From positions 1,056,001 to 1,120,000 of the forward strand of contig CAVYTU010000015.1 in assembly GCA_963771465.1 (NCBI GenBank): DNA of 64,000 nt. Direction: 5' to 3'. A model generated the notes under the pieces. It was not told where the DNA came from. It saw nothing but the letters and a program-made list of their open reading frames with translations, and ran no database searches. Below, in pieces: positions 1 through 64,000 of this stretch. Every line of letters begins with the position of its first letter. Positions within the stretch are counted from its first letter, which is position 1. This DNA is from an uncultured delta proteobacterium (GTDB lineage Bacteria > Desulfobacterota > Binatia > UBA9968). The position numbers and the translations under genes are program-made.

Positions 1-828
1 TTGCTGAGTGCGCGAATAAAAGTTCCCCAATACCGAGAGCAACTCGTCGTTGTCTGGGTCAAGCTTGATGGCATTAAGCAGTTCCTTTTCTGCTTTGTCG
101 CGGTTTCCCTGGTTTAAAAATATCGTCGCGAGAGCCGTGCGCGCGACCACTGATTTTGGATCGAGCTGTCGAACTTTTGTGTAGCTAGCTTCAGCAGCGG
201 TATAGTCACCTTTAGCAATCTGAACAGCCCCGACGTTAATATGAAAGACGATATTGTTCGGCGACCCGGCGAGAGCATCCCGCAAGATGGCAAGAGCTCC
301 ATCAAGGTTCCTCTGTGCCAGTGCAATTTCAGAGGCAAGCAGAATCCCTTCGATTGCAGTCGGATCCAAATCGCGAATCTTGAGGAGCTGTTCACCAGCC
401 TGCACCAAGCCCTTGCTCGACGCATACAAGCGCGCCAACTGAAAGCGTGGCTGAATCAAATTCGGATTGAGCTGAACCGCACGCAAAAACTGCTGAAACG
501 CTTCGCGCTGATTACCAGCGTGGAGATGGACGACACCTAACTGATGAAAAGTTTCTGCTGAACGCGGATCGGCGTCCGTCGCATTGCGTAGGGCGATGAT
601 TGCGTCGCTGAGTTTGCCCTGGCTCAAGCTCGCACGCGCTTGATTGACGAAACGCTCGCGTTTGACTTGCGGCGAAACGGCGACTTCTAGAAACCAAGCT
701 GCTACGCCACCTGCGACGACCACGACAGCGAGCAGAACGAGCAACAGCGTCTTTAACGAAGGGCCGCCGGTTAGGTGCTCGCCCTCAAGATTTGCAGTGA
801 CATACCTCTCGGTCTCTTTTTCGCTCAT
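1..828 (-). CDS. TPR-repeat membrane-anchored protein, PrsT-like (PEP-CTERM system); 3' end runs off the window
   Basis: Not in the ORF track; read manually. ATG at 828 (ATGA overlap with the 825..1055 ORF) and an open frame to base 1: MSEKETERY...LLLVLLAVVVVAGGVAAWFL (TM), then TPR-like helices (AIIALRNATDADPRSAETFHQLG, AFQQFLRAVQLNP, AEKELLNAIKLDPDN). The PrsT label is inferred from the nearby PEP-CTERM gene. Confidence 0.8.
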   Translation of the reverse strand, partial: MSEKETERYVTANLEGEHLTGGPSLKTLLLVLLAVVVVAGGVAAWFLEVAVSPQVKRERFVNQARASLSQGKLSDAIIALRNATDADPRSAETFHQLGVVHLHAGNQREAFQQFLRAVQLNPNLIQPRFQLARLYASSKGLVQAGEQLLKIRDLDPTAIEGILLASEIALAQRNLDGALAILRDALAGSPNNIVFHINVGAVQIAKGDYTAAEASYTKVRQLDPKSVVARTALATIFLNQGNRDKAEKELLNAIKLDPDNDELLSVLGNFYSRTQQ

Positions 829-1055
829 GATCGCATGCCCAACATCATCGACTCACTAGCGGCATCATTTTGCACGAAGTCTCCGTCGGTGTTGATTTCT
901 ATCACCCGGATTTGCTCAACGCTAGCATCTAGGTCGAATAGAATCATCAGCTTCATGGGAGCATTGAGCAACAGCCGTACCATCCTTAGATGCGACCGAC
1001 ATCGGCTGACAAATGGAAGGTCGGCAAGACCGCCTCTTAGCGAAGTATTTTCCAC
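825..1055 (-). CDS. small hypothetical protein
   Basis: 76-aa ORF whose TGA overlaps the TPR gene ATG (ATGA); no recognisable motif. Confidence 0.3.
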   Translation of the reverse strand: MENTSLRGGLADLPFVSRCRSHLRMVRLLLNAPMKLMILFDLDASVEQIRVIEINTDGDFVQNDAASESMMLGMRS

Positions 1056-1652
1056 TAAAGTCGCTATGACACTCCTGTATGACAGGAACTTTCTCCGGCA
1101 TTAATTAGCCACAGCAAGTGACCGCTTCGTCTCGATAAGATCGGGAGAGAATTGTTGATTAGCGCAGGACAGGTCGGTGTCGGACTCTCAACACCTCTCG
1201 CGCTGCGCCGGTCATCGATTTCGAATGATTGGCGCAAGTTTGGAGCGAAGTGCGATTGGCTGTGCTCAGCTTCCAGTTGCCATCGGTTTGTTTATGTTTG
1301 AACAGGTCAACTTGTTCACGGACTGCTTCTCGATCGGCGAGTATTCTGACACCGGCTGGCTTTATCGATCGGTGTAGCCAGATATTCGATGTTCAAGGCG
1401 AGTCAAGAGAGACCGGCTTCTGCTTTATATCACGTTCCGGGTGACAGCGATAAAACCGCAACCGGCGTTCGAAATTGTCGATGCTGTCCATCTATTGAAC
1501 ACCTGCGTCATCAACTACTCTGAACTACCGAACGAACTTCTTGTGACTTTTGATCACCCGTTGAGTAATTGAAGGACAACTATCTCCTCTCAATATACAG
1601 CAATACGTAATCCAGGAATCATTCGTTGCCATCTTTGCCATCGCCAATTTTT

Positions 1653-1668
1653 GGGAACGCGCCTTGCA
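1653..1668 (+). promoter_or_regulatory. putative sigma-54 (-24/-12) promoter of the subtilase gene
   Basis: GGGAACGCGCCTTGCA with exact GG-N10-GC spacing (GG 1654-1655, GC 1666-1667); predicted start site lies just before the riboswitch. Confidence 0.6.
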
Positions 1669-1694
1669 CAGAATACCGAGCAAATCAACAAGCC

Positions 1695-1780
1695 TCCTTC
1701 TCGACAAAGGCAAACCAGCCGCGAGGCTGAAACGCAAAGCCACGGGTCAGGTCACTCCTGATAGCCGGGTTACCGAAGGA
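1695..1780 (+). ncRNA. cyclic di-GMP-I (GEMM-I) riboswitch
   Basis: Hallmark segments AAGGCAAACC-agcc-GCGA-ggctg-AAACGCAAAGCC...GATAGCCGGGTTACCGAAGG; P1 from tccttc(tc)g and cgaagga; sits in the 5' UTR about 80 nt before the subtilase ATG. Confidence 0.88.
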
Positions 1781-1861
1781 AGGATCTAAGAATTTGGCCC
1801 GCCAAGATCGCAGATCCACCTGTTAGTTGTAGAGGTTGGCTCAGAACAGCGAGGCGAAAAA

Positions 1862-3352
1862 ATGTTCAGAAAGTGGTTCGGTACTCTTGTCTTGTCTGGC
1901 GCGTTACTAATTCCACCAGGAATCGCGGCTGCTCAGTCCGCACGACCCCATGGTTCCCACGTTGAAGGGGAACTGTTAGTCAGTCCACGGCAACGCGGCG
2001 CCGATTCGGAGCTGGAAGCGATCTATAGTGGTCACGGCGGAAAAAAAATTCGCACGCTCTCGCAGATCAATGTCCACCAGATAAGTGTACCTGCACATGC
2101 CTTGGAAGCGATCGAAACAGCGCTTCGGAGAAATCCCAAAGTTGCTTTTGTCGAGAAAAATCTAATCGGTGAAGCACAGCTATTCCCGAATGATCCTGGC
2201 TTCCCATCACAATGGCATTTATCACAGATATCCGCTCCCCAAGGCTGGGACATTAGCATCGGGTCCACCTCCGTGCCGATTGCAGTCATCGATTCTGGTG
2301 TCGACCCATCGCATCCTGATCTTTTGCAAATTCAGGGTCATAATTTCCTCTATGGTGGCGATCCCGGAGACACCCGCGATGTTTTGGGACACGGCACATC
2401 GGTAGCGGGAGCCGCCGCTGCGTTGGGCAATTCTGGAATCGGCATTGCCGGGGTCGCATGGATCAATCCAATCATGCCATTGGTTACGGTCACCTCTAGC
2501 AACACGGGGACGATTGCCGACACCTCTGCGGCGATCACCTACGCTGCCGATCATGGTGCACGGGTCATCAACATCAGCCTTGGCTGGACCGGATACACAT
2601 CGACGATGGAATCAGCGGTCAACTATGCATGGAATAAGGGACTCGTGATCGTCGCATCAGCTGGAAACTATGGTAATAATAATCCGATTTACCCAGCAGC
2701 ACTCAACAACGTCGTTAGCGTTTCAGCGTCGGACTCCGCCGACAATTTGGCGAGTTGGTCAACCTACGGAGCCACAGTTGATGTTGCAGCGCCGGGGGTA
2801 TCAATCTACACGACAGCAAACGGCGGCGGGTATCGCTCCGCGAGCGGCACTTCCTTCTCCGCACCGATTGTATCAGGGCTTGCAGCACTGATTATTTCGG
2901 TCAATCCCAATTTTACCAATTCCCAAGTTGTGGACTTGATCCGTAATAATGCGGATGACATGGGCGCGGCAGGGTTCGATCAATATTTTGGCCATGGCAG
3001 AGTTAATTCCTATCGCTCATTGCTGGCAGCGCTCAGCACCAACACTGGAACACCGCCACCTCCGCCTCCCCCACCTGGCGATACCACTCCACCAGTTGTG
3101 GAAGCGGTCGCGATGCAATACGACGGCAAGTGGTTAACCGTAAACGTCTCTGCGTCAGACGCTGAATCTGGCGTCGCTAAAGTGGAGCTCTATGCGAATG
3201 GTAAACTGCAGGCCACCGACAGCTCCAAACCTTATAGTTTCAAAATGAACACAAAGCCGTGGGCCAAAGGCACATACCAAATCCAGGCGAAGGCTTACGA
3301 TACTGCCGGCAATTCGAGCAGCTCCGTGTCCACGACACTCACCATCCAGTAG
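1862..3352 (+). CDS. secreted S8 (subtilisin/thermitase-like) serine protease with Pro-rich linker and C-terminal Ig-like (Big_7-type) domain
   Basis: Signal peptide; catalytic motifs IAVIDSG, HGTSVAG, SGTSFSAP; PPPPPPPP linker; DTTPP...AKAYDTAGN Ig-like tail. Confidence 0.93.
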   Translation: MFRKWFGTLVLSGALLIPPGIAAAQSARPHGSHVEGELLVSPRQRGADSELEAIYSGHGGKKIRTLSQINVHQISVPAHALEAIETALRRNPKVAFVEKNLIGEAQLFPNDPGFPSQWHLSQISAPQGWDISIGSTSVPIAVIDSGVDPSHPDLLQIQGHNFLYGGDPGDTRDVLGHGTSVAGAAAALGNSGIGIAGVAWINPIMPLVTVTSSNTGTIADTSAAITYAADHGARVINISLGWTGYTSTMESAVNYAWNKGLVIVASAGNYGNNNPIYPAALNNVVSVSASDSADNLASWSTYGATVDVAAPGVSIYTTANGGGYRSASGTSFSAPIVSGLAALIISVNPNFTNSQVVDLIRNNADDMGAAGFDQYFGHGRVNSYRSLLAALSTNTGTPPPPPPPPGDTTPPVVEAVAMQYDGKWLTVNVSASDAESGVAKVELYANGKLQATDSSKPYSFKMNTKPWAKGTYQIQAKAYDTAGNSSSSVSTTLTIQ

Positions 3353-3360
3353 TCAAAGAC

Positions 3361-3394
3361 ACCCAGCTCACCGACTAACGTCGGTGGGCTGGGT
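3361..3394. terminator. GC-rich hairpin between convergent genes
   Basis: acccagctcaccgac-taac-gtcggtgggctgggt just after the subtilase stop; no clear U-tract. Confidence 0.55.
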
Positions 3395-3428
3395 AGTCCC
3401 GAAAAACACATTCCGCTAGCAGCACCAA

Positions 3429-5234
3429 TTATTTTTTTTCACCACAGGAATGTTCCGTCACGAGGTAGCGCTTAGGAGCACCGGTTTGATTGTTTGGCAA
3501 GATTTCTTCTGCCAGGTTCACGACCCGCACACTCTCCAAAGTCTGGCTCAGATACAACGGACGGCTCCGTGCTCGGCAGACATACGAAACATACTGATCC
3601 CATGACCGACCGTCCCCTAGATTCGATAGCGCAAAGAAATATTTCCACCAACGATAGCTCGGAAATAGTGCTGGTATCGAATCCGGGTGCTCCCAATTAA
3701 CGCTCGCGCCGTTGCGCAAGATGTCGACGACTTCGCCGCTTTTGAGAGTTCCCACGACGACGTACCAGCTATTATGTTTTGGCGCACTGGCGAACATGTT
3801 CCAAATCTGATCGAGTCTTAAAATCGCACCGACTGCTTTGGCTCGTTCAGAAAGTTTGACGGGGCTGTTGGGAAGAGACGCAACATTCCAAATCAGAACA
3901 TACCCCAAGAGAAGAAGAATGAGCAGATTTAGCGTGAACCCGAGTTTAACGCTCCGTTCGCAAGGGCTGGGCGAAGGTATCGCTAGCGAGCAGCCCAGGC
4001 GCCGACGGTGGTTAGCCATGAATTGATAGCTCCACTCGCCCGCGCGCTTAATCGGCTCCCATCGAAGAATAGCCGCGATAGGCCAGAGCAGCGGTGAATG
4101 CGCTACGATCACTACCATTGCTGCGAATCCGTAATGCCGCTTGCCTTGCCCATCCACAACCAGCCAGGAGTTGCGCGAGCGCATGTCCCTTTCGATTGAC
4201 GGGTCGCACTGGGCCGGCTCCACAACAGTTTCCGGTATTAGCAAAAATGTCTTTAGTAGCCGGACTGTCGCTGAAACAAAACAAACATTCCTGATCGTAG
4301 TAGATTCGTAACGCTAGCCTCTCCTTTGTTCTTAATCGGTCTGCTAACTTGTTCCACACCTCTGTTGGCAGCAGACCAAGCATACTCAAGGGTGCAACCC
4401 AGGTAAAAATCCCGATGTTCATAAATATCCCAATGCCCGCGTGCATAAGCACAAAGGCGATGATAGCGACCATCCGCAGGCGGGTCGTCCAGAACGGCGA
4501 AAACAATAACAGGGGGCCAATCAATTCAAACCAATAAATTCCCCGGGTTAGCCAGCTCAACAATACCGGATATGGACGGAGATACTGTGCCCAGGGCGTG
4601 AGGAATTGTTCAAAATGCAAGCGTGTAATAAAGCGCGTTGGCATCCTGCATCCATTCCGCTCCAACCTTATGCAGGACGGAAAACCAATAGACAAAAACA
4701 ATCTGCGCTACATAAGCGAATGTTGCGGCAGAGAATGTCGGTCTAGGAAGCTTCACTGTCGCTCGGGCCTAGCCTAAGCGCACGATCGATGGACCAGCAG
4801 GCGCCCCAGGGCAGAAAAATTGCCCAAAACAGCGTAACCCGGAGCAGGACGTCCCCACCATCGAGGAGCAGAGGATTACGAGCATGCAACGAGGCGAGCA
4901 TAAACCATGACGCTATAGTTACGACGCGTGTCCGGTAGCCAAGCAACAGCGCAACGGCAAATATCCCAGCAATTGTGAATAGCAGTGCTTGAAATTCCCA
5001 CGTCCCGTTAGCCAAGTGGAGAGAGATTCGCCATCGGCTGTATTCCTCAATCAGGGCGGTCCTCGGAAGTACTCCGAAGTCCGTGTAGTGCGCAACCAAG
5101 TCTCGCGACCTCCGGATCAAGTCGATGATAATCAGCATCGCCATCGCCACGCGCAGCGCCGCTAGCGACCGCAGATCAACCCCGAAAAGCTCGGCAAACT
5201 TTTCCCTGAAACGGGCCTGTTGTAAGGATTTCAC
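3429..5234 (-). pseudogene. HTTM-domain membrane protein with DCC1/DUF393-like CxxC segment, broken by three frameshifts
   Basis: Fragments FGVDLRSLAALR...HARNPLLLDGGDVLLR...LPWGACWSID, then AYVAQIVFVYWFSVLHK, then FELIGPLLLFSP...YYDQECLFC, then LRLDQIWNMFA...YRWWKYF. Frame breaks near 4750, 4620 and 4275. Confidence 0.75.
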
Positions 5235-5354
5235 TGTCAGCAGAGTATAATCGATGTCCGCGCTGTTGTCTGTTACTGAGACTCAAAGAGCAAGGATCTA
5301 ACTTCGGTGGGATTGGAGAAATGACATCGCCTGTTGCAATGTCCTAGAAATGAA

Positions 5355-5379
5355 GAGGGCGCCGATTCACGGCGCCCTC
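5355..5379 (-). terminator. intrinsic terminator of the PEP-CTERM gene
   Basis: Perfect 10-bp stem gagggcgccg/cggcgccctc followed on the minus strand by ttcatttct. Confidence 0.65.
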
Positions 5380-5407
5380 ATAGAGGCTAATTATTGACTA
5401 GCTGTAG

Positions 5408-6127
5408 CTATTTCGACAAACGACCAAATCCACGCGTCGCTCTACGGACCAACAAAAGACCAGAACCGAGAAGGATAAACGTAGATGGCTCAGGAACTTC
5501 TTGACTGGGGCCGGGACCGGGGCCAGGACCGGTGCCCACCGAGCCGTAAAGAGTCATATGAGAGAGATTGCTCGGAGTTGTATCACTCGGACTATTACCC
5601 CACATCGACCAGTTGCCACAAATATCGGCTGGCGAAATGCAGGTAGCGTTAAGCGTCTCGTCTAAAATATACCATACCCAGTTCACTTGATCCGGGCCTG
5701 AACCATCTCCAGTTCCGCCGTCCTTCATGACCAAGAACAACTTGTCATAGGTGTTAAGGCTGGCCAGATCTACAGACCATGTTCCAGACGGTGCCCCATT
5801 GGCTACTACGTCGAGGGCGCCAGGCACAGCGCCAGAGATCGCATCGTCGCTCTTATCAATGAGCGTTACCGTTGTACTAAACAAGCTGTTGAGTAAGCTT
5901 ATTTGGCCAGCAGTGGTATTACTACTATCTCCCATCCCACAACCATCCGTGGTTTGGAATCCGTTAGAATTATTGTCCGTCGAGATAGCGCCAGTAATAT
6001 TCGGATCTGGCTGGTTGGCGACGATGACGGTGCACGTTACCGCTTGGCTCAGCGACGGCAAAAACCCAACAGCTAACAGCACAACCGTGAGCGATGTTAG
6101 CGCAATTTTACTAATTCTTAGACTCAT
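5408..6127 (-). CDS. PEP-CTERM sorting-domain surface protein
   Basis: N-terminal signal peptide; low-complexity Ser/Thr/Asp/Gly body; C-terminal VPEPSTFILLGSGLLLVRRATR (PEP, TM helix, basic tail). Confidence 0.92.
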   Translation of the reverse strand: MSLRISKIALTSLTVVLLAVGFLPSLSQAVTCTVIVANQPDPNITGAISTDNNSNGFQTTDGCGMGDSSNTTAGQISLLNSLFSTTVTLIDKSDDAISGAVPGALDVVANGAPSGTWSVDLASLNTYDKLFLVMKDGGTGDGSGPDQVNWVWYILDETLNATCISPADICGNWSMWGNSPSDTTPSNLSHMTLYGSVGTGPGPGPGPSQEVPEPSTFILLGSGLLLVRRATRGFGRLSK

Positions 6128-6178
6128 ATTTTCTTTACTCCTCTACTACAATTTTCGCGTTGCGATGAAGTAGACGAG

Positions 6179-6194
6179 AGCAAAGCGTACGCCA
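6179..6194 (-). promoter_or_regulatory. sigma-54 promoter of the PEP-CTERM gene
   Basis: Minus strand TGGCGTACGCTTTGCT, exact GG-N10-GC spacing, about 50 nt upstream of the ATG. Confidence 0.7.
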
Positions 6195-6247
6195 GACCTG
6201 AGGATTTTATTCCCTTGGCGTCCAGTCAGAATCACACACTGCGGGAT

Positions 6248-6290
6248 TGTAAAAACAACTGACAGAATTCAAATGTCTCAGTTGTTACTT
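6248..6290. promoter_or_regulatory. putative enhancer-binding-protein sites (TGT-N11-ACA)
   Basis: TGTAAAAACAACTGACA at 6248-6264 and a degenerate inverted copy TGTCTCAGTTGTTACTT at 6274-6290, 55-95 bp upstream of the sigma-54 site. Confidence 0.55.
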
Positions 6291-6549
6291 AAATACCGTT
6301 CCCCGGGAGTACTTTAACAAGGTAGTCAGATTTTTGCTTTCGAAGTTGTCACTATTCGCTGGTGGGAACGTTTTTGGACACGCGAACGGATTGGTCTGTA
6401 GTTGAGTTGATGACCGACAGAAAGTTCGGTTTAAACTGCCCGTTTGATCAAAGCCGGGGGAACACAGGGCGTGTCTTACCGCGAAAAAGGGCCTACTCTT
6501 CCTGCGCGCGGACTAGCGAAAAGCTGCGGGTATGTGAGCGAACAAGAAA

Positions 6550-8034
6550 CTATTTCACGAAGAAGCGAAGCGATTGATTGGTGTATTGAACTAATGGCCC
6601 GAAGTAAATGCCGAACACCACCGTCAGCACGGCGAGCGGCAGTAGGAGGGTGAAATCATTGGCGCCGACGGAGATTGTCTTATCTTCCGGATTAGGTGAG
6701 TCCAGGAACATGGTTTTGACGATTTTCGCGTAGTAGTACAGCGACACGACGCTGTTGAGCGCCGCCACGACGGCCAGCGCCGCAAAGGCGCCGCCTTGTT
6801 TCAAGACAGCGGAGAACAAGAAAAATTTGCCTATGAAGCCGGCGAACGGCGGCAAGCCGGTGAGCGAGAAAAGAAAAACTGCAAAGCATACGGCTGGCAC
6901 GATGGCGCCGCGCCAGGCCAAGCCGCGATAGTTATCGATGTCCTCATCGCCGGTGACGTTGGCGATCATACCGACGACGAGAAAGGCGCCGACGTTCATG
7001 ATCAGGTAAACGACGGCATAGAAGAGAACGGCGGCCAAGCCTTCGTTGGTGAGAATCGCCAGGCCCATCATCATGTAGCCGGCGTGAGCGATGCCGGAAT
7101 AGGCGAGCATGCGCTTGACGTTTCTCTGATTGAGCGCGCACAGATTGCCGACGGTCATGGTGATCATGCTCAATATTAGGAGCACATGCGGCCATTCGAC
7201 GCCGGCGAGAGTCGCCCAATCGCCGCCGGGCAACATGCGTGAGACACCGGGATAAAAAAAGCGGATCATGATCGCCATCCCCGCAGCGTTGGAAGCCACG
7301 GACAAAAACGCGGTGAACGGCGTCGGCGCGCCCTGATAGACGTCAGGCGACCACATGTGAAACGGCACGAAGACGATCTTGTAGCCGAATCCGGCCATGA
7401 TGAAGACAAAGGCCATGAACATCGCGGCGGCGTTGTAGCCTTTTTCGCCGAGCGCGGTGTGAATCGCGGCGTAGTCTAAGCTGCCGGTCATGCCGAAGAT
7501 CCAGCTCATGCCGTAAATCATCGTTCCCGAAGCGACGCCGCCATAGATCAGGTATTTCAGCGCGGCTTCCGTGGAGCGCCGATTGCGCGGCAAGAAGCCG
7601 GTGAGCACGTAGGACATGAGACTGACCAATTCCAACGACAGATAGGCCATCAGCAGATTGCTCGCCGAGGCCATGAAAAACATCCCCAAAGCGCAGGTCA
7701 ACAGCAGCGTGTAGAACTCGCCCTGGTGCACCAGCTTGATCTCATTGCTGCCGAGCGCCATCCAGATGCAGAGAATGGTCGCCGCCATGGTAAAAACTTT
7801 GAAGAACAAACTGAAGTTGTCGAGCACCATCATGCGGTGAAACATCCAGCCCGGCGCCGCGCTATACAAGTCGAACGTCGCGATCAGCGCGCCGGCGCAA
7901 CCGACCACGGCGATCAGCGCCAGGCTGCGCTTATTCTGCGCGATCAGATCGAGCACGATCAACAGCAAGATCGTCACCGAGAGAATCGCCTCGGGGAGAA
8001 AAAAAGTCAGGCTGGCGACGTTTTTCAGGTCCAT
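6550..8034 (-). CDS. nuoN: NADH-quinone oxidoreductase subunit N
   Basis: EAALKYLIYG, PFHMWSPDVYQGAPTP, KRMLAYSGIAHAGY; last gene of the nuo operon. Confidence 0.95.
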   Translation of the reverse strand: MDLKNVASLTFFLPEAILSVTILLLIVLDLIAQNKRSLALIAVVGCAGALIATFDLYSAAPGWMFHRMMVLDNFSLFFKVFTMAATILCIWMALGSNEIKLVHQGEFYTLLLTCALGMFFMASASNLLMAYLSLELVSLMSYVLTGFLPRNRRSTEAALKYLIYGGVASGTMIYGMSWIFGMTGSLDYAAIHTALGEKGYNAAAMFMAFVFIMAGFGYKIVFVPFHMWSPDVYQGAPTPFTAFLSVASNAAGMAIMIRFFYPGVSRMLPGGDWATLAGVEWPHVLLILSMITMTVGNLCALNQRNVKRMLAYSGIAHAGYMMMGLAILTNEGLAAVLFYAVVYLIMNVGAFLVVGMIANVTGDEDIDNYRGLAWRGAIVPAVCFAVFLFSLTGLPPFAGFIGKFFLFSAVLKQGGAFAALAVVAALNSVVSLYYYAKIVKTMFLDSPNPEDKTISVGANDFTLLLPLAVLTVVFGIYFGPLVQYTNQSLRFFVK

Positions 8035-8045
8035 GACTTCGTGGC

Positions 8046-9563
8046 TTAACTATGGAGATGTGGAATCACGATCTGATTGAGCTGGTCCAACGACGCGCGC
8101 AACAGATCCAAAACCACCTGCGGATAGATGCCGACCAGGATCACGATCACACCCAGCGGCACTAACGTGAAAATTTCCCGGCCGTTGATCTCCGCCATAT
8201 TTAGGTATTTCTCATTGGGTGGACCGAGATAGACGCGCTGAATGGTCCAGAGTAAATAGCCGGCCGTTAGTATCACGCCGCTGGCGCCGAGGATCGTCAG
8301 CACCGGATATTTCTGCCAAACGCCGAGTAAGACTAAAACCTCCGATATAAAACCGGAGAGTCCCGGCAACCCCATGGACGCGAAGAAAGCCAACGCGGTT
8401 ACCCCTGTATACACCGGCATGATCGCCGCCAAGCCGCCGAAGCCATCGATCTCGCGATGATGCGCGCGGTCGTAAACCACGCCGACGAGAAGAAAGAGCA
8501 TGCCGGTGATCGTGCCGTGGTTGAACATCTGCAACACCGCGCCGTTGAGTCCCTGGGTCGTGAAGCTCGCCATGCCGAGCATGACGTAGCCCATATGGCT
8601 GACGCTGGAGTAAGCGACCAGTTTTTTCAAATCCTTTTGCGCCATGGCGCAAAGCGCGCCGTAAATAATATTCCACGCGCCAAGCGCGCCGAGAAACCAG
8701 TAGGCTAAATCCGCGGTGGCGACCGGCAACATCGGGAAATTGACGCGAAGAATGCCGTAGGTGCCCATCTTCAAGAGCACACCGGCGAGGATGACCGAAA
8801 TCGCCGTCGGTGCTTCGACGTGGGCGTCCGGCAGCCAGGTGTGAAACGGAAAGGCAGGAATTTTAATGGCGAAACCGATGAATAGCGCCATCCAGATCAC
8901 ATGCTGGAAGCCCCAGCCCCAGACGTTGAACGGCCACATCGCCAGCGGCTGTGTGCCGTATCTATTCGCCTGCGCCATCAGCACGGTCATGTCAAAGGTA
9001 TGCGGCTCCACGGTAAAATACAGGGCGAGAATCGCCAGCAGCATCAATACGCTGCCAAACAGCGTGTAGAGAAAAAACTTGATCGCCGCGTATTCGCGCC
9101 GCGGTCCGCCCCAGATGCCGATGAGAAAATACATCGGCAACAGCATGACTTCCCAAAAAATATAAAAAAGGAAAAAATCTAGAGCGCAAAACACGCCCAT
9201 CATGCCGGCGTCGAGCATGAGAAACAGTGCGAAATAACCCTTGACCGCTTTTTCGATGCCGAAGGAGGCGAAAATACAGATGAAACTCAAAAGCGCGGTG
9301 AGCAACACCATGGAAATACTGAGACCGTCGATACCCATGAAGTAACTAATATTGTAAGCGGGAATCCACTGATACTTCTCCATGAATTGAAAGCCAGCTT
9401 TGCTGCGGTCGAAATTGTTGAACAGCCAAATCGCCATCAGGAGCGGCGGCACCGTCACCCCGGCGGAAAACCAACGGATCAGCTTGGCGTTGTTCGGCAG
9501 CGCCAAAACGATCGCCGCTCCCGCCAGCGGGATGAAAGTCATGTAGGTGAGCACGTTTTCCAT
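8046..9563 (-). CDS. nuoM: NADH-quinone oxidoreductase subunit M
   Basis: FWEVMLLPMYFLIGIWG, PFHTWLPDAHVEAP, KKLVAYSSVSHMG. Confidence 0.96.
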   Translation of the reverse strand: MENVLTYMTFIPLAGAAIVLALPNNAKLIRWFSAGVTVPPLLMAIWLFNNFDRSKAGFQFMEKYQWIPAYNISYFMGIDGLSISMVLLTALLSFICIFASFGIEKAVKGYFALFLMLDAGMMGVFCALDFFLFYIFWEVMLLPMYFLIGIWGGPRREYAAIKFFLYTLFGSVLMLLAILALYFTVEPHTFDMTVLMAQANRYGTQPLAMWPFNVWGWGFQHVIWMALFIGFAIKIPAFPFHTWLPDAHVEAPTAISVILAGVLLKMGTYGILRVNFPMLPVATADLAYWFLGALGAWNIIYGALCAMAQKDLKKLVAYSSVSHMGYVMLGMASFTTQGLNGAVLQMFNHGTITGMLFLLVGVVYDRAHHREIDGFGGLAAIMPVYTGVTALAFFASMGLPGLSGFISEVLVLLGVWQKYPVLTILGASGVILTAGYLLWTIQRVYLGPPNEKYLNMAEINGREIFTLVPLGVIVILVGIYPQVVLDLLRASLDQLNQIVIPHLHS

Positions 9564-9584
9564 CTTGTCGATTCTCCCTGCCGA

Positions 9585-11633
9585 TCAACTCCAGTAACGA
9601 ACTTTGACGTAAATGGCCAATGCCATCGCCATCAGAATGCCGTAGAGATAGCTATTGATGTTGCCGGTCTGCACCCGGCGAACCTTGTTGCCGACCCAAA
9701 AAGTGAAGTTGGCCACCGCATTGACGATGCCATCAATGATGTAGGCGTCGAACAAACCGTTCAGCCAGGACGCGAAACGCGTCAGAGCCGCGGCGCCATT
9801 GACGATGCCGTCGACGATGTAGGCGTCGAATGCCGACCAGAAGCGCGCTAGAACCAATGTCCCGTTGACGAACACCGCTTGATAAAACTCGTCAAAATAC
9901 CACTTACGGTCGAAGACTCGATAGAAGAAACCGCCGGCGAGATTGCTAAATAGCTCTGGCGAGAGCGACTCGCGCCGATACATGAGATAGGCGAGGAAGA
10001 CGCCGAACGCCGCGACGGTCACCGAAACCGCCATCAGGCCCCATTCCATCGCATGCGACGCGTGCCCTTCTGCGTGGGCGTGAATCACCGGCTCGAGCCA
10101 ATGCGCAAATTGGCTGCCGCCGAGCACGCCGGGCAAACCGATCAAGCCAGCGAAGATCGCGCCGATAGCCAGAATCACCAGCGGCATCGTCATCACTGAC
10201 GGCGACTCATGCAAATGTTCTTGGGTGTGATGGTCGGCGCGGCACTTGCCGTAAAAAGTCATGAACAATTGGCGAAACATATAAAACGCCGTCATGCCCG
10301 CGCCGCACAGCGCCAAAAACCACACGAGCTTGTTGCCGTGCTCACTGGTGAACGCCAGCCAAAGAATTTCATCCTTGGAGAAAAAACCGGCGAATGGCGG
10401 AAAGCCGGCGATGGCGAGCACGGAAATGAAAAACGTAGAGAAGGTCAACGGCATCCACTGCTTGAGTCCGCCCATTTTGCGCATGTCCTGTTCATGATGC
10501 ATGGCGTGGATCACGCTGCCGGCGCCGAGGAAGAGACAAGCTTTGAAGAATGCGTGGGTCATTAAGTGAAACACAGCCGCAGCGTAACCGCCAACGCCGA
10601 TCCCGATGAACATGTAGCCGAGTTGGCTGACGGTGGAGTAAGCGAGAACTTTTTTGATATCGTTCTGCGTCAGCGCGATGGTCGCCGCCAGTAACGCGGT
10701 GGCAACACCCACGAATGCGATGAGATGCATTGTCGCCGGCGCCATGGAGAAGAAAACATTCATGCGCGCCGTCATATAAACGCCGGCAGTAACCATGGTC
10801 GCCGCATGGATGAGCGCGCTGACGGGCGTCGGGCCGGCCATGGCGTCGGGCAGCCAAACGAAAAGCGGAATCTGCGCCGACTTGCCAGTCGCGCCGACAA
10901 AAAGGAAAAGCGTCGCCAGGGTGACAACTGAATAACCCCAAAGGGTCATGTTCTGAATCGACGGCGCCCACTTGACCATCTCGCGGAACGTCAAAGAGCC
11001 GTGTCCCTGGGCATCGAGCGACCAGAACAGCAGAAACATGCCGAGCACGAAACCGAAGTCGCCGACCCGGTTGACGATGAAAGCTTTGTTGCCGGCGCGC
11101 GCGTTGGCGTGATCATGATACCAAAAGCCGATCAGAGCGTAGGAACACAAACCGACGCCTTCCCAACCGACGAAGAGCACGAGCAAGCTATCGCCCAACA
11201 CCAGCGTCAGCATCGCCGCGGTGAAGAGATTTAAATACGCGAAGAAGCGCCAGAAGGCTTTGTCGTCATGCATGTAGCCGGTGGCGTAGATATGAATCAA
11301 CCCGCCGATGCCGGTGACGACGAGAATCATCACCGCCGATAAGGGATCGATCAAGAATGCCATGTCGACTTTGAGCGAGCCGAGATGGATCCACGTGTAA
11401 AGATTATCGATCAGGAAGCGCTTTTCCGGCGCGAGATTTTTAAGTATGAGCAACGCATTGAGCGAAAGTCCGAACGCGACGATCACCGGCGCACAGGCAA
11501 TCACGCCGATGGCGCCTTTGCCCATGCTTTTTTGAATTTTTGCGCCGAGCAATCCATTGATGATCGCGCCAAGCAGCGGCAAGAACACGATCCAACGGAT
11601 AAAATCTGTCTGTATCGGACTTTCCATCAACAA
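9585..11633 (-). CDS. nuoL: NADH-quinone oxidoreductase subunit L
   Basis: GKSAQIPLFVWLPDAMAGPTPVSALIHAATMVTAG, HAFFKACLFL. Confidence 0.96.
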   Translation of the reverse strand: MLMESPIQTDFIRWIVFLPLLGAIINGLLGAKIQKSMGKGAIGVIACAPVIVAFGLSLNALLILKNLAPEKRFLIDNLYTWIHLGSLKVDMAFLIDPLSAVMILVVTGIGGLIHIYATGYMHDDKAFWRFFAYLNLFTAAMLTLVLGDSLLVLFVGWEGVGLCSYALIGFWYHDHANARAGNKAFIVNRVGDFGFVLGMFLLFWSLDAQGHGSLTFREMVKWAPSIQNMTLWGYSVVTLATLFLFVGATGKSAQIPLFVWLPDAMAGPTPVSALIHAATMVTAGVYMTARMNVFFSMAPATMHLIAFVGVATALLAATIALTQNDIKKVLAYSTVSQLGYMFIGIGVGGYAAAVFHLMTHAFFKACLFLGAGSVIHAMHHEQDMRKMGGLKQWMPLTFSTFFISVLAIAGFPPFAGFFSKDEILWLAFTSEHGNKLVWFLALCGAGMTAFYMFRQLFMTFYGKCRADHHTQEHLHESPSVMTMPLVILAIGAIFAGLIGLPGVLGGSQFAHWLEPVIHAHAEGHASHAMEWGLMAVSVTVAAFGVFLAYLMYRRESLSPELFSNLAGGFFYRVFDRKWYFDEFYQAVFVNGTLVLARFWSAFDAYIVDGIVNGAAALTRFASWLNGLFDAYIIDGIVNAVANFTFWVGNKVRRVQTGNINSYLYGILMAMALAIYVKVRYWS

Positions 11634-11664
11634 GCCTTGAACTTTTGGACCCTTGAACCTTGAA

Positions 11665-11976
11665 TTAGTCTTTTAATGTTTCCGCCGCTTCGACATCGAT
11701 GGTGTGGAAGAGCTGGAAAATCGCCAAGACGATCGCCAAGCCCACCGCAGCCTCCGCCGCCGCCAACATGATGACGAAGATCGCGTAAATTTGACCGGCA
11801 TGATTGCCGCTGCCGAAATGGGAAAACGCGACGTAATTAATATTGGCGCTGTTGAGAATCAGCTCGACGCCCATCAGCACGCTGATGGCGTTACGCCGGG
11901 TCAGCACCGTGAACATACCCAGTGAAAAAAGAATCGCGCCGATGATGAGATAGGAAGAGAGCTCGTTGGGCGACAT
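11665..11976 (-). CDS. nuoK: NADH-quinone oxidoreductase subunit K
   Basis: RRNAISVLMGVELILNSAN, AAAEAAVGLAI. Confidence 0.95.
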   Translation of the reverse strand: MSPNELSSYLIIGAILFSLGMFTVLTRRNAISVLMGVELILNSANINYVAFSHFGSGNHAGQIYAIFVIMLAAAEAAVGLAIVLAIFQLFHTIDVEAAETLKD

Positions 11977-11978
11977 GA

Positions 11979-12479
11979 CTACTCTTTGATCTCCTTGCGC
12001 GACAGCACCACGGCGCCGATCATGGCACCCAGCAACACCAACGAGGCGAGCTCGAAGGGCAAAAGATACTCGTACAAAAACGAATCGCCGATTTTGGCGG
12101 TGGTGGCGGCATAGACGACTTCCTTGGCTTTAACCCAAGGCGTCTCTCTTATCGTCTGAATCAGCAGATAAATAAACACGCCGATCACCAGTAACGCCGG
12201 CACTGTTCCCGCGGCGCGATTGGTGATCTCGACATCGGTGATCCGGTGCGTCAGCATGACCGCGAACAGAATCAAAACCAGAATGCCGCCGACGTAGATC
12301 AGCAGCTGCACCGCGGCGACAAAATCGGCGCCGAGAAAAACATAGATGCCGGCCACGCCCATGAACGTTCCCAGGAGCGAAAACGCCGAGTAAATGATGT
12401 TGCGCGAGAACGCCACCATGCCGGCGGAAACCACCGTGACGAGACAGATTAGATAAAAAACCGCCGTCGAGACATCCAT
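11979..12479 (-). CDS. nuoJ: NADH-quinone oxidoreductase subunit J
   Basis: QLLIYVGGILVLILFAVML, LPFELASLVLL. Confidence 0.95.
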   Translation of the reverse strand: MDVSTAVFYLICLVTVVSAGMVAFSRNIIYSAFSLLGTFMGVAGIYVFLGADFVAAVQLLIYVGGILVLILFAVMLTHRITDVEITNRAAGTVPALLVIGVFIYLLIQTIRETPWVKAKEVVYAATTAKIGDSFLYEYLLPFELASLVLLGAMIGAVVLSRKEIKE

Positions 12480-12598
12480 AACTTTCTCTAGTTTGTGGGA
12501 TCGCGGAAAAAGAAAACTTTTGGATCAAATACCGGAAGATCCAAAATGGATCAAGAGGCGTGGCTATTCAATCGCCGGTCGCCCCTCATCAGGTGTGC

Positions 12599-13156
12599 CT
12601 ATTTCTCCTCGGCCGCCCCTCCATCCGGCGTGGCGAACTCATCCATGTACGCCTGGCCGATTTCCACCTTGGTGATCAACTTTGGCTCGGTTTCGCCGCC
12701 CTTCTTGGGTTTGTACAGATTCGCCGCCTGCGGCGCGAAGTGGCGCACCAGCCCGGCGGGATTGTAGCTCGCTCCTTCGAATTCCGTGGAATGGCGGATC
12801 GCGCCGGTCGGGCAAGACTCGGAACAGATGCCGCAGTACATGCACTTGCAGACATCGATATCGAAGTGGGTAAAGTAGCGCTGTTTGGTCTCCTTGTTCA
12901 TGTCGATGCCGATGGTGATGCAGGTGATCGGACAATCGCGTTCACACGCCAAGCAGCCGGTGCAGATGTCTAAATCGACTTCGAGGATACCACGGTAACG
13001 ATGCGGCAGAGTCTCTTGGATCGGCACCGGAATCTTGTCCGGATACTGGATCGTCATCGGCCGGCGCATCAAATGTGAAAAGGTGATCGACATTCCCTCG
13101 AACGTTGACGACACCGTGTCTTTGATATCTCTTATGTAACTCGCAACAACTCCCAT
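12599..13156 (-). CDS. nuoI: NADH-quinone oxidoreductase subunit I (2x[4Fe-4S])
   Basis: TIQYP; CTGCLACERDCP and CMYCGICSESCP. Confidence 0.93.
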   Translation of the reverse strand: MGVVASYIRDIKDTVSSTFEGMSITFSHLMRRPMTIQYPDKIPVPIQETLPHRYRGILEVDLDICTGCLACERDCPITCITIGIDMNKETKQRYFTHFDIDVCKCMYCGICSESCPTGAIRHSTEFEGASYNPAGLVRHFAPQAANLYKPKKGGETEPKLITKVEIGQAYMDEFATPDGGAAEEK

Positions 13157-13169
13157 AGAACCTCAGCAA

Positions 13170-14357
13170 CTAAATATGCGGCCGCCAATAAAGCTCCGGC
13201 TTGGCAGCGCGAAACTGAAAACCGACCCGGCGAAAAAAATTAATCACCGTCGCAATTGCGAAGCCGAGCGTCAGCGCGCCGACAATACGCTGCCCTTGAT
13301 CCGATATGAACATGAAACCGATGGTGCCCAGCAGGCAAATGAACGACAGCGGCACCATGTACTTCCAGCAGAGCGACATCAGTTGATCGACGCGCACGCG
13401 CGGCAACGTTGCCCGTATCCACATGGCGACGAAGACCCAAAAGTAAGCTTTTAGAAAAAACGTCACAAACTGCAAAATCGCCAACAGCACCGGGTTGTCG
13501 GTCACCGGCGGCACTTGCCAGCCGCCCATGAACAGCGTCGTCGCTACCGCGCCGATGACATAAAGATTTCCCCATTCAGCGAAGAAGAAAAATAGAAAGC
13601 GCATGCCGCTGTATTCGGTAACATATCCTGCGACTAATTCGGACTCGGCTTCGGGAATGTCGAAAGGTGTGCGGTTGCCTTCCGCTAAGGCAGCGGTGAA
13701 AAAGAGAAAGAACGCGCAAAAAGTAAACGGATTGTGGAACATGAACCAATCCCACGGTCCCCAGCCCTGGGCTTTGATGATGCCCTGCATGCTCAGCGTG
13801 CCGGCGAGGAACACGATGGTGAGCACCGACAGTCCCGCGGGAATTTCGTAGCTGACGATTTGCGCCGCCGAGCGCATGCCGCCGAGCAGCGACCATTTGT
13901 TGTTGGACGACCAGCCGGCCATCAGAATGCCGACGACGACCAGCGACGTAACCGCCAGCAGATAGAGAATGCCGATGTTGAGATCGGCGACGATCAAGTC
14001 GGCTCCGAAAGGAATCACCACGAAGGCACAAAGAAAACCCATGAAGACGATATAGGGCGCCAGCGGAAATAGCTTTTGATCGGCGGCCGTCGGAATGATG
14101 TCTTCCTTCATGATGTTTTTGATGCCGTCGGCGAGCCACTGAAGAATTCCCTGCGGGCCGACGCGGTTTGGCCCGACGCGCGACTGCATGCGCGCCCAGA
14201 CGCGCCGTTCGAGCCAACTGGTCACGCCGGCCAACGGCGCGACGAAGACGGAAAGCACGACCACTGCGCTGAGGACCATGGCGATGGCGTAAACAACTTC
14301 TCTCGGCACGCCGGCGAAGGCGCCGTCTTTCATCATCTGGTCAAGTAAAGCTTGCAT
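13170..14357 (-). CDS. nuoH: NADH-quinone oxidoreductase subunit H
   Basis: ERRVWARMQSRVGPNRVGP, NRTPFDIPEAESELVAGY. Confidence 0.96.
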   Translation of the reverse strand: MQALLDQMMKDGAFAGVPREVVYAIAMVLSAVVVLSVFVAPLAGVTSWLERRVWARMQSRVGPNRVGPQGILQWLADGIKNIMKEDIIPTAADQKLFPLAPYIVFMGFLCAFVVIPFGADLIVADLNIGILYLLAVTSLVVVGILMAGWSSNNKWSLLGGMRSAAQIVSYEIPAGLSVLTIVFLAGTLSMQGIIKAQGWGPWDWFMFHNPFTFCAFFLFFTAALAEGNRTPFDIPEAESELVAGYVTEYSGMRFLFFFFAEWGNLYVIGAVATTLFMGGWQVPPVTDNPVLLAILQFVTFFLKAYFWVFVAMWIRATLPRVRVDQLMSLCWKYMVPLSFICLLGTIGFMFISDQGQRIVGALTLGFAIATVINFFRRVGFQFRAAKPELYWRPHI

Positions 14358-14376
14358 GATCGATTTCTAATTCTGG

Positions 14377-15513
14377 TTAACGGTCGATTTCCGGTGCGTC
14401 GACGTCGAGGCTGCCGATCAAGGCGATCAAATCGGCGACCATGATGCCCTTGCTGAGCTTGTCGATGATACTCATCGCCGTAAAGGAGCCGGTGCGGATG
14501 CGCACCCGGTAAGGATATTCACTGCCGTCGCTGACGACGTAAAAACCCATATCGCCGCGCGGTGCCTCGACTCGGGCGTAACATTCGCCCACCGGCGGTT
14601 TGAATTTTTTCGGCACTTTGGCGATGGCCGGCCCTTTGGGCAACATCTTGAGACACTGGTAGAGAATTTTTACGCTTTCTTGCATCTCGCGGATGCGCAC
14701 CCAAAAACGATCGTAGCTGTCGCCCAGCGTGCCCACCTGTGCCGTGCCGACGGGCACCTCAAAATCTAATTCGGGATAAATGGAATAAGGAATATCGCGC
14801 CGGATGTCCCACTTGATGCCCGAGCCGCGCAGATTAGGCCCAACTAAATTGTAAGACAGCGCATCTTCCTTACTGACCACAGCCACGCCGGCCAAGCGCT
14901 GGATGAAAATCTTGTTACCGGAGAGCAATCGGTTGAACTCTTCGACAATGGGCCCAAAATGATCCAGGAACTCGACGATCCTGGTCAAAGTGTCCGGCAG
15001 GATATCGTAGCCAACACCGCCGATGCGGATGTAGTTATAAGTCAGCCGGGCGCCGCAAATCTCTTCCATCAAATTATTGATCGACTCGCGCTCGCGCAAA
15101 GCGTGGACAAAGGGCGTCATCGCGCCGATGTCCTGACCGAACGTGCCAACGGAAATCAGATGGCTGGCCAGGCGATTGAGCTCGCAAGCGATTATGCGGC
15201 AAAATTCGCCGCGCCGGGACACTTCGGTGCCGGCCAATTTTTCCGCCGCCATGCAGAACGCCTGATTGGCGAACATCGCGGCAAGATAATCCGCCCGGTC
15301 GGTGTACGGCACGTAGCCGTGATAGGTAACCTTCTCGCCGATCTTTTCGATGGAGCGGTGCAGATAGCCGACGTCCGGGATCGCTTCGCTGATCACTTCG
15401 CCGTCGGTCTTGATGACGAAGCGCAAAACGCCGTGGGTCGACGGATGCTGCGGCCCGACGCTGATCGTCATCTCTTCGGTAAAGAAACCCTGTGCTGGAG
15501 CCGTTTCGCTCAT
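14377..15513 (-). CDS. nuoD: NADH-quinone oxidoreductase subunit D
   Basis: GPQHPSTHGVLR, GYLHRSIEK, C-terminal EIDR. Confidence 0.96.
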   Translation of the reverse strand: MSETAPAQGFFTEEMTISVGPQHPSTHGVLRFVIKTDGEVISEAIPDVGYLHRSIEKIGEKVTYHGYVPYTDRADYLAAMFANQAFCMAAEKLAGTEVSRRGEFCRIIACELNRLASHLISVGTFGQDIGAMTPFVHALRERESINNLMEEICGARLTYNYIRIGGVGYDILPDTLTRIVEFLDHFGPIVEEFNRLLSGNKIFIQRLAGVAVVSKEDALSYNLVGPNLRGSGIKWDIRRDIPYSIYPELDFEVPVGTAQVGTLGDSYDRFWVRIREMQESVKILYQCLKMLPKGPAIAKVPKKFKPPVGECYARVEAPRGDMGFYVVSDGSEYPYRVRIRTGSFTAMSIIDKLSKGIMVADLIALIGSLDVDAPEIDR

Positions 15514-15523
15514 GGCAATCCTA

Positions 15524-16030
15524 TTATCGCAACAACTTTTCTACTAACGGCGCGCGCTGGGTGCTGATGCCGTCGTACTCTTCCTGCTCGACGTAGTCTT
15601 TGCGCAGCGGAAATCCCACCCAATCTTCCGGCAACATGATGCGGCGCAAATCCGTATGGCCGTCGAAGATCACGCCGAACAGATCATAAACTTCGCGCTC
15701 GAACCAGTTCGCCACTTTCCAGATCTCTTCCAGGGTGGCGATTTTGGGATTATCCCGCGGCAAATCGACTTTCAGGACAATCTGATGATTTTGCGCATAA
15801 GAAAACAGATGGTAAACGACTTGGATCTTTTCTTCCTTAGGCCAATCGAGCGCGGTCAAGTCAGACAGCACTTCGAAACGATACCCAGGTGAATTGCGCA
15901 GGAAGCGGCAGATTTCGACAATCGCCGCGCTGTCGACGTTCAAACAAGGCTCCATCGCCTCGCCTTTGAAGTTGCCAACCTTGCCGGGAAAAAGTTTTTC
16001 CAGCGAGCCGTAGATTTCCTGGGCGTCCAT
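15524..16030 (-). CDS. nuoC: NADH-quinone oxidoreductase subunit C
   Basis: ANWFEREVYDLFGVIFDGHTDLRRI, FPLRKDY. Confidence 0.95.
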   Translation of the reverse strand: MDAQEIYGSLEKLFPGKVGNFKGEAMEPCLNVDSAAIVEICRFLRNSPGYRFEVLSDLTALDWPKEEKIQVVYHLFSYAQNHQIVLKVDLPRDNPKIATLEEIWKVANWFEREVYDLFGVIFDGHTDLRRIMLPEDWVGFPLRKDYVEQEEYDGISTQRAPLVEKLLR

Positions 16031-16045
16031 CGTCGCTAATTTTTC

Positions 16046-16552
16046 TTAAGCCTCGGCCGAACTCGCCGCGCGCGGTTTTACCAGCCAGCGTTCACGCATG
16101 ATTTTGTCTTGGATTCTGAGCAACCCTTCGGTCAATGCCTCGGGCCGCGGCGGGCAGCCGGGTACGTACACATCGACGGGGACGATTTTGTCGACACCTT
16201 TGCAGACTGAATAGGCGAGCTGAAACAAGCCGCCGCAGTTGGAACAACTTCCCATGGAGATAACGTATTTGGGGTCAGGCATTTGGTCGTAGAGCAGCTT
16301 GGTGCGTTTGGCCATTTTGTAAGTCAACGTGCCGGCGACGATCATCAAATCGGATTGGCGCGGGGTCGCCCGCGGCACGGCGCCAAAACGGTCCACATCG
16401 GCGCGCGGCCCGCCGGTTTGCATCAATTCAATGGCGCAGCAAGCCAGACCGAAAAGCATGTACCATTGGGAAGAGGCACGCCCCCAATTGAGCAGTTCGT
16501 CGACCTTTGTCGTGAAAACGGTTTCAGGCAGTGAATTGATTAATGGTTTCAT
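16046..16552 (-). CDS. nuoB: NADH-quinone oxidoreductase subunit B
   Basis: [32 protein letters not shown]. Confidence 0.96.
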
Positions 16553-16577
16553 GGCATTCCTCCAAAAGTCCCCTATA

Positions 16578-16964
16578 TCAGGGTTGGACCTTCTTCACCC
16601 AGTCCAAATCGCCCTTGGTCCAGGCATAAATTAAACCAAGAAAAAGAATGCCGATAAAGAGCAGAACCTCAATGAGAGCATACACACCGACGCCGCCTTC
16701 AACCCAGCGCCGGAACACCGCAGCGACGGGGAAAATGAAAGCGATTTCAACCTCGAAAATGATAAAAATCAGGGCGACCAAATAGAAACGAATGTTGAAA
16801 TTGACCCAGGCGCTGCCGGTAGACGGCTCGCCGCACTCATAAGTCGACAGCTTGCGCGTCTGCGGATTGGCCGGCCTGAGCAACTTGCCGATCAGCAGAT
16901 TGACACCGACGAATCCAAGCCCTAATGCCGTAAATACTAGGACATTAGCAAAATCAAATAGCAT
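16578..16964 (-). CDS. nuoA: NADH-quinone oxidoreductase subunit A
   Basis: [25 protein letters not shown]. Confidence 0.95.
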
Positions 16965-17377
16965 CGTAAGTTTCCGTAGTTACACAAGAAGAAAGGCTAC
17001 AATCACTAATAATCACAAATGCTCCGGAGAATCAACCAGCACTGGAAGCGTCAATCGCTGCAAAAAGTTTGCAATCCGCTGATTTTTGCCGAGAGTCGAT
17101 ACCCGGTCCTTCTTCCGGGTATCTGCGCGAGCAGCGCGATATTTCTTTTCGAGACTGTCTAGTACTGGACAGCAAGCCCTACCGAGTCAGCGTAGCCTAA
17201 GCGATCTTTGTCGGTCTCGGTCGATGGGATGTAGTGGTTCATTCTCCTGGGGACGCGCCACAGGCAAGCGAACAGTTTCACAGAGACATGACCTTATTAA
17301 CAACGCGGCATGATGCCGCACAACCATACGAGTCAACCGCTTGGCGGTTCGCCTCGGTGAAGGAAAGGAGCACGGTT

Positions 17378-18058
17378 ATGAGTGGAAAAACCGACCAGAT
17401 CAAAGGGCGGATCAAAGAGGCAGCAAGTGCGCTATCCATTGTGACAGGAGGACAGACGACGAAACGAAGACTACTAGTGTCGCTGCTCCCGCTCTGCGCG
17501 GGGCTGTTGGTGGCGGTAGCGTGCACGGGGCCAGCCGGTCCAGCGGGTCCGACGGGGATGACGGGGCGCCAGGGTTCTACCGGGATGACCGGCGTACAGG
17601 GCTCTACCGGCATGACCGGCGTGCAGGGCTCGACTGGGATGACAGGCGTACAGGGCCCGACAGGAAGCACCGGGGCCCAGGGCGCGCCAGCGTCGTCGCC
17701 GCAGCCGGGGGCTCCCTGGATGTTGGTGAAGGAGTTCATGTTTGACTATGACAGGCCGGACATCCGGTATTCGGAGTCGAGAAAGCCCGGCGAAATTGCG
17801 GCCTACTTGAGCCAGTATCCGTCCGTACGGTTCGGGATCGCCGGCTACACGGATAGGCAGAGCACCGATCAGTACAATCTGCCGCTGAGCCAGCGCCGGG
17901 TCGAGAACGTTCGTGACGCGCTGATTCAGGCGGGGGTGCCGGCGGACCGGATTGAGACCGGCACGTTCGGTACGGATCGGTTCATGTGTAATTCGTCCAG
18001 CGAGCAGTGCCCACGGCGCGAGGGGCGAGTCGAAGTGCTGGCCCGCGCCAGCTACTAG
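17378..18058 (+). CDS. OmpA-family lipoprotein with collagen-like repeat, preceded in frame by a CsbD-like N-terminal fragment
   Basis: AGGAG RBS and ATG at 17378; lipobox VAVAC (Cys 17522); 18 Gly-X-Y triplets; OmpA_C motifs [31 protein letters not shown]. Confidence 0.8.
17528..17689 (+). repeat. collagen-like (Gly-X-Y)18 repeat including a 27-nt GMTGVQGST unit repeated about 3-4 times
   Basis: [54 protein letters not shown]. Confidence 0.9.
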
Positions 18059-18564
18059 CACACGCGGTCAGGGGATCTCCTTCGCGTACAGGACGCGAAG
18101 GAGATCCGCCGAGGTTGCCAGGTTTCATAGGCCAAGGACCACCAGGCGTCATTGCTGCCGCGCCGATAGACATAGGGAAGATGATTGGTGCCAGTCGCGA
18201 TTGATAGTCGGAGGGCAGAGCTTTGGGCTCTGAGAGTAAGCTAATAATCTGCGCGTCAGTCAACGCAATTACCATCAGAGTTTCCGATGTCTATTTCTTC
18301 AAGCGCGCGCCTGTTCACCTTTCGCATAAAAATCGAAGATCGATGATTGTTATGCTGGCCTCGTTGCGGCGCAATCCGTGCGCTCGGCCTGGGGTTCTAA
18401 TTTTCATTGGAGCACTAGCACGGTCGCATTCCCGTGCAAGTCGGCCGTCGTCAGCGCTCTGCTTGGCTATCCTGTAGTTGCCCTCCAGTAATATTTTGTC
18501 TACAGTCGGTCACGTTTGCCGTGTCGCGCGGTCGATGGCAAGTTGATCGCTGCGCCATACAGAA

Positions 18565-19557
18565 ATGAATCCAAAAAAACTTTTTTCCAGGGCGCAGCAC
18601 TCACTATTTCACTGGTTTTGTTTTGTTTTTTTACTTCTAAAACTTTTACTCATTGAATCCGCTGTCCAAGGTCAAACGAGAGCAACTCCCGTGCGCACCG
18701 CTTACAGCGCGCTCTCGGCCGGCATCGGCACGCTCTGGCTAACCCAAGAGGAAGGATATTTTCGAAAACATGGCCTGGAGTCGAATCTAATTTACATCCG
18801 CGGCGGCACTACCGCAGTGCAGGCGCTCCTTGCTGGCGAAATTCAGTTCGGCCACCTCTCGCCGGCGCCGATGATGACCGCTTGGGCGCAAGGTGCTGAC
18901 TTCGTCTGGGTCGGCACCACGACGCATCAGATGGTTTTTACCCTGCTCGTCGAGCAAAACATCACCAAGGGTATCGACCTCAAAGGCAAGAAAATCGGCA
19001 TCACCCGGCTAGGCTCCGCCAGCGAGCTCGCCGTGCGAATGGCGCTCGAACAGTTTGGCTTGAGCGCCAAAGACGTGACGATGCTGTCGCTGGGAGGAAT
19101 TCCCGAAATCCTCGCCGCCATGCGCGCCGGCGCGGTCAACGGCGGCATTCTCTCGCCGCCGACCTCAACCGCCGCGCGCGATATGGGCTACCGGTCGCTA
19201 CTGCATATTCCTGACCTTGGTAGAGAATTTACCTTCTCCGGCATCGCGGCGAGACGCTCTTTCGTGCAAAGCCAACCTGAAGTTGTGCGCGCCTACATGG
19301 CGTCGCTCACCGATGGGGCCAAAGTGTATAAGGAAGACAACCGTGTGGCGTTAAGAATTCTGCGCAAATACATGCGTGCCGACGATCGTACTCTTGAAAG
19401 CGGTTACAAAGAATACGACAAAGCAATCTCCAGCCCGCCTTATCCCGGCCTGGCCGGGCTCGAAGCCGTGCGCGAGAGTTTACTCGACTCGACGCCGCCA
19501 TTGAAAAATGTCGACTTGCGAAAATTCATCGACGACCGATTTGTCCGAGCCAGATAA
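18565..19557 (+). CDS. ABC transporter substrate-binding protein, NMT1/THI5/SsuA-like
   Basis: EEGYFRKHGLE, AVQALLAGEIQF, DLKGKKIGITRLGS. Confidence 0.88.
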   Translation: MNPKKLFSRAQHSLFHWFCFVFLLLKLLLIESAVQGQTRATPVRTAYSALSAGIGTLWLTQEEGYFRKHGLESNLIYIRGGTTAVQALLAGEIQFGHLSPAPMMTAWAQGADFVWVGTTTHQMVFTLLVEQNITKGIDLKGKKIGITRLGSASELAVRMALEQFGLSAKDVTMLSLGGIPEILAAMRAGAVNGGILSPPTSTAARDMGYRSLLHIPDLGREFTFSGIAARRSFVQSQPEVVRAYMASLTDGAKVYKEDNRVALRILRKYMRADDRTLESGYKEYDKAISSPPYPGLAGLEAVRESLLDSTPPLKNVDLRKFIDDRFVRAR

Positions 19558-19570
19558 GAAAGGTTGAACG

Positions 19571-20782
19571 ATGCGCAGCGAAACCGAACGCAAAATGAAA
19601 CGCTGGCGCGAGCAGCGCTGGATATTGGATCAAGTCATTCAAACCCGCGGCATCGACTGGGATCAGGCCCGGACCGGAAAAATCATCCGCAACTGCGGCC
19701 CCGGCGTCGAAAAGGATCTCGCAGAAGTTTGTAGCCGCATCAAGAAATTCGTCGACATCCCACGCGAATTCTCCCTCGCCGCCGCGCGCCGCGAAGAGCA
19801 AGGACGCGCTGCTGAAGCCGCTGGCAAATTGACCGACGCGCGCGGTCACTATTACGTCGCCTCGTGTTTTTATACCAATGCCATGTGGGCGATCTACGAA
19901 GACGGCAACTCACAGCGTATCGAATGGCAAGAGCGCAAGCGCGCTACCTATGACAAATTCATGCAATACGCGGGAAGGTCGATTGAGCGGGTCGAGCTGC
20001 CCTATGACGGCAAGAAAATTCACGCACTGCTGCACTTGCCTCCCAATCGCAAATCTGGCGAAAAAGTTCCCTGCGTCATGTACATCCCCGGCATGGACGG
20101 CGTCAAAGAAGATCACCCGGCGAGCGGCGATCCGTTCATCGAGCGCGGCTTCGCGCTCTTATCAATCGACTGTCCCGGCCAAGGCGAGACGCGCGAAGGC
20201 GGTATCAAATGCACCGCGGCAAACGTCGAAGAGGCCGGCAAACTTGCCGCGGATTATTTAGTCCGGCGAAATGAAATTGATGCCGATCGGCTCGGCGTCA
20301 TGGCGTCGAGCATGGGCTCCTACTGGGCGCCGCGCGTGGTCGCCGCGGAAAAGCGTTTCAAAGCCTGCGCCGTCAGCGGTGTCTGCATGGAACCGGGCCA
20401 GTTCGCGATCTTCAATATGTCGTCGCCGACGTTCAAGCTCAATTACATGTACATGTCCGGCTACGACGACGAAGCGGCGTTCGACGAATTCTGCAAGTCG
20501 CTGTCGCTTGAGGGTGTAACGGCAAAGATCACTTGTCCTTACATGGTTGTCGCCGGTGAAGACGACGAACATTGCGATATGAAGTTCGTTTATAAATTAA
20601 TGGGCGAAGCGCCCGCGCCCAAACTGCTCTACGTTTTCGAAGGCGAACGCCACTCGATCAGGAATCCCAAAGCCCGCCCGCTGGTCGTCAACTGGTTGAT
20701 CGACACCTTGCTCGGCAAGCCGTTCAAGTCGGAAATCATCCGCATCGAAACCAGCGGCAAGGAAACCCATCGGGAGTGGTGA
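19571..20782 (+). CDS. alpha/beta-hydrolase (DUF1100/FrsA or 2,6-dihydropseudooxynicotine-hydrolase-like)
   Basis: IPGMDGVKE, IDCPGQGE, nucleophile elbow ASSMGSYW, C-terminal Asp and His (GEDD, ERH). Confidence 0.8.
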   Translation: MRSETERKMKRWREQRWILDQVIQTRGIDWDQARTGKIIRNCGPGVEKDLAEVCSRIKKFVDIPREFSLAAARREEQGRAAEAAGKLTDARGHYYVASCFYTNAMWAIYEDGNSQRIEWQERKRATYDKFMQYAGRSIERVELPYDGKKIHALLHLPPNRKSGEKVPCVMYIPGMDGVKEDHPASGDPFIERGFALLSIDCPGQGETREGGIKCTAANVEEAGKLAADYLVRRNEIDADRLGVMASSMGSYWAPRVVAAEKRFKACAVSGVCMEPGQFAIFNMSSPTFKLNYMYMSGYDDEAAFDEFCKSLSLEGVTAKITCPYMVVAGEDDEHCDMKFVYKLMGEAPAPKLLYVFEGERHSIRNPKARPLVVNWLIDTLLGKPFKSEIIRIETSGKETHREW

Positions 20783-20784
20783 GG

Positions 20785-20863
20785 GTCGTGATCGTGTTCG
20801 TGTTTCGTGATCGTCCGGATTCCGAACACCAGCCACGAACACGAGTCTGATCACGAACACGAC
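20785..20863. repeat. REP-like imperfect inverted repeat built from TCGTG(T/A)/CACGA short units
   Basis: gtcgtgatcgtgttcgtgtttcgtgatcgt ... cacgaacacgagtctgatcacgaacacgac between the hydrolase gene and larC. Confidence 0.6.
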
Positions 20864-22027
20864 ATGCGAATAGCCTACGGAGACATCATCGGCGGCGTTA
20901 GCGGCGATATGTTCGTTGCGGCGCTCATCGATCTCGGCGTGCCGCTCAGCAAGCTTAAGGTCGAACTTAGAAAAATTCCCACGCTCAAGTTCGAACTGAA
21001 AGCTTCAAAGAAACTCGTTCACGCCGTCCGCGCCGCCCAGTTCCAGGTCATCTGTCCCAGAAACGAAGCGCCGCGCGCGTGGAAAGATATTCGCCGCTTG
21101 ATCGATCGCAGCCAACTGAATCCACAAGTCAAAGCAACTGGCACTAAGATATTCGCCGCGCTGGCCGAAGCCGAAGCGAAGATCCACGGCGTTGCCATCG
21201 ACAAAGTTCATTTTCACGAAGTCGGCGCAACGGATTCCATCGTCGATATCATGGCGGCAGCCATCGGCATCAGAGAACTTGGCATCGACGCGCTGTACTT
21301 TTCGCGTATTCCCCTAAGTCGTGGTGTCACGCGCTCCATGCACGGGACGATACCTATTCCCGGCCCAGCGACGTTGGAATTGCTTAAAGGATGTCCCGTA
21401 TTCGGTGTCGACGTTGACGGTGAAACCGTCACGCCCACCGGCGCGGCGATCGTCAGGACGCTAGGCGCAGGTTTTGGCGATCCGCCGCGAATGACTGTCG
21501 AAAAGATCGGCTACGGCAGCGGCCAGAAAGAGTTTCGCCATCGCCCCAATCTCTTTCGCCTCATCGTCGGTGCTAGCGCCATGGGCCTCAAGCAGGAAGA
21601 CATGCTCGTCATCGAAACCAACATCGACGACATGAACCCACAGTATTTCGATCACATCATGGAGCGGCTGTTCGCCACCGGTGCGCGCGATGTGTTTCTC
21701 ACGCCGATTCAGATGAAAAAAAATCGTCTTGCGACGTTGCTCACCGTGATCTGCGCGCCGGCGCGGCGCGATCCGCTGGTTGAAATCATACTACAAGAAA
21801 CCACTAGCATCGGCGTTCGCCACTATCCGGTGCAGCGATCGATCCTCAAGCGCGAGAGCCAAAAAGTGAAAACTCGCTACGGCGAGGTAACCGTGAAAAT
21901 CGTCGAACAGCCGGACGGCACAAAGCGCGCGACACCGGAGTATGACGACCTCAAACGAATTGCCGCGGCGAAAAACGTCACGCTGAAAACGATTCACGAC
22001 GAAACCATGAGGAATCTCAAAAAGTAA
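20864..22027 (+). CDS. larC: nickel-pincer cofactor biosynthesis protein LarC
   Basis: GGVSGDMFVAAL, VHFHEVGATDSIVD, HGTIPIPGPAT, TPTGAA, IETNIDDMNP, PIQMKKNR. Start at ATG 20864 preferred over GTG 20807. Confidence 0.92.
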   Translation: MRIAYGDIIGGVSGDMFVAALIDLGVPLSKLKVELRKIPTLKFELKASKKLVHAVRAAQFQVICPRNEAPRAWKDIRRLIDRSQLNPQVKATGTKIFAALAEAEAKIHGVAIDKVHFHEVGATDSIVDIMAAAIGIRELGIDALYFSRIPLSRGVTRSMHGTIPIPGPATLELLKGCPVFGVDVDGETVTPTGAAIVRTLGAGFGDPPRMTVEKIGYGSGQKEFRHRPNLFRLIVGASAMGLKQEDMLVIETNIDDMNPQYFDHIMERLFATGARDVFLTPIQMKKNRLATLLTVICAPARRDPLVEIILQETTSIGVRHYPVQRSILKRESQKVKTRYGEVTVKIVEQPDGTKRATPEYDDLKRIAAAKNVTLKTIHDETMRNLKK

Positions 22028-22288
22028 ACGGCGCGCGCCCAGATTATTCATACTACGAGGATATCTGGCGACACTCTGTTGATCGAGGTGTGACCTGGAG
22101 GAACGAAGGCACCGACGCGAATGGTTCATTTTGTGCTCGGCGCTCGGCACGATGTTTAACCGTTTCGCTGTCTCAAAAGCAACTGGCCCCGATGGCATCT
22201 TCAGGGCACAACTACTTTGCCTTCGTTCCGGAAGGGTTACGCCTCGATCGCAGTTTAACCGCAAATAATTCGAGCCAGATTTCTCATC

Positions 22289-23551
22289 ATGTCCGAAGAG
22301 CAACCTGACAATCGCGGCGAGCTAGCGCGCCAACTGCCGTGGGCCTCGCTCCATTTCCGCCAGTATAATTATCTCTTCGTGCTCACGCTCTTTGTCACCA
22401 TCGCGCAACAGATGCGTCAAGCGCAGATTTTCTATCAAGTCTACGATCTCTCCGGCTCGGCGTTCCAGCTTGGCATGACGGGCGTCGCCCAGGGCTTGCC
22501 GATCTTTGTCTTCGGTCTGTTCGGTGGCGCGCTGGCCGACTTCATGGACCGTAAGCAAATCATTTTGATCACGACACTGGGGAATTGGCTGGTCGCCGCC
22601 GCTCTCGGCATCTTGACCCTGAGCGGTCTGATTCAAGTCTGGCATATCCAGCTCGGCATGGCGCTGACATCGACAGTGAATATCGTGCTGACGCCGACAC
22701 GCATGTCGATCATTTCCTTTCTCGTCCCACGCACACATCTGACCAACGCCATTTCGCTCAACTCGGCGGTGTCGCAGTGCTCGCATTTCATCGGCCCCAT
22801 GCTCGGCGGCCTGAGTTTGGCTTGGATGGGCACGGGAAACGCCTATCTTTTTAATGCGCTCTTCTATGTTCCCGCCGTCATCGCGATCGCCTTTTTGAGA
22901 ATCCCACCCATCGCTGGCAAGCTGCCGGAAAAATTTTCACTCGCCAGCATGCTCGGCGGATTTAAATTTCTCTTCTCCGAGCCGCTGGTTTTCGCCATGG
23001 TGATTTTGGACTTCGTGGTCACCGGTTTTGGCTATTTCCGCCCGCTGCTGCCGGTCTTCGCCAAGGACATTCTTTTTGTCGGTCCGGCTGGTTTCGGACT
23101 GTTGTCGTCCGCACCGGCCATCGGCGGCGTCATCGGCACGGTTATCCTGCTCGTTATCGGCGACGTAAAAAGTAAGGGCTTGCTAGTGCTGTGGTCGTTT
23201 CTCGCTTACGCGGGAGCCGTCGGAGTGTTTGCGGTGTCGACAAATTTTTTGCTGTCGCTGGTGCTGCTCGCCATCACCGGCTTGGCCAACTCGCTTCAAG
23301 CCGTCATGCGCCAGACCACGTTTCATCTTTTCACGCCGGATCAAGTGCGAGGCCGCGCCTTCGCCGTGTTTCACATGTTTTCCCAAGGCGCCAACGGATT
23401 CGGCGCCACCGAGATCGGCTTCGTCGCCGCCCTGCTTGGCGCCCCCGGTGCGCTGCTCTTCGGCTGCGCCGTCAGCTCGCTGCTCACTTTAGGCTGTTGG
23501 GTGGGGATGCCGGGACTGAGAAAATTTGGCACCGAGAATCACCGCCGATGA
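22289..23551 (+). CDS. MFS transporter (MFS_3/EntS-like)
   Basis: About 12 hydrophobic segments; GGALADFMDRK, TPDQVRGR. Confidence 0.88.
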   Translation: MSEEQPDNRGELARQLPWASLHFRQYNYLFVLTLFVTIAQQMRQAQIFYQVYDLSGSAFQLGMTGVAQGLPIFVFGLFGGALADFMDRKQIILITTLGNWLVAAALGILTLSGLIQVWHIQLGMALTSTVNIVLTPTRMSIISFLVPRTHLTNAISLNSAVSQCSHFIGPMLGGLSLAWMGTGNAYLFNALFYVPAVIAIAFLRIPPIAGKLPEKFSLASMLGGFKFLFSEPLVFAMVILDFVVTGFGYFRPLLPVFAKDILFVGPAGFGLLSSAPAIGGVIGTVILLVIGDVKSKGLLVLWSFLAYAGAVGVFAVSTNFLLSLVLLAITGLANSLQAVMRQTTFHLFTPDQVRGRAFAVFHMFSQGANGFGATEIGFVAALLGAPGALLFGCAVSSLLTLGCWVGMPGLRKFGTENHRR

Positions 23552-23689
23552 TCGCCGGCTGATTATCCCGGATTGGGCAACTGAAGTTAAAATTTAGGTC
23601 GAGCGAGGTGTGAGCCTGGAGTCGCGCAGGCACCCAACGGTAATGTTGCAAAGTTCATTTTGGAAGTTGGCAAGCCATTACATAGCACC

Positions 23690-23835
23690 TGATCTTTGGC
23701 CACCGCGATTTGGGCCGGCAGAAACGCATAGCTCCGGCTGCCGTAGGAAATAATGACTTTGTCCGCCGTCGCGACCACATTGGCAGCGAGAAGAAACGCC
23801 AGCGCGACAAGCGTGAAAATTGTTCTTCGGTTTAT
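23690..23835 (-). pseudogene. 5' remnant of an NMT1-type solute-binding protein gene
   Basis: Signal-peptide-like INRRTIFTLVALAFLLAANVVATA then DKVIISYGSRSYAFLPAQIAVAK, resembling SBP N-termini; similarity then stops; first codon ATA overlaps the bioD stop. Confidence 0.5.
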
Positions 23836-24530
23836 CGTTGCAGCACCCAATCGATCAATCGCAGATCGAGCTCCGTTTCAAGTAACTCCTGCCCATCACC
23901 CTGACTCACAAACGGTATCTCACCTAGACAAGGAACCCCAGTCATGCCCGCAATCACCTCGCGATTGGTTTCCGCGGCAAGCGAAGCTTCGTGCGTGGCA
24001 CGATTCAGAACGTAGCCAACCATGCGCAGCCCCCTGCAGCTCGCGTGCTCAAGCGTCAGCAACAGATGGTTGATCACACCCAACTTATTCGCCGCCACCA
24101 CGATCAAAGGCAATTTCGCTACGCGCGCGTAGTCGGCGAAGGTAAAACTCGGCACCAGGGGCACCATCAAACCGCCGGCGCCTTCGACGAGAGTAATATC
24201 ATGCTTGGCGCTAATTTCTCGGTAAACCGTCAGCAGATGATCGACATCGATCTTCACGCCGGCGCGCTCCGCCGCGACGCTCGGCGCGAGCGGTTCGGGA
24301 AAAAGGTACGGGCAAATGATTTCAATCGGTTCGGCACAACCGGACGCCGACTTTAAGCGCCAGCCATCCTCTGGAAACAATTTCCCATCTTTTTCCACAC
24401 AACCGGTTTCCGCCGGCTTCATGACGCCGACTTTGTAACCGGCCGATTTCAGCAACACCGCCAGCGCGCAGGCAAAAAAAGTCTTGCCGACGCCGGTATC
24501 CGTGCCAGTAATGAAAATCCCTGTGCCCAT
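23832..24530 (-). CDS. bioD: dethiobiotin synthase
   Basis: FITGTDTGVGKT, KPAETG, VEGAGGLMVP, LGVINH. Confidence 0.96.
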   Translation of the reverse strand: MGTGIFITGTDTGVGKTFFACALAVLLKSAGYKVGVMKPAETGCVEKDGKLFPEDGWRLKSASGCAEPIEIICPYLFPEPLAPSVAAERAGVKIDVDHLLTVYREISAKHDITLVEGAGGLMVPLVPSFTFADYARVAKLPLIVVAANKLGVINHLLLTLEHASCRGLRMVGYVLNRATHEASLAAETNREVIAGMTGVPCLGEIPFVSQGDGQELLETELDLRLIDWVLQR

Positions 24531-25888
24531 TAGCTCCCCGTCACGGTAAGAATACTGTCGAAAACGACATCGAGCAGAATCGCGAGCTCGTTCTGCGTCA
24601 TACTCAACGGCGGCATTAGAATGACGACATCACCCAACGGGCGAATCATCACGCCGCGCTTGCGCGCCGCCAGAATCACCTGGTGGCCCGTTCGTTTCTC
24701 CGGTGCATAGTTCTTGCGCCCGGCGCGGTCTTGCGCCAGCTCGATGCCGATCATGTAACCCCACTGGCGTACGTCGCTCACATGGCGCAGCGCGAGAAAT
24801 TTATCGCCCAGCCGTTTTTGTAGATAAACAATATGCGGCTGCATGTTCTCGATGACGTTGTCCCGGTGGAATATTTCCAGGTTGGCGATCGCCGCGGCGC
24901 AACCGAGCGGATTGCCCGTGTAGGTGTGGCCGTGGAAAAACGTCTTAAACTCTCGGTACTCGCCGAGGAATGCAGAGAAAATCTCTTCGCTGGTCAGCGT
25001 CGCCGCCAGCGGCAGATAGCCGCCGGTGATACCTTTGGCCAGGCACAGAATGTCCGGCGTCACGCCGTCGTGTTCGCAGGCAAACATTTTGCCCGTGCGG
25101 CCAAAGCCGGTGGCGACTTCGTCGACAATAAAAAGGATACTATTGCGCCGGCAGATTTCGCTGAGCGCCTTCACATAACCCACCGGCTGCGACCACATTC
25201 CCGCCGCGCCTTGCATCAGCGGCTCCATGATAAAAGCGGCAACGGTGTTGTTATGCGCACTCAGAGTTTCATCGGCCTCTTTGATCGCGGCCTGAAGCGC
25301 GTCGGCTTCGCTCATTTGCTGGTAATAGCGAAACACATGCGGCGGCGTGATTCTTAACACGGGAAACAGCAGGCTTTTGTGGAAACGATGAAAAGTTTCG
25401 GAATAGCCAATGCTCATCGAACCGACGGTATCGCCATGATAGGACTCGGACAGCGAGGCGATTTGCGTGCGCTTCTCCTCGCCCTTGAGCTGCCAATACT
25501 GCACCGCCATTTTGAGCGCGATCTCCACCGCCGTCGCGCCGCTGTCGGAATAAAAAACCCGCTGCAACCCCTGCGGCGCGATTTCGATCAGCTTTTGCGC
25601 CAGCTCAATTCCCGGCACATGGCTTAGACCCAGAAAAGTCGAATGCGCGATGCGGTCGAGCTGATCTTTGATCGCGTCGTCAAGTTCCCTTTTGCCGTGA
25701 CCATGAACGTTACACCAGAGCGACGACACGCCGTCGAGATATTTTCTACCTTGATCGTCGATCAAATAGTGACCATCGCCGCGGCTGATGATCACCGGAT
25801 CTTCGCCCATCCACTCCTGCATCTGCGTGAACGGATGCCAAAGGTAGCGATGATCCAGTTGCTTTAGCTTGTCATGAAGAGTCGTCAT
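24530..25888 (-). CDS. bioA: adenosylmethionine-8-amino-7-oxononanoate aminotransferase
   Basis: WHPFTQM, YHGDT, DEVATGFGRTG, AKGITGGYLPLAA, HGHTYTGNPL. Confidence 0.96.
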   Translation of the reverse strand: MTTLHDKLKQLDHRYLWHPFTQMQEWMGEDPVIISRGDGHYLIDDQGRKYLDGVSSLWCNVHGHGKRELDDAIKDQLDRIAHSTFLGLSHVPGIELAQKLIEIAPQGLQRVFYSDSGATAVEIALKMAVQYWQLKGEEKRTQIASLSESYHGDTVGSMSIGYSETFHRFHKSLLFPVLRITPPHVFRYYQQMSEADALQAAIKEADETLSAHNNTVAAFIMEPLMQGAAGMWSQPVGYVKALSEICRRNSILFIVDEVATGFGRTGKMFACEHDGVTPDILCLAKGITGGYLPLAATLTSEEIFSAFLGEYREFKTFFHGHTYTGNPLGCAAAIANLEIFHRDNVIENMQPHIVYLQKRLGDKFLALRHVSDVRQWGYMIGIELAQDRAGRKNYAPEKRTGHQVILAARKRGVMIRPLGDVVILMPPLSMTQNELAILLDVVFDSILTVTGS

Positions 25889-27048
25889 GCTTGTGCTTTA
25901 ACTTCCTCGAATACCTTCAACGCGCGCTCGATCTGTGCCGCCGTGTGCGTTGCCATCAGGGTAATTCTCAAGCGCGATGTGCCCGGCGGCACCGTCGGCG
26001 GGCGAATCCCCTGGGCAAAGACGCCGTTGGCGAGCAGCTGCTCGGAAAACTTCATGCATTTCCCTGCATCACCGATGATGAGTGGAAGAATCGGACTTTC
26101 ACTTGCTCCCGACTCAAAGCCCAACTGATTTAATCCCTGCTTTAACTGTCGGCAGTTTCGCCACAACGCAGCGCGCCGCTCCGGTTCTTTCTTAACCAAA
26201 TCGATCGCCGCTAGCGCCATCGCCATCACCGCCGGCGGCAACGAGGTAGTGAAAATAAAACTGCGGCAGCGGTTGATCAGCAAATCGCGCAAAGCGGCGC
26301 TGCCGGCGACGTAGGCGCCGAAGCCACCGAGCGCTTTACCCAACGTGCCCATTTGAATCGCTACGCGTTCGCTCAAACCCAGCTTGGCCACTATACCGGC
26401 GCCGGTGGCGCCGAAGATGCCGGTGGCGTGGGCTTCGTCGACCATCACCATGGCGTCGAATTTTTCCGCCAGCTCGACGATGTCGGTGAGCGGTGCTTGG
26501 TCGCCGTCCATGCTAAAGATCGTTTCGGTGACGATTAGCTTGCGCGCGCTGCTCGGCGCGTCTTTTAATTGCAGCTCCAATTGACCGAGATCGCAGTGGC
26601 TGTAAACTTGTGTCTTGGCGCGTGACAAGCGGCAGCCGTCGATGATGCTGGCGTGATTGAGCGCGTCGCTGAAAATCACATCGCCGTCGCCGGCTAGCGT
26701 CGAAAGAATGCCTGTGTTGGCTTGGAAACCGGAGTTAAAAACCAGCGCCGCCGGGGTGCCCTTGAACTCGGCGAGCTTGGTTTCCAACTCTTCGTGCAGC
26801 GCCATGTTGCCGGAGATCAGGCGCGACGCACCCGCGCCGCAGCCGTAACGATCGATCGCGGCTTTTGCCGCGGCGGCCAGGGCCGGATGATTGGCGATGC
26901 CAAGATAATTGTTCGATGAGAAATTGATCACCGCGCGGCCGTCGAGCGTGAGCGTGGCATCCTGATCGCTGTCGACGCGGCGCAAGCGGCGGTAAAGACC
27001 GGCGTCTTTGATCGACTGCAATTCTGAATCGATGAAGCTGACCGACAT
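25885..27048 (-). CDS. bioF: 8-amino-7-oxononanoate synthase
   Basis: SSNNYLG, NHASIIDG, VDEAHATG, GTLGKALG, IRPPTVP. Confidence 0.95.
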   Translation of the reverse strand: MSVSFIDSELQSIKDAGLYRRLRRVDSDQDATLTLDGRAVINFSSNNYLGIANHPALAAAAKAAIDRYGCGAGASRLISGNMALHEELETKLAEFKGTPAALVFNSGFQANTGILSTLAGDGDVIFSDALNHASIIDGCRLSRAKTQVYSHCDLGQLELQLKDAPSSARKLIVTETIFSMDGDQAPLTDIVELAEKFDAMVMVDEAHATGIFGATGAGIVAKLGLSERVAIQMGTLGKALGGFGAYVAGSAALRDLLINRCRSFIFTTSLPPAVMAMALAAIDLVKKEPERRAALWRNCRQLKQGLNQLGFESGASESPILPLIIGDAGKCMKFSEQLLANGVFAQGIRPPTVPPGTSRLRITLMATHTAAQIERALKVFEEVKAQA

Positions 27049-27124
27049 TAGAGTAGAAATTATTACATCAATGGTTCAATTACCAACCTAGCCATTTTCG
27101 CAATTTTCCTGCTATAGAACTCTC

Positions 27125-28486
27125 ATGGCCAAAGCGAAATCCATCTACGCCTGCCAGAGTTGTGGCTATCAGTCGGCCAAATGGCTCGGCAAATGTCCCG
27201 ACTGCAACCAGTGGAATACCTTCGCCGAGGAGCGATTTGAAAAAGCGACATCGCCGCGCGGCGAGTTGAGCCTGGGCAGCAAAGAAGATCCGGCGCCGAT
27301 CCATGAGATCAACACCGCTGAAGAAGGCCGGGTTCAATGCGGCATCGGCGAGTTTGACCGCGTACTCGGCGGCGGCCTCGTGCCCGGATCGGTAATACTC
27401 ATCGGCGGTGATCCCGGCATCGGCAAGTCTACGCTTTTGCTCCAAGCGGTTGCTGCGGTGAGCCGGAAAAACCTCACCTGTCTTTACGTCTCCGGCGAAG
27501 AATCCCAACGGCAAATTAAGATGCGCGCCGAACGGCTCGCCATCCAAGCGCCCAACCTGCTCGTGCTGAGTGAAACTTCACTGGAACGAATTCTCGACCA
27601 CGTCAAAACAATTAAACCCGGTCTGCTCGTGATCGATTCCGTCCAAACTTTATTCTCTTCCACAATTCCGTCGGCGCCCGGGAGCATCGCGCAAGTGCGG
27701 GAAACTTCCGGCGCGATCATCGTGCTGGCGAAAAAAACTGGCTTGACGACTTTCTTGATCGGCCACGTGACCAAGGACGGCGCCATCGCCGGGCCGCGCC
27801 TGCTCGAACACATGGTCGACACCGTGCTCTATTTCGAAGGTGAGCGCGGCCACAGCTTTAGAATTCTGCGCGCCGTAAAAAACCGTTTCGGTTCGACCAA
27901 CGAGATCGGCGTGTTTGAAATGAAAGAAGCGGGCCTCGCCGAGGTGACTAACCCATCGGAAATTTTTCTCATGGAGCGGCCGCTGCAAGTGCCCGGTTCA
28001 GCCGTGGTGTGCAGCATGGAAGGCACGCGGCCGATCTTGGTGGAATTGCAAGCTCTGGTTACCCGGTCATTTCTCGCCGTGCCGCGCCGCACCACAATCG
28101 GCGTCGATCACAACCGCGTCGCTCTACTGGTCGCCGTGTTGGAAAAAAAGATGGGCGCCAAACTTTTCGATCAGGATATTTTCGTCAATGTCGCCGGCGG
28201 CGTCCACGTCGATGAACCGGCGGTCGATTTGGGAATCGTCGCCGCCATCGCGTCGAGCAGCCGGGAAGAAGTACTTGACTCGAAAACGGTCATTTTCGGC
28301 GAAGTCGGTCTCGCCGGTGAAATCCGCGGCATTTCCCAAGCCGAGGCGCGGGTCAAAGAAGCCGGCAAACTAGGCTTCGAGCGCTGCGTGCTGCCGTCGA
28401 GCAACTACACGCAACTGAAGCATATCAATCATCCAAAGCTGGTAAGTGTAGGCTCGCTCAGCGAGTGTTGGAAAGTTGTATTCTAA
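27125..28486 (+). CDS. radA: DNA repair protein RadA/Sms
   Basis: CQSCG...CPDC zinc finger, GGDPGIGKST, KNRFG. Confidence 0.97.
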   Translation: MAKAKSIYACQSCGYQSAKWLGKCPDCNQWNTFAEERFEKATSPRGELSLGSKEDPAPIHEINTAEEGRVQCGIGEFDRVLGGGLVPGSVILIGGDPGIGKSTLLLQAVAAVSRKNLTCLYVSGEESQRQIKMRAERLAIQAPNLLVLSETSLERILDHVKTIKPGLLVIDSVQTLFSSTIPSAPGSIAQVRETSGAIIVLAKKTGLTTFLIGHVTKDGAIAGPRLLEHMVDTVLYFEGERGHSFRILRAVKNRFGSTNEIGVFEMKEAGLAEVTNPSEIFLMERPLQVPGSAVVCSMEGTRPILVELQALVTRSFLAVPRRTTIGVDHNRVALLVAVLEKKMGAKLFDQDIFVNVAGGVHVDEPAVDLGIVAAIASSSREEVLDSKTVIFGEVGLAGEIRGISQAEARVKEAGKLGFERCVLPSSNYTQLKHINHPKLVSVGSLSECWKVVF

Positions 28487-28622
28487 GGATCGAGTCTAAA
28501 GCATTGCGCGCTGAGCATCGGCAAAATCTGAACGCAGCACTCATTTCTCAGCACTGATTAACCGCACTCTTGAATCCCGCGCTACTGTCCGTTATCAATA
28601 GGAACGCTCGCCAAACTCGCGT

Positions 28623-28708
28623 GCCGGAGTGGTGGAATGGCAGACGCGCCGGACTCAAAATCCGGTAGGGGCAACCCTGTGCGGGTTCAAGTCCCGCCTC
28701 CGGCACCA
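28623..28708 (+). tRNA. tRNA-Leu (CAA)
   Basis: Acceptor stem GCCGGAG/CTCCGGC with ACCA end; anticodon arm ccgga-CT-CAA-AA-tccgg; long variable arm; GGTTCAAGTCC T-arm. Confidence 0.96.
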
Positions 28709-28740
28709 TAAGCCAATGAGTTCGGTTAAGTCACTTCGCT

Positions 28741-31700
28741 CTAGTGCTTCTCAAGCCAATTTCGAATCAACGCGCCGACCGTCTCGGTATGATCCCGAAT
28801 AAACGAATCGTGGTTGCCGGTGCCGCGGTAGATCTGGATTCCTCCGCTAACATACTTGCCCCATCCCAGAGTGTTATCCTGTTTACGACTCGACATCTCA
28901 TCGGCAACCAACGAGAACACTGTGCCCCGATACTGCCGCGGACGATAACGCAAGAGAGCTTTGAGGTGGCTAGACTGATTATCGCGCAGCTCGCGCATGG
29001 ATGGCAGCTGTTGAGCGCCAGCCGCTGTCTTGGCGGACTTCAGATCGAATACTTCTTTCAACGTTTCCGACCGGTGCGTGACATAATTTATTCCCTCCCT
29101 CCATTCTAAACTCCGTAGCTTTTCGAAGTGGTATCGAAATCTCTCCCGATAATAGTACTGCCAGTTCGGTATCAGCTTCTCGATCACTCGCCAAGCGCGA
29201 TATCGATAGTAGCGCACCCTCGTGGGTCGAACCGTATCGAGGAATCCCAATAATCCCACCTCCTCCTCTTGATCTTGGAGTTGGCACGCTACCTCGTAAG
29301 CCACTACTCCTCCCAAACAATGTCCAAGCAAACAATACGGTCCTTCGGGCTGTATAGACTTGATCTCCTTAATAAAGTCCTTGGCCATCGCTTCAACACT
29401 TTCGTGGCCGCGCTCAGATCCTCGGGAACTCCGGGCTCTTAATCCATAAAATGGATATTCAACCCCCACAAAGTGGGCTATCTGCGCCAACGCCAACGCC
29501 TCGTTTTCACCGCCAAATCCACCTGGGAAGACAAAAACCGGAGATTTGCCATCCCCACCCTTTAACTTAAAAAGGTACGACCAGTTGCGCTCGCCGACCT
29601 TGTCCTGCGCGTTCCATTTCTCATCTCTGGCGTGTAAGTATTCCGCAACACCCGCAATCGTCGGAGATTCGAAGAAACTTCGTAGCGGCACTTCGCACTC
29701 AAATTCTTTTGCCATCAACGAAAGCAGTCGAATAGCCAGTAACGAGTGCCCTCCCGCAACGAAAAAATTATCATTCACTCCCACTTTCTCTACCTTGAGA
29801 ACTTCGGCCCATATCTGCGCCAACCGCTGTTCCGTAACACTTCGAGGCGCCAAATAAACTTCCTCGGACTCACGCCGGCTTTTCTCCGGCACTGGTAATG
29901 TTGAATGGTCTATTTTGCCATTGGCTGTCAGCGGCAGCTTATCAAGGAATACGAATGCGGAGGGCACCATATAGTCCGGTAGTTTCTCTTTGAGATATCC
30001 GCGTAGCTCGCTGGCTGTCAGACCACCTGACAATTTGCCGGCGACATATCCCACCAATTGCTTGTCTTTGAGGCTGTCTTCCTGGACGGTTACAACCGCT
30101 TCTCGTATCGCTGGATGTTCACCGAGCACGGTCTCGATCTCGCCTAACTCAATCCGATAACCACGTATCTTCACCTGGTTGTCGATGCGGCCCAAAAACT
30201 CGATGTTGCCGTCCGGCAAATACCGCGCCCGATCTCCGGTCTTGTAAAGGCGGCTTGTGGGGTCAACATTAAATGGGTTGGCGATAAACTTCTCAGCGGT
30301 CAACTCAGGACGATTAAGATATCCCCGTGCCAATCCGTCTCCGCCGATATGAAGCTCTCCCCCCACACCGATGGGGACGGGCTTTAGATGTGCATCGAGA
30401 ATATATACCTGGGTGTTGCCGATTGGCCTGCCGATGGGAATTGAAGATAAGTGGTGATCCCGTTGGCGCGGTATGGGATAGCAGCACGTAAACGTCGTGC
30501 TTTCGGTCGGCCCGTAGCCGTTGATAATCTTCGTGTTAGGTAACTCGGCGAGACCTTTTCTCACATGTGGCATCGAAAGCGCTTCGCCGCCGATCAGTAG
30601 CTGCTTTACCTCTGACAAGGCCTGCGGCTCTTCGTTGACCACTGTGTTAAACAAGGCTGTCGTCAACCATAATGTGGTGACTTGATGTTTCTTGAGAACT
30701 GCTCCTAGTTCACTCGGAGCAGGCACTTTCCCAGGAAGGATTACACATTTGGCTCCGTGCAGCAGTGCGCCCCACACCTCGAAAGTCGCAGCATCGAAAG
30801 AAATCGGCGCCAAATGAAGAAAAGTCTGCTCTCCGTCGAGTTCCACGTAGTCAACTCCAAACAATAAGCGCACGACGCCTCGATGGCGCACTTCCACTCC
30901 TTTGGGTTTACCGGTAGAGCCAGAGGTGTAAATCACATAGGCCAAGTTGTCGGCTGTGCTTTCGCTGTCTGGATTATCTCGCGGCTCTTTGGCTATCTCT
31001 TTCCACTCGCGATCAAGATAAATCACGCGGGCACTTGTTGGCGGCAGGCTCTTTAACGAAACCCTATCGGTCAACACTATGCCGACATGTGTGTCCTCTA
31101 ACATGAACCTCAAACGCTCTTTGGGATAACTCGCATCCAAGGGCACGTAGGCGCCACCGGCTTTGAGTATGCCGAGAATACCGATCACTAATTCAAGTGA
31201 CCGCTCCATGCAGAGCCCAACAAGAACATCCGGTCCAACCCCCAACTTCCGCAAATAGTGCGCTAGCTGATTGGCTTTGCTGTTCAGCTCTCTGTAGCTT
31301 ACTCGCCGATCCTCAAACACCAGCGCAACCGCGTCGGGCGTACGCTCTGTTTGCTCCTGAAATAGTTGGTGCACGCAGTCCCCTGGATAATGCCGCTGGG
31401 TATCGTTCCATTCGACTAACAACTGCTGCTTCTCGACCGAATTCAACAACGGAATGTCCAAGAGCTTTTGATCCGGGTCTGCCACAATCCCTTCCAGCAG
31501 TGTCAGGAAATGTCCTGCCATACGGCTGATTGTTGCCGCGTCAAAGAGCTCCGTGCGATACTCGATGCGCAAACTCATCTCCCGTTCGCGGTCGATAAAT
31601 GCCGCGAAGATATCGAATTTGGCAGTGAAAAAATCAATCTCCACAGGAGTCACTGTGAGTCCAGGGATCTCTAAGTTCGATCGCGGAACATTTTGCACCG

Positions 31701-32892
31701 CGAAGGCAACTTGGAATAACGGCGTCTGGCTCTGATTACGCCCAGGATTGAGTTCCTCAACGAGTTTTTCAAAGGGTAAGTCTTGGTGCTCATAAGCTTG
31801 CAACGCGGTTTCGCGCACGCACTCCAACAGTCCCCTAAACGTGGGATTGCCGGACAGTTTCGTCCTCAACACCATCATGTTCACGAAAAATCCGATCAAA
31901 CCTTCCGTTTCTGGACGCGTCCGGCCAGCAATCGGTGAGCCGACCACGACATCATCCTGCCCTGTGTAGCGATGCAGCAAGATCTGGAACGCCGCAAGTA
32001 ACGTCATGAACAAAGTTGCGCCTTCCCGATTGCCCAATAGCCTCACCTCATCGACGAGAGTTTTGGACAATGTGAAGAATTGTTTAGCGCCGCGATTACT
32101 CGATAATGAACTCCGTGGCCGGTCCGTTGGCAGTTCGAGAACCGGAAGATTTTGCAATTGCGCTGACCAGTAGCGAAGCTGCTTTTCCAATTCTTCGCCT
32201 TGCAGCCGTCCTCGCTGCCACACGGCGTAGTCGGCGTACTGAATTGGCAATTCGGGGAGCGGGCTTGGCAGACCCTGAACAAACGAGTTGTAAAGCGCAG
32301 TCAGCTCGCGCAAAAAAACCCCGCCTGACCATCCGTCGGAAGCGATATGATGCTGCACTTCGACTAGAACATGGGAATGGAGACTCAATCGGACCAGCAT
32401 TACGCGTAGCGGCAGGTCCCTGCTAAGATCGAATGGCCTTTCTCTGAGCTCAGCAGCGATTCGCTGCACTTCATCGTGCCGTCGACTTTCAATAACGTCA
32501 CTGATGTCGAAGACGAGCAAGTCAACATTCTCGACTGTGCCGATCCGTTGCACGGGTTCTCCACCCTCGATCAGACTGTAGGTGGTACGCAGCACCTCAT
32601 GCCTATCGATGATGGCATGGACTGCACTGCGCAGCGCATCAATATCAAGCGGTCCGTCCAAACGAAGCGCCGATCTCTCGTTATAAGCACAACTTTCAGG
32701 ATCCAATTGGTTGAGAAACCACAATCGCTGCTGCGCGAACGATAGTGGTGCTGAGTCTCCACGAGCTCGACGCGGGATGGTCAAGTTCTCACCTCGACTG
32801 CCACGGCCTTGCTGTAATTTGAGCTCAAGGAGCGCTCGCTTCGCCGGCGAAAGACCCGCAAGACGCTCTGTCAACTTGTCGGTTTCCATCAT
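28741..32892 (-). CDS. NRPS termination module C-A-T-TE (A code read as DAFWLGGTFK, Val-like; TE with Cys nucleophile)
   Basis: N-terminal LAGLSPAKRALLELKL; C motif HHIASDGWS; A motifs YTSGSTGKPKG, SFDAATF, YGPTE; T motif GGHSL; TE motif GHCLGG. Confidence 0.93.
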   Translation of the reverse strand: MMETDKLTERLAGLSPAKRALLELKLQQGRGSRGENLTIPRRARGDSAPLSFAQQRLWFLNQLDPESCAYNERSALRLDGPLDIDALRSAVHAIIDRHEVLRTTYSLIEGGEPVQRIGTVENVDLLVFDISDVIESRRHDEVQRIAAELRERPFDLSRDLPLRVMLVRLSLHSHVLVEVQHHIASDGWSGGVFLRELTALYNSFVQGLPSPLPELPIQYADYAVWQRGRLQGEELEKQLRYWSAQLQNLPVLELPTDRPRSSLSSNRGAKQFFTLSKTLVDEVRLLGNREGATLFMTLLAAFQILLHRYTGQDDVVVGSPIAGRTRPETEGLIGFFVNMMVLRTKLSGNPTFRGLLECVRETALQAYEHQDLPFEKLVEELNPGRNQSQTPLFQVAFAVQNVPRSNLEIPGLTVTPVEIDFFTAKFDIFAAFIDREREMSLRIEYRTELFDAATISRMAGHFLTLLEGIVADPDQKLLDIPLLNSVEKQQLLVEWNDTQRHYPGDCVHQLFQEQTERTPDAVALVFEDRRVSYRELNSKANQLAHYLRKLGVGPDVLVGLCMERSLELVIGILGILKAGGAYVPLDASYPKERLRFMLEDTHVGIVLTDRVSLKSLPPTSARVIYLDREWKEIAKEPRDNPDSESTADNLAYVIYTSGSTGKPKGVEVRHRGVVRLLFGVDYVELDGEQTFLHLAPISFDAATFEVWGALLHGAKCVILPGKVPAPSELGAVLKKHQVTTLWLTTALFNTVVNEEPQALSEVKQLLIGGEALSMPHVRKGLAELPNTKIINGYGPTESTTFTCCYPIPRQRDHHLSSIPIGRPIGNTQVYILDAHLKPVPIGVGGELHIGGDGLARGYLNRPELTAEKFIANPFNVDPTSRLYKTGDRARYLPDGNIEFLGRIDNQVKIRGYRIELGEIETVLGEHPAIREAVVTVQEDSLKDKQLVGYVAGKLSGGLTASELRGYLKEKLPDYMVPSAFVFLDKLPLTANGKIDHSTLPVPEKSRRESEEVYLAPRSVTEQRLAQIWAEVLKVEKVGVNDNFFVAGGHSLLAIRLLSLMAKEFECEVPLRSFFESPTIAGVAEYLHARDEKWNAQDKVGERNWSYLFKLKGGDGKSPVFVFPGGFGGENEALALAQIAHFVGVEYPFYGLRARSSRGSERGHESVEAMAKDFIKEIKSIQPEGPYCLLGHCLGGVVAYEVACQLQDQEEEVGLLGFLDTVRPTRVRYYRYRAWRVIEKLIPNWQYYYRERFRYHFEKLRSLEWREGINYVTHRSETLKEVFDLKSAKTAAGAQQLPSMRELRDNQSSHLKALLRYRPRQYRGTVFSLVADEMSSRKQDNTLGWGKYVSGGIQIYRGTGNHDSFIRDHTETVGALIRNWLEKH

Positions 32893-35800
32893 TGCTCCGT
32901 CTTCGTTAGCCGGTCTTTGTAGCCTTGCTCAGCATCGTCATTAGACATCGATTCTAGCTCCTCCAGAATTCGTTCCATTTCCGTTTCATTCATTTGTCCA
33001 GTCTGCTGCCGGGTTATGACCGTCGCTAAATCTCCTACCGTCGGCGCTTCGAACAGGCTGCGCAATGGAATATCCAATTTGAGAATAGCTCGCATTCGTG
33101 ACACCACCTGCGTAGCAAGTAACGAATGCCCGCCCAACTCAAAAAAGTTGTCGTCCATCCCAACCCTATCCACGCGCAATACTTCCGCCCATATCTCCGC
33201 TATCTTTTCTTCCACCGGCGTTCGCGGCGCAATAAATTCACTGCGTTGAACTGATCCCGGCGCCGGCAATAATCCGCGGTCTACTTTGCCACTCGGAGTT
33301 AACGGCAATTCATCCAACCGCACTAGGGCGGAAGGAATCATATACTCGGGAAGTCTTTGCTTGAGATATTTCCTCACATCCGAAGCGTCGAACGACTGTT
33401 CCCGCCGCGCTACCAAATAAGCCACGAGCCGCTTGTCCCCAGAATGGTCCTCCCGAACCATTGCAATTGCTTCTCGTATCGCCAGATGTTGAGCGAGCGT
33501 CGTCTCGATCTCGCCCAACTCAACCCGATAACCGCGTATCTTTATCTGATGATCTATTCGTCCCAAAAACTCGATGTTCCCATCCGCTAGGTAACGAGCG
33601 TGATCGCCGGTCCGGTACAAGCGCCTGGGCGGCTCCCCGCCCAAGGAGTGATAGATGAATTTCTCCGCCGTCAGCTCGGGCTGGTTTAAGTAACCTCGCG
33701 CCAAACCGTCTCCGCCGATGTGGATCTCACCAACTACACCGATTGGAACCGGTGCTAAATATTGATCGAGAATGTAGATTTGCGTATTCGCAATCGGCCG
33801 GCCTATCGGCACCCAACCTGGTGAATCATTTTCACGACATTCGTAATAGGTTGCGTCAATCGCGGCTTCCGTCGGACCGTACAGATTGATTAACGGCACG
33901 TTTAGCTGCCGACGAAACCGAGTGTTCAGCTCCGCCGATAAAGGCTCGCCACCGCAAAAAACACGGCGCAAACTGCCACACTTCGCCATGTTTTCCTGCA
34001 GCATCATTTTGAGCAATGTGGGCCCTACTTGTAGAATAGTAATTCGTTCGTTCAGCAAAAACTTGGCCAGATATTCAGCGTCCCTATAGCCTTCGGGCCT
34101 CGCCAACACCAATTGTGCGCCGGAGATCAATGGAGCGAAAAACTCCCACACCGAGGCATCAAAACTGAGCGGCGTTCTCTGTGCCACACGATCATCCTGA
34201 GCCAGTGGAAACGCTTCGAGCATCCACATCATGTGATTACAGATCGAGCTATGGGGTATCGCTACCCCCTTCGGGTTTCCAGTTGAACCCGAGGTGTAGA
34301 TCACGTAGGCGATATTGCCATTGTCGGCTTCGCTGGGAAGGTTCGCCGTGCTTTCGCCAGCGACTTTTTGCCATTCCTGGTCTAGGTAAACCGTCTGTCC
34401 GTCATACTTCGGCAGTCGTCGCGACAGCGCTTGGAAGGTCAATAGCACCGCGACCCCGCTATCGTTCAACATGTATCCCAGTCGTGCTTCTGGATAGGTT
34501 GGATCCAACGGCAGGTAGGCTCCACCACTCTTGAGCACTCCCAACAAAGCGATGACCATCTCAAGGGATCGCTCTAGGCACATGCCCACCACAATGTCTG
34601 GTCCAACGCCGAGCTTGCGTAGGTAACGCCCCAGTTGGTTGGCGCGATCGTTCAGTTCTCGGTATGTGAACTGCTGGTCTTCAAAAACAATAGCCACGGC
34701 TCCAGGCGTTCGCTCGACCTGCTCTTCAAACAATTGATGAATACATTTGTTCGAAGGATAATCCCGCTTGGTGTCGTTCCACTCCTCCAAAAGCTGATGC
34801 TTCTCCGGTTCGGTGAGCAACGGTAAGTCACTTATCCGCTGGTTCGGATTGGTCACTATCCCTTCAAGCAAGGTTTGAAAATGGCCAAGCATGCGACACA
34901 CCGTGGTTGAATCAAAAAGCTCCGTGGAGTATTCAAGCTGCCCCTCGAACCCTTCCGTGGTTTCAGTCAAAGCCAAAGTGAGATCAATTTTCGCAGCGCT
35001 TTGGTGAATATTTATCGGGCTAACCACTAACTCCGGCACCGTAAAATCATTTCTAGGATAATTCTGTAATGCGAACATTACTTGAAACAATGGTGACACG
35101 CTCAGAATGCGCTCCGGCCGAAGTTCCTCCACCAGTTTTTCAAACGGCAAGTCCTGATGTGCATAGCTCTGCAGCGCTGTCCGCTTTACCTTGGACAGTA
35201 ACTCGCGAACAGTTGGTTTGCCGGAGAGATCGCTGCGCAATACCAGCGTATTCGCGAAAAATCCAATCAAACCTTCCAATTCCACGTAATTTCGGTTAGC
35301 TATCGGTGATCCAATACAAATGTCCTCCTGGCCACTGTAGCGAGACAGCAATGTTTGAAAAGCCGCTAACAATGTCATGAACAGCGTGACGCCCTCATTG
35401 CGACTCAATCGCTTAATTCCTTGGGTTAGCTCCCTGGAAAGCTTAAATGCGCGTCGGGCTCCTCGATAACTTCGTATTGCGGGCCTAGGCCGATCCGTGG
35501 GTAGCTGTAGCGTGGGCAGATCTTGGAGCTGTTTTTTCCAGTAATCTAACTGGCTCGCTACAATCGTTCCGCTCAACCATTCGCGCTGCCATGCGGCGTA
35601 GTCAGCGTACTGAATCGGTAATTCAGGAAGTGAAACTGATTTTCTTTCCAAAAATGCTTTGTAGAAAACCGCCAACTCGCGCCACAAGATGCCGGAGGAC
35701 CAGCCGTCCGATGCAACGTGGTGCATGACGACGACGAGAACATGGTGATTCAATTCTAAACGCAGTAACCCGGCGCGCAGCATTTGATCTCGCCTCAGAT

Positions 35801-36221
35801 CGAATAGACGCTCCGTCAAATCAGCGATCATTCGCTGCACTCGCCCGTCTCGTTCGCTCTGGGGGCATGCAGATAGGTCGATGATGGCAAGTTCAACAGC
35901 TTGCGGCGGGCCAATCTGCTGAATCGGATTACGGCCTTCGTCCACGATATAGGTTGTTCTTAATACTTCGTGCCGCTCAACGATTGCATCCAGGGCACTC
36001 CTCAGCGCACCCACATCTAATGTTCCATCGAGGCGAAGCGCCCTCGCCATATTGTACGCGCAATTTTCTGGCTCCAGTTGATTTAAGAACCACAGTCGCT
36101 CCTGCGCGAACGATAACGGAACGAACTGTCGATCTGTTTTCCTCGGAATGAATTGTTTCTGCATAAAGTCTCGCCCCGCAACGGTTTCCCTATTCGGTCG
36201 GATAAGCGGCAAAGGGATCAA
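32889..36221 (-). CDS. NRPS module C-A-T (A code read as DAWQFGLIDK, Gln-like); likely start ATG 36164
   Basis: HHVASDGWS; SFDASVWEFF; NLYGPTEAAID; GGHSL; C-terminal EMERILEELESMSNDDA tail. Confidence 0.93.
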   Translation of the reverse strand: MIPLPLIRPNRETVAGRDFMQKQFIPRKTDRQFVPLSFAQERLWFLNQLEPENCAYNMARALRLDGTLDVGALRSALDAIVERHEVLRTTYIVDEGRNPIQQIGPPQAVELAIIDLSACPQSERDGRVQRMIADLTERLFDLRRDQMLRAGLLRLELNHHVLVVVMHHVASDGWSSGILWRELAVFYKAFLERKSVSLPELPIQYADYAAWQREWLSGTIVASQLDYWKKQLQDLPTLQLPTDRPRPAIRSYRGARRAFKLSRELTQGIKRLSRNEGVTLFMTLLAAFQTLLSRYSGQEDICIGSPIANRNYVELEGLIGFFANTLVLRSDLSGKPTVRELLSKVKRTALQSYAHQDLPFEKLVEELRPERILSVSPLFQVMFALQNYPRNDFTVPELVVSPINIHQSAAKIDLTLALTETTEGFEGQLEYSTELFDSTTVCRMLGHFQTLLEGIVTNPNQRISDLPLLTEPEKHQLLEEWNDTKRDYPSNKCIHQLFEEQVERTPGAVAIVFEDQQFTYRELNDRANQLGRYLRKLGVGPDIVVGMCLERSLEMVIALLGVLKSGGAYLPLDPTYPEARLGYMLNDSGVAVLLTFQALSRRLPKYDGQTVYLDQEWQKVAGESTANLPSEADNGNIAYVIYTSGSTGNPKGVAIPHSSICNHMMWMLEAFPLAQDDRVAQRTPLSFDASVWEFFAPLISGAQLVLARPEGYRDAEYLAKFLLNERITILQVGPTLLKMMLQENMAKCGSLRRVFCGGEPLSAELNTRFRRQLNVPLINLYGPTEAAIDATYYECRENDSPGWVPIGRPIANTQIYILDQYLAPVPIGVVGEIHIGGDGLARGYLNQPELTAEKFIYHSLGGEPPRRLYRTGDHARYLADGNIEFLGRIDHQIKIRGYRVELGEIETTLAQHLAIREAIAMVREDHSGDKRLVAYLVARREQSFDASDVRKYLKQRLPEYMIPSALVRLDELPLTPSGKVDRGLLPAPGSVQRSEFIAPRTPVEEKIAEIWAEVLRVDRVGMDDNFFELGGHSLLATQVVSRMRAILKLDIPLRSLFEAPTVGDLATVITRQQTGQMNETEMERILEELESMSNDDAEQGYKDRLTKTEQ

Positions 36222-37824
36222 CCGTCACATTGATGCAGGCCGCGCTACCCGAAGCCAAAGATCGTTCCAACGCTGGTTTTAATTGTTCGGGACGCACTAC
36301 ATGTTCGGCATGACCGCCGAAGGCACGCATAATGTTCTCGTAGTGAATGTCGGGTTGAAACATGGTGATCCGCTCCTGGCAATTTGGGAAGAAGGATTTC
36401 TCCATGATCGCACCCGTATTGCCCTCATTGTTGACCACGACGACAATGACGGGAATTCGATGGCGGACGGCCGTCTCCATATCCATAGCGCTCAACGCGA
36501 AACCCATATCGCCGCACACCGCGACAACCATCCGATCTGGCTGAGCGAGTTTCGCGCCGATTGCAAAGGGAACTCCGACTCCCATACAGCCATTACTCCC
36601 CGCGGTAAATCGGGACGCTGGCAAGTAAGCGGGTAAGACCTGCTGTCCAGCAGCCATGGAAACGTTGCCGTCGAGTACACAGATCGCGTCGCGCGGCAGA
36701 AACTCTTTGATCTCCTTGAACATGCGATGTGGTGACATGGGCAGCGCGGCACAACTCATATGCGCGTCCCGTTTGCGTTGTCTACGTTCTCGCTCCGCTT
36801 CGAGTTCTGTGAACCACGGCTGCAAATTCCCTTTCGGCGCGGCATTCATTTTATGCGTCAGACGAGCCAAGATTTTCTGCAGAGCCAACTTTACATCGCC
36901 AACGATTCCGATCGTCGGAGCGCGATTCGCCCCAATCTCACGCTCATGAATATCGATCTGTATCAATTTCGCATCCCGCGCGATCTGTGTACCGAAGCGA
37001 AAAGTCCAATCCAGCCGGGCGCCCAATAACAAAACCACGTCCGCCTTTTGCTGGAGGAGCCCCCGCGCATCGTTAAGACATCGCAGGTGATCGTCCGGCA
37101 AATAGCCCCGGCCCATGGGGGATGTGATAAATGGAATATCAAACTCATCGGCCATCCGTCTTAGTTCCGCGTACGGCTCGGACCAACGAACTCCCTTGCC
37201 GACAATCATGGCTGGCCGCTGCGCGTGCAAGAAAAGCTCGGCCGCCGCCTCTATCTTGCTCTCGTCGAGTTGTGGCATGTCGGCGGATACGACCGCGGAA
37301 TCGTCGGACGACTCACCCATAGCCGTCAAAACGTCCTCAGGCATATCAAGGTACACCGGTCCAGGCCGTCCGCTCATGGCGATTCGGAAGGCCTCTTGGA
37401 TGTGATCTTGAATTTGCGAAGTTTTTTCGACTACTGCGGCCCATTTCGTTATCGAATGAAAAATCGACACTGCGTCTAGCTCTTGAAATGAACCCATGCC
37501 GCGCATACTCAACGGCCGTCTGCCACCCAAGACCACCAACGGCCAACAGTTATCCTTGGCAACAAGAATGCCCGTCGCAGCGTTAGTGATCGCCGGTCCC
37601 GCCGAGAATAGCGCCACCGCGGCGATGCGTCCGATGACGTAGTTCTGGGCGAGCGCCATCAACACGCCAGCTTGTTGATTCCGTACGCCGATCGGACGAA
37701 TACCCAGCTCAGCGCAATTCGAAAAAGTTTCTCTGACGGGTGTGCCCGCTACGCAGTACACATGGGTGACGCCTAAGCCCTTCAAGCTATGCGCCACCAA
37801 TGTATGACCATTGATTCTGGTCAA
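36190..37824 (-). CDS. TPP-dependent enzyme, oxalyl-CoA decarboxylase / 2-hydroxyacyl-CoA lyase family
   Basis: RNQQAG, NCWPLVVLGG, GSFQELD, SGRPGPVYLD, PMGRG, GDMGF...VVNN TPP motif; TTG start overlaps the upstream TGA. Confidence 0.85.
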   Translation of the reverse strand: MTRINGHTLVAHSLKGLGVTHVYCVAGTPVRETFSNCAELGIRPIGVRNQQAGVLMALAQNYVIGRIAAVALFSAGPAITNAATGILVAKDNCWPLVVLGGRRPLSMRGMGSFQELDAVSIFHSITKWAAVVEKTSQIQDHIQEAFRIAMSGRPGPVYLDMPEDVLTAMGESSDDSAVVSADMPQLDESKIEAAAELFLHAQRPAMIVGKGVRWSEPYAELRRMADEFDIPFITSPMGRGYLPDDHLRCLNDARGLLQQKADVVLLLGARLDWTFRFGTQIARDAKLIQIDIHEREIGANRAPTIGIVGDVKLALQKILARLTHKMNAAPKGNLQPWFTELEAERERRQRKRDAHMSCAALPMSPHRMFKEIKEFLPRDAICVLDGNVSMAAGQQVLPAYLPASRFTAGSNGCMGVGVPFAIGAKLAQPDRMVVAVCGDMGFALSAMDMETAVRHRIPVIVVVVNNEGNTGAIMEKSFFPNCQERITMFQPDIHYENIMRAFGGHAEHVVRPEQLKPALERSLASGSAACINVTVDPFAAYPTE

Positions 37825-39701
37825 ACCGGCATTCTCCTTCCTTGGTGAATAATACGGCTCGGCACATCCGTGAGACTCGTGGTCTTTTCATGCGTATTCA
37901 CCGAATCAGCGTCCGTGGCCGCTATAGCGCGCAAAATCTCATGGGCCAACTCTCTGACCGTCGACTGTGAAAAAATCGTCGCTATCGATAGATTTACGTC
38001 AAGCATGGCACGTATTCGCGCAATCACTTGAGTGGCGCGTAAAGAATCTCCACCGAGCGCGAAGAAATTATCCGTCGCACCGACTTGATCAACACCGAGA
38101 ACCTCGGCATAAATTTTCGCCATCGCCGCTTCGAGATCGTTCTGCAGCGTGTCGAACTGTCCTTTGAATTGATCGGCGAATTTTTCCGCCAGCCCAATGC
38201 GCTGGGTTTTGCCGGTGGCACTTTTGGGAATCTCGTCGACGAACAAGATACGGCTTGGGATTTTGTATGCGGCCAGCCGGCCGCTCAGGTATTCACGGAT
38301 TGCAGCTTCAGTTATCTGGTTTTTTTCACGCATGACGACGGCGGCTACAATATCCTCGCCTAGAGTTGAGTGAGTGACAGCAAACGCAATCGCCTGAGAA
38401 ATGTCTGGATGGTCTAAAAGGGCGTCATCGACTTCCCGTGGGGAGATTTTTTCTCCGCCCCGGTTGATGATTTCTTTGAGACGCCCAGTGATGATCAGAT
38501 AACTATCTTTGTCGAGATACCCCTGGTCGCCCGTCCGAAACCAACCCCGTACAAAGCTTTCGGTGTTGGACTCGAAACCGTTAATGTAACCTGCTGTGAC
38601 ATTAGCGCCGTGAATGACGATCTCGCCAATTTCTCCGGGGCATAGGAGGTTACCGGCTTCATCCATGATGGACACGTGCGGTCCCGCCGCCAATCCCACC
38701 GAACCGATCTTGCGCTGACCGGGCGGCAACGGATTGCTCGTCACTTGATGCGCCGCCTCAGTCATTCCGTATGACTCAATTACGGGCACCTCAAATATTT
38801 CCTCCAGACTCTGCAGGACTTGGGCGGGTAGCGCGGAAGATGAAGAGCGGATGAATCTCAGCGAATGTTTCCTAAGCGCCCTAGGATCCGCTCGTGCGCC
38901 CGAGATTACAGCGTGATGAATCGTCGGAACCGCCGTGTACCATGTCGGACGAAAAGCTTCTAACCACGGGAAAAACTGTTCGACGTCGAAGCCGGAAGTG
39001 CAGATGACGCCCGCACCGGCCATTACCGATGAAAGTAGCGCGCCCACAAGTCCATGAATGTGAAACAACGGCATCAGGTTGAGACAGCGATCTGTTTCGC
39101 TCAGCCGCAACGTAGCTGTGATGTTACCCGCTGACGCTAAAAGATTGGCATGAGTCAAGGGAACCATCTTGGGGCGGGAAGTTGTCCCAGAGGTATGTAG
39201 GATCAGCGCGATATCGTCTGCTCGGGAAAAGTCAAAATCTGAATTTTGCGGCTGCCCGATTGCTCTTAGAGCAAAGATACCTGCGGCTGCTTCAGCGTCT
39301 GGAACTAATTCGATGACCGAAATTCCGAACGTTTCAGCTATGGCGAAGGCCGCAGAATTCATGCCCGATTGAACAATCAACGCTTTTGGCTTGAGGTCGG
39401 CAAGATAAAATTCGAATTCATTGCGGCTATAAGCAGGATTCAACGGCGCACAAATCGCGCTGGCGGCGACGCCAAGAAATGCCGCCGCCATCTCTGGACC
39501 ATTGGGCAGCACGATGGCGACTCGGTCGGTCGAGCGGATTCCTTTGGCAATCAACGATCTCACAACGCTATCGACCTGACTGAGCAGGTCACGGTAAGTA
39601 AGAGAGCGTCGGCCCGGCGCGCAAACTGCTACCGCTTCCGGAGCGTGCCTAGCCCGCGCTCTGAGTAGCTCATAGATTGTATGGTATTTTTCGTCGTGCA
39701 T
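37821..39701 (-). CDS. oxalate-CoA-ligase-like (AAE3/Pcs60-type) adenylating enzyme fused to a carrier (T) domain
   Basis: APLNPAY, LHTSGTTSRPK, MPLFHIHGL, WYTAVPTIH, FIRSSSS, YGMTEAAHQVTSNPLPP, INRGGEKISP, PKSATGK; C-terminal NFFALGGDSL. Confidence 0.85.
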   Translation of the reverse strand: MHDEKYHTIYELLRARARHAPEAVAVCAPGRRSLTYRDLLSQVDSVVRSLIAKGIRSTDRVAIVLPNGPEMAAAFLGVAASAICAPLNPAYSRNEFEFYLADLKPKALIVQSGMNSAAFAIAETFGISVIELVPDAEAAAGIFALRAIGQPQNSDFDFSRADDIALILHTSGTTSRPKMVPLTHANLLASAGNITATLRLSETDRCLNLMPLFHIHGLVGALLSSVMAGAGVICTSGFDVEQFFPWLEAFRPTWYTAVPTIHHAVISGARADPRALRKHSLRFIRSSSSALPAQVLQSLEEIFEVPVIESYGMTEAAHQVTSNPLPPGQRKIGSVGLAAGPHVSIMDEAGNLLCPGEIGEIVIHGANVTAGYINGFESNTESFVRGWFRTGDQGYLDKDSYLIITGRLKEIINRGGEKISPREVDDALLDHPDISQAIAFAVTHSTLGEDIVAAVVMREKNQITEAAIREYLSGRLAAYKIPSRILFVDEIPKSATGKTQRIGLAEKFADQFKGQFDTLQNDLEAAMAKIYAEVLGVDQVGATDNFFALGGDSLRATQVIARIRAMLDVNLSIATIFSQSTVRELAHEILRAIAATDADSVNTHEKTTSLTDVPSRIIHQGRRMPV

Positions 39702-39804
39702 ATTTTTTCGAACTCAGGACCAACCGTAGCCGGTTGCTTGTTTGAAACCTCCGGCACAAGAAAAATCGATTGACGTCGGCAACAGATTTCTCATGGTGAT
39801 GCCT

Positions 39805-40070
39805 CTAACTAACCGTTTCCTTGGCGACCGACTGTTCCGCGTGTTTCTCTGCCATCGCCTCGACCTCGCGGAGCATTGCACTAGTTCTGGCCCAGACTTT
39901 CCATGGTCCGGCAAGACGTCTCGATCCAGTTTGCCAGGCGCAACAGGTCTGCTGGTCTTGAAAACTCCTAGCATTGTAGCAATGGCATCAGCCTCGTGAT
40001 CGACCAACGCAGCGACTGGTTCCTTCTTCGCTCCACTCCGGCAGAATTTTAAACGTAACTTGGTTGACAT
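39805..40070 (-). pseudogene. internally collapsed relic of an A-T didomain paralog
   Basis: Contains KKEPVAALVDHEADAIATMLGVFK (compare EPIALLFDHDIEVVCAILGVLK in 44047..46035), PGKLDRDVLPD (A10-like) and, after a frameshift, MLREVEAMAEKHAEQSVA (shared tail, 39876-39805). Confidence 0.7.
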
Positions 40071-42055
40071 TATTCATCTTCATCGGCCCGTCCGCTTCGC
40101 GCATTTTCCTGCGCCAGCCGTTTATTAGCTTCTTCATCCGACATCATTTCAATTTCGCTCAACATGCGTTCGAGCTCTTTCTCACCTAGCTGTTTTCCCT
40201 GATGCTCCGCAATCACGGCTGCCATCTCCGCGACCGTGGGCGAGTGAAACAAAGATTGAAGCGGTATCTCCAATTGGAATTGCTTGATGACTTGGGAAAC
40301 CACCCGCATCGCTGCGAGGGAATGACCTCCTAGGTCGAAGAAGTTGTCATGGATGCCGATTTGATCGAGTCCTAATACTTCTGCCCAAATGCTCGCCAAC
40401 AGCTGTTCGACGGGAGTTCTAGACGCGACAAACGGAGTATCGAGTTCCGGCCGACTCTTGTCGGCAGCGGGAAGCGCTCGTCGGTCTACCTTGCCGATTC
40501 CAATCACCGGCAGCTTGTCGAGAAAAACAAATGTCGACGGCACCATATACTCAGCAAGGCTTGCGGCAAGTGCAGTCCGAAGTTGGTTGGCAGTGGGCCC
40601 TGGAACGTTCCGCGCAGCGATGTAAGCCACGAGACGCTTGTCACCGGCGCCGTCCTCAACCGCAATAACCGCTGCTTCTCTCACTGTCTCAAGATTTAGC
40701 AGGGCGGTTTCTATTGCGGCCATCTCGACTTTGTTGCCTCTAATTTTGACTTGAAAATCTTTCCGCCCTAAATACGTGAGGCAGCCACCAGGACTCATCG
40801 TGCCCATGTCGCCGGTATGATAGACGCGTACTTGGTCGTTTAATGAATTTACTTGAAAGGCAGCGCGAGTCCGGTCCGGTTGCTGCCAATACCCCGGAGA
40901 CAAATGACGACTTATCACAACGATTTCGCCGAGCTGGCCAAAACTGACCGGATTGCCGCTTTCGTCGACGAGTTGAATTACTTTGCCTTTATCCGTGTAT
41001 CCCACTGGGACAATGTGATTCGAGATGACGGTCGCTTTGTCCATCAAATATTGACTAGAGTGTCCGGCTTCATTCGGACCATAGCGGTTGACGAATATGC
41101 AGTTGTCGGAGAAATGTTTTTGATAGAGCTCAAAATCGCTCTTGTGTAGCGTCTCGCCGATTACCTTTATCAGGCGCAGGCGGGGAAATTGCTCGTGAGA
41201 AGTCAGCGTGCCCGCGAAGTTGCGAAAGGCCGACGCCACGCAATTGAAAATCGTGATCTCTTCTTCCATCAGCCGACGGCCCAAGCCAGCAAAGCCTTCT
41301 TGCCGGATATCTATTGGGTAAACGACAGCACCATTGAGGAGGGCACGAAGGACATCTCTTCCGGACGAAGCGACAAACGTCAATTTATCCTCGGCACAGA
41401 TATGAAAGTTGTTGGTGTCTTTCATCGTGTGATACAGCAGATTGCGATGATTCTCGGTCACACCTTTCGGCCGACCGGTGGAACCAGAAGTGTAAAATAT
41501 GATAGCAAGCGTATCCGGCGACAGCGGGAGAGATGGACATTTGTCATTCGGGTTATTCCCTAACTCGTCGATATTGAAGCATCGATCATGCCCGGCCAAG
41601 TCATTAGCCAATACGAGACCTGAGTGATCGGTGACAAGAAGACGAGCTTGCAGGTCCTGGAACATGAGCGACAGCTGGGCCGGAGGGAGCGCCGGGTCCA
41701 ACGGCACGCAGATTTTCCCAGCCTTCAGATTCGCTAGCAATGCGGTCACAAACGCAACACCTTTGGGGAAAAGTAAACCGATCGGCTCCGGGGTCTCGCC
41801 GCACCGCACAAGAATAGCTTGAGCGATGCGATTAGCAGCGCGATTTAACTCGGCATAAGTGAGCTGTTCCGTCTTCGACTTGACCGCAATCCGATGGGGA
41901 TACCGCTGCGCAATCTTCTCGAACCGTGCCGGGATCGACTGCTCGACTTCTTCCTTCGGAAACTCCACAAACGTGCCCGACGGGTGAAAACACTTGTCCT
42001 GGATCGCCTGCTGCTCCGGCGGAAGTAAGAAACCTTGATTCGAACAGTCATTCAT
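40070..42055 (-). CDS. stand-alone A-T didomain (paralog 7 of 7)
   Basis: LPPEQQAIQDKCFHPSGTFVEFP; YTSGSTGRPKG; YGPNE; LPVIGIGKVDR; GGHSL; ELERMLSEIEMMSDEEA. Start at ATG 42055 (GGGAG RBS, overlaps the upstream stop). Confidence 0.9.
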   Translation of the reverse strand: MNDCSNQGFLLPPEQQAIQDKCFHPSGTFVEFPKEEVEQSIPARFEKIAQRYPHRIAVKSKTEQLTYAELNRAANRIAQAILVRCGETPEPIGLLFPKGVAFVTALLANLKAGKICVPLDPALPPAQLSLMFQDLQARLLVTDHSGLVLANDLAGHDRCFNIDELGNNPNDKCPSLPLSPDTLAIIFYTSGSTGRPKGVTENHRNLLYHTMKDTNNFHICAEDKLTFVASSGRDVLRALLNGAVVYPIDIRQEGFAGLGRRLMEEEITIFNCVASAFRNFAGTLTSHEQFPRLRLIKVIGETLHKSDFELYQKHFSDNCIFVNRYGPNEAGHSSQYLMDKATVISNHIVPVGYTDKGKVIQLVDESGNPVSFGQLGEIVVISRHLSPGYWQQPDRTRAAFQVNSLNDQVRVYHTGDMGTMSPGGCLTYLGRKDFQVKIRGNKVEMAAIETALLNLETVREAAVIAVEDGAGDKRLVAYIAARNVPGPTANQLRTALAASLAEYMVPSTFVFLDKLPVIGIGKVDRRALPAADKSRPELDTPFVASRTPVEQLLASIWAEVLGLDQIGIHDNFFDLGGHSLAAMRVVSQVIKQFQLEIPLQSLFHSPTVAEMAAVIAEHQGKQLGEKELERMLSEIEMMSDEEANKRLAQENARSGRADEDE

Positions 42056-44039
42056 GTCGATCTCCCGTGAAGCTTGGCACGCTTCCCCGAGCAAGCTGTT
42101 TCTGCGCTTCTTCCTCCGTCATGGCTTCTACCTCGCATAGCATCCGCGTCAACTCTGCGTTACTTGCCTGCCTCAATTTGTTCTGCGTGATAATTGCTGC
42201 CATCCAGGCGACTGTAGGTGCATCGAAGAGCGCCTTAACCGGTAGCTCCAGCTGAAATGTTTGGATTACCCTAGCGATCACCCGGGAAGCTGCCAGCGAA
42301 TGACCGCCAAGATCGAAGAAGTTGTCATGGATGCCGATGGGACGGATATCCAAGATTTCTTCCCACACTGCTACTAGCTGCTGTTCAGCTGCATTAGTGG
42401 CCAAGACGTACGCATTGCCGAGGTTAGGGCGTACGCGTTCGGGCCGCGGCAGTGAGCGCCGGTCAAGCTTGCCGTTCGTTTGGGGAAGAGCATCTAGGAA
42501 TTGGAAAGTGGAGGGAATCGCGGATGCTGGGAGCTTATTTCTCAGGAAGTTTGCGATTTCACGCACGGTGAGAACGAAATGTTTTCGAGGAACAACATAG
42601 GCAATAAGTTGCTTCTCACCGTCAACTCTATCCCAGGGAACAACAGCGGTATCCATTACACCGGGATGCTCCATTAACGTCATTTCAATCTCGACGACTG
42701 AAACTCGAAAGCCGCGAATTTTGACGACGAAGTCCTTACGACCAACGTGAATCAAAAAACCGTCACGCGTCGTTCGCCCGAGATCGCCGGTAAGGTAAAT
42801 TGGGGCGCTTGTATTCTTCAAATCCTGAGTTGTCCCGGTTTGCAGTGGAAAAGGAAGGTTCAGATATCGACTCCGAACTGCGATTTCTCCAACCTGCCCC
42901 GCTTCCACTTCATTGCCAATCTCGTCGACTATAAGCACCTCTCTCCCGGGACGGGGATAGCCAACCGGAACGCCACTATCCGGAAGCCTGAAATCCCGGT
43001 CGACAATAAAAGACGAAAATGTATGTGTTTCCGTGGAGCCTATAGAAATCTCGAAGACCGTTGTGGCCGGAAAATGCGCTCTATAAAGGTCTATTTCCAA
43101 CTTGGATACGGGCGCTCCCGATAGATTGATCAAACGTAGCGTGGAAAGATCTATGTCGTCCGAGAGTGATTGCGCGAGCTGGCGAAAAACCAACGGAGTA
43201 GAATGAAAGGCAGTGATTTGCTCTTCATGTAACCATGGCGCAATCCGTATTACTCCCTCTGACTTAATGTCGAAAGGATGGATAGATGCTCCGTTCAGTA
43301 GGGACTGGTAAAGGTTTACGTGTGACGATCCAAAACCAATGCAGTGAAATAGGGTGAGCTTGTCGTCCGCGCGGATGCGATTCACATGACCGTGAACTAT
43401 ACCATTGAAAACAATATTCCTATGCGGACAAACGACACCCTTCGGTTTCCCAGTCGAACCTGATGTATACAGCAGGCATGCCAAGTCCTGTGCGGTCACC
43501 CCGAGATTGAGATTCTCGGAAGGTGTTGATTGAGCGATTTCGTCGATATTCAGCAAAGAAGTCGCATTTAGGACCGTGTCATTCGCCAGCTCCCAATTGT
43601 GGCAATTCGACACGACCATGCCCACGCCAGCGTCCTCTACCATCCGATAATTCTTATCCTGGGGAAACGATGGATCTAATCCTAAGTAGAACTTGCCTGC
43701 CTTCAAAACTCCCAAGATGGCAGGAATCATGTCGATGCCATGTTCAAACAGCAGCGCTATGGGCTCGCTTAGGGCGCCTCGCTTAGCCAAAAGGACGCGT
43801 GCGACGCGGTTGGCAGCACTGTTCAGTTGATCGTAGGTTAACGATCGGTTTTTGTCCTTGACGGCCAATCGGTCCGGATACATGCGCACGATCTTTTCAA
43901 ACCGCGTCGGAATCGATTGCTCAACGTTCTCGATCGGAAACTCGACGAATGCCTCCGACAGATGAGAATACTTGTCCCGGATCACCTGCTGCCCCGGCGA
44001 AAGTTTGAAGCTATGATTGACGGTATCGCTCATATCCAT
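42048..44039 (-). CDS. stand-alone A-T didomain (paralog 6)
   Basis: YTSGSTGKPKG; IGSTET; NGKLDRR; GGHSL; ELTRMLCEVEAMTEEEAQKQLA. Start at 44039 or 44033. Confidence 0.9.
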   Translation of the reverse strand: MDMSDTVNHSFKLSPGQQVIRDKYSHLSEAFVEFPIENVEQSIPTRFEKIVRMYPDRLAVKDKNRSLTYDQLNSAANRVARVLLAKRGALSEPIALLFEHGIDMIPAILGVLKAGKFYLGLDPSFPQDKNYRMVEDAGVGMVVSNCHNWELANDTVLNATSLLNIDEIAQSTPSENLNLGVTAQDLACLLYTSGSTGKPKGVVCPHRNIVFNGIVHGHVNRIRADDKLTLFHCIGFGSSHVNLYQSLLNGASIHPFDIKSEGVIRIAPWLHEEQITAFHSTPLVFRQLAQSLSDDIDLSTLRLINLSGAPVSKLEIDLYRAHFPATTVFEISIGSTETHTFSSFIVDRDFRLPDSGVPVGYPRPGREVLIVDEIGNEVEAGQVGEIAVRSRYLNLPFPLQTGTTQDLKNTSAPIYLTGDLGRTTRDGFLIHVGRKDFVVKIRGFRVSVVEIEMTLMEHPGVMDTAVVPWDRVDGEKQLIAYVVPRKHFVLTVREIANFLRNKLPASAIPSTFQFLDALPQTNGKLDRRSLPRPERVRPNLGNAYVLATNAAEQQLVAVWEEILDIRPIGIHDNFFDLGGHSLAASRVIARVIQTFQLELPVKALFDAPTVAWMAAIITQNKLRQASNAELTRMLCEVEAMTEEEAQKQLARGSVPSFTGDRHE

Positions 44040-44046
44040 CTGGCGT

Positions 44047-46035
44047 TTAGCTTCGCTCGCTTTTCCCAGCAAGCTGTTTCTGCGCTTCCTCCTCGGTCAT
44101 CGCCTCCACCTCACTTAACATGCGATTGAGCGCGTCTTCGCTTGCCTGCTTGGTTTCGTTCTGCATGATGATGGCCGCCATCTCAGCTACCGTCGGCGAT
44201 TCGAAGAGCGCTTTGATCGGCAGCTCAAATCGGAATTGTCTAATGACTTGAGAAACCACCCTTGTCGCAATCAGAGAATGTCCGCCTAGGTCGAAGAAAT
44301 TGTCGTGGATGCCCACACAATCTAGACCAAGGGCCTCCGCCCAAATCCGCTCTAACATTCGCTCATTGAGACTGCCTGGAGCGACATAGGGTTCGGCGAG
44401 CTGCGGTCGCTTCAACTCCGGCACCGGCAACCTCGCACGGTCGACCTTGCCATTCACGAGCGGTAACGAATCCAGAAAAACGTAATTTGATGGGATCATG
44501 TAGTCCGGTATTCTAGTTCTAAGGAATTTATTGATTTCATTGACGGTCGGTGACGGTGAGACATGGGGTACAAGGTACCCAACAAGGGACATCTCACCCC
44601 GCCCTAGATCCCGCGCCACCACTGCAGCATTTTTAACTTTAGCGAATTCGGCTAGTGCGCTTTCAGCTTCGCCAATATTCACACGGTATCCCCGTATCTT
44701 GACCATGTGATCTTTACGACCAAGATGAATCATGAAACCATCAGGCAATATACGGCCAAGATCGCCGGTCATATGGGTTCGCTCTGCGCCACCAGCCGGA
44801 TCAGGAAAATGCCTGTCACGCTCAGGTTGTGACCGTCTCCAGTAGCCTCGTGGCATATATCGGCTCTTAACTACGATCTCACCGACCTCGCCACGCCCTA
44901 CTTCCTTGCCAGCATCGTCGAGTAGGACAACATGTTTGTCTGGTGCTGGATACCCCAGCAAGGTGCCTTCATTGGGAAATTTGAACTTCGCATCGACAAC
45001 GGCGGTACTAATTACCAGTGTCTCGGTTGATCCCATATGTAGTCCTAAAAAACTATCGGACGCGAAAACTTGCCGGTAAAGCTCGAAGTGCTTACGAGTT
45101 ATGGGTGAACCCGATAGATGTACAATCCGAAGATCTGGAAATGAGCCATCATGGGTAAGCAGGTTTGCGAGTTCGCTAAAGACTGCCACGGATAGATGGC
45201 ATACCGTAATCTTCTCTTCTCGAAGCCAACTCGCCAACCGCTTAATCCCATCGGATCTAAGGTCGAAGGGGAATAGCGCCGCGCCGTTCAAAAGCGAGCC
45301 ATACAAATGGATCTCGCCCGATGCGAAACTAACGGAATGTACTAGACTCAATCGATCAGCAGCAGAGATATGGTTTTGACCATTCGTGAAAACCATGACG
45401 TTGTGAAGACGGCAGCGATGCGTTTCGATGACACCTTTGGGGTTACCTGTCGAACCAGAAGTGTAAGTTATCGTTGACAGATCATCAGGCGACACGGCTA
45501 TCTTCGGCTCTTCGAACGGCAATGAGTTGGGCAATTCGTCGATGTTGAGTGTTGCGCGGGTATTGCCGCGCAGTTGCCGAACTAAATATGACTTGCGCTC
45601 ATGGGTCACTATCCATCTGCATTCCGTCTCGTCAAGAATGTATGCGAGTCTTTGAAGCGGAGCCGACGGATCGAGAGCGATGTAAAATTTGCCAGCTTTC
45701 AAAACTCCGAGGATAGCGCAGACGACCTCGATGTCATGATCAAACAAGAGCGCGATGGGTTCGCTTCTCTTGCCGCAACTTTCCAGAATTGCCCACGCAA
45801 TCCGATTCGCTTCCTTGTTCAGTTGGTCATAGGTAAGCGCTCGATTCCCCTTCTTGATCGCGAGCCGATCCGGATACATTCGCACGATCTTCTCAAACCT
45901 CGCCGGGATCGACGTCTCGACGTCTTCGATCGGAAACTCGACGAACGTTCCCGAGGGATGAAAACACTTATCCCGAATCGCCTGCTGTTCGGGCGGCAGT
46001 TGGAAGCCCTGTCTTTGCGCGTCACTCATAACCAT
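44047..46035 (-). CDS. stand-alone A-T didomain (paralog 5)
   Basis: LPPEQQAIRDKCFHPSGTFVEFP; YTSGSTGNPKG; MGSTET; GGHSL; ALNRMLSEVEAMTEEEAQKQLA. Confidence 0.9.
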   Translation of the reverse strand: MVMSDAQRQGFQLPPEQQAIRDKCFHPSGTFVEFPIEDVETSIPARFEKIVRMYPDRLAIKKGNRALTYDQLNKEANRIAWAILESCGKRSEPIALLFDHDIEVVCAILGVLKAGKFYIALDPSAPLQRLAYILDETECRWIVTHERKSYLVRQLRGNTRATLNIDELPNSLPFEEPKIAVSPDDLSTITYTSGSTGNPKGVIETHRCRLHNVMVFTNGQNHISAADRLSLVHSVSFASGEIHLYGSLLNGAALFPFDLRSDGIKRLASWLREEKITVCHLSVAVFSELANLLTHDGSFPDLRIVHLSGSPITRKHFELYRQVFASDSFLGLHMGSTETLVISTAVVDAKFKFPNEGTLLGYPAPDKHVVLLDDAGKEVGRGEVGEIVVKSRYMPRGYWRRSQPERDRHFPDPAGGAERTHMTGDLGRILPDGFMIHLGRKDHMVKIRGYRVNIGEAESALAEFAKVKNAAVVARDLGRGEMSLVGYLVPHVSPSPTVNEINKFLRTRIPDYMIPSNYVFLDSLPLVNGKVDRARLPVPELKRPQLAEPYVAPGSLNERMLERIWAEALGLDCVGIHDNFFDLGGHSLIATRVVSQVIRQFRFELPIKALFESPTVAEMAAIIMQNETKQASEDALNRMLSEVEAMTEEEAQKQLAGKSERS

Positions 46036-46048
46036 CTCTGTTGCGTCA

Positions 46049-49000
46049 TCACGTCGTTAGCATTTTCTGCGCGTCTTCCTCCGTCGTCGCTTCTACCTCC
46101 CCCAGCAGCTGCGCTAGCTCGGCCTCGCTTGCCTGCTTCCATTGGCTCTGCGTGATTACATCCGCCATCTCGGCTACCGTCGGCGACTCGAACATGTGGC
46201 GGAGCGGCAGGTCGATGGAAAATGCACTGCGTATTCGCGACATGACTTGCGTGCCTAGTAACGAATGTCCTCCCACGTCGAAGAAGTTGTCGTAAATGCC
46301 GACCTTGTCGAGCTTGAGCACTTTGCCCCATATAGTAACGAGCGTTTCCTCGGTCGGTGTGCGCGGTGGCTGGTATACATTCGCCAATTGTAGTCCGTTT
46401 TGATCCGGCGCCGGTAGGGCTCGGCGGTCTACTTTGCCGCTTGGTGTCAACGGCAATTCATCCAATAACACCAAGGCGGCGGGAATCAGGTACTCAGGGA
46501 GTTTGTGCTTGAGATATTGTCTCACTTCAGCAGCGTCGAAGGTCTCTTTCAGACGCGCGACCACATAGCCCACCAGCCGCTTGTCTCCGGGCTCATCTTC
46601 TCGCACCACCACCACTGAACTCTGTACCATTGGGTGTTGAACGAGCACGGCTTCGATCTCGCCCAACTCGATACGATATCCTCGAATCTTGACCTGATCA
46701 TCCATGCGCCCGATAAACTCGATGTTGCCGTCGGGCAAGTATCGAGCGAGATCGCCGGTCTTGTATAAACGCCGAGCCGGCTCTCCTTCGAAGGAACGAT
46801 AAATGAACTTCTCTGCCATCAACTCCGGCTGGTTTAAATATCCCCGGGCTAAGCCCAATCCTCCTATGTGGATCTCTCCCACTACGCCGATGGGAACTGG
46901 CGCCAAGTACTGATCGAGTATATAAACCTGCGTGTTGGCAATCGGCCGGCCGATCGGCACGACTGTACGATCCCTATCCCCTCTGCACTTCCAGGCCGTA
47001 ACGTCGATGGAAGCCTCCGTCGGCCCATATAAATTATGAAGCGGTGCGCCGATGCGCTCAAAGAACAATTGCTGCAATTCGTAGGACAATGCCTCACCGC
47101 TACAAAACACTCGCTTCAGACTTGGGCAATTCTCGACGCCGGCTTCCTGCAAAAACACCCCGAGCATCGAGGGAACGAAATGCATCGTGGTAATCCGCTT
47201 TGACTGAATAACCTGGAGAAGATAGGCGCTATCTCGATGACCGCCCGGTCGAGCGATGACAAGAGTGGCGCCACTGATTAGCGGCCAGAAAAACTCCCAG
47301 ACCGATACGTCGAATGTGAATGGAGTCTTCTGTAAGACTCGATCCGCTGCGGTGAGCTGATAGCTCTCCTGCATCCACTGTAAACGATTGCGCAACCCGC
47401 CATGAACATTGATCACTCCCTTGGGCGTGCCAGTCGAGCCCGAGGTATAGATCGTGTAAGCAGCGGTTTCCCCGTCCACTTGGCTCTTGGGATTCTCTTG
47501 GCTCTCTCGCGAAAGTTCTTCCCAAGCGCTGTCCAAACAAATCCTTTGATCGACAAACTCTTCTAGATATGAGCTGAACCTTTCTTGGGTCAGTATCAGC
47601 GGGGTTTGCGTGTCCTGGAGCATGAACTTCAGCCGATCGGTTGGCGTGTCTGGATCGATTGGCACATAGGCGCCGCCTGCCTTCAGGACGCCGAGGATGG
47701 CGATCACCATCTCCAATGATCGCTCCATGAACACCGCAATTAGAGCTTCTGCTCTCACTCCCCGCTCGCCTAGATAGTGAGCTAATTGATTGGCTTTTTG
47801 ATTGAGCTCTCGGTAGGTCATCTGCTGGTCTTCATAAACAACCGCCACCGCTTCTGGAGTGCGCTCCACCTGCTCTTCAAATAACTCATGAATGCTCTGG
47901 TCTTTTGGATACTCTGCTCTCGTGTCGTTCCACTTCACCAAAAGCTGATGCTTCTCGGCATCATTGAGCAACGGTAGTTTGCTAATCCGCTGCTCTGGAT
48001 TGGCCACAATCCCTTCTAGCAACCTCTCAAAATGTCCGAACATCCGCTCGATCGTCGCGGCTTCGAAAAGTTCCCTTCGGTACTCGATGCGCACCGTCAT
48101 CTCGCGCTCGTGTTCGATAAATGCCGCGGCGAGATCGAATTTTGCAGTGGAAGAATTGATTTCGACAGGAGTCACTTTTAGTTCTGGTATATCGAGATTG
48201 GATTGTGGAACATTCTGAACTGCTAAACTAACTTGAAATAGCGGCGTCTGGCTCTGACTGCGCTCAGGATTGAGTTCCTCGACGAGTTTCTCAAAAGGCA
48301 AGTCTTGGTGCTCATAGGCCTGTAACGCAGTAATTCGCACGCGAGACAAAAGTTCTTTAAACGTCGGATCGCCGGAAAGTTTGGTACGCAGCACTAACGT
48401 GTTGACGAAGAATCCGATCAGTCCTTCCGTTTCCGTTCGCGTCCGCCCGGCGATCGGCGAACCAACAGCAATATCGTCTTGGCCGGTGTAGCGATGGAGC
48501 AAGACTTGGAACGCCGCGAGCAACGTCATGAACAGAGTTGCGCCCTGTTGACTGCTTAGCGCCTTTAACCGATCGATGAGAGTTTTGGGCAGCGTGAGAG
48601 TCTTTTTCGCGCCAGAATCTTTCGCCAACCCTCCACGAGGTCGGTCCGTCGGCAAGTTGAGAGTTGGAACATCTTCCAGTTGCCCTTTCCAATAGGCGAG
48701 CTGTTTCTCCAATACTTCGCCCTGCAGCCATTCCCGCTGCCACACCGCGTAGTCAGCGTATTGAACCGGCAGTCCGGAAAGCGGGTTGGGCCGACCTTGG
48801 CTAACCGAGTTGTAGAGACTGGCGAGCTCACGGGAAAAAACGCCCCTTGACCAACCATCGGACGCGATATGATGTATGACCGCAACTAGAACATGCGAAA
48901 TCGGGCTCAATCTGATCAGCGCCAACCGAAGCGGCAAATCATTGATTAGGTCGAAGGGCCGCGTTTTGAGTTCCAACGCGAGGCGTTGGACTTGGACGTC

Positions 49001-49414
49001 TTGTTGCGTTCTTGTGACTTCGCTGATGTCGAGCACAGGTACGTCGACAGCTCGTACGGCCATCAGAATCTGCACTGGAACGCCATTGTCGGCCAATGCG
49101 TATGTCGTGCGCAGCACTTCATGCCGTTCTGCGATTGTATTCAGAGCGCCTTGAAGTGCGTTGATATTTAACTCACCGTCCAGGCGTAGCGCCGAGGCTT
49201 CATTGTAGGTGCAACTTTCCGGTTCCAGTTGATTCAGAAACCAGAGCCGCTGCTGGGCGAAGGAAAGCGGTATAGCAGCATGTGTGCTGCGCCGTGGAAT
49301 CGTCACACCCGTTGTGCGTTCAGTCCGTTTCTGCTGCAACTTCAGTTCAAGCCACTCGCGTTTCGCAGGGGACAGACTGGCTAAGCGAACACTTAAATCT
49401 TCGCTATGCGTCAC
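46049..49414 (-). CDS. NRPS module C-A-T (A code read as DVWHFSLIDK, Ser-like)
   Basis: N-terminal LASLSPAKREWLELKL; HHIASDGWS; FDVSVWEFF; MHFVPS; YGPTEASID; GGHSL; ELAQLLGEVEATTEEDAQK. Confidence 0.93.
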   Translation of the reverse strand: MTHSEDLSVRLASLSPAKREWLELKLQQKRTERTTGVTIPRRSTHAAIPLSFAQQRLWFLNQLEPESCTYNEASALRLDGELNINALQGALNTIAERHEVLRTTYALADNGVPVQILMAVRAVDVPVLDISEVTRTQQDVQVQRLALELKTRPFDLINDLPLRLALIRLSPISHVLVAVIHHIASDGWSRGVFSRELASLYNSVSQGRPNPLSGLPVQYADYAVWQREWLQGEVLEKQLAYWKGQLEDVPTLNLPTDRPRGGLAKDSGAKKTLTLPKTLIDRLKALSSQQGATLFMTLLAAFQVLLHRYTGQDDIAVGSPIAGRTRTETEGLIGFFVNTLVLRTKLSGDPTFKELLSRVRITALQAYEHQDLPFEKLVEELNPERSQSQTPLFQVSLAVQNVPQSNLDIPELKVTPVEINSSTAKFDLAAAFIEHEREMTVRIEYRRELFEAATIERMFGHFERLLEGIVANPEQRISKLPLLNDAEKHQLLVKWNDTRAEYPKDQSIHELFEEQVERTPEAVAVVYEDQQMTYRELNQKANQLAHYLGERGVRAEALIAVFMERSLEMVIAILGVLKAGGAYVPIDPDTPTDRLKFMLQDTQTPLILTQERFSSYLEEFVDQRICLDSAWEELSRESQENPKSQVDGETAAYTIYTSGSTGTPKGVINVHGGLRNRLQWMQESYQLTAADRVLQKTPFTFDVSVWEFFWPLISGATLVIARPGGHRDSAYLLQVIQSKRITTMHFVPSMLGVFLQEAGVENCPSLKRVFCSGEALSYELQQLFFERIGAPLHNLYGPTEASIDVTAWKCRGDRDRTVVPIGRPIANTQVYILDQYLAPVPIGVVGEIHIGGLGLARGYLNQPELMAEKFIYRSFEGEPARRLYKTGDLARYLPDGNIEFIGRMDDQVKIRGYRIELGEIEAVLVQHPMVQSSVVVVREDEPGDKRLVGYVVARLKETFDAAEVRQYLKHKLPEYLIPAALVLLDELPLTPSGKVDRRALPAPDQNGLQLANVYQPPRTPTEETLVTIWGKVLKLDKVGIYDNFFDVGGHSLLGTQVMSRIRSAFSIDLPLRHMFESPTVAEMADVITQSQWKQASEAELAQLLGEVEATTEEDAQKMLTT

Positions 49415-51390
49415 GAACTCGTCTCTCCTTTCACATTTTCAAGAACTCTTCGCGCTTCTTCCTCCGTCATCGCCTCGATACCACTCAACATCGTCGCCAG
49501 TTCTGCGTCGCTTGCCCGCTTCGCTTGATTCTGCGTGATGACGGCCGCTATTTGAGCAACCGTCGGTGAATTGAAAAGACCTATGATGGGCACGTCTAGT
49601 TTGAATGTTTGGATCACCCGTGAGATCACTCGCATCGCAGCGAGTGAATGACCGCCGAGGTCGAAAAAGTTGTCCTGGATGCCTACCTGATCGAGAGACA
49701 AAACCTCCCCCCAGATACGGCACAATGCTTCCTCTATGGGAGTTCGCGGCGGGACATAGGGATTGTCCAGTTCAGGCCGGCTGTTGGTCGGCGCGATAAG
49801 AGCATTGCGATCGATTTTGCCGATCCCGATGACCGGCATCTTATCGAGAAATACAAAAGCCGACGGCACCATGTAGTCGGGAAGTTTTACTTTTAGCGCA
49901 GCGCGCAGTGCACTCGTCGTGGGAGTAGGGGGGCTCCGCAAAACAATATAAGCGATCAGGCGCTTGTTACCAAAAACATCGTCTCGCGCCGCCACGGCCG
50001 CTTCCTTAACTGAATCGAGATCCATAAGAGCCATCTCAACTTCAGCGATTTCGACTCTATAGCCGCGGATCTTGACCTGAAAATCTTTGCGCCCTAAATG
50101 CACCAGACAGCCGTCGGCAAGCAGCTCTCCCAAGTCGCCGGTTCGGTAGAGTCGCGATATACCGTCGGGCGAAATAGGAACAAATGCCGCGCTGGTGAGG
50201 TCCGGCCGGCGCCAGTACTGTGGGGACAGATAGCGACTCCTGACAGCGATTTCGCCTGGTTGCCGGAAGCCAACGTCGTTGCCATCCTCATCGAGAACTG
50301 AGACTTCTTTGTCCTTCACAGCGTAGCCAACGGGCATGACGCTGCTCGCGATCTGCGAAGCGTGATCGACCAGATAGCGATTGAGCAGCCCAGTTTCGTT
50401 CGGTCCATACCAGTTAACGAAGATGCAGCGCTCGGGGAAATGCTTTCGGTAAAGTTCGACATCCCTTCGATAGACCGTTTCTCCCATCAATTTTATCAGT
50501 CGCACGTGAGAAAATTGCTCGACTCCGTTGAGCGTGGAGATGAAATCGCGAAAAGCCGATGCGACAGAATTATAAATGGTAATTTTCTCATCGATCAGCC
50601 AACGTGCTAGGTTATTTAGCCCTTCCTGTTTTATCTCGAGAGGATAGACGGTAGCGCCATTCAATACGGCGCGAAACATGTCGCGTCCTTGGGAAGCGAG
50701 AAATGTCAACCGATCTTCGGCACAGATGTGTAGATCGTTTGTCTCGGTCATGATGTAGTGCAAAAAGTTGCGATGATTTTCCACGATACCCTTGGGCTCG
50801 CCAGTCGAACCTGAGGTATAGAGGATAAAGGCAAAGTCATCGGGCGTGGATGAAACCGTAGGTGCCACATCATCGAGACTGGAATTCAAGTGATCGATAT
50901 TGAGGATAGAGAGTGTCGGGGCCAGCTCCGCGGCCTGCGAGCAAAATTCCTCGTCCACCACGATCAGCCCGGTTTGAGAATCGCCCAACATATAGCGTAG
51001 TCGCGCATGGGGTAGTGTTGGGTCTAAGAACACGAACATCTTTCCGGCCTTCAAGACACCGAGAATTGCGACCACAAGCGAAGCGCCTTTTGAAAATAGT
51101 AATGCAATAGGTTCCCGTCCGGCTCCTCGTCGAGCTAAAATCGCTTGGGCCACACAGTTGGCTGCGCTGTTCAATTCCAGGTAAGTGAACTGGCGGTTCC
51201 GCGTTTTCACTGCGATTCGATCCGGATACATCCGCACGATCTTTTCAAACCTCGCCGAGATCGATGTCTCGACGTCTTCGATCGGAAACTCGACGAACGT
51301 TCCCGACGGATGAAAACACTTATCCCGAATCGCCTGCTGCTCTGGCGGAAGATTGAAGCCATGATTTAAATAATCGTTCATCTCCATCAC
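49411..51390 (-). CDS. stand-alone A-T didomain (paralog 4)
   Basis: LPPEQQAIRDKCFHPSGTFVEFP; YTSGSTGEPKG; YGPNE; MPVIGIGKIDR; GGHSL; ELATMLSGIEAMTEEEA. Confidence 0.9.
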   Translation of the reverse strand: MMEMNDYLNHGFNLPPEQQAIRDKCFHPSGTFVEFPIEDVETSISARFEKIVRMYPDRIAVKTRNRQFTYLELNSAANCVAQAILARRGAGREPIALLFSKGASLVVAILGVLKAGKMFVFLDPTLPHARLRYMLGDSQTGLIVVDEEFCSQAAELAPTLSILNIDHLNSSLDDVAPTVSSTPDDFAFILYTSGSTGEPKGIVENHRNFLHYIMTETNDLHICAEDRLTFLASQGRDMFRAVLNGATVYPLEIKQEGLNNLARWLIDEKITIYNSVASAFRDFISTLNGVEQFSHVRLIKLMGETVYRRDVELYRKHFPERCIFVNWYGPNETGLLNRYLVDHASQIASSVMPVGYAVKDKEVSVLDEDGNDVGFRQPGEIAVRSRYLSPQYWRRPDLTSAAFVPISPDGISRLYRTGDLGELLADGCLVHLGRKDFQVKIRGYRVEIAEVEMALMDLDSVKEAAVAARDDVFGNKRLIAYIVLRSPPTPTTSALRAALKVKLPDYMVPSAFVFLDKMPVIGIGKIDRNALIAPTNSRPELDNPYVPPRTPIEEALCRIWGEVLSLDQVGIQDNFFDLGGHSLAAMRVISRVIQTFKLDVPIIGLFNSPTVAQIAAVITQNQAKRASDAELATMLSGIEAMTEEEARRVLENVKGETSS

Positions 51391-53378
51391 TCTTCGAGCT
51401 TGGCGCGTTCTGGAGCAAGCCGTTTCAGGGCTTCTTCCTCCGACATCGCCTCCACTTCGCGGAGCACTATTTGCGCTAGCTCATTATCGCTCGCCCGCTT
51501 CGATTGGTGCTGTGAGATAATGGCCGCCATCTCTGCAACGGTCGGAGCCTCGAAGAGCGCTTTGACGGGTAGTTCCAGTTTGAATGTTTGAATAACCCGA
51601 GAAATCACCCGAGATGCTGCTAGCGAGTGGCCACCGAGATCGAAGAAATTGTCATGAATGCCTACTTGATCCACTGACAACACTTTCGACCAGATCGAAG
51701 TCAGTTGGTCTTCCGTTGTCGTGGCCGGTGGTGCGTAAAGACTGCTTAAGTTAGGGCGTGCGTTTCCGGGATCAGGTAGCGCCCGGCGATCAACTTTACC
51801 GTTGGGTGTCAGGGGAAGGAAATCCAAGAACACGAAGACGGAAGGAATCATGTAGTCAGGAAACACTTCTCTTAAGTGATGACGCAATTCCCTTACCCGG
51901 AGAATTTCAAACTGGATGGGAGCGAGGTAGGCGATGAGACGGTCGTCTCCATTTTCTCCTTTTGCAATCTTAACGACACTCTGTCTGACGGCTGGGTGAT
52001 TACTGAGCTGCGCTTCTATTTCCTGCAACTCAATGCGGATACCGCGTATTTTGACCTGAGAATCTTTTCGTCCGACGTATTCAAGACAGCCGTCCGGACG
52101 CATACGACCCAGATCTCCGGTAACGTAAATGCGCTCGTTTCCTCCTGTTGGATCGGGAAAGAATACAGCCCGTGTTAAGTCCGGGCGCCTCCAGTAGCCC
52201 GGCGAAAGATACCGACTCTTCACGCATATCTTACCAATTTGGTTATGGTCAACTTTGTTACCACTCTCGTCAACTAAGAACACCTCAGTGCCCGCTATCC
52301 CATAACCCACGGGCATAAACGTACCGCAAAGCTGCGTTTGCTCATCCAGAAAATACCATCGAATGTTACCCGTTTCGGTTGTGCCTAATCGATTCAGTAG
52401 TTTACACCCAGGGGTAAAATATCTCTTATACGAATCGACATCTTGTGATGAGACAGACTCGCTCCCCAGTACGATAGAACGAAGATTGGGAAATCGCTCA
52501 TTATCAGCCAAAGAGTTTACAAACATGCGAAAAAGCGACGGCACCCAGTGAAAAATTGTAATGTCTTCGTCTTGCAGCCAGCGAGTCATATTGGGCAACC
52601 CTGTTTCTCGACTCGAGAATGGATATAGCCCGGCCCCATTTAGCAGCGCGCCGAATATGTCTAATCGAGACGCGCTGAAACCATGAGAATGTAGAAATGT
52701 GAATCGATCCTCTGGGGAGATATGGAGCCCATTGGTATAGGTCATAACCTGATGGAGTATATTACGGTGATTTTGGGTCACACCTTTCGGGTTCCCGGTT
52801 GAACCTGATGTGTAAAATACGTATCCGAGCGTATCTGCGGAAATTACCAACTCGGGATTTTGATCCATCACACTTGAGTCCAGAGCATCAATATCAACGA
52901 CGCGCGACGGCGCATGGGCAATGGCATTCGCCACGGGGAGATTGATTTTGTTGGTTAAAATAAGATCAGGTTGTACGTCTTCGATGATAGCTGTTAACCG
53001 GAAACTCGGATACGTCGGATCCAATGGGAGATAGAACTTACCCGCCTTAAGCACTCCAAGTATCGCTACGATCGCCGAGATTCCTTGCTCCACGATAAAG
53101 GCAATCGGTTCTTCGCCTTCTCCCCGCTCCGCCAGAATTGCGCAGGCCACACGATTGGCGGCCTGATTCAGGGCTCTATATGTAAGTGACCGGTTCCCCG
53201 CCTTGACCGCAATCCGTTCCGGATACATCCCAGCAATCTTCTCGAACCGCGCCGGGATCGATGTCTCGACGTCTTCCATCGGAAACTCGACGAACGTCCC
53301 GGACGGATGAAAACACTTGTCCTTAATCGCCTGCTGCTCGGGAGGAAGTTGGACACCACGTTTCGGAGAATCATTCAT
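51387..53378 (-). CDS. stand-alone A-T didomain (paralog 3)
   Basis: LPPEQQAIKDKCFHPSGTFVEFP; YTSGSTGNPKG; LGTTETG; GGHSL; ELAQIVLREVEAMSEEEA. AAGGAG RBS 7 nt before ATG 53378. Confidence 0.9.
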   Translation of the reverse strand: MNDSPKRGVQLPPEQQAIKDKCFHPSGTFVEFPMEDVETSIPARFEKIAGMYPERIAVKAGNRSLTYRALNQAANRVACAILAERGEGEEPIAFIVEQGISAIVAILGVLKAGKFYLPLDPTYPSFRLTAIIEDVQPDLILTNKINLPVANAIAHAPSRVVDIDALDSSVMDQNPELVISADTLGYVFYTSGSTGNPKGVTQNHRNILHQVMTYTNGLHISPEDRFTFLHSHGFSASRLDIFGALLNGAGLYPFSSRETGLPNMTRWLQDEDITIFHWVPSLFRMFVNSLADNERFPNLRSIVLGSESVSSQDVDSYKRYFTPGCKLLNRLGTTETGNIRWYFLDEQTQLCGTFMPVGYGIAGTEVFLVDESGNKVDHNQIGKICVKSRYLSPGYWRRPDLTRAVFFPDPTGGNERIYVTGDLGRMRPDGCLEYVGRKDSQVKIRGIRIELQEIEAQLSNHPAVRQSVVKIAKGENGDDRLIAYLAPIQFEILRVRELRHHLREVFPDYMIPSVFVFLDFLPLTPNGKVDRRALPDPGNARPNLSSLYAPPATTTEDQLTSIWSKVLSVDQVGIHDNFFDLGGHSLAASRVISRVIQTFKLELPVKALFEAPTVAEMAAIISQHQSKRASDNELAQIVLREVEAMSEEEALKRLAPERAKLEE

Positions 53379-55371
53379 GCCCATTCTCCTTGGGGCTTCT
53401 TGCGCTTTCTTCAGCAAGCCACGCCTGCACTTCTGCTTCCGTGATGGATTCCGCTTCGCACAGCAATTGCGCTAAGCCGTCGTTGGTACGCTTCGTTTGG
53501 TTGCGCGTGATAATAGCCGCCATCTCTGCCACGGTCGGAGTCTCGAAGAGGGCTTTGACAGGCAGTTCCAGGTTGAACGTTTGAATAACCCGAGAGATCA
53601 CCCGCGAAGCTGCCAGTGAATGACCGCCTAGATCGAAGAAATTGTCATGGACACCGATGGGACATATTTCCAAGACTTCTTGCCAGATCCCAACGAGTTG
53701 TAGTTCGGTTGCCGAGGTCGGCTCCATGTAGCCAACCTCCAGATTGGGACGAAGGGTCGCCGGGCTCGGCAGTCGCCGGCGATCAACTTTTCCATTGGGT
53801 GTCAGGGGAATTACGTCAAGTTGAACAAACCCAGAGGGAATCATATGGTCTGGCAATCTGTCCTTTAGAAACCATCGTAAAGTTTCAACCGTAGGCCCCG
53901 GTAACAGAGCCGACACAAAGTAGCTGACGAGTTTTTCACAACCGGCTTTATCGGTGGTGCCTATGACAACGGCATCCTTTACGCCGGAATGGCTTAACAA
54001 CGTACGTTCGATCAGTTCAGGTTCAATGCGATAGCCGCGGATTTTTAGCTGAAAGTCTTTTCGGCCTAACAAGATCAATCCACACTCCGGTGTCATGCGA
54101 CCCAGATCACCGGTTAGATAGAGTCGCTCGCTGCCGCCATTCGGATCAGAACGAAATCTTTCTTTGCTAAGCTCAGGTTGATTCCAGTAACCCTGAGCCA
54201 GAAAGCGAGTCTTAAGCGCAATCTCGCCAGTCTCGCCGACCGCAACCTCTTGACCGCTTTCGTCCAACAGCAGCAGCTGTTTGCCTTCAGGCGCCCAGCC
54301 CAGAGGTATCGGACCCACGCCCATCGCTGTTGTTTGATCCATCAGTCGCCAACTAATGGTTTGCGTCTCCGTGGCACCTATTCGATGCAAAAAAATACTG
54401 TCGCGAGAAAAATATTTTCGGTAATTCTCCACGTCGTTTTGGTTCACTGGAGCGCCCGACAGGTGGACTAAGCGCACCGACGGAAATTGAAAATCGTCCG
54501 ACAGAGGTTCGATCATCCGACGAAACACCGTCGGAATGGAATGCCAGACGGTGATCTCCTCTCGCCCTAGCCAGTTGGCTAACCCAAACGATCCGTACCC
54601 GGCCACGTCAAAAGGAAATAACGTAGCGCCAGTCAGCAATGACCCGAAAAGGTGAAGCTCGGCCGCCCGAAAGCTCAAAGAGTGAAGTAACGTGAGCCGA
54701 TCGTATCGACTCAAATGAATCTGGTTAACGAAACAGCGAATTTCGTGGAGAACGTTTACTTGATTTTCAGCAACTCCCTTAAAGTTGCCAGTCGATCCTG
54801 AAGTATGCAGGACATAGGCGAGACTGTCAGCCGTAATGGTTATCCCCGGATTTTCATCGAACTCTGACCTTTCGCCGTCCCCCATGACTAGCACTTGGCA
54901 GTCTTGTCCAAACAGCCCGACAAGACTTTGGATGTTTGCTCGGTCCGTGACGATGACTTCCGTGCCGCAATCCTGAATCACAAACTCATTTCTTGCTTTT
55001 GGATAGGCTGTGTCTAAAGGTAAGAAGAACTTGCCGGCTTTGAGGATCCCAAGAAGTGCGATAATCATTGCCGCCTGATCCAGCAAATAAATCCCTATAG
55101 GCTCTGGACGGTTGCCGCGTTGGGCCAGAAGTAGGTGAGCGACCTGATTGGCAGCTTTGTTCAGCTCGTCGTAGGTCAGCGATCGATGTATCGTCTTCAC
55201 TGCTAATCGATCCGGGTAACTCCGCACGATCCTTTCAAACCGTGCCGGGATCGATGTTTCGACATCTTCGATGGGAAACTCGACGAACGTCCCTGACGGA
55301 TGAAAACATTTTTCCCGAATCACCTTCTGCTGCAGTGGAGGTGTGAAGGCATTTTTTAGAGAATCACTCAT
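53371..55371 (-). CDS. stand-alone A-T didomain (paralog 2)
   Basis: PPLQQKVIREKCFHPSGTFVEFP; HTSGSTGNFKG; IGATET; GGHSL; LAQLLCEAESITEAEV. Confidence 0.9.
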   Translation of the reverse strand: MSDSLKNAFTPPLQQKVIREKCFHPSGTFVEFPIEDVETSIPARFERIVRSYPDRLAVKTIHRSLTYDELNKAANQVAHLLLAQRGNRPEPIGIYLLDQAAMIIALLGILKAGKFFLPLDTAYPKARNEFVIQDCGTEVIVTDRANIQSLVGLFGQDCQVLVMGDGERSEFDENPGITITADSLAYVLHTSGSTGNFKGVAENQVNVLHEIRCFVNQIHLSRYDRLTLLHSLSFRAAELHLFGSLLTGATLFPFDVAGYGSFGLANWLGREEITVWHSIPTVFRRMIEPLSDDFQFPSVRLVHLSGAPVNQNDVENYRKYFSRDSIFLHRIGATETQTISWRLMDQTTAMGVGPIPLGWAPEGKQLLLLDESGQEVAVGETGEIALKTRFLAQGYWNQPELSKERFRSDPNGGSERLYLTGDLGRMTPECGLILLGRKDFQLKIRGYRIEPELIERTLLSHSGVKDAVVIGTTDKAGCEKLVSYFVSALLPGPTVETLRWFLKDRLPDHMIPSGFVQLDVIPLTPNGKVDRRRLPSPATLRPNLEVGYMEPTSATELQLVGIWQEVLEICPIGVHDNFFDLGGHSLAASRVISRVIQTFNLELPVKALFETPTVAEMAAIITRNQTKRTNDGLAQLLCEAESITEAEVQAWLAEESARSPKENGHE

Positions 55372-55372
55372 G

Positions 55373-57364
55373 TTATTTATTGCTCATGCTTTTCGGACTT
55401 CCTGCAGGAAGCTGTTTCTGCGCTTCTAGCTCCGTCATAGCCTCCAACTCGCGCAGGATCTGCGCGAGCTCTTCGTCGCTCGCAGGCCTCGCTTGATTCT
55501 GCTTGATGATGGCCGCCATCCCGGCTACGGTCGGCGAATCGAAGAGTGCCCTCAAAGGCAGATCAAGCTGGAATGCTTTAATGACCCGGGAAATGACACT
55601 CGATGCCACCAACGAATGGCCACCGAGTTCGAAGAAGTTGTCGTGGATACCAACCTTTTCCAGTGATAACGCCTGAGCCCAAATTTGCACCAGCTGTCGC
55701 TCAGCGTCACTGCGCGGTGCAACGTACCCCACATCCAATTCCGGCCGAACTCTTGCAACATCGGGCAACCCGGCACGATCAATCTTTCCGTTCGGGGTTA
55801 GCGGGAACTCATCCAACCTGACAAACGCCGAGGGAACCATGTAATCGGGGAGTAATCTGCTCAAAAATTCCCGCAGCTCGCTTGTGGTCGGAGCTCGCTG
55901 TGCTGCTGAGATGATATACCCGATCAGTCGAGTCTCCGACGATCCATTGTCCCGTCCAACCACCACAGCGTCTCGGATTGCTGCATGGCGACGCAGAGTA
56001 TTTTCAACCTCCCCTATCTCGACGGCGTAACCGCGGATCTTGACGCGAAAATCATTGCGCCCCTTATGGACTAGACAACCGTCAGCGAGCATCAGCCCGA
56101 AATCGCCAGTATAGTACAACCGCTCATCGGACCCCTGTGGATCGGCTTTGAATTTTGCTTCGGTAAGGTCGGGCCGACGCCAATACCCGGGCGAGAGGTA
56201 CCGGCTGCGCACTACGATTTCGCCGACTTCGTTGACCCCAACCGCTTTGCCCTTGTCGTCAAGTAACAGAATGGTTTTCCCCTCAACTGCGTAACCTACC
56301 GGCAGTTCGTTTCCGGGAAACGGTACGTCTGCATCGATGAACAATGCGCAAAGCGGGCCCGTTTCAGTGGATGACAGTCCGTTGACCAGAGTACAGCTCC
56401 GCGAAAATTGCTTGCGAAATAATTCTACGTCACTCGTGTAGGCAGGTTCGCTTCTTAACCGCAGGAAACGAAGGTCGGGAAAGGCCCACGTATCGTCGAG
56501 ATTTTGGCACAGGCTTCGGAAGAGCGTCGAGCTAATTAGACAAACTGATATTTTTTCTTCTACCAGCCAGTAGGCGAGGCGTCGTACTCCTTGTTTATTC
56601 ACGTCGAAAGGACAAAGGGTCGCGCCGGTAAGCAGTGAATTGAAAATATTGGTGATCGCATTTGAAGTATTAGCTGGTAATAGCGCCATTCGATCGTGCT
56701 CACCAACACCGTTTTCGCATGTGTGTAAGCGAACGCGGTGCTGTAAGTTGCGGTGCGTTTGAATCACTGCTTTGGGCCGACCTGTGGATCCAGACGTGTA
56801 AACCAAATATGCGTATTCACTGGGCGGTATCGCCAGGCAAAGGTTTTGAGCGTTATGCTCATTGGCGATCGAATCGAACGCAACGCACTGGGGGGTAACG
56901 CTCCATCGTGGCTGCGTCGCCACGCCTTCGGTTTTATCGGAAATCACCAACCGCGCTCCGGAATCCTCTAATATTGTATTGATTCGCGATTGTGGAAATG
57001 AGGGATCTAACAAGACAAAGAACCCGCCAGCCTTTAGGACCCCGAGCAGGGCCGCGGTTTGTTCAATGCCTTTTTCTAGGAAAATTCCAACAGGCACCGC
57101 CTCCGCTAATCGCTTGGATTGGACGGAGTGGGCAACTCGATTGGCCAAGTCATTGAGCTCTGCGTAAGTAATCGAACGATCATCGGCCTTGACCGCAACT
57201 CGATTGGGATAAAGCTGTACGACCTTCTCAAACCGCTCCGGAATTGATTGCTCAACTTCGTCGATCGGAATGCCAACGCACCGATCCGCAAGATGGCAAA
57301 GGTCATCCCCGCGTTCTTGCTTTTCCGGCAGCAGTCCGACGTTCTGTTTTAGAGAATCACTCAT
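55373..57364 (-). CDS. stand-alone A-T didomain (paralog 1)
   Basis: YTSGSTGRPKA; LSSTETG; TPNGKIDR; GGHSL; ELAQILRELEAMTELEAQKQL. Start at ATG 57364 overlapping the upstream stop. Confidence 0.9.
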   Translation of the reverse strand: MSDSLKQNVGLLPEKQERGDDLCHLADRCVGIPIDEVEQSIPERFEKVVQLYPNRVAVKADDRSITYAELNDLANRVAHSVQSKRLAEAVPVGIFLEKGIEQTAALLGVLKAGGFFVLLDPSFPQSRINTILEDSGARLVISDKTEGVATQPRWSVTPQCVAFDSIANEHNAQNLCLAIPPSEYAYLVYTSGSTGRPKAVIQTHRNLQHRVRLHTCENGVGEHDRMALLPANTSNAITNIFNSLLTGATLCPFDVNKQGVRRLAYWLVEEKISVCLISSTLFRSLCQNLDDTWAFPDLRFLRLRSEPAYTSDVELFRKQFSRSCTLVNGLSSTETGPLCALFIDADVPFPGNELPVGYAVEGKTILLLDDKGKAVGVNEVGEIVVRSRYLSPGYWRRPDLTEAKFKADPQGSDERLYYTGDFGLMLADGCLVHKGRNDFRVKIRGYAVEIGEVENTLRRHAAIRDAVVVGRDNGSSETRLIGYIISAAQRAPTTSELREFLSRLLPDYMVPSAFVRLDEFPLTPNGKIDRAGLPDVARVRPELDVGYVAPRSDAERQLVQIWAQALSLEKVGIHDNFFELGGHSLVASSVISRVIKAFQLDLPLRALFDSPTVAGMAAIIKQNQARPASDEELAQILRELEAMTELEAQKQLPAGSPKSMSNK

Positions 57365-60300
57365 GGCGATCCTCGCCTGCAGGTCGCGCGCGTTCTCCAG
57401 CAAGCCGCGTATGCACTTCTGCTTCCGTCATCAATTCCGCCTCGCCCAGCAGGTGCGCTAACTCGGCCTCGCTTACCTGCTTCCATTGGGTCTGCGTGAT
57501 GATAACGGCCATCTCGGCTACCGTCGGCGATTCGAACATGTGACGTAGCGGCAGGTCATCAATGGAAAAAGCACTGCGTATTCGCGACATGATTTGGGTA
57601 GCAAGTAACGAATGTCCTCCCAGATCGAAGAAGTTGTCGTAGATGCCGACCTTGTCGAGATTGAGCACTTTGCCCCATATAGCGACGAGCGTTTCCTCGA
57701 TCGGTGTGCGCGCTGGCTGGTAAACATTCGCCAATTGTAGTCCGTTTTGATCTGGCGCCGGTAGCGCTCGGCGGTCTACTTTGCCGCTCGGTGTCAATGG
57801 AAATTCATCCAACGGCACCAGAGCGGCGGGAATCATGTACTCAGGTAGTTTGTGCTTGAGATACTGTCTCACTTCAGAAGCGTCGAAGGACTCTTTCGCA
57901 CGCGCTACCACATAACCCACGAGCCGCTTGTCTCCGGGCGCATCTTCTCGCACCACCACCACCGAACTCTGAACCATTGGGTGTTGACCGAGCACGGCCT
58001 CGATTTCCCCAAGCTCGATACGGTAGCCGCGCACCTTGACCTGGTTATCCACGCGACCAATGAACTCGATGTTGCCATCCGGCAAGTAACGAGCGAGATC
58101 ACCGGTCTTGTACAAACGCCGGGCCGGTTCTCCGTTGAAGGAATGATAGATGAACTTCTCGGCCGTCACCTCCGGCCGGTTCAGATATCCTCGAGCCACT
58201 CCGTCACCGCCAACGTAGATCTCTCCGACGACACCAATAGGCACTGGATTGCGGTGAGCATCAAGTATGAATATCTGCGTATGCGCAATAGGTCGGCCAA
58301 TGGTTTGCGGGCCATCAACGGTCCGGCAGGTCCATGTCGAATAAGTTGTGCATTCGCTGGGCCCGTAAAGATCGTGGACTTTGCGCACCGACGTCGACTC
58401 ATAAATTCGCCGCACCAACTCGGGTCGTAATAGTTCTCCGGCAAGATTGATCACGCGTACCGTCGAAGGTATCGCTTCCAGTCTGAGCAGCTCATTTATC
58501 GCCGATGGCACGGTGTTTAACAGACTCACCTTCGATTTATTTCGGATTGTCGTTAAAGCAAGAGCATTCTCCGCCATAATGATCGTCCCACCGCAGGTCA
58601 ACGGAGCAAAAATCTCGAAGATGGATAGGTCGAAACAGATCGACGTAGAGGCCAGAACCCCGGACAGCTCTTCTTGAGTAAAGGCGGAGCGTACCCAGGA
58701 CAAAAACGCCACCGTGTTGCGGTGTCCAATGGCAACTCCCTTGGGTTGACCCGTCGATCCGGAGGTGTAAATCACATAAGCAAGATTGTCTGGCGTGATA
58801 GAACTTCCAGGATTGGCGTCGCTTTCTTTGGCGATCAACTGCCAAGCGCTGTCCAGGCATACCCGGCGCAAGTGTGGAACTAGAATAGATCGACGAGCGG
58901 TATCGTCTAGGCTCACCTCTCGATCTTCAAATGATTTTCCTCGCGTTAGCAGAAGCGCTGCCTGCGCATCGGCCAGCATGAACTCCAGACGCTCCGCGGG
59001 ATAGCTTAGATCGAGCGGTACATAAGCTCCGCCGGCTTTGAGTACACCCAATACCGCGACGATCATTTCTATCGACCGGTCAATGCAGATACCGACCAGC
59101 ACTTCGGGACCAACATTCCGTTTACGTAAGTAATGAGCGAGTTGGTTGGCGCGTCTATTCAGTTCGCGATAGGTTATCCGCTGATTTTCAAAAATCACGG
59201 CTAAGGCGTCCGGAGCACGCACCACCTGTTCTTCAAAGACTTCGTGGATGCATTTGTCCTTGGAATCCGCTCGCTTTGTGTCATTCCATTCGACTAGCAG
59301 TTGGTCGCGTTCTGGGTCGGTGAGGATGGAGAGGTCAGCGATAGGGCACTGGGGGTTTTCAACGATGCTTTTCAGAAGGGTTTGAAAATGGCCGGCCATC
59401 CGTTCGATCGTGGACGCATCGAACATGTCCGTACTATAAGCGATAAAGCCATGCAGACCGTTTTCTCTTTCCTCGAGGAACAATTCGATATCGAACCTCG
59501 TCGTGCCCGAATCGAGCTCCAGCTCCTGCACTTCCAAACCGATCAACGCAAGCGGACATGCACTTGAGTTTCTCAGCGTAAACGACACTTGGAACAGCGG
59601 GTTCTGGTTTATGTCGCGGCTGATCTGGAGCTCTTGGACCAATCTTTCAAAGGGCAAATCTTGGTGCGCATACGCCTCTAAGCATCGCTGCCGAACTCGC
59701 GCGAGCAGATCGGCAAACTTTGGATTGCCGGACAGATCGGAACGGAGGGTTAGCAAATTCAGAAAAAATCCGATCGTATGATCCAAGGCGCCATCTTGGC
59801 GAACGGCCATGGGAACACCGATACAAAAATCGTCTTGACCGCTGTAACGGGATAGTAGCGTTTGATAGGCCGCGAGCAACGCCATGAATAGCGTGACGTC
59901 GGCATCTCGGCTGATCTCTTTCAACGATTGGGTTACTGTTGGCGCAAGCGTGAACCATTGCCGTGCTCCTTTACCGTCACGCACTCGGAGGCGCGGGCGG
60001 TCCATCGGCAACCGTAGGTCCGCAATGCCGGCCAGCCGACCGCGCCAATACGCAAGCTGGAAATTGAGAGTTTCCGTCTGTAGCGAATGGCGCTGCCAGA
60101 CCGCAAAATCGGCATACTGAATCGGCACGGATTCAAACTGGAGAGGCTGCTTGTTCACCAGCAACTCGTAAGCGATGGCTAGTTCGCGGCCTAGAATATC
60201 CATCGACCAGCCGTCAAAAATTAGATGATGGACCACGAGGATAAGCACAGATCGTTCGCTACTAAATCTAACCAATTTCACCCGCAACAAGGGGCCCTGG

Positions 60301-62561
60301 CTCAGATCGAAAGCTTGCTGGGCTTGGCTAGCGCAAAAACGAGAAATTGAGCCTGCCCAATTGGTGTCAGCTATAGATGATGACATATCTACGATCGGGA
60401 CATCGATCGTTAGAGCGGCCAAAATTTCTTGATGCGGCTTTCCGTCCGTGGACCGAAAAACCGTGCGCAACGATTCATGACGTTTGATGATTTCATTAAA
60501 CGCGCATTCCAATGCCGCTGTGTCTATGCGGCCATTGACCGCAAATGCAGCGACCAGATTATGCCTGCATGCTTCCGGCTCGAGCTGCTCGAGAAACCAC
60601 AAGCGTTCCTGCCCGAAGGAGAGTGGGAGAGGAAGCGCTCGATTACTCGATGCCAGCAACGGCGCTCGTCTAATAGCATGGGCCAGCGAATATCGTGGAA
60701 CAAAGTCTGCCAAAGCGTTTATAGTCGGCGCATTGAAAAACTCGCTCAACGGGATCTCGCTCTCTAGAACTTCATTGATCCGCACGACAACGCGCATGGC
60801 GGACAACGAATCACCGCCGAGGTCGAAGAAGTTATCATGAGCACCGATACCCCCGACTCCCAATACCTTGCCCCAAATTTCAGCCAGCCGCTGCTGCAAC
60901 GACGATTCGGGCGCGACGAATCGCGTGCCGAGCCCCGGCCGCGTGCGATCCGGCGCAGGAAGCGCTCTACGGTCGACTTTGCCGTTAGCGGTAAGTGGCA
61001 ACGACTCCAGTTGTATGAAAACCGCTGGAATCATATATTCAGGAAGCCTGCTCTTCAGAAAGTTCCGCCACTCATTGCTACTGGGCGCGATATTTTCAGT
61101 GGCAACGAAGTACGCGATCAGCCGGTTCTCATCAGAGGGTTCGTGTTTTCGCGCAACCACAACCACATCGAGGATCCCTGGGAATGGCCGTAACGCGGAT
61201 TCAACTTCCGCGACTTCGACCCCATAACCGCGAATCTTGGCACGATAATCTTTGCGGCCTTTATGAATCAGGCATCCATCGGAAAGCAGGAGACCGAGAT
61301 CCCGGGTGCGGTAGAGTCGCTTCGTTCCACCCAAAGGATCGGGCTCGAAGCGCTCGTCCGTGAGATCTGCGCGGTTCCAATAACCCGGCGACAGGTAGGA
61401 GCTGCGCACGACGATTTCCCCAACTTGATTGACGCCGACACTCTTGCCCGTGTCGTCCAGCAACAGGATGTCTTTACCAGGAACCGGGTAACCGATCGGA
61501 ATCTCGTCGCTATCGATCATACTGTCATGATCCATGAGATAGCTGCTGAGCAAGCAGGTTTCAGCAGGACTGACACCGTTGCCTAATAGACAGCTTGCTG
61601 GAAAAAATTGCCGATACAGTTCGAAATCCGTTTTGCATGCAGCCTCACTCGATATGCGCAATAAGCGCAGGTCGGAAAACCGCTCGCGGCCCATCAGGCT
61701 CGCCGCAAGACTTCGAAACAGCGGCGCGCTCAACGAACAGACCGAGACTTTCTTTTGAATTAACCAGGTGATCAGAGCCTCGATCCCATGGCGCTTCACA
61801 TCAAAGGGCAAGACTACCGCGCCAACTAGAAGCGCAAGGAATGGATGGAGCACGGCCGCCGCAGTTCCGGACGTAAGGTAACTCAACCGATCTCGGTCGC
61901 CGTGATGAAATTCATTGGTGAAAAGCATGACCTGGTGCAGCATATTACGATGCGTCCAGATCACTCCTTTGGGCTCTCCGGTAGAGCCGGAAGTATAAGA
62001 AATAGAAGCCAGCGATTCGGGAGATACGAGCAACCTGGGATTGTCCGCTGCGTAAAACCGATCCGTCGTTGCAAGATCCAGCAGTCGGCAAAGTCCGTCA
62101 GCAAGCTCTCGTCCCAACAAACCAGTCTGCTGCTCAACTAGTACGCACCGGGCACGTGCATCGGCGATGATGTTGCGGGAACGAGTCTTGGGGATAGCCG
62201 GATCGAGCAATACGAAGAATTTCTCCGCCTTCATAGCCGCCAGCATTGCAACGATCAAAGCTGGCTTGCTTTCGAACAGTAGCGCTACCGGTTCCGAACC
62301 GCGGCCGAAGCGTTCGATAATCGAGCGCGCCGCGCGATTGGCGCGCGCGTTCAACTCCCAATAGGTCAATGATTGCGAGTTGGTAACAATGGCCCAGTTG
62401 TCTGGATATTGGCTAACGACTTTCTCAAACCGCGCTGGGATCGATGTCTCAACATCTTCGATGGGAAACTCGACAAACGTTCCCGACGGATGAAAACACT
62501 TATCCCGGATCGCCTGTTGTTCCGGCGGAAGTTTGAAACCGTGATTGAGAGAGTCGTTCAT
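57357..62561 (-). CDS. NRPS A-T-C-A-T (A1 of the same atypical family as the didomains; A2 code read as DLFNNALTYK, Ala-like)
   Basis: N-terminal LPPEQQAIRDKCFHPSGTFVEFP; T1 GGDSL; C motif HHLIFDGWS; A2 CFDLSIFE and YGPSE; T2 GGHSL; tail ELAHLLGEAELMTEAEV. Confidence 0.93.
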   Translation of the reverse strand: MNDSLNHGFKLPPEQQAIRDKCFHPSGTFVEFPIEDVETSIPARFEKVVSQYPDNWAIVTNSQSLTYWELNARANRAARSIIERFGRGSEPVALLFESKPALIVAMLAAMKAEKFFVLLDPAIPKTRSRNIIADARARCVLVEQQTGLLGRELADGLCRLLDLATTDRFYAADNPRLLVSPESLASISYTSGSTGEPKGVIWTHRNMLHQVMLFTNEFHHGDRDRLSYLTSGTAAAVLHPFLALLVGAVVLPFDVKRHGIEALITWLIQKKVSVCSLSAPLFRSLAASLMGRERFSDLRLLRISSEAACKTDFELYRQFFPASCLLGNGVSPAETCLLSSYLMDHDSMIDSDEIPIGYPVPGKDILLLDDTGKSVGVNQVGEIVVRSSYLSPGYWNRADLTDERFEPDPLGGTKRLYRTRDLGLLLSDGCLIHKGRKDYRAKIRGYGVEVAEVESALRPFPGILDVVVVARKHEPSDENRLIAYFVATENIAPSSNEWRNFLKSRLPEYMIPAVFIQLESLPLTANGKVDRRALPAPDRTRPGLGTRFVAPESSLQQRLAEIWGKVLGVGGIGAHDNFFDLGGDSLSAMRVVVRINEVLESEIPLSEFFNAPTINALADFVPRYSLAHAIRRAPLLASSNRALPLPLSFGQERLWFLEQLEPEACRHNLVAAFAVNGRIDTAALECAFNEIIKRHESLRTVFRSTDGKPHQEILAALTIDVPIVDMSSSIADTNWAGSISRFCASQAQQAFDLSQGPLLRVKLVRFSSERSVLILVVHHLIFDGWSMDILGRELAIAYELLVNKQPLQFESVPIQYADFAVWQRHSLQTETLNFQLAYWRGRLAGIADLRLPMDRPRLRVRDGKGARQWFTLAPTVTQSLKEISRDADVTLFMALLAAYQTLLSRYSGQDDFCIGVPMAVRQDGALDHTIGFFLNLLTLRSDLSGNPKFADLLARVRQRCLEAYAHQDLPFERLVQELQISRDINQNPLFQVSFTLRNSSACPLALIGLEVQELELDSGTTRFDIELFLEERENGLHGFIAYSTDMFDASTIERMAGHFQTLLKSIVENPQCPIADLSILTDPERDQLLVEWNDTKRADSKDKCIHEVFEEQVVRAPDALAVIFENQRITYRELNRRANQLAHYLRKRNVGPEVLVGICIDRSIEMIVAVLGVLKAGGAYVPLDLSYPAERLEFMLADAQAALLLTRGKSFEDREVSLDDTARRSILVPHLRRVCLDSAWQLIAKESDANPGSSITPDNLAYVIYTSGSTGQPKGVAIGHRNTVAFLSWVRSAFTQEELSGVLASTSICFDLSIFEIFAPLTCGGTIIMAENALALTTIRNKSKVSLLNTVPSAINELLRLEAIPSTVRVINLAGELLRPELVRRIYESTSVRKVHDLYGPSECTTYSTWTCRTVDGPQTIGRPIAHTQIFILDAHRNPVPIGVVGEIYVGGDGVARGYLNRPEVTAEKFIYHSFNGEPARRLYKTGDLARYLPDGNIEFIGRVDNQVKVRGYRIELGEIEAVLGQHPMVQSSVVVVREDAPGDKRLVGYVVARAKESFDASEVRQYLKHKLPEYMIPAALVPLDEFPLTPSGKVDRRALPAPDQNGLQLANVYQPARTPIEETLVAIWGKVLNLDKVGIYDNFFDLGGHSLLATQIMSRIRSAFSIDDLPLRHMFESPTVAEMAVIITQTQWKQVSEAELAHLLGEAELMTEAEVHTRLAGERARPAGEDRHE

Positions 62562-62683
62562 CTTTGATTTCGAATCTGGTTCGCGAGTTCTCCGGCCAAA
62601 GTATCGTCAATCGCACCGCTGGACCTGTCAGATCCAAACCCATGAAAAAACGATCGTACTTCAGCGGAAAGCAATAGTTCAAC

Positions 62684-62699
62684 AGCAATGGCTATGCCG
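62684..62699 (-). promoter_or_regulatory. putative sigma-54 promoter of the NRPS operon
   Basis: Minus strand CGGCATAGCCATTGCT, exact GG-N10-GC spacing, about 120 nt upstream of ATG 62561. Confidence 0.55.
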
Positions 62700-63308
62700 G
62701 AGAAGACTATTTTTTCCTCGAATGAAACGGTGCGAGTTCCTGCATAACTAAGCGGACAAGTTTACGGCTAACCTGCGGCAACTGCCTCTTATAAGTACCC
62801 GCAAACTCTTGGGAATGCTCTCGGTGGAAGATCTCGGCGGGCAGTGTTGTTCGAGGATTCCGAACTGACCAAGCCTGTTTGCGAAGCGAACCCTTTGGGC
62901 CTTTATTACCGGCAGATGTTGCAAATCGGGCCGCTTCGCCTTGCGGAGGCGGTTGTCGTTAGCTGTTAAAAATGTTTGGTGATGGCGGCGCGATCGGGTC
63001 ACTGAGCGCTTCGGTTCGCCCTTCTCGGAGTGAATCGCGAAGGGCGCCGGGCCAATCAACCTTGGCGATTTCCTTTCGCCAATGCTTTCAACTTGTAATC
63101 GGGATCTTCGTCGAGCAGCAACCGTCAGTCGATGGAAAAGACTATGACTCTTCGCGCATTGTCGGATCATCATTGATCAACGCATCGAGCAATACATTGA
63201 CTCGCTTCATGCGCGTTTCGGTGTCGGATTTGCAGTCGCACAGAGCGCGCGACGGATTGACTCCAAAACATCGCTATATATGATGACGGCCATCGGGAGG
63301 ACCGGACG

Positions 63309-64000
63309 ATGGCGAAGAATGGCTATAAGATTCTCGACAGCGACATGCACATCATGGAGCCGCCGGATCTGTGGGAACGCTACATCGATAAGCAATTCCA
63401 AGCACGCGCGCCGCGCGGTATCGTCAGCGCGAATGTCCGCGATCTGCGCATGGCTTACCCTGACGGACGTGAATGGGGCAATCAAACCAGCGAAGGCAAT
63501 CGCGTCGACCGCGGCCGCAACTTTCAAAAAAACCAAGGCATCTATCGCACTCACGCCGAGCGTGGTTGGTCGTCGGAGTGCCAGCTCGAAGCGATGGATA
63601 TCGAAGGCATCGACATCGGTGTGCTCTATCCGACCCGCGGCCTACGCGCGCTGGTCGAGCCAGGCGTCGAGCCCGAGTTTGCCGCCGCCATCGCGCGCGC
63701 TTACAACGACTGGATGTACGATTTTTGTCGGATTGATCCACGCCGCCTGATCGGCGCCGGAATGTTGTCGGTTTACGATATTGCAGACGCAGTCACTGAA
63801 GTGCGCCGCGCCAAGGAGTTGGGCTTTCGCGCGGTGTTCTTGAGATCGAACCCGCTGGTCGATCACAAGTGGCACGATCCCTATTACGAACCGCTCTGGA
63901 ACGCCATTGAAGAAAGCAATCTTTCCCTCGGCTTTCATGAATCCACCGGCACGGGGAGAAATCACATCGGTGAGCGCATGGAGCCGAATATCATGCTGCG
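63309..64000 (+). CDS. amidohydrolase family protein (Amidohydro_2), 3' end off the window
   Basis: Not in the ORF track; GGAGG RBS, ATG 63309: MAKNGYKILDSDMHIMEPPDLWERY...AMDIEGIDIGVLYPT...RAYNDW...PLWNAIEESNLSLGFHE. Confidence 0.9.
   Translation, partial: MAKNGYKILDSDMHIMEPPDLWERYIDKQFQARAPRGIVSANVRDLRMAYPDGREWGNQTSEGNRVDRGRNFQKNQGIYRTHAERGWSSECQLEAMDIEGIDIGVLYPTRGLRALVEPGVEPEFAAAIARAYNDWMYDFCRIDPRRLIGAGMLSVYDIADAVTEVRRAKELGFRAVFLRSNPLVDHKWHDPYYEPLWNAIEESNLSLGFHESTGTGRNHIGERMEPNIML

Follow-up and report, generated by a model that had tools for sequence, protein, structure and literature searches.

Genes of the locus

We analyzed a window of 64,000 nt (the whole stretch of DNA under study), in which 13 codirectional ORFs on the minus strand span positions 28741 to 62561. 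Pfam searches detected in them 13 AMP-binding (A), 13 PP-binding (T) and four Condensation (C) domains, one Thioesterase (TE) domain and, in addition, a TPP enzyme. In transcription order, the first half comprises g01 (A-T-C-A-T), g02 to g05 (A-T each) and g06 (C-A-T), and the second half g07 to g09 (A-T each), g10 (a divergent A-T), g11 (TPP_enzyme N, M and C), g12 (C-A-T) and g13 (C-A-T-TE). This confirmed the 13 A/T units, the four C domains and the gene order given in an earlier note on this DNA. The same note had seen no tailoring enzymes, thereby overlooking g11. A motif scan found the GG(H/D)S carrier serine in 13/13 T domains and HHxxxDG in 4/4 C domains, as the note had read them.

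Eight A domains of the window, one fused in g01 and seven in free A-T proteins, form a clade that we call A*. The earlier count of seven such units had left out the first A domain of g01, which falls in the same clade. This A* domain lacks Asp235 (see below) and opens g01 (57357..62561; 1734 aa; Pfam and motif scan). It is followed by four free A*-T genes, g02 (55373..57364; 663 aa from an internal ATG; Asp235 replaced), g03 (53371..55371; 666 aa), g04 (51387..53378; 663 aa) and g05 (49411..51381; 656 aa), the last of which represents a subfamily with a shortened A4 loop. The C-A-T protein encoded by g06 (46049..49414; 1121 aa) starts with a helix of the LSPAKR..LELKLQ type. Three further free A*-T genes come next: g07 (44047..46029; 660 aa), g08 (42048..44033; 661 aa) and g09 (40070..42055; 661 aa; sister subfamily of g05). 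All these assignments were made by Pfam.

Between g09 and g10, tblastn and translation of the ORF revealed an internally deleted A* unit on the minus strand (39702..40069). One piece of this remnant matched residues 92-127 of g08 (A2 region; E = 2.7e-6) and another was A10-like (E = 0.036); the relic mentioned previously is real, though the matches are weak. Then follow g10 (37821..39701; 626 aa; Pfam and PDB matches), in which an oxalate--CoA-ligase-like A domain is fused to a T domain, and g11 (36190..37824; 544 aa), a TPP enzyme of the oxalyl-CoA decarboxylase/2-hydroxyacyl-CoA lyase-synthase group. The last two genes, assigned by Pfam, are g12 (32889..36164; C-A-T), without the N-terminal putative docking helix and with an alternative TTG start at 36221, and g13 (28741..32892; C-A-T-TE), with an LSPAKR-type N-terminal helix and a Cys in the TE nucleophile motif.

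With internal ATG starts, neighboring genes overlap by at most 8 nt or are separated by at most 25 nt, the one exception being g09 and g10, which are 368 nt apart. This bears out the description of most junctions as overlapping or nearly touching. Hidden C-like domains, which the earlier note had named as an objection to its own interpretation, were not detected in the didomains at Pfam E <= 0.01, the only additional match being one sub-threshold DUF in g10. Moreover, the didomain length of 656-666 aa leaves no space for a hidden C domain. The flanks hold RadA, bioF/bioA/bioD, LarC, a peptidase, an MFS_3 transporter and an amidohydrolase according to Pfam, which detected no free C domain or other condensing enzyme in them. 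Sequences related to RadA at 77-89% identity that carry a name come from MAGs with mixed labels (Candidatus Binatia 5, Deltaproteobacteria 3, Methylomirabilota 1, Zixibacteria 1), and the DNA is on this basis probably from Binatia.

A* domains and their position relative to C domains

The core motifs A3, A5, A7, A8 and A10 are present in 8/8 A* domains, with variant spellings of A7 in g01 (YRTRD) and of A5 in g09 (GPNEA), and Pfam detected both AMP-binding and AMP-binding_C in all eight. Their TIGR01733 scores (310 and 295 bits) lie below the cutoff of 317, and their best PDB match is LgrA. These matches place A* within the amino-acid A-domain family. However, at column 235 (GrsA numbering), which we take to be the Asp that binds the alpha-amino group, the eight domains have A, S, R, S, gap/A, A, G and gap/A. 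None of the A* pocket strings matched a familiar substrate code, and an ESM Atlas search with A* returned generic AMP-binding/NRPS names only.

We then related column 235 to domain position in a set of 218 A domains, drawn from soil metagenomes as well as from this genome and its relatives; 145 of them matched A* best and 73 were canonical. This sample carries a bias, and its entries are related to one another: the A* N-terminal motif was used to pick eighty loci, and the window was counted twice (also as L104). One contig scan with generic A-domain patterns yielded mostly canonical A domains, with L001-L005 and L063 as the only usable loci. Within this sample, 138/145 A*-type domains were Asp-less, and 137/138 of these had no upstream C domain (124 were N-terminal, 7 followed a T domain in the same protein, 6 had other positions and 1 followed a C domain). 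Among the Asp-bearing sister domains of A*, 5/7 were located behind a C domain. The Asp was kept in 68/73 canonical A domains, and 54/68 of those were behind a C domain. Furthermore, 21 C domains were fused behind an A*-T, and in many A*-T-C-A-T proteins the A*-T is the undisputed first module.

We also considered whether A* occurs within elongation modules. On closer analysis, the majority of the apparent cases belonged to the Asp-bearing sister clade. The one true exception is an A'-T-C-A*-T-C-A-T arrangement (genome G014, locus L095), the sole Asp-less A* in an elongation module; that A*, at least, may accept a chain.

The note had described the didomains as tandem paralogs. They share 38-57% pairwise identity and their synonymous sites are saturated, showing that they are not recent tandem copies. 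In the A* tree, the eight units of the window are not monophyletic and each has closer relatives in other loci, the nearest relative of g02 being in genome G015. According to these comparisons, each of the eight A* represents a subfamily of its own that is old and conserved. They are under purifying selection: in the 5/10 A* pairs with unsaturated dS, dN/dS was 0.17-0.29, with values against orthologues of 0.17-0.19 for g05, 0.29 for g08 and 0.25 for g09.

Nor is the design peculiar to the window. The A* family comprises 1166 clusters at 50% identity (E <= 1e-10) and is abundant in soils, near-identical DNA being present in sequencing runs of 16 studies, and clusters of this kind are widespread in the genus and in metagenomes from soil. 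The arrays mix A* subfamilies in varying order and number. In L149, for example, an additional A*-T lies between the orthologues of g12 and g13, and in seven cases a TE gene is directly followed by an A*-T, which indicates that the gene order is loose. In one DNA run (X1), joints skipping about 5.4 kb (44112 to 49505) were considered as copy-number variants and set aside because of their short sides and extra letters; they may derive from relatives or repeats.

C domains, docking elements and the g10/g11 pair

The best solved relatives of the C domains were Txo1/2, TycC6 and the FscG PCP-C, with SrfA-C and TycB1 scoring far lower. With SrfA-C and TycB1 taken as DCL examples among the solved entries, all four C domains look like the LCL type, unlike dedicated starter C domains, which counts against a loader role of A*. 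Among solved structures, LCL-type entries were much closer than DCL-type ones to the C domains located behind A*, and loading of D-amino acids by A* was therefore dropped as a candidate. A 17-member clade (SH-aLRT 99) contains g06C, g12C and g13C. Its members are immediately preceded by an A*-T in 13 cases, by a TPP gene in 2 and by an A'-T in 1; only g13C follows a canonical module. A separate clade is made up of C domains located behind canonical A-T, and the C domain of g01 groups with those that follow an A*-T in the same protein.

The free A*-T and the C-A-T proteins have a C-terminal tail of a single type. This acidic tail is present on every protein ending in T, loaders and C-A-T alike, and is absent where a T domain is fused to the next A*. 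The LSPAKR-type N-terminal helix was found on C-first proteins that follow an A*-T in trans, which in the window are g06 and g13. In addition, conservation in A* is far higher over the first 45 residues than over the remainder, and synonymous-site conservation in the first 45 codons is 0.52-0.65 versus 0.25-0.35 in the body of the genes. Instead of reflecting gene conversion, this stretch could serve as an additional docking element in head-to-tail assembly. A complex prediction for the g05 T domain plus tail with the A* N-terminal 75 residues, run without controls, scored 0.00, a value that weighs neither for nor against docking.

The remaining A-domain pockets read DLFNNALT-K (second A of g01), DVWHFSLIDK (g06), DAWQFGLIDK (g12) and DAFWLGGTFK (g13), which we take to be codes for Ala, Ser, Gln and Val, respectively. 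The TE of g13 was recognized by Pfam (2e-22), and its GxSxG position reads GHCLGG. It thus deviates from the type I Ser motif, and the nucleophile would be Cys.

The description of g10 as oxalate-ligase-like was borne out. Its best PDB match was the oxalate--CoA ligase 5ie0 (406 bits, 2e-120), followed by 266 bits for the next class; 8aff and 6qjz also reached about 400 bits. Against the NCBIfam FadD7 family it remained below the cutoff (NF004511, 425 bits versus 650). In g11, the TPP_enzyme N, M and C domains are all present. Its matches to 8vzc (335 bits), 8vzf and 6xn8 scored 320-335 bits, compared with 191 bits for acetolactate synthase, and it was under all curated NCBIfam cutoffs (342 versus 557; 283 versus 600). 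The match stops near residue 540/544, and the solved enzymes extend 14-25 residues further. The closest sequence relatives of these two adjacent genes are the oxalate catabolism enzymes, i.e., an AAE3/Pcs60/FadD7-type ligase and an oxalyl-CoA decarboxylase or 2-hydroxyacyl-CoA lyase/synthase. They differ from that pair in that the g10 ligase carries a fused carrier domain within an NRPS operon, and in that neither g10 nor g11 reaches the NCBIfam equivalog cutoffs. Given its fused T domain, g10 would be expected to use its own carrier rather than CoA as acceptor, so that the thioester would sit on the T-domain phosphopantetheine. The A'-T/TPP gene pair recurs in L099, L111, L149 and L173.

Interpretation of the A*-T array

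The best explanation of the cluster is a non-colinear NRPS with a set of plug-in loader cassettes. We propose, with a probability of about 0.5, that the A*-T units are interchangeable non-amino-acid starters which feed the C domains in trans via the shared tail, yielding a family of N-capped short peptides that ends at the Val-TE module. The substrates, docking contacts and products that we infer are as follows. Each A*-T, including the head of g01, would adenylate a carboxylic acid without a free alpha-amino group and load its own carrier. Such loaders would start chains only, because they could not accept a chain. The common acidic tail of the donors would dock on the N-terminal helix of g06 and g13. 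Since all donors have the same tail and g06 and g13 a matching helix, many donors could use few C domains. The products would be short peptides built by the Ala, Ser, Gln and Val modules with a varying N-terminal cap, and the Cys-type TE of g13 would be the only release domain for all of them.

In this scheme, g10 would load oxalate, and g11 would act on the tethered oxalyl thioester, either turning it into a formyl thioester by decarboxylation or forming a 2-hydroxyacyl thioester from it and an aldehyde. By sequence similarity, g10 and g11 probably supply a formyl or 2-hydroxyacyl starter, and this unit would prime the Gln module g12. Under any model, an enzyme of the oxalyl-CoA-decarboxylase/2-hydroxyacyl-CoA-lyase type acting on a carrier-bound oxalyl thioester is a possible novelty.

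The earlier note had offered two models, and its interpretation is partly supported. The first, in which A-T loaders compete for the same C domains, is favored by the missing amino-group anchor, by the lack of an upstream C domain in all but one of the Asp-less A*, and by the shared tails. It is further favored by the loader-fed clade of the g06, g12 and g13 C domains and by the minimal locus L129, in which a PPTase gene is followed by four A*-T (one split by a frameshift) and then by a single C-A-T-TE.

An ordinary colinear line is an unlikely alternative that nevertheless draws on several observations. Only the g01 loader would be used, giving cap-Ala-Ser-Gln-Val, and the free A*-T would serve other NRPS lines or form a spare reservoir kept by recombination. 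Indeed, this genome has solitary A*-T genes with the same tail in unrelated surroundings, about 40 A*-like matches were counted in one relative, and at the syntenic site in genome G004 (Amidohydro_2 ... RadA-bioF-bioA) there are just two A*-T genes, without any C domain. Relics and copies with stop codons occur, and the gene junctions are homogenized at the DNA level, which would fit such a reservoir. However, seven free A*-T lie in one tight operon-like block with the C-A-T genes, the catalytic motifs are intact in all eight A*, and the orthologues are under purifying selection. Moreover, the C domains of g06, g12 and g13 belong to the loader-fed clade and not to that of canonical modules, and arrays beside a single C-A-T-TE recur.

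Less likely still is serial assembly, which corresponds to the second model of the note: the A*-T would dock head to tail, and the monomers would be joined into one chain of up to 13 units, either by C domains reused in trans or by A* acting as amide synthetases. Amide formation by an A domain has precedent in streptothricin biosynthesis, which counts for this view. In line with it, the A*-T blocks interleave with C-A-T genes at overlapping junctions, and the N-terminal 45 residues of A* stand out by their conservation. A T-A* fusion loses the tail and most of the N-terminal motif, as expected of a matched docking pair, and there is one C-A*-T module. Proteins of the fused type A*-T-A*-T-C-A-T are encoded in three genomes of the genus and at three metagenome loci; they would be unusual if the A* units were mere alternatives, and thus count against interchangeable loaders. 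However, a catalyst for the 7-8 extra condensations is absent from the cluster and its flanks, and the monomers would have no alpha-amino anchor in a family that almost always lacks an upstream C domain. Furthermore, tails and heads are almost identical between units and could therefore not set the unit order, the copy number and order of the cassettes differ between otherwise related clusters, and L129 combines four loaders with one C domain.

We give a slimmer chance yet to the possibility that the A*-T are C-independent elongation modules which lost the anchor and the upstream C domain together and are joined by an undescribed mechanism to a 13-unit product. The association between a missing Asp and a missing C domain is expected in this case too, which counts against reading the A*-T as loaders.

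That the extra didomains are functionless, decaying duplicates is very improbable: there is one relic in the window, and frameshifted or stop-bearing A* copies exist in relatives and in L129, but 8/8 A* are intact in all core motifs, dN/dS is low (0.17-0.29), the subfamilies are old and conserved across genomes, and RNA-library contigs cover most of the array in one run, a weak point given uncontrolled DNA carry-over. These metatranscriptomic contigs matched the array at at least 99% in 28/30 bins (run X4), 15 bins (X19) and 4 bins (X20), which is only a hint of transcription. The g10 bins were near-empty in the RNA runs, which is no evidence of silence.

A plug-in set of loaders shares features with several known systems. 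The anabaenopeptin synthetase of Anabaena reportedly has two complete multidomain starter proteins that activate amino acids. There, too, more than one initiation module feeds one downstream line and the congeners differ at the first position; here, in contrast, eight A-T didomains without an amino-group anchor lie between C-A-T genes and across the genome. In the vatiamide pathway, a PKS-NRPS hybrid, one upstream module is said to serve several parallel downstream modules through identical docking domains. The combinatorial, non-colinear use of near-identical docking ends is similar, but branching is on the acceptor side there, whereas the multiplicity here is on the donor (loader) side. NRPSs of the rhabdopeptide/xenortide type are reported to use stand-alone complete C-A-T modules iteratively with promiscuous docking. 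As proposed for our cluster, they make families of products with a small number of genes, using separate proteins that dock in a degenerate manner, but most separate proteins here have no C domain. Finally, the aryl-acid loading pairs of siderophore pathways (EntE/EntB; MxcE/F feeding MxcG) provide one loader per pathway, with A and carrier on separate proteins. In these pairs as well, a non-amino acid loaded onto a free carrier is passed in trans to a C domain by an A domain without Asp235. Their A domains, however, belong to a different clade, while A* lies in the amino-acid A-domain family.

Our literature search, which covered main texts, found no published description of the A*-T array design. 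The same search found no characterized cluster matching the window and nothing on "Binatia" combined with nonribosomal peptide. For Binatota, two NRPS clusters are reported in the accessible part of PMC8692599, which does not describe their architecture. Oxalyl-CoA decarboxylase in an NRPS BGC context was searched for as well; in the accessible part of PMC11730586 the term occurs in the reference list only.

If the A*-T are indeed exchangeable loaders, the capped peptides of these uncultured soil bacteria amount to natural combinatorial libraries, and the portable part is a 660-residue A-T protein with standard ends, as wanted by NRPS engineers. If the units are instead joined serially, the cluster would hold a new way of forming peptide bonds. 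The A* family is also a clean natural experiment on the effect of Asp235 loss, and g10/g11 point to possible carrier-tethered oxalyl/formyl C1 chemistry.

The solitary A*-T genes of this genome have no shared partner beside them; their neighbors encode an ABC transporter, an acetyl-CoA-synthetase-like protein and Ldh_2. Further neighbors are an aldo-keto reductase, a DNA ligase and CsgG. In the window, the EntS-like MFS_3 transporter identified by Pfam on the plus strand (22289..23551) is a possible exporter with a weak link to the cluster. A second MFS_3 gene adjoins a solitary A*-T elsewhere in the same genome.

Architecture of the NRPS cluster and its adenylation domains

The ORF listing of the window (C15:1056001-1120000), which stems from a source genome of 19 contigs (6.9 Mb), contains 13 NRPS-cluster ORFs on the minus strand between positions 62561 and 28741 (g01 to g13 in transcription order). 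Pfam analysis assigned the domains (A, adenylation; T, carrier; C, condensation; TE, thioesterase) as A-T-C-A-T in g01, A-T in each of g02 to g05, C-A-T in g06, A-T in each of g07 to g09 and in g10, a three-domain TPP enzyme in g11, C-A-T in g12, and C-A-T-TE in g13. A motif scan detected the carrier serine in all 13 T domains and HHxxxDG in all four C domains. For four ORFs, the first listing began at a TTG that precedes a conserved Met-(Asn/Ser)-Asp start; once the ATG starts are used, neighboring genes overlap by at most 8 nt or lie at most 25 nt apart, with 368 nt between g09 and g10 as the sole exception. These data confirmed the domain order, T serines, C motifs, and close junctions described in an earlier note on this DNA, and the relic it had placed after g09 corresponds to remnants of an A domain with an internal deletion in the 368-nt gap. 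The flanking genes are housekeeping genes (RadA, bioF/A/D, LarC, peptidase, and amidohydrolase) and an MFS_3 transporter gene, and no free C domain was found in the cluster flanks. According to Pfam, positions 17234 to 18058 (plus strand) encode an OmpA-family protein with a collagen triple-helix repeat region.

The first A domain of g01 and those of the seven free A-T proteins g02 to g05 and g07 to g09 form one clade, which we named A*. Pairwise identity was 38 to 57% among the eight A* domains, 29 to 39% to the four canonical A domains of the cluster, and 23 to 26% to g10. Judged by sequence, A* domains are members of the amino-acid A-domain family: LgrA is their best solved relative, the TIGR01733 score is slightly below the cutoff, and the ATP and catalytic motifs are retained. 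Asp235 (GrsA numbering), the residue that anchors the alpha-amino group, is present in 4/4 canonical A domains of the cluster and in 0/8 A* domains. The ten-residue codes of the canonical domains correspond to Ala, Ser, Gln, and Val. In a Chloroflexi MAG (L003, positions 9944 to 12607), a stand-alone A-T-TE protein harbors an A*-like A domain with Asn instead of Asp at position 235. Such an architecture is that of enzymes dimerizing aryl-pyruvates, a possible hint that A* substrates are 2-oxo acids.

Asp235 loss and the position of A*-T modules

The classification covered 218 A domains, drawn from the entire source genome and all fetched loci; the best match was A* for 145 and canonical for 73. 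Asp235 was absent from 138 of the 145 A*-type domains, of which 124 are N-terminal, 7 follow a T domain in the same protein, 1 follows a C domain, and 6 have other positions (e.g., behind a PaaK-like domain). Five of the seven A*-type domains that kept Asp235 follow a C domain, and relatives in Calothrix and Acidobacteria likewise combine a retained Asp235 with a position behind C. Among the canonical domains, 68/73 have Asp235, and 54 of these 68 follow C. Therefore, within one lineage, loss of the amino-group anchor coincides with never serving as an acceptor; this is a strong pattern and not a statistic, because the motif search biases the sample and the rows are related. In proteins of approximately 1,100 to 1,200 aa that contain an Asp-less A*-T (L099:2738-6064 [G006], L185, L186, L188 [G014], and L192 [G018]), an N-terminal domain of approximately 470 to 540 aa precedes A*-T. 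On visual inspection, this domain resembles a phenylacetate-CoA-ligase/F390-synthetase-type adenylating enzyme, in which case these proteins would have one carrier and two adenylating domains.

A phylogeny built from 57 C domains placed g01C in a clade of 16 (SH-aLRT 98), 14 of which are fused behind A*-T. The C domains of g06, g12, and g13 fell into a clade of 17 (SH-aLRT 99), 13 of which are immediately preceded by A*-T in cis or in trans. C domains behind canonical A-T modules formed a separate clade. By their solved relatives, all C domains look LCL-type.

Among 80 metagenome loci collected with the A* N-terminal motif, T was followed by A* 50 times (46 times in the next gene, 4 times fused) and by C 27 times. 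Three to five A*-T genes form an array in several of these loci (L116, L117, L129, L131, and L113), and in seven loci A*-T lies directly after a TE gene. In the compact L129, only one C-A-T-TE gene is present, together with a PPTase gene and four A*-T genes, one of which is interrupted by a frameshift. L149 (A'-T, TPP, C-A-T, A*-T, and C-A-T-TE, where A' is a g10-like A domain) equals the tail of the window cluster plus one extra loader, i.e., an A*-T protein taken as chain starter, between the g12 and g13 orthologues. A site syntenic to the window (L088; G004:C9:1240000-1259999), with Amidohydro_2 on one side and RadA-bioF-bioA on the other, contains only two tandem A*-T genes, a GST gene, and an SRAP gene between the flanks. 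The NRPS cluster was either expanded in the window or reduced at this site.

Proposed starter arrays, docking, and release

A*-T is demonstrably the first module in many proteins, the A* monomer comes without the usual amino-group anchor, and A*-T is almost never found behind C. In the simplest extension, an A*-T array would provide alternative or parallel starters. This reading is the most likely one, and its substrates, docking, and products are predictions. The starters would be passed in trans to the few C domains via a degenerate docking pair, in which an acidic tail would bind an LSPAKR-type helix. The window is predicted to yield Val, Ser-Val, Ala-Ser-Val, etc., each bearing a cap, and the single Cys-nucleophile TE of g13 would release them all. 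This TE (positions 28741 to 29560) contains GHCLGG, with Cys in place of the expected nucleophilic Ser; TEs of the Cys type are associated with release of the product as a strained ring (beta-lactone or beta-lactam).

All A* domains share an N-terminal stretch of approximately 45 residues that aligns with an ordinary C-A linker. One acidic tail type is present on every T-ending protein except g10, on loaders and C-A-T proteins alike, and an LSPAKR..LELKLQ-type N-terminal helix is present on g06 and g13 and absent from g12. Fused A*-T-A*-T-C-A-T proteins were detected in three genomes of the genus and three metagenome loci. At their T-A* joints the acidic tail is gone, and the N-terminal motif is mostly gone in five of the six joints examined, its core being kept in G012. 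That A*-T head and tail are conserved and both lost on fusion, together with the existence of such di-loaders and of one C-A*-T module, would also fit A*-T proteins docked head to tail, with their monomers joined one after another. However, this alternative is improbable, since it demands extra condensations without any encoded catalyst, and heads and tails are too similar to set an order. Canonical modules of the genus show a second docking class, distinct from the tail/helix pair, with an 'APKGAL...'-type N-terminal region and C termini that end in acidic '...EEFEL'-like residues (C8:227286-238840 of the source genome; L086, L191, and L193).

The label of g10 as oxalate-ligase-like was borne out: its closest solved relatives are oxalate-CoA ligases (approximately 400 bits; next class, 266 bits). 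Those of g11 are oxalyl-CoA decarboxylases and 2-hydroxyacyl-CoA lyase/synthases (335 bits; acetolactate synthase, 191 bits), and both proteins score under the curated equivalog cutoffs. Units similar to g10 occur in 11/31 genomes of the genus (G005 included), mostly as the first module of A'-T-C-A-T, and the pair of A'-T and TPP genes also occurs in G006 and three metagenome loci. Oxalate would be loaded on the g10 carrier and then used unchanged or modified. Either g11 may decarboxylate it to a formyl thioester, or its addition to an aldehyde may yield a 2-hydroxyacyl thioester, a reaction known for the enzyme group of g11 on CoA esters. The unit would then be handed to the helix-less C domain of g12.

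The nearest known ideas are the alternative starter modules of anabaenopeptins, the parallel modules with identical docking ends of vatiamides, the stand-alone modules with promiscuous docking of rhabdopeptides, and the aryl-acid loaders of siderophore lines. None of the four is known to pair many Asp-less A-T cassettes of the amino-acid A-domain family with such a small number of C domains. A literature search for a description of an A*-T loader-array NRPS found none.

Distribution and age of A*-T genes

The A*-T array is not peculiar to the window. Seven further A*-T copies are located elsewhere in the source genome, most with the tail and several solitary among unrelated genes. The N-terminal motif was found in 19/24 other genomes of the genus (including the unpublished G005) and in 0/16 genomes from two other families of the same order; one relative gave approximately 40 A*-like hits. 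Among 1.84 billion representatives, the motif profile matched 1,166 clusters (50% identity) at E <= 1e-10, mostly at the N terminus of proteins of approximately 650 to 660 residues. In 16 studies, soil and rhizosphere runs contained near-identical array DNA. The named relatives of the neighboring RadA carry mixed MAG labels, most commonly Candidatus Binatia.

Synonymous third positions of the eight A* genes are saturated (0.25 to 0.35 identity), except in the first 45 codons (0.52 to 0.65) and the 3' tail (0.50). The gene bodies are evidently old and not recent copies. A tree built from 117 A* domains scattered the eight window units over separate, well-supported subclades, each unit having closer relatives in other loci. 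For orthologous A* pairs, dN/dS was 0.17 to 0.29 (5/10 pairs, those with unsaturated dS). The 3' ends of g01 (57559 to 57858) and g06 (46212 to 46511) match at 91% over 300 nt, far above the rest of the genes, suggesting that the T regions of these two proteins, both of which end in C-A-T, recently underwent gene conversion with each other. Because this stretch and the A* gene ends exceed background identity, the junctions are homogenized or constrained at the DNA level.

In the rhizosphere DNA run X1, contigs join position 44112 to 49505, without g06 and most of g07, and carry 22 additional letters, perhaps reflecting either a copy-number variant in a related strain or a repeat artifact. Far from any NRPS, an open frame of the source genome (C17:936195-937121) with a PolA 5'-3' exonuclease-like start ends with an A*-type T domain and acidic tail, a stray cassette fragment.
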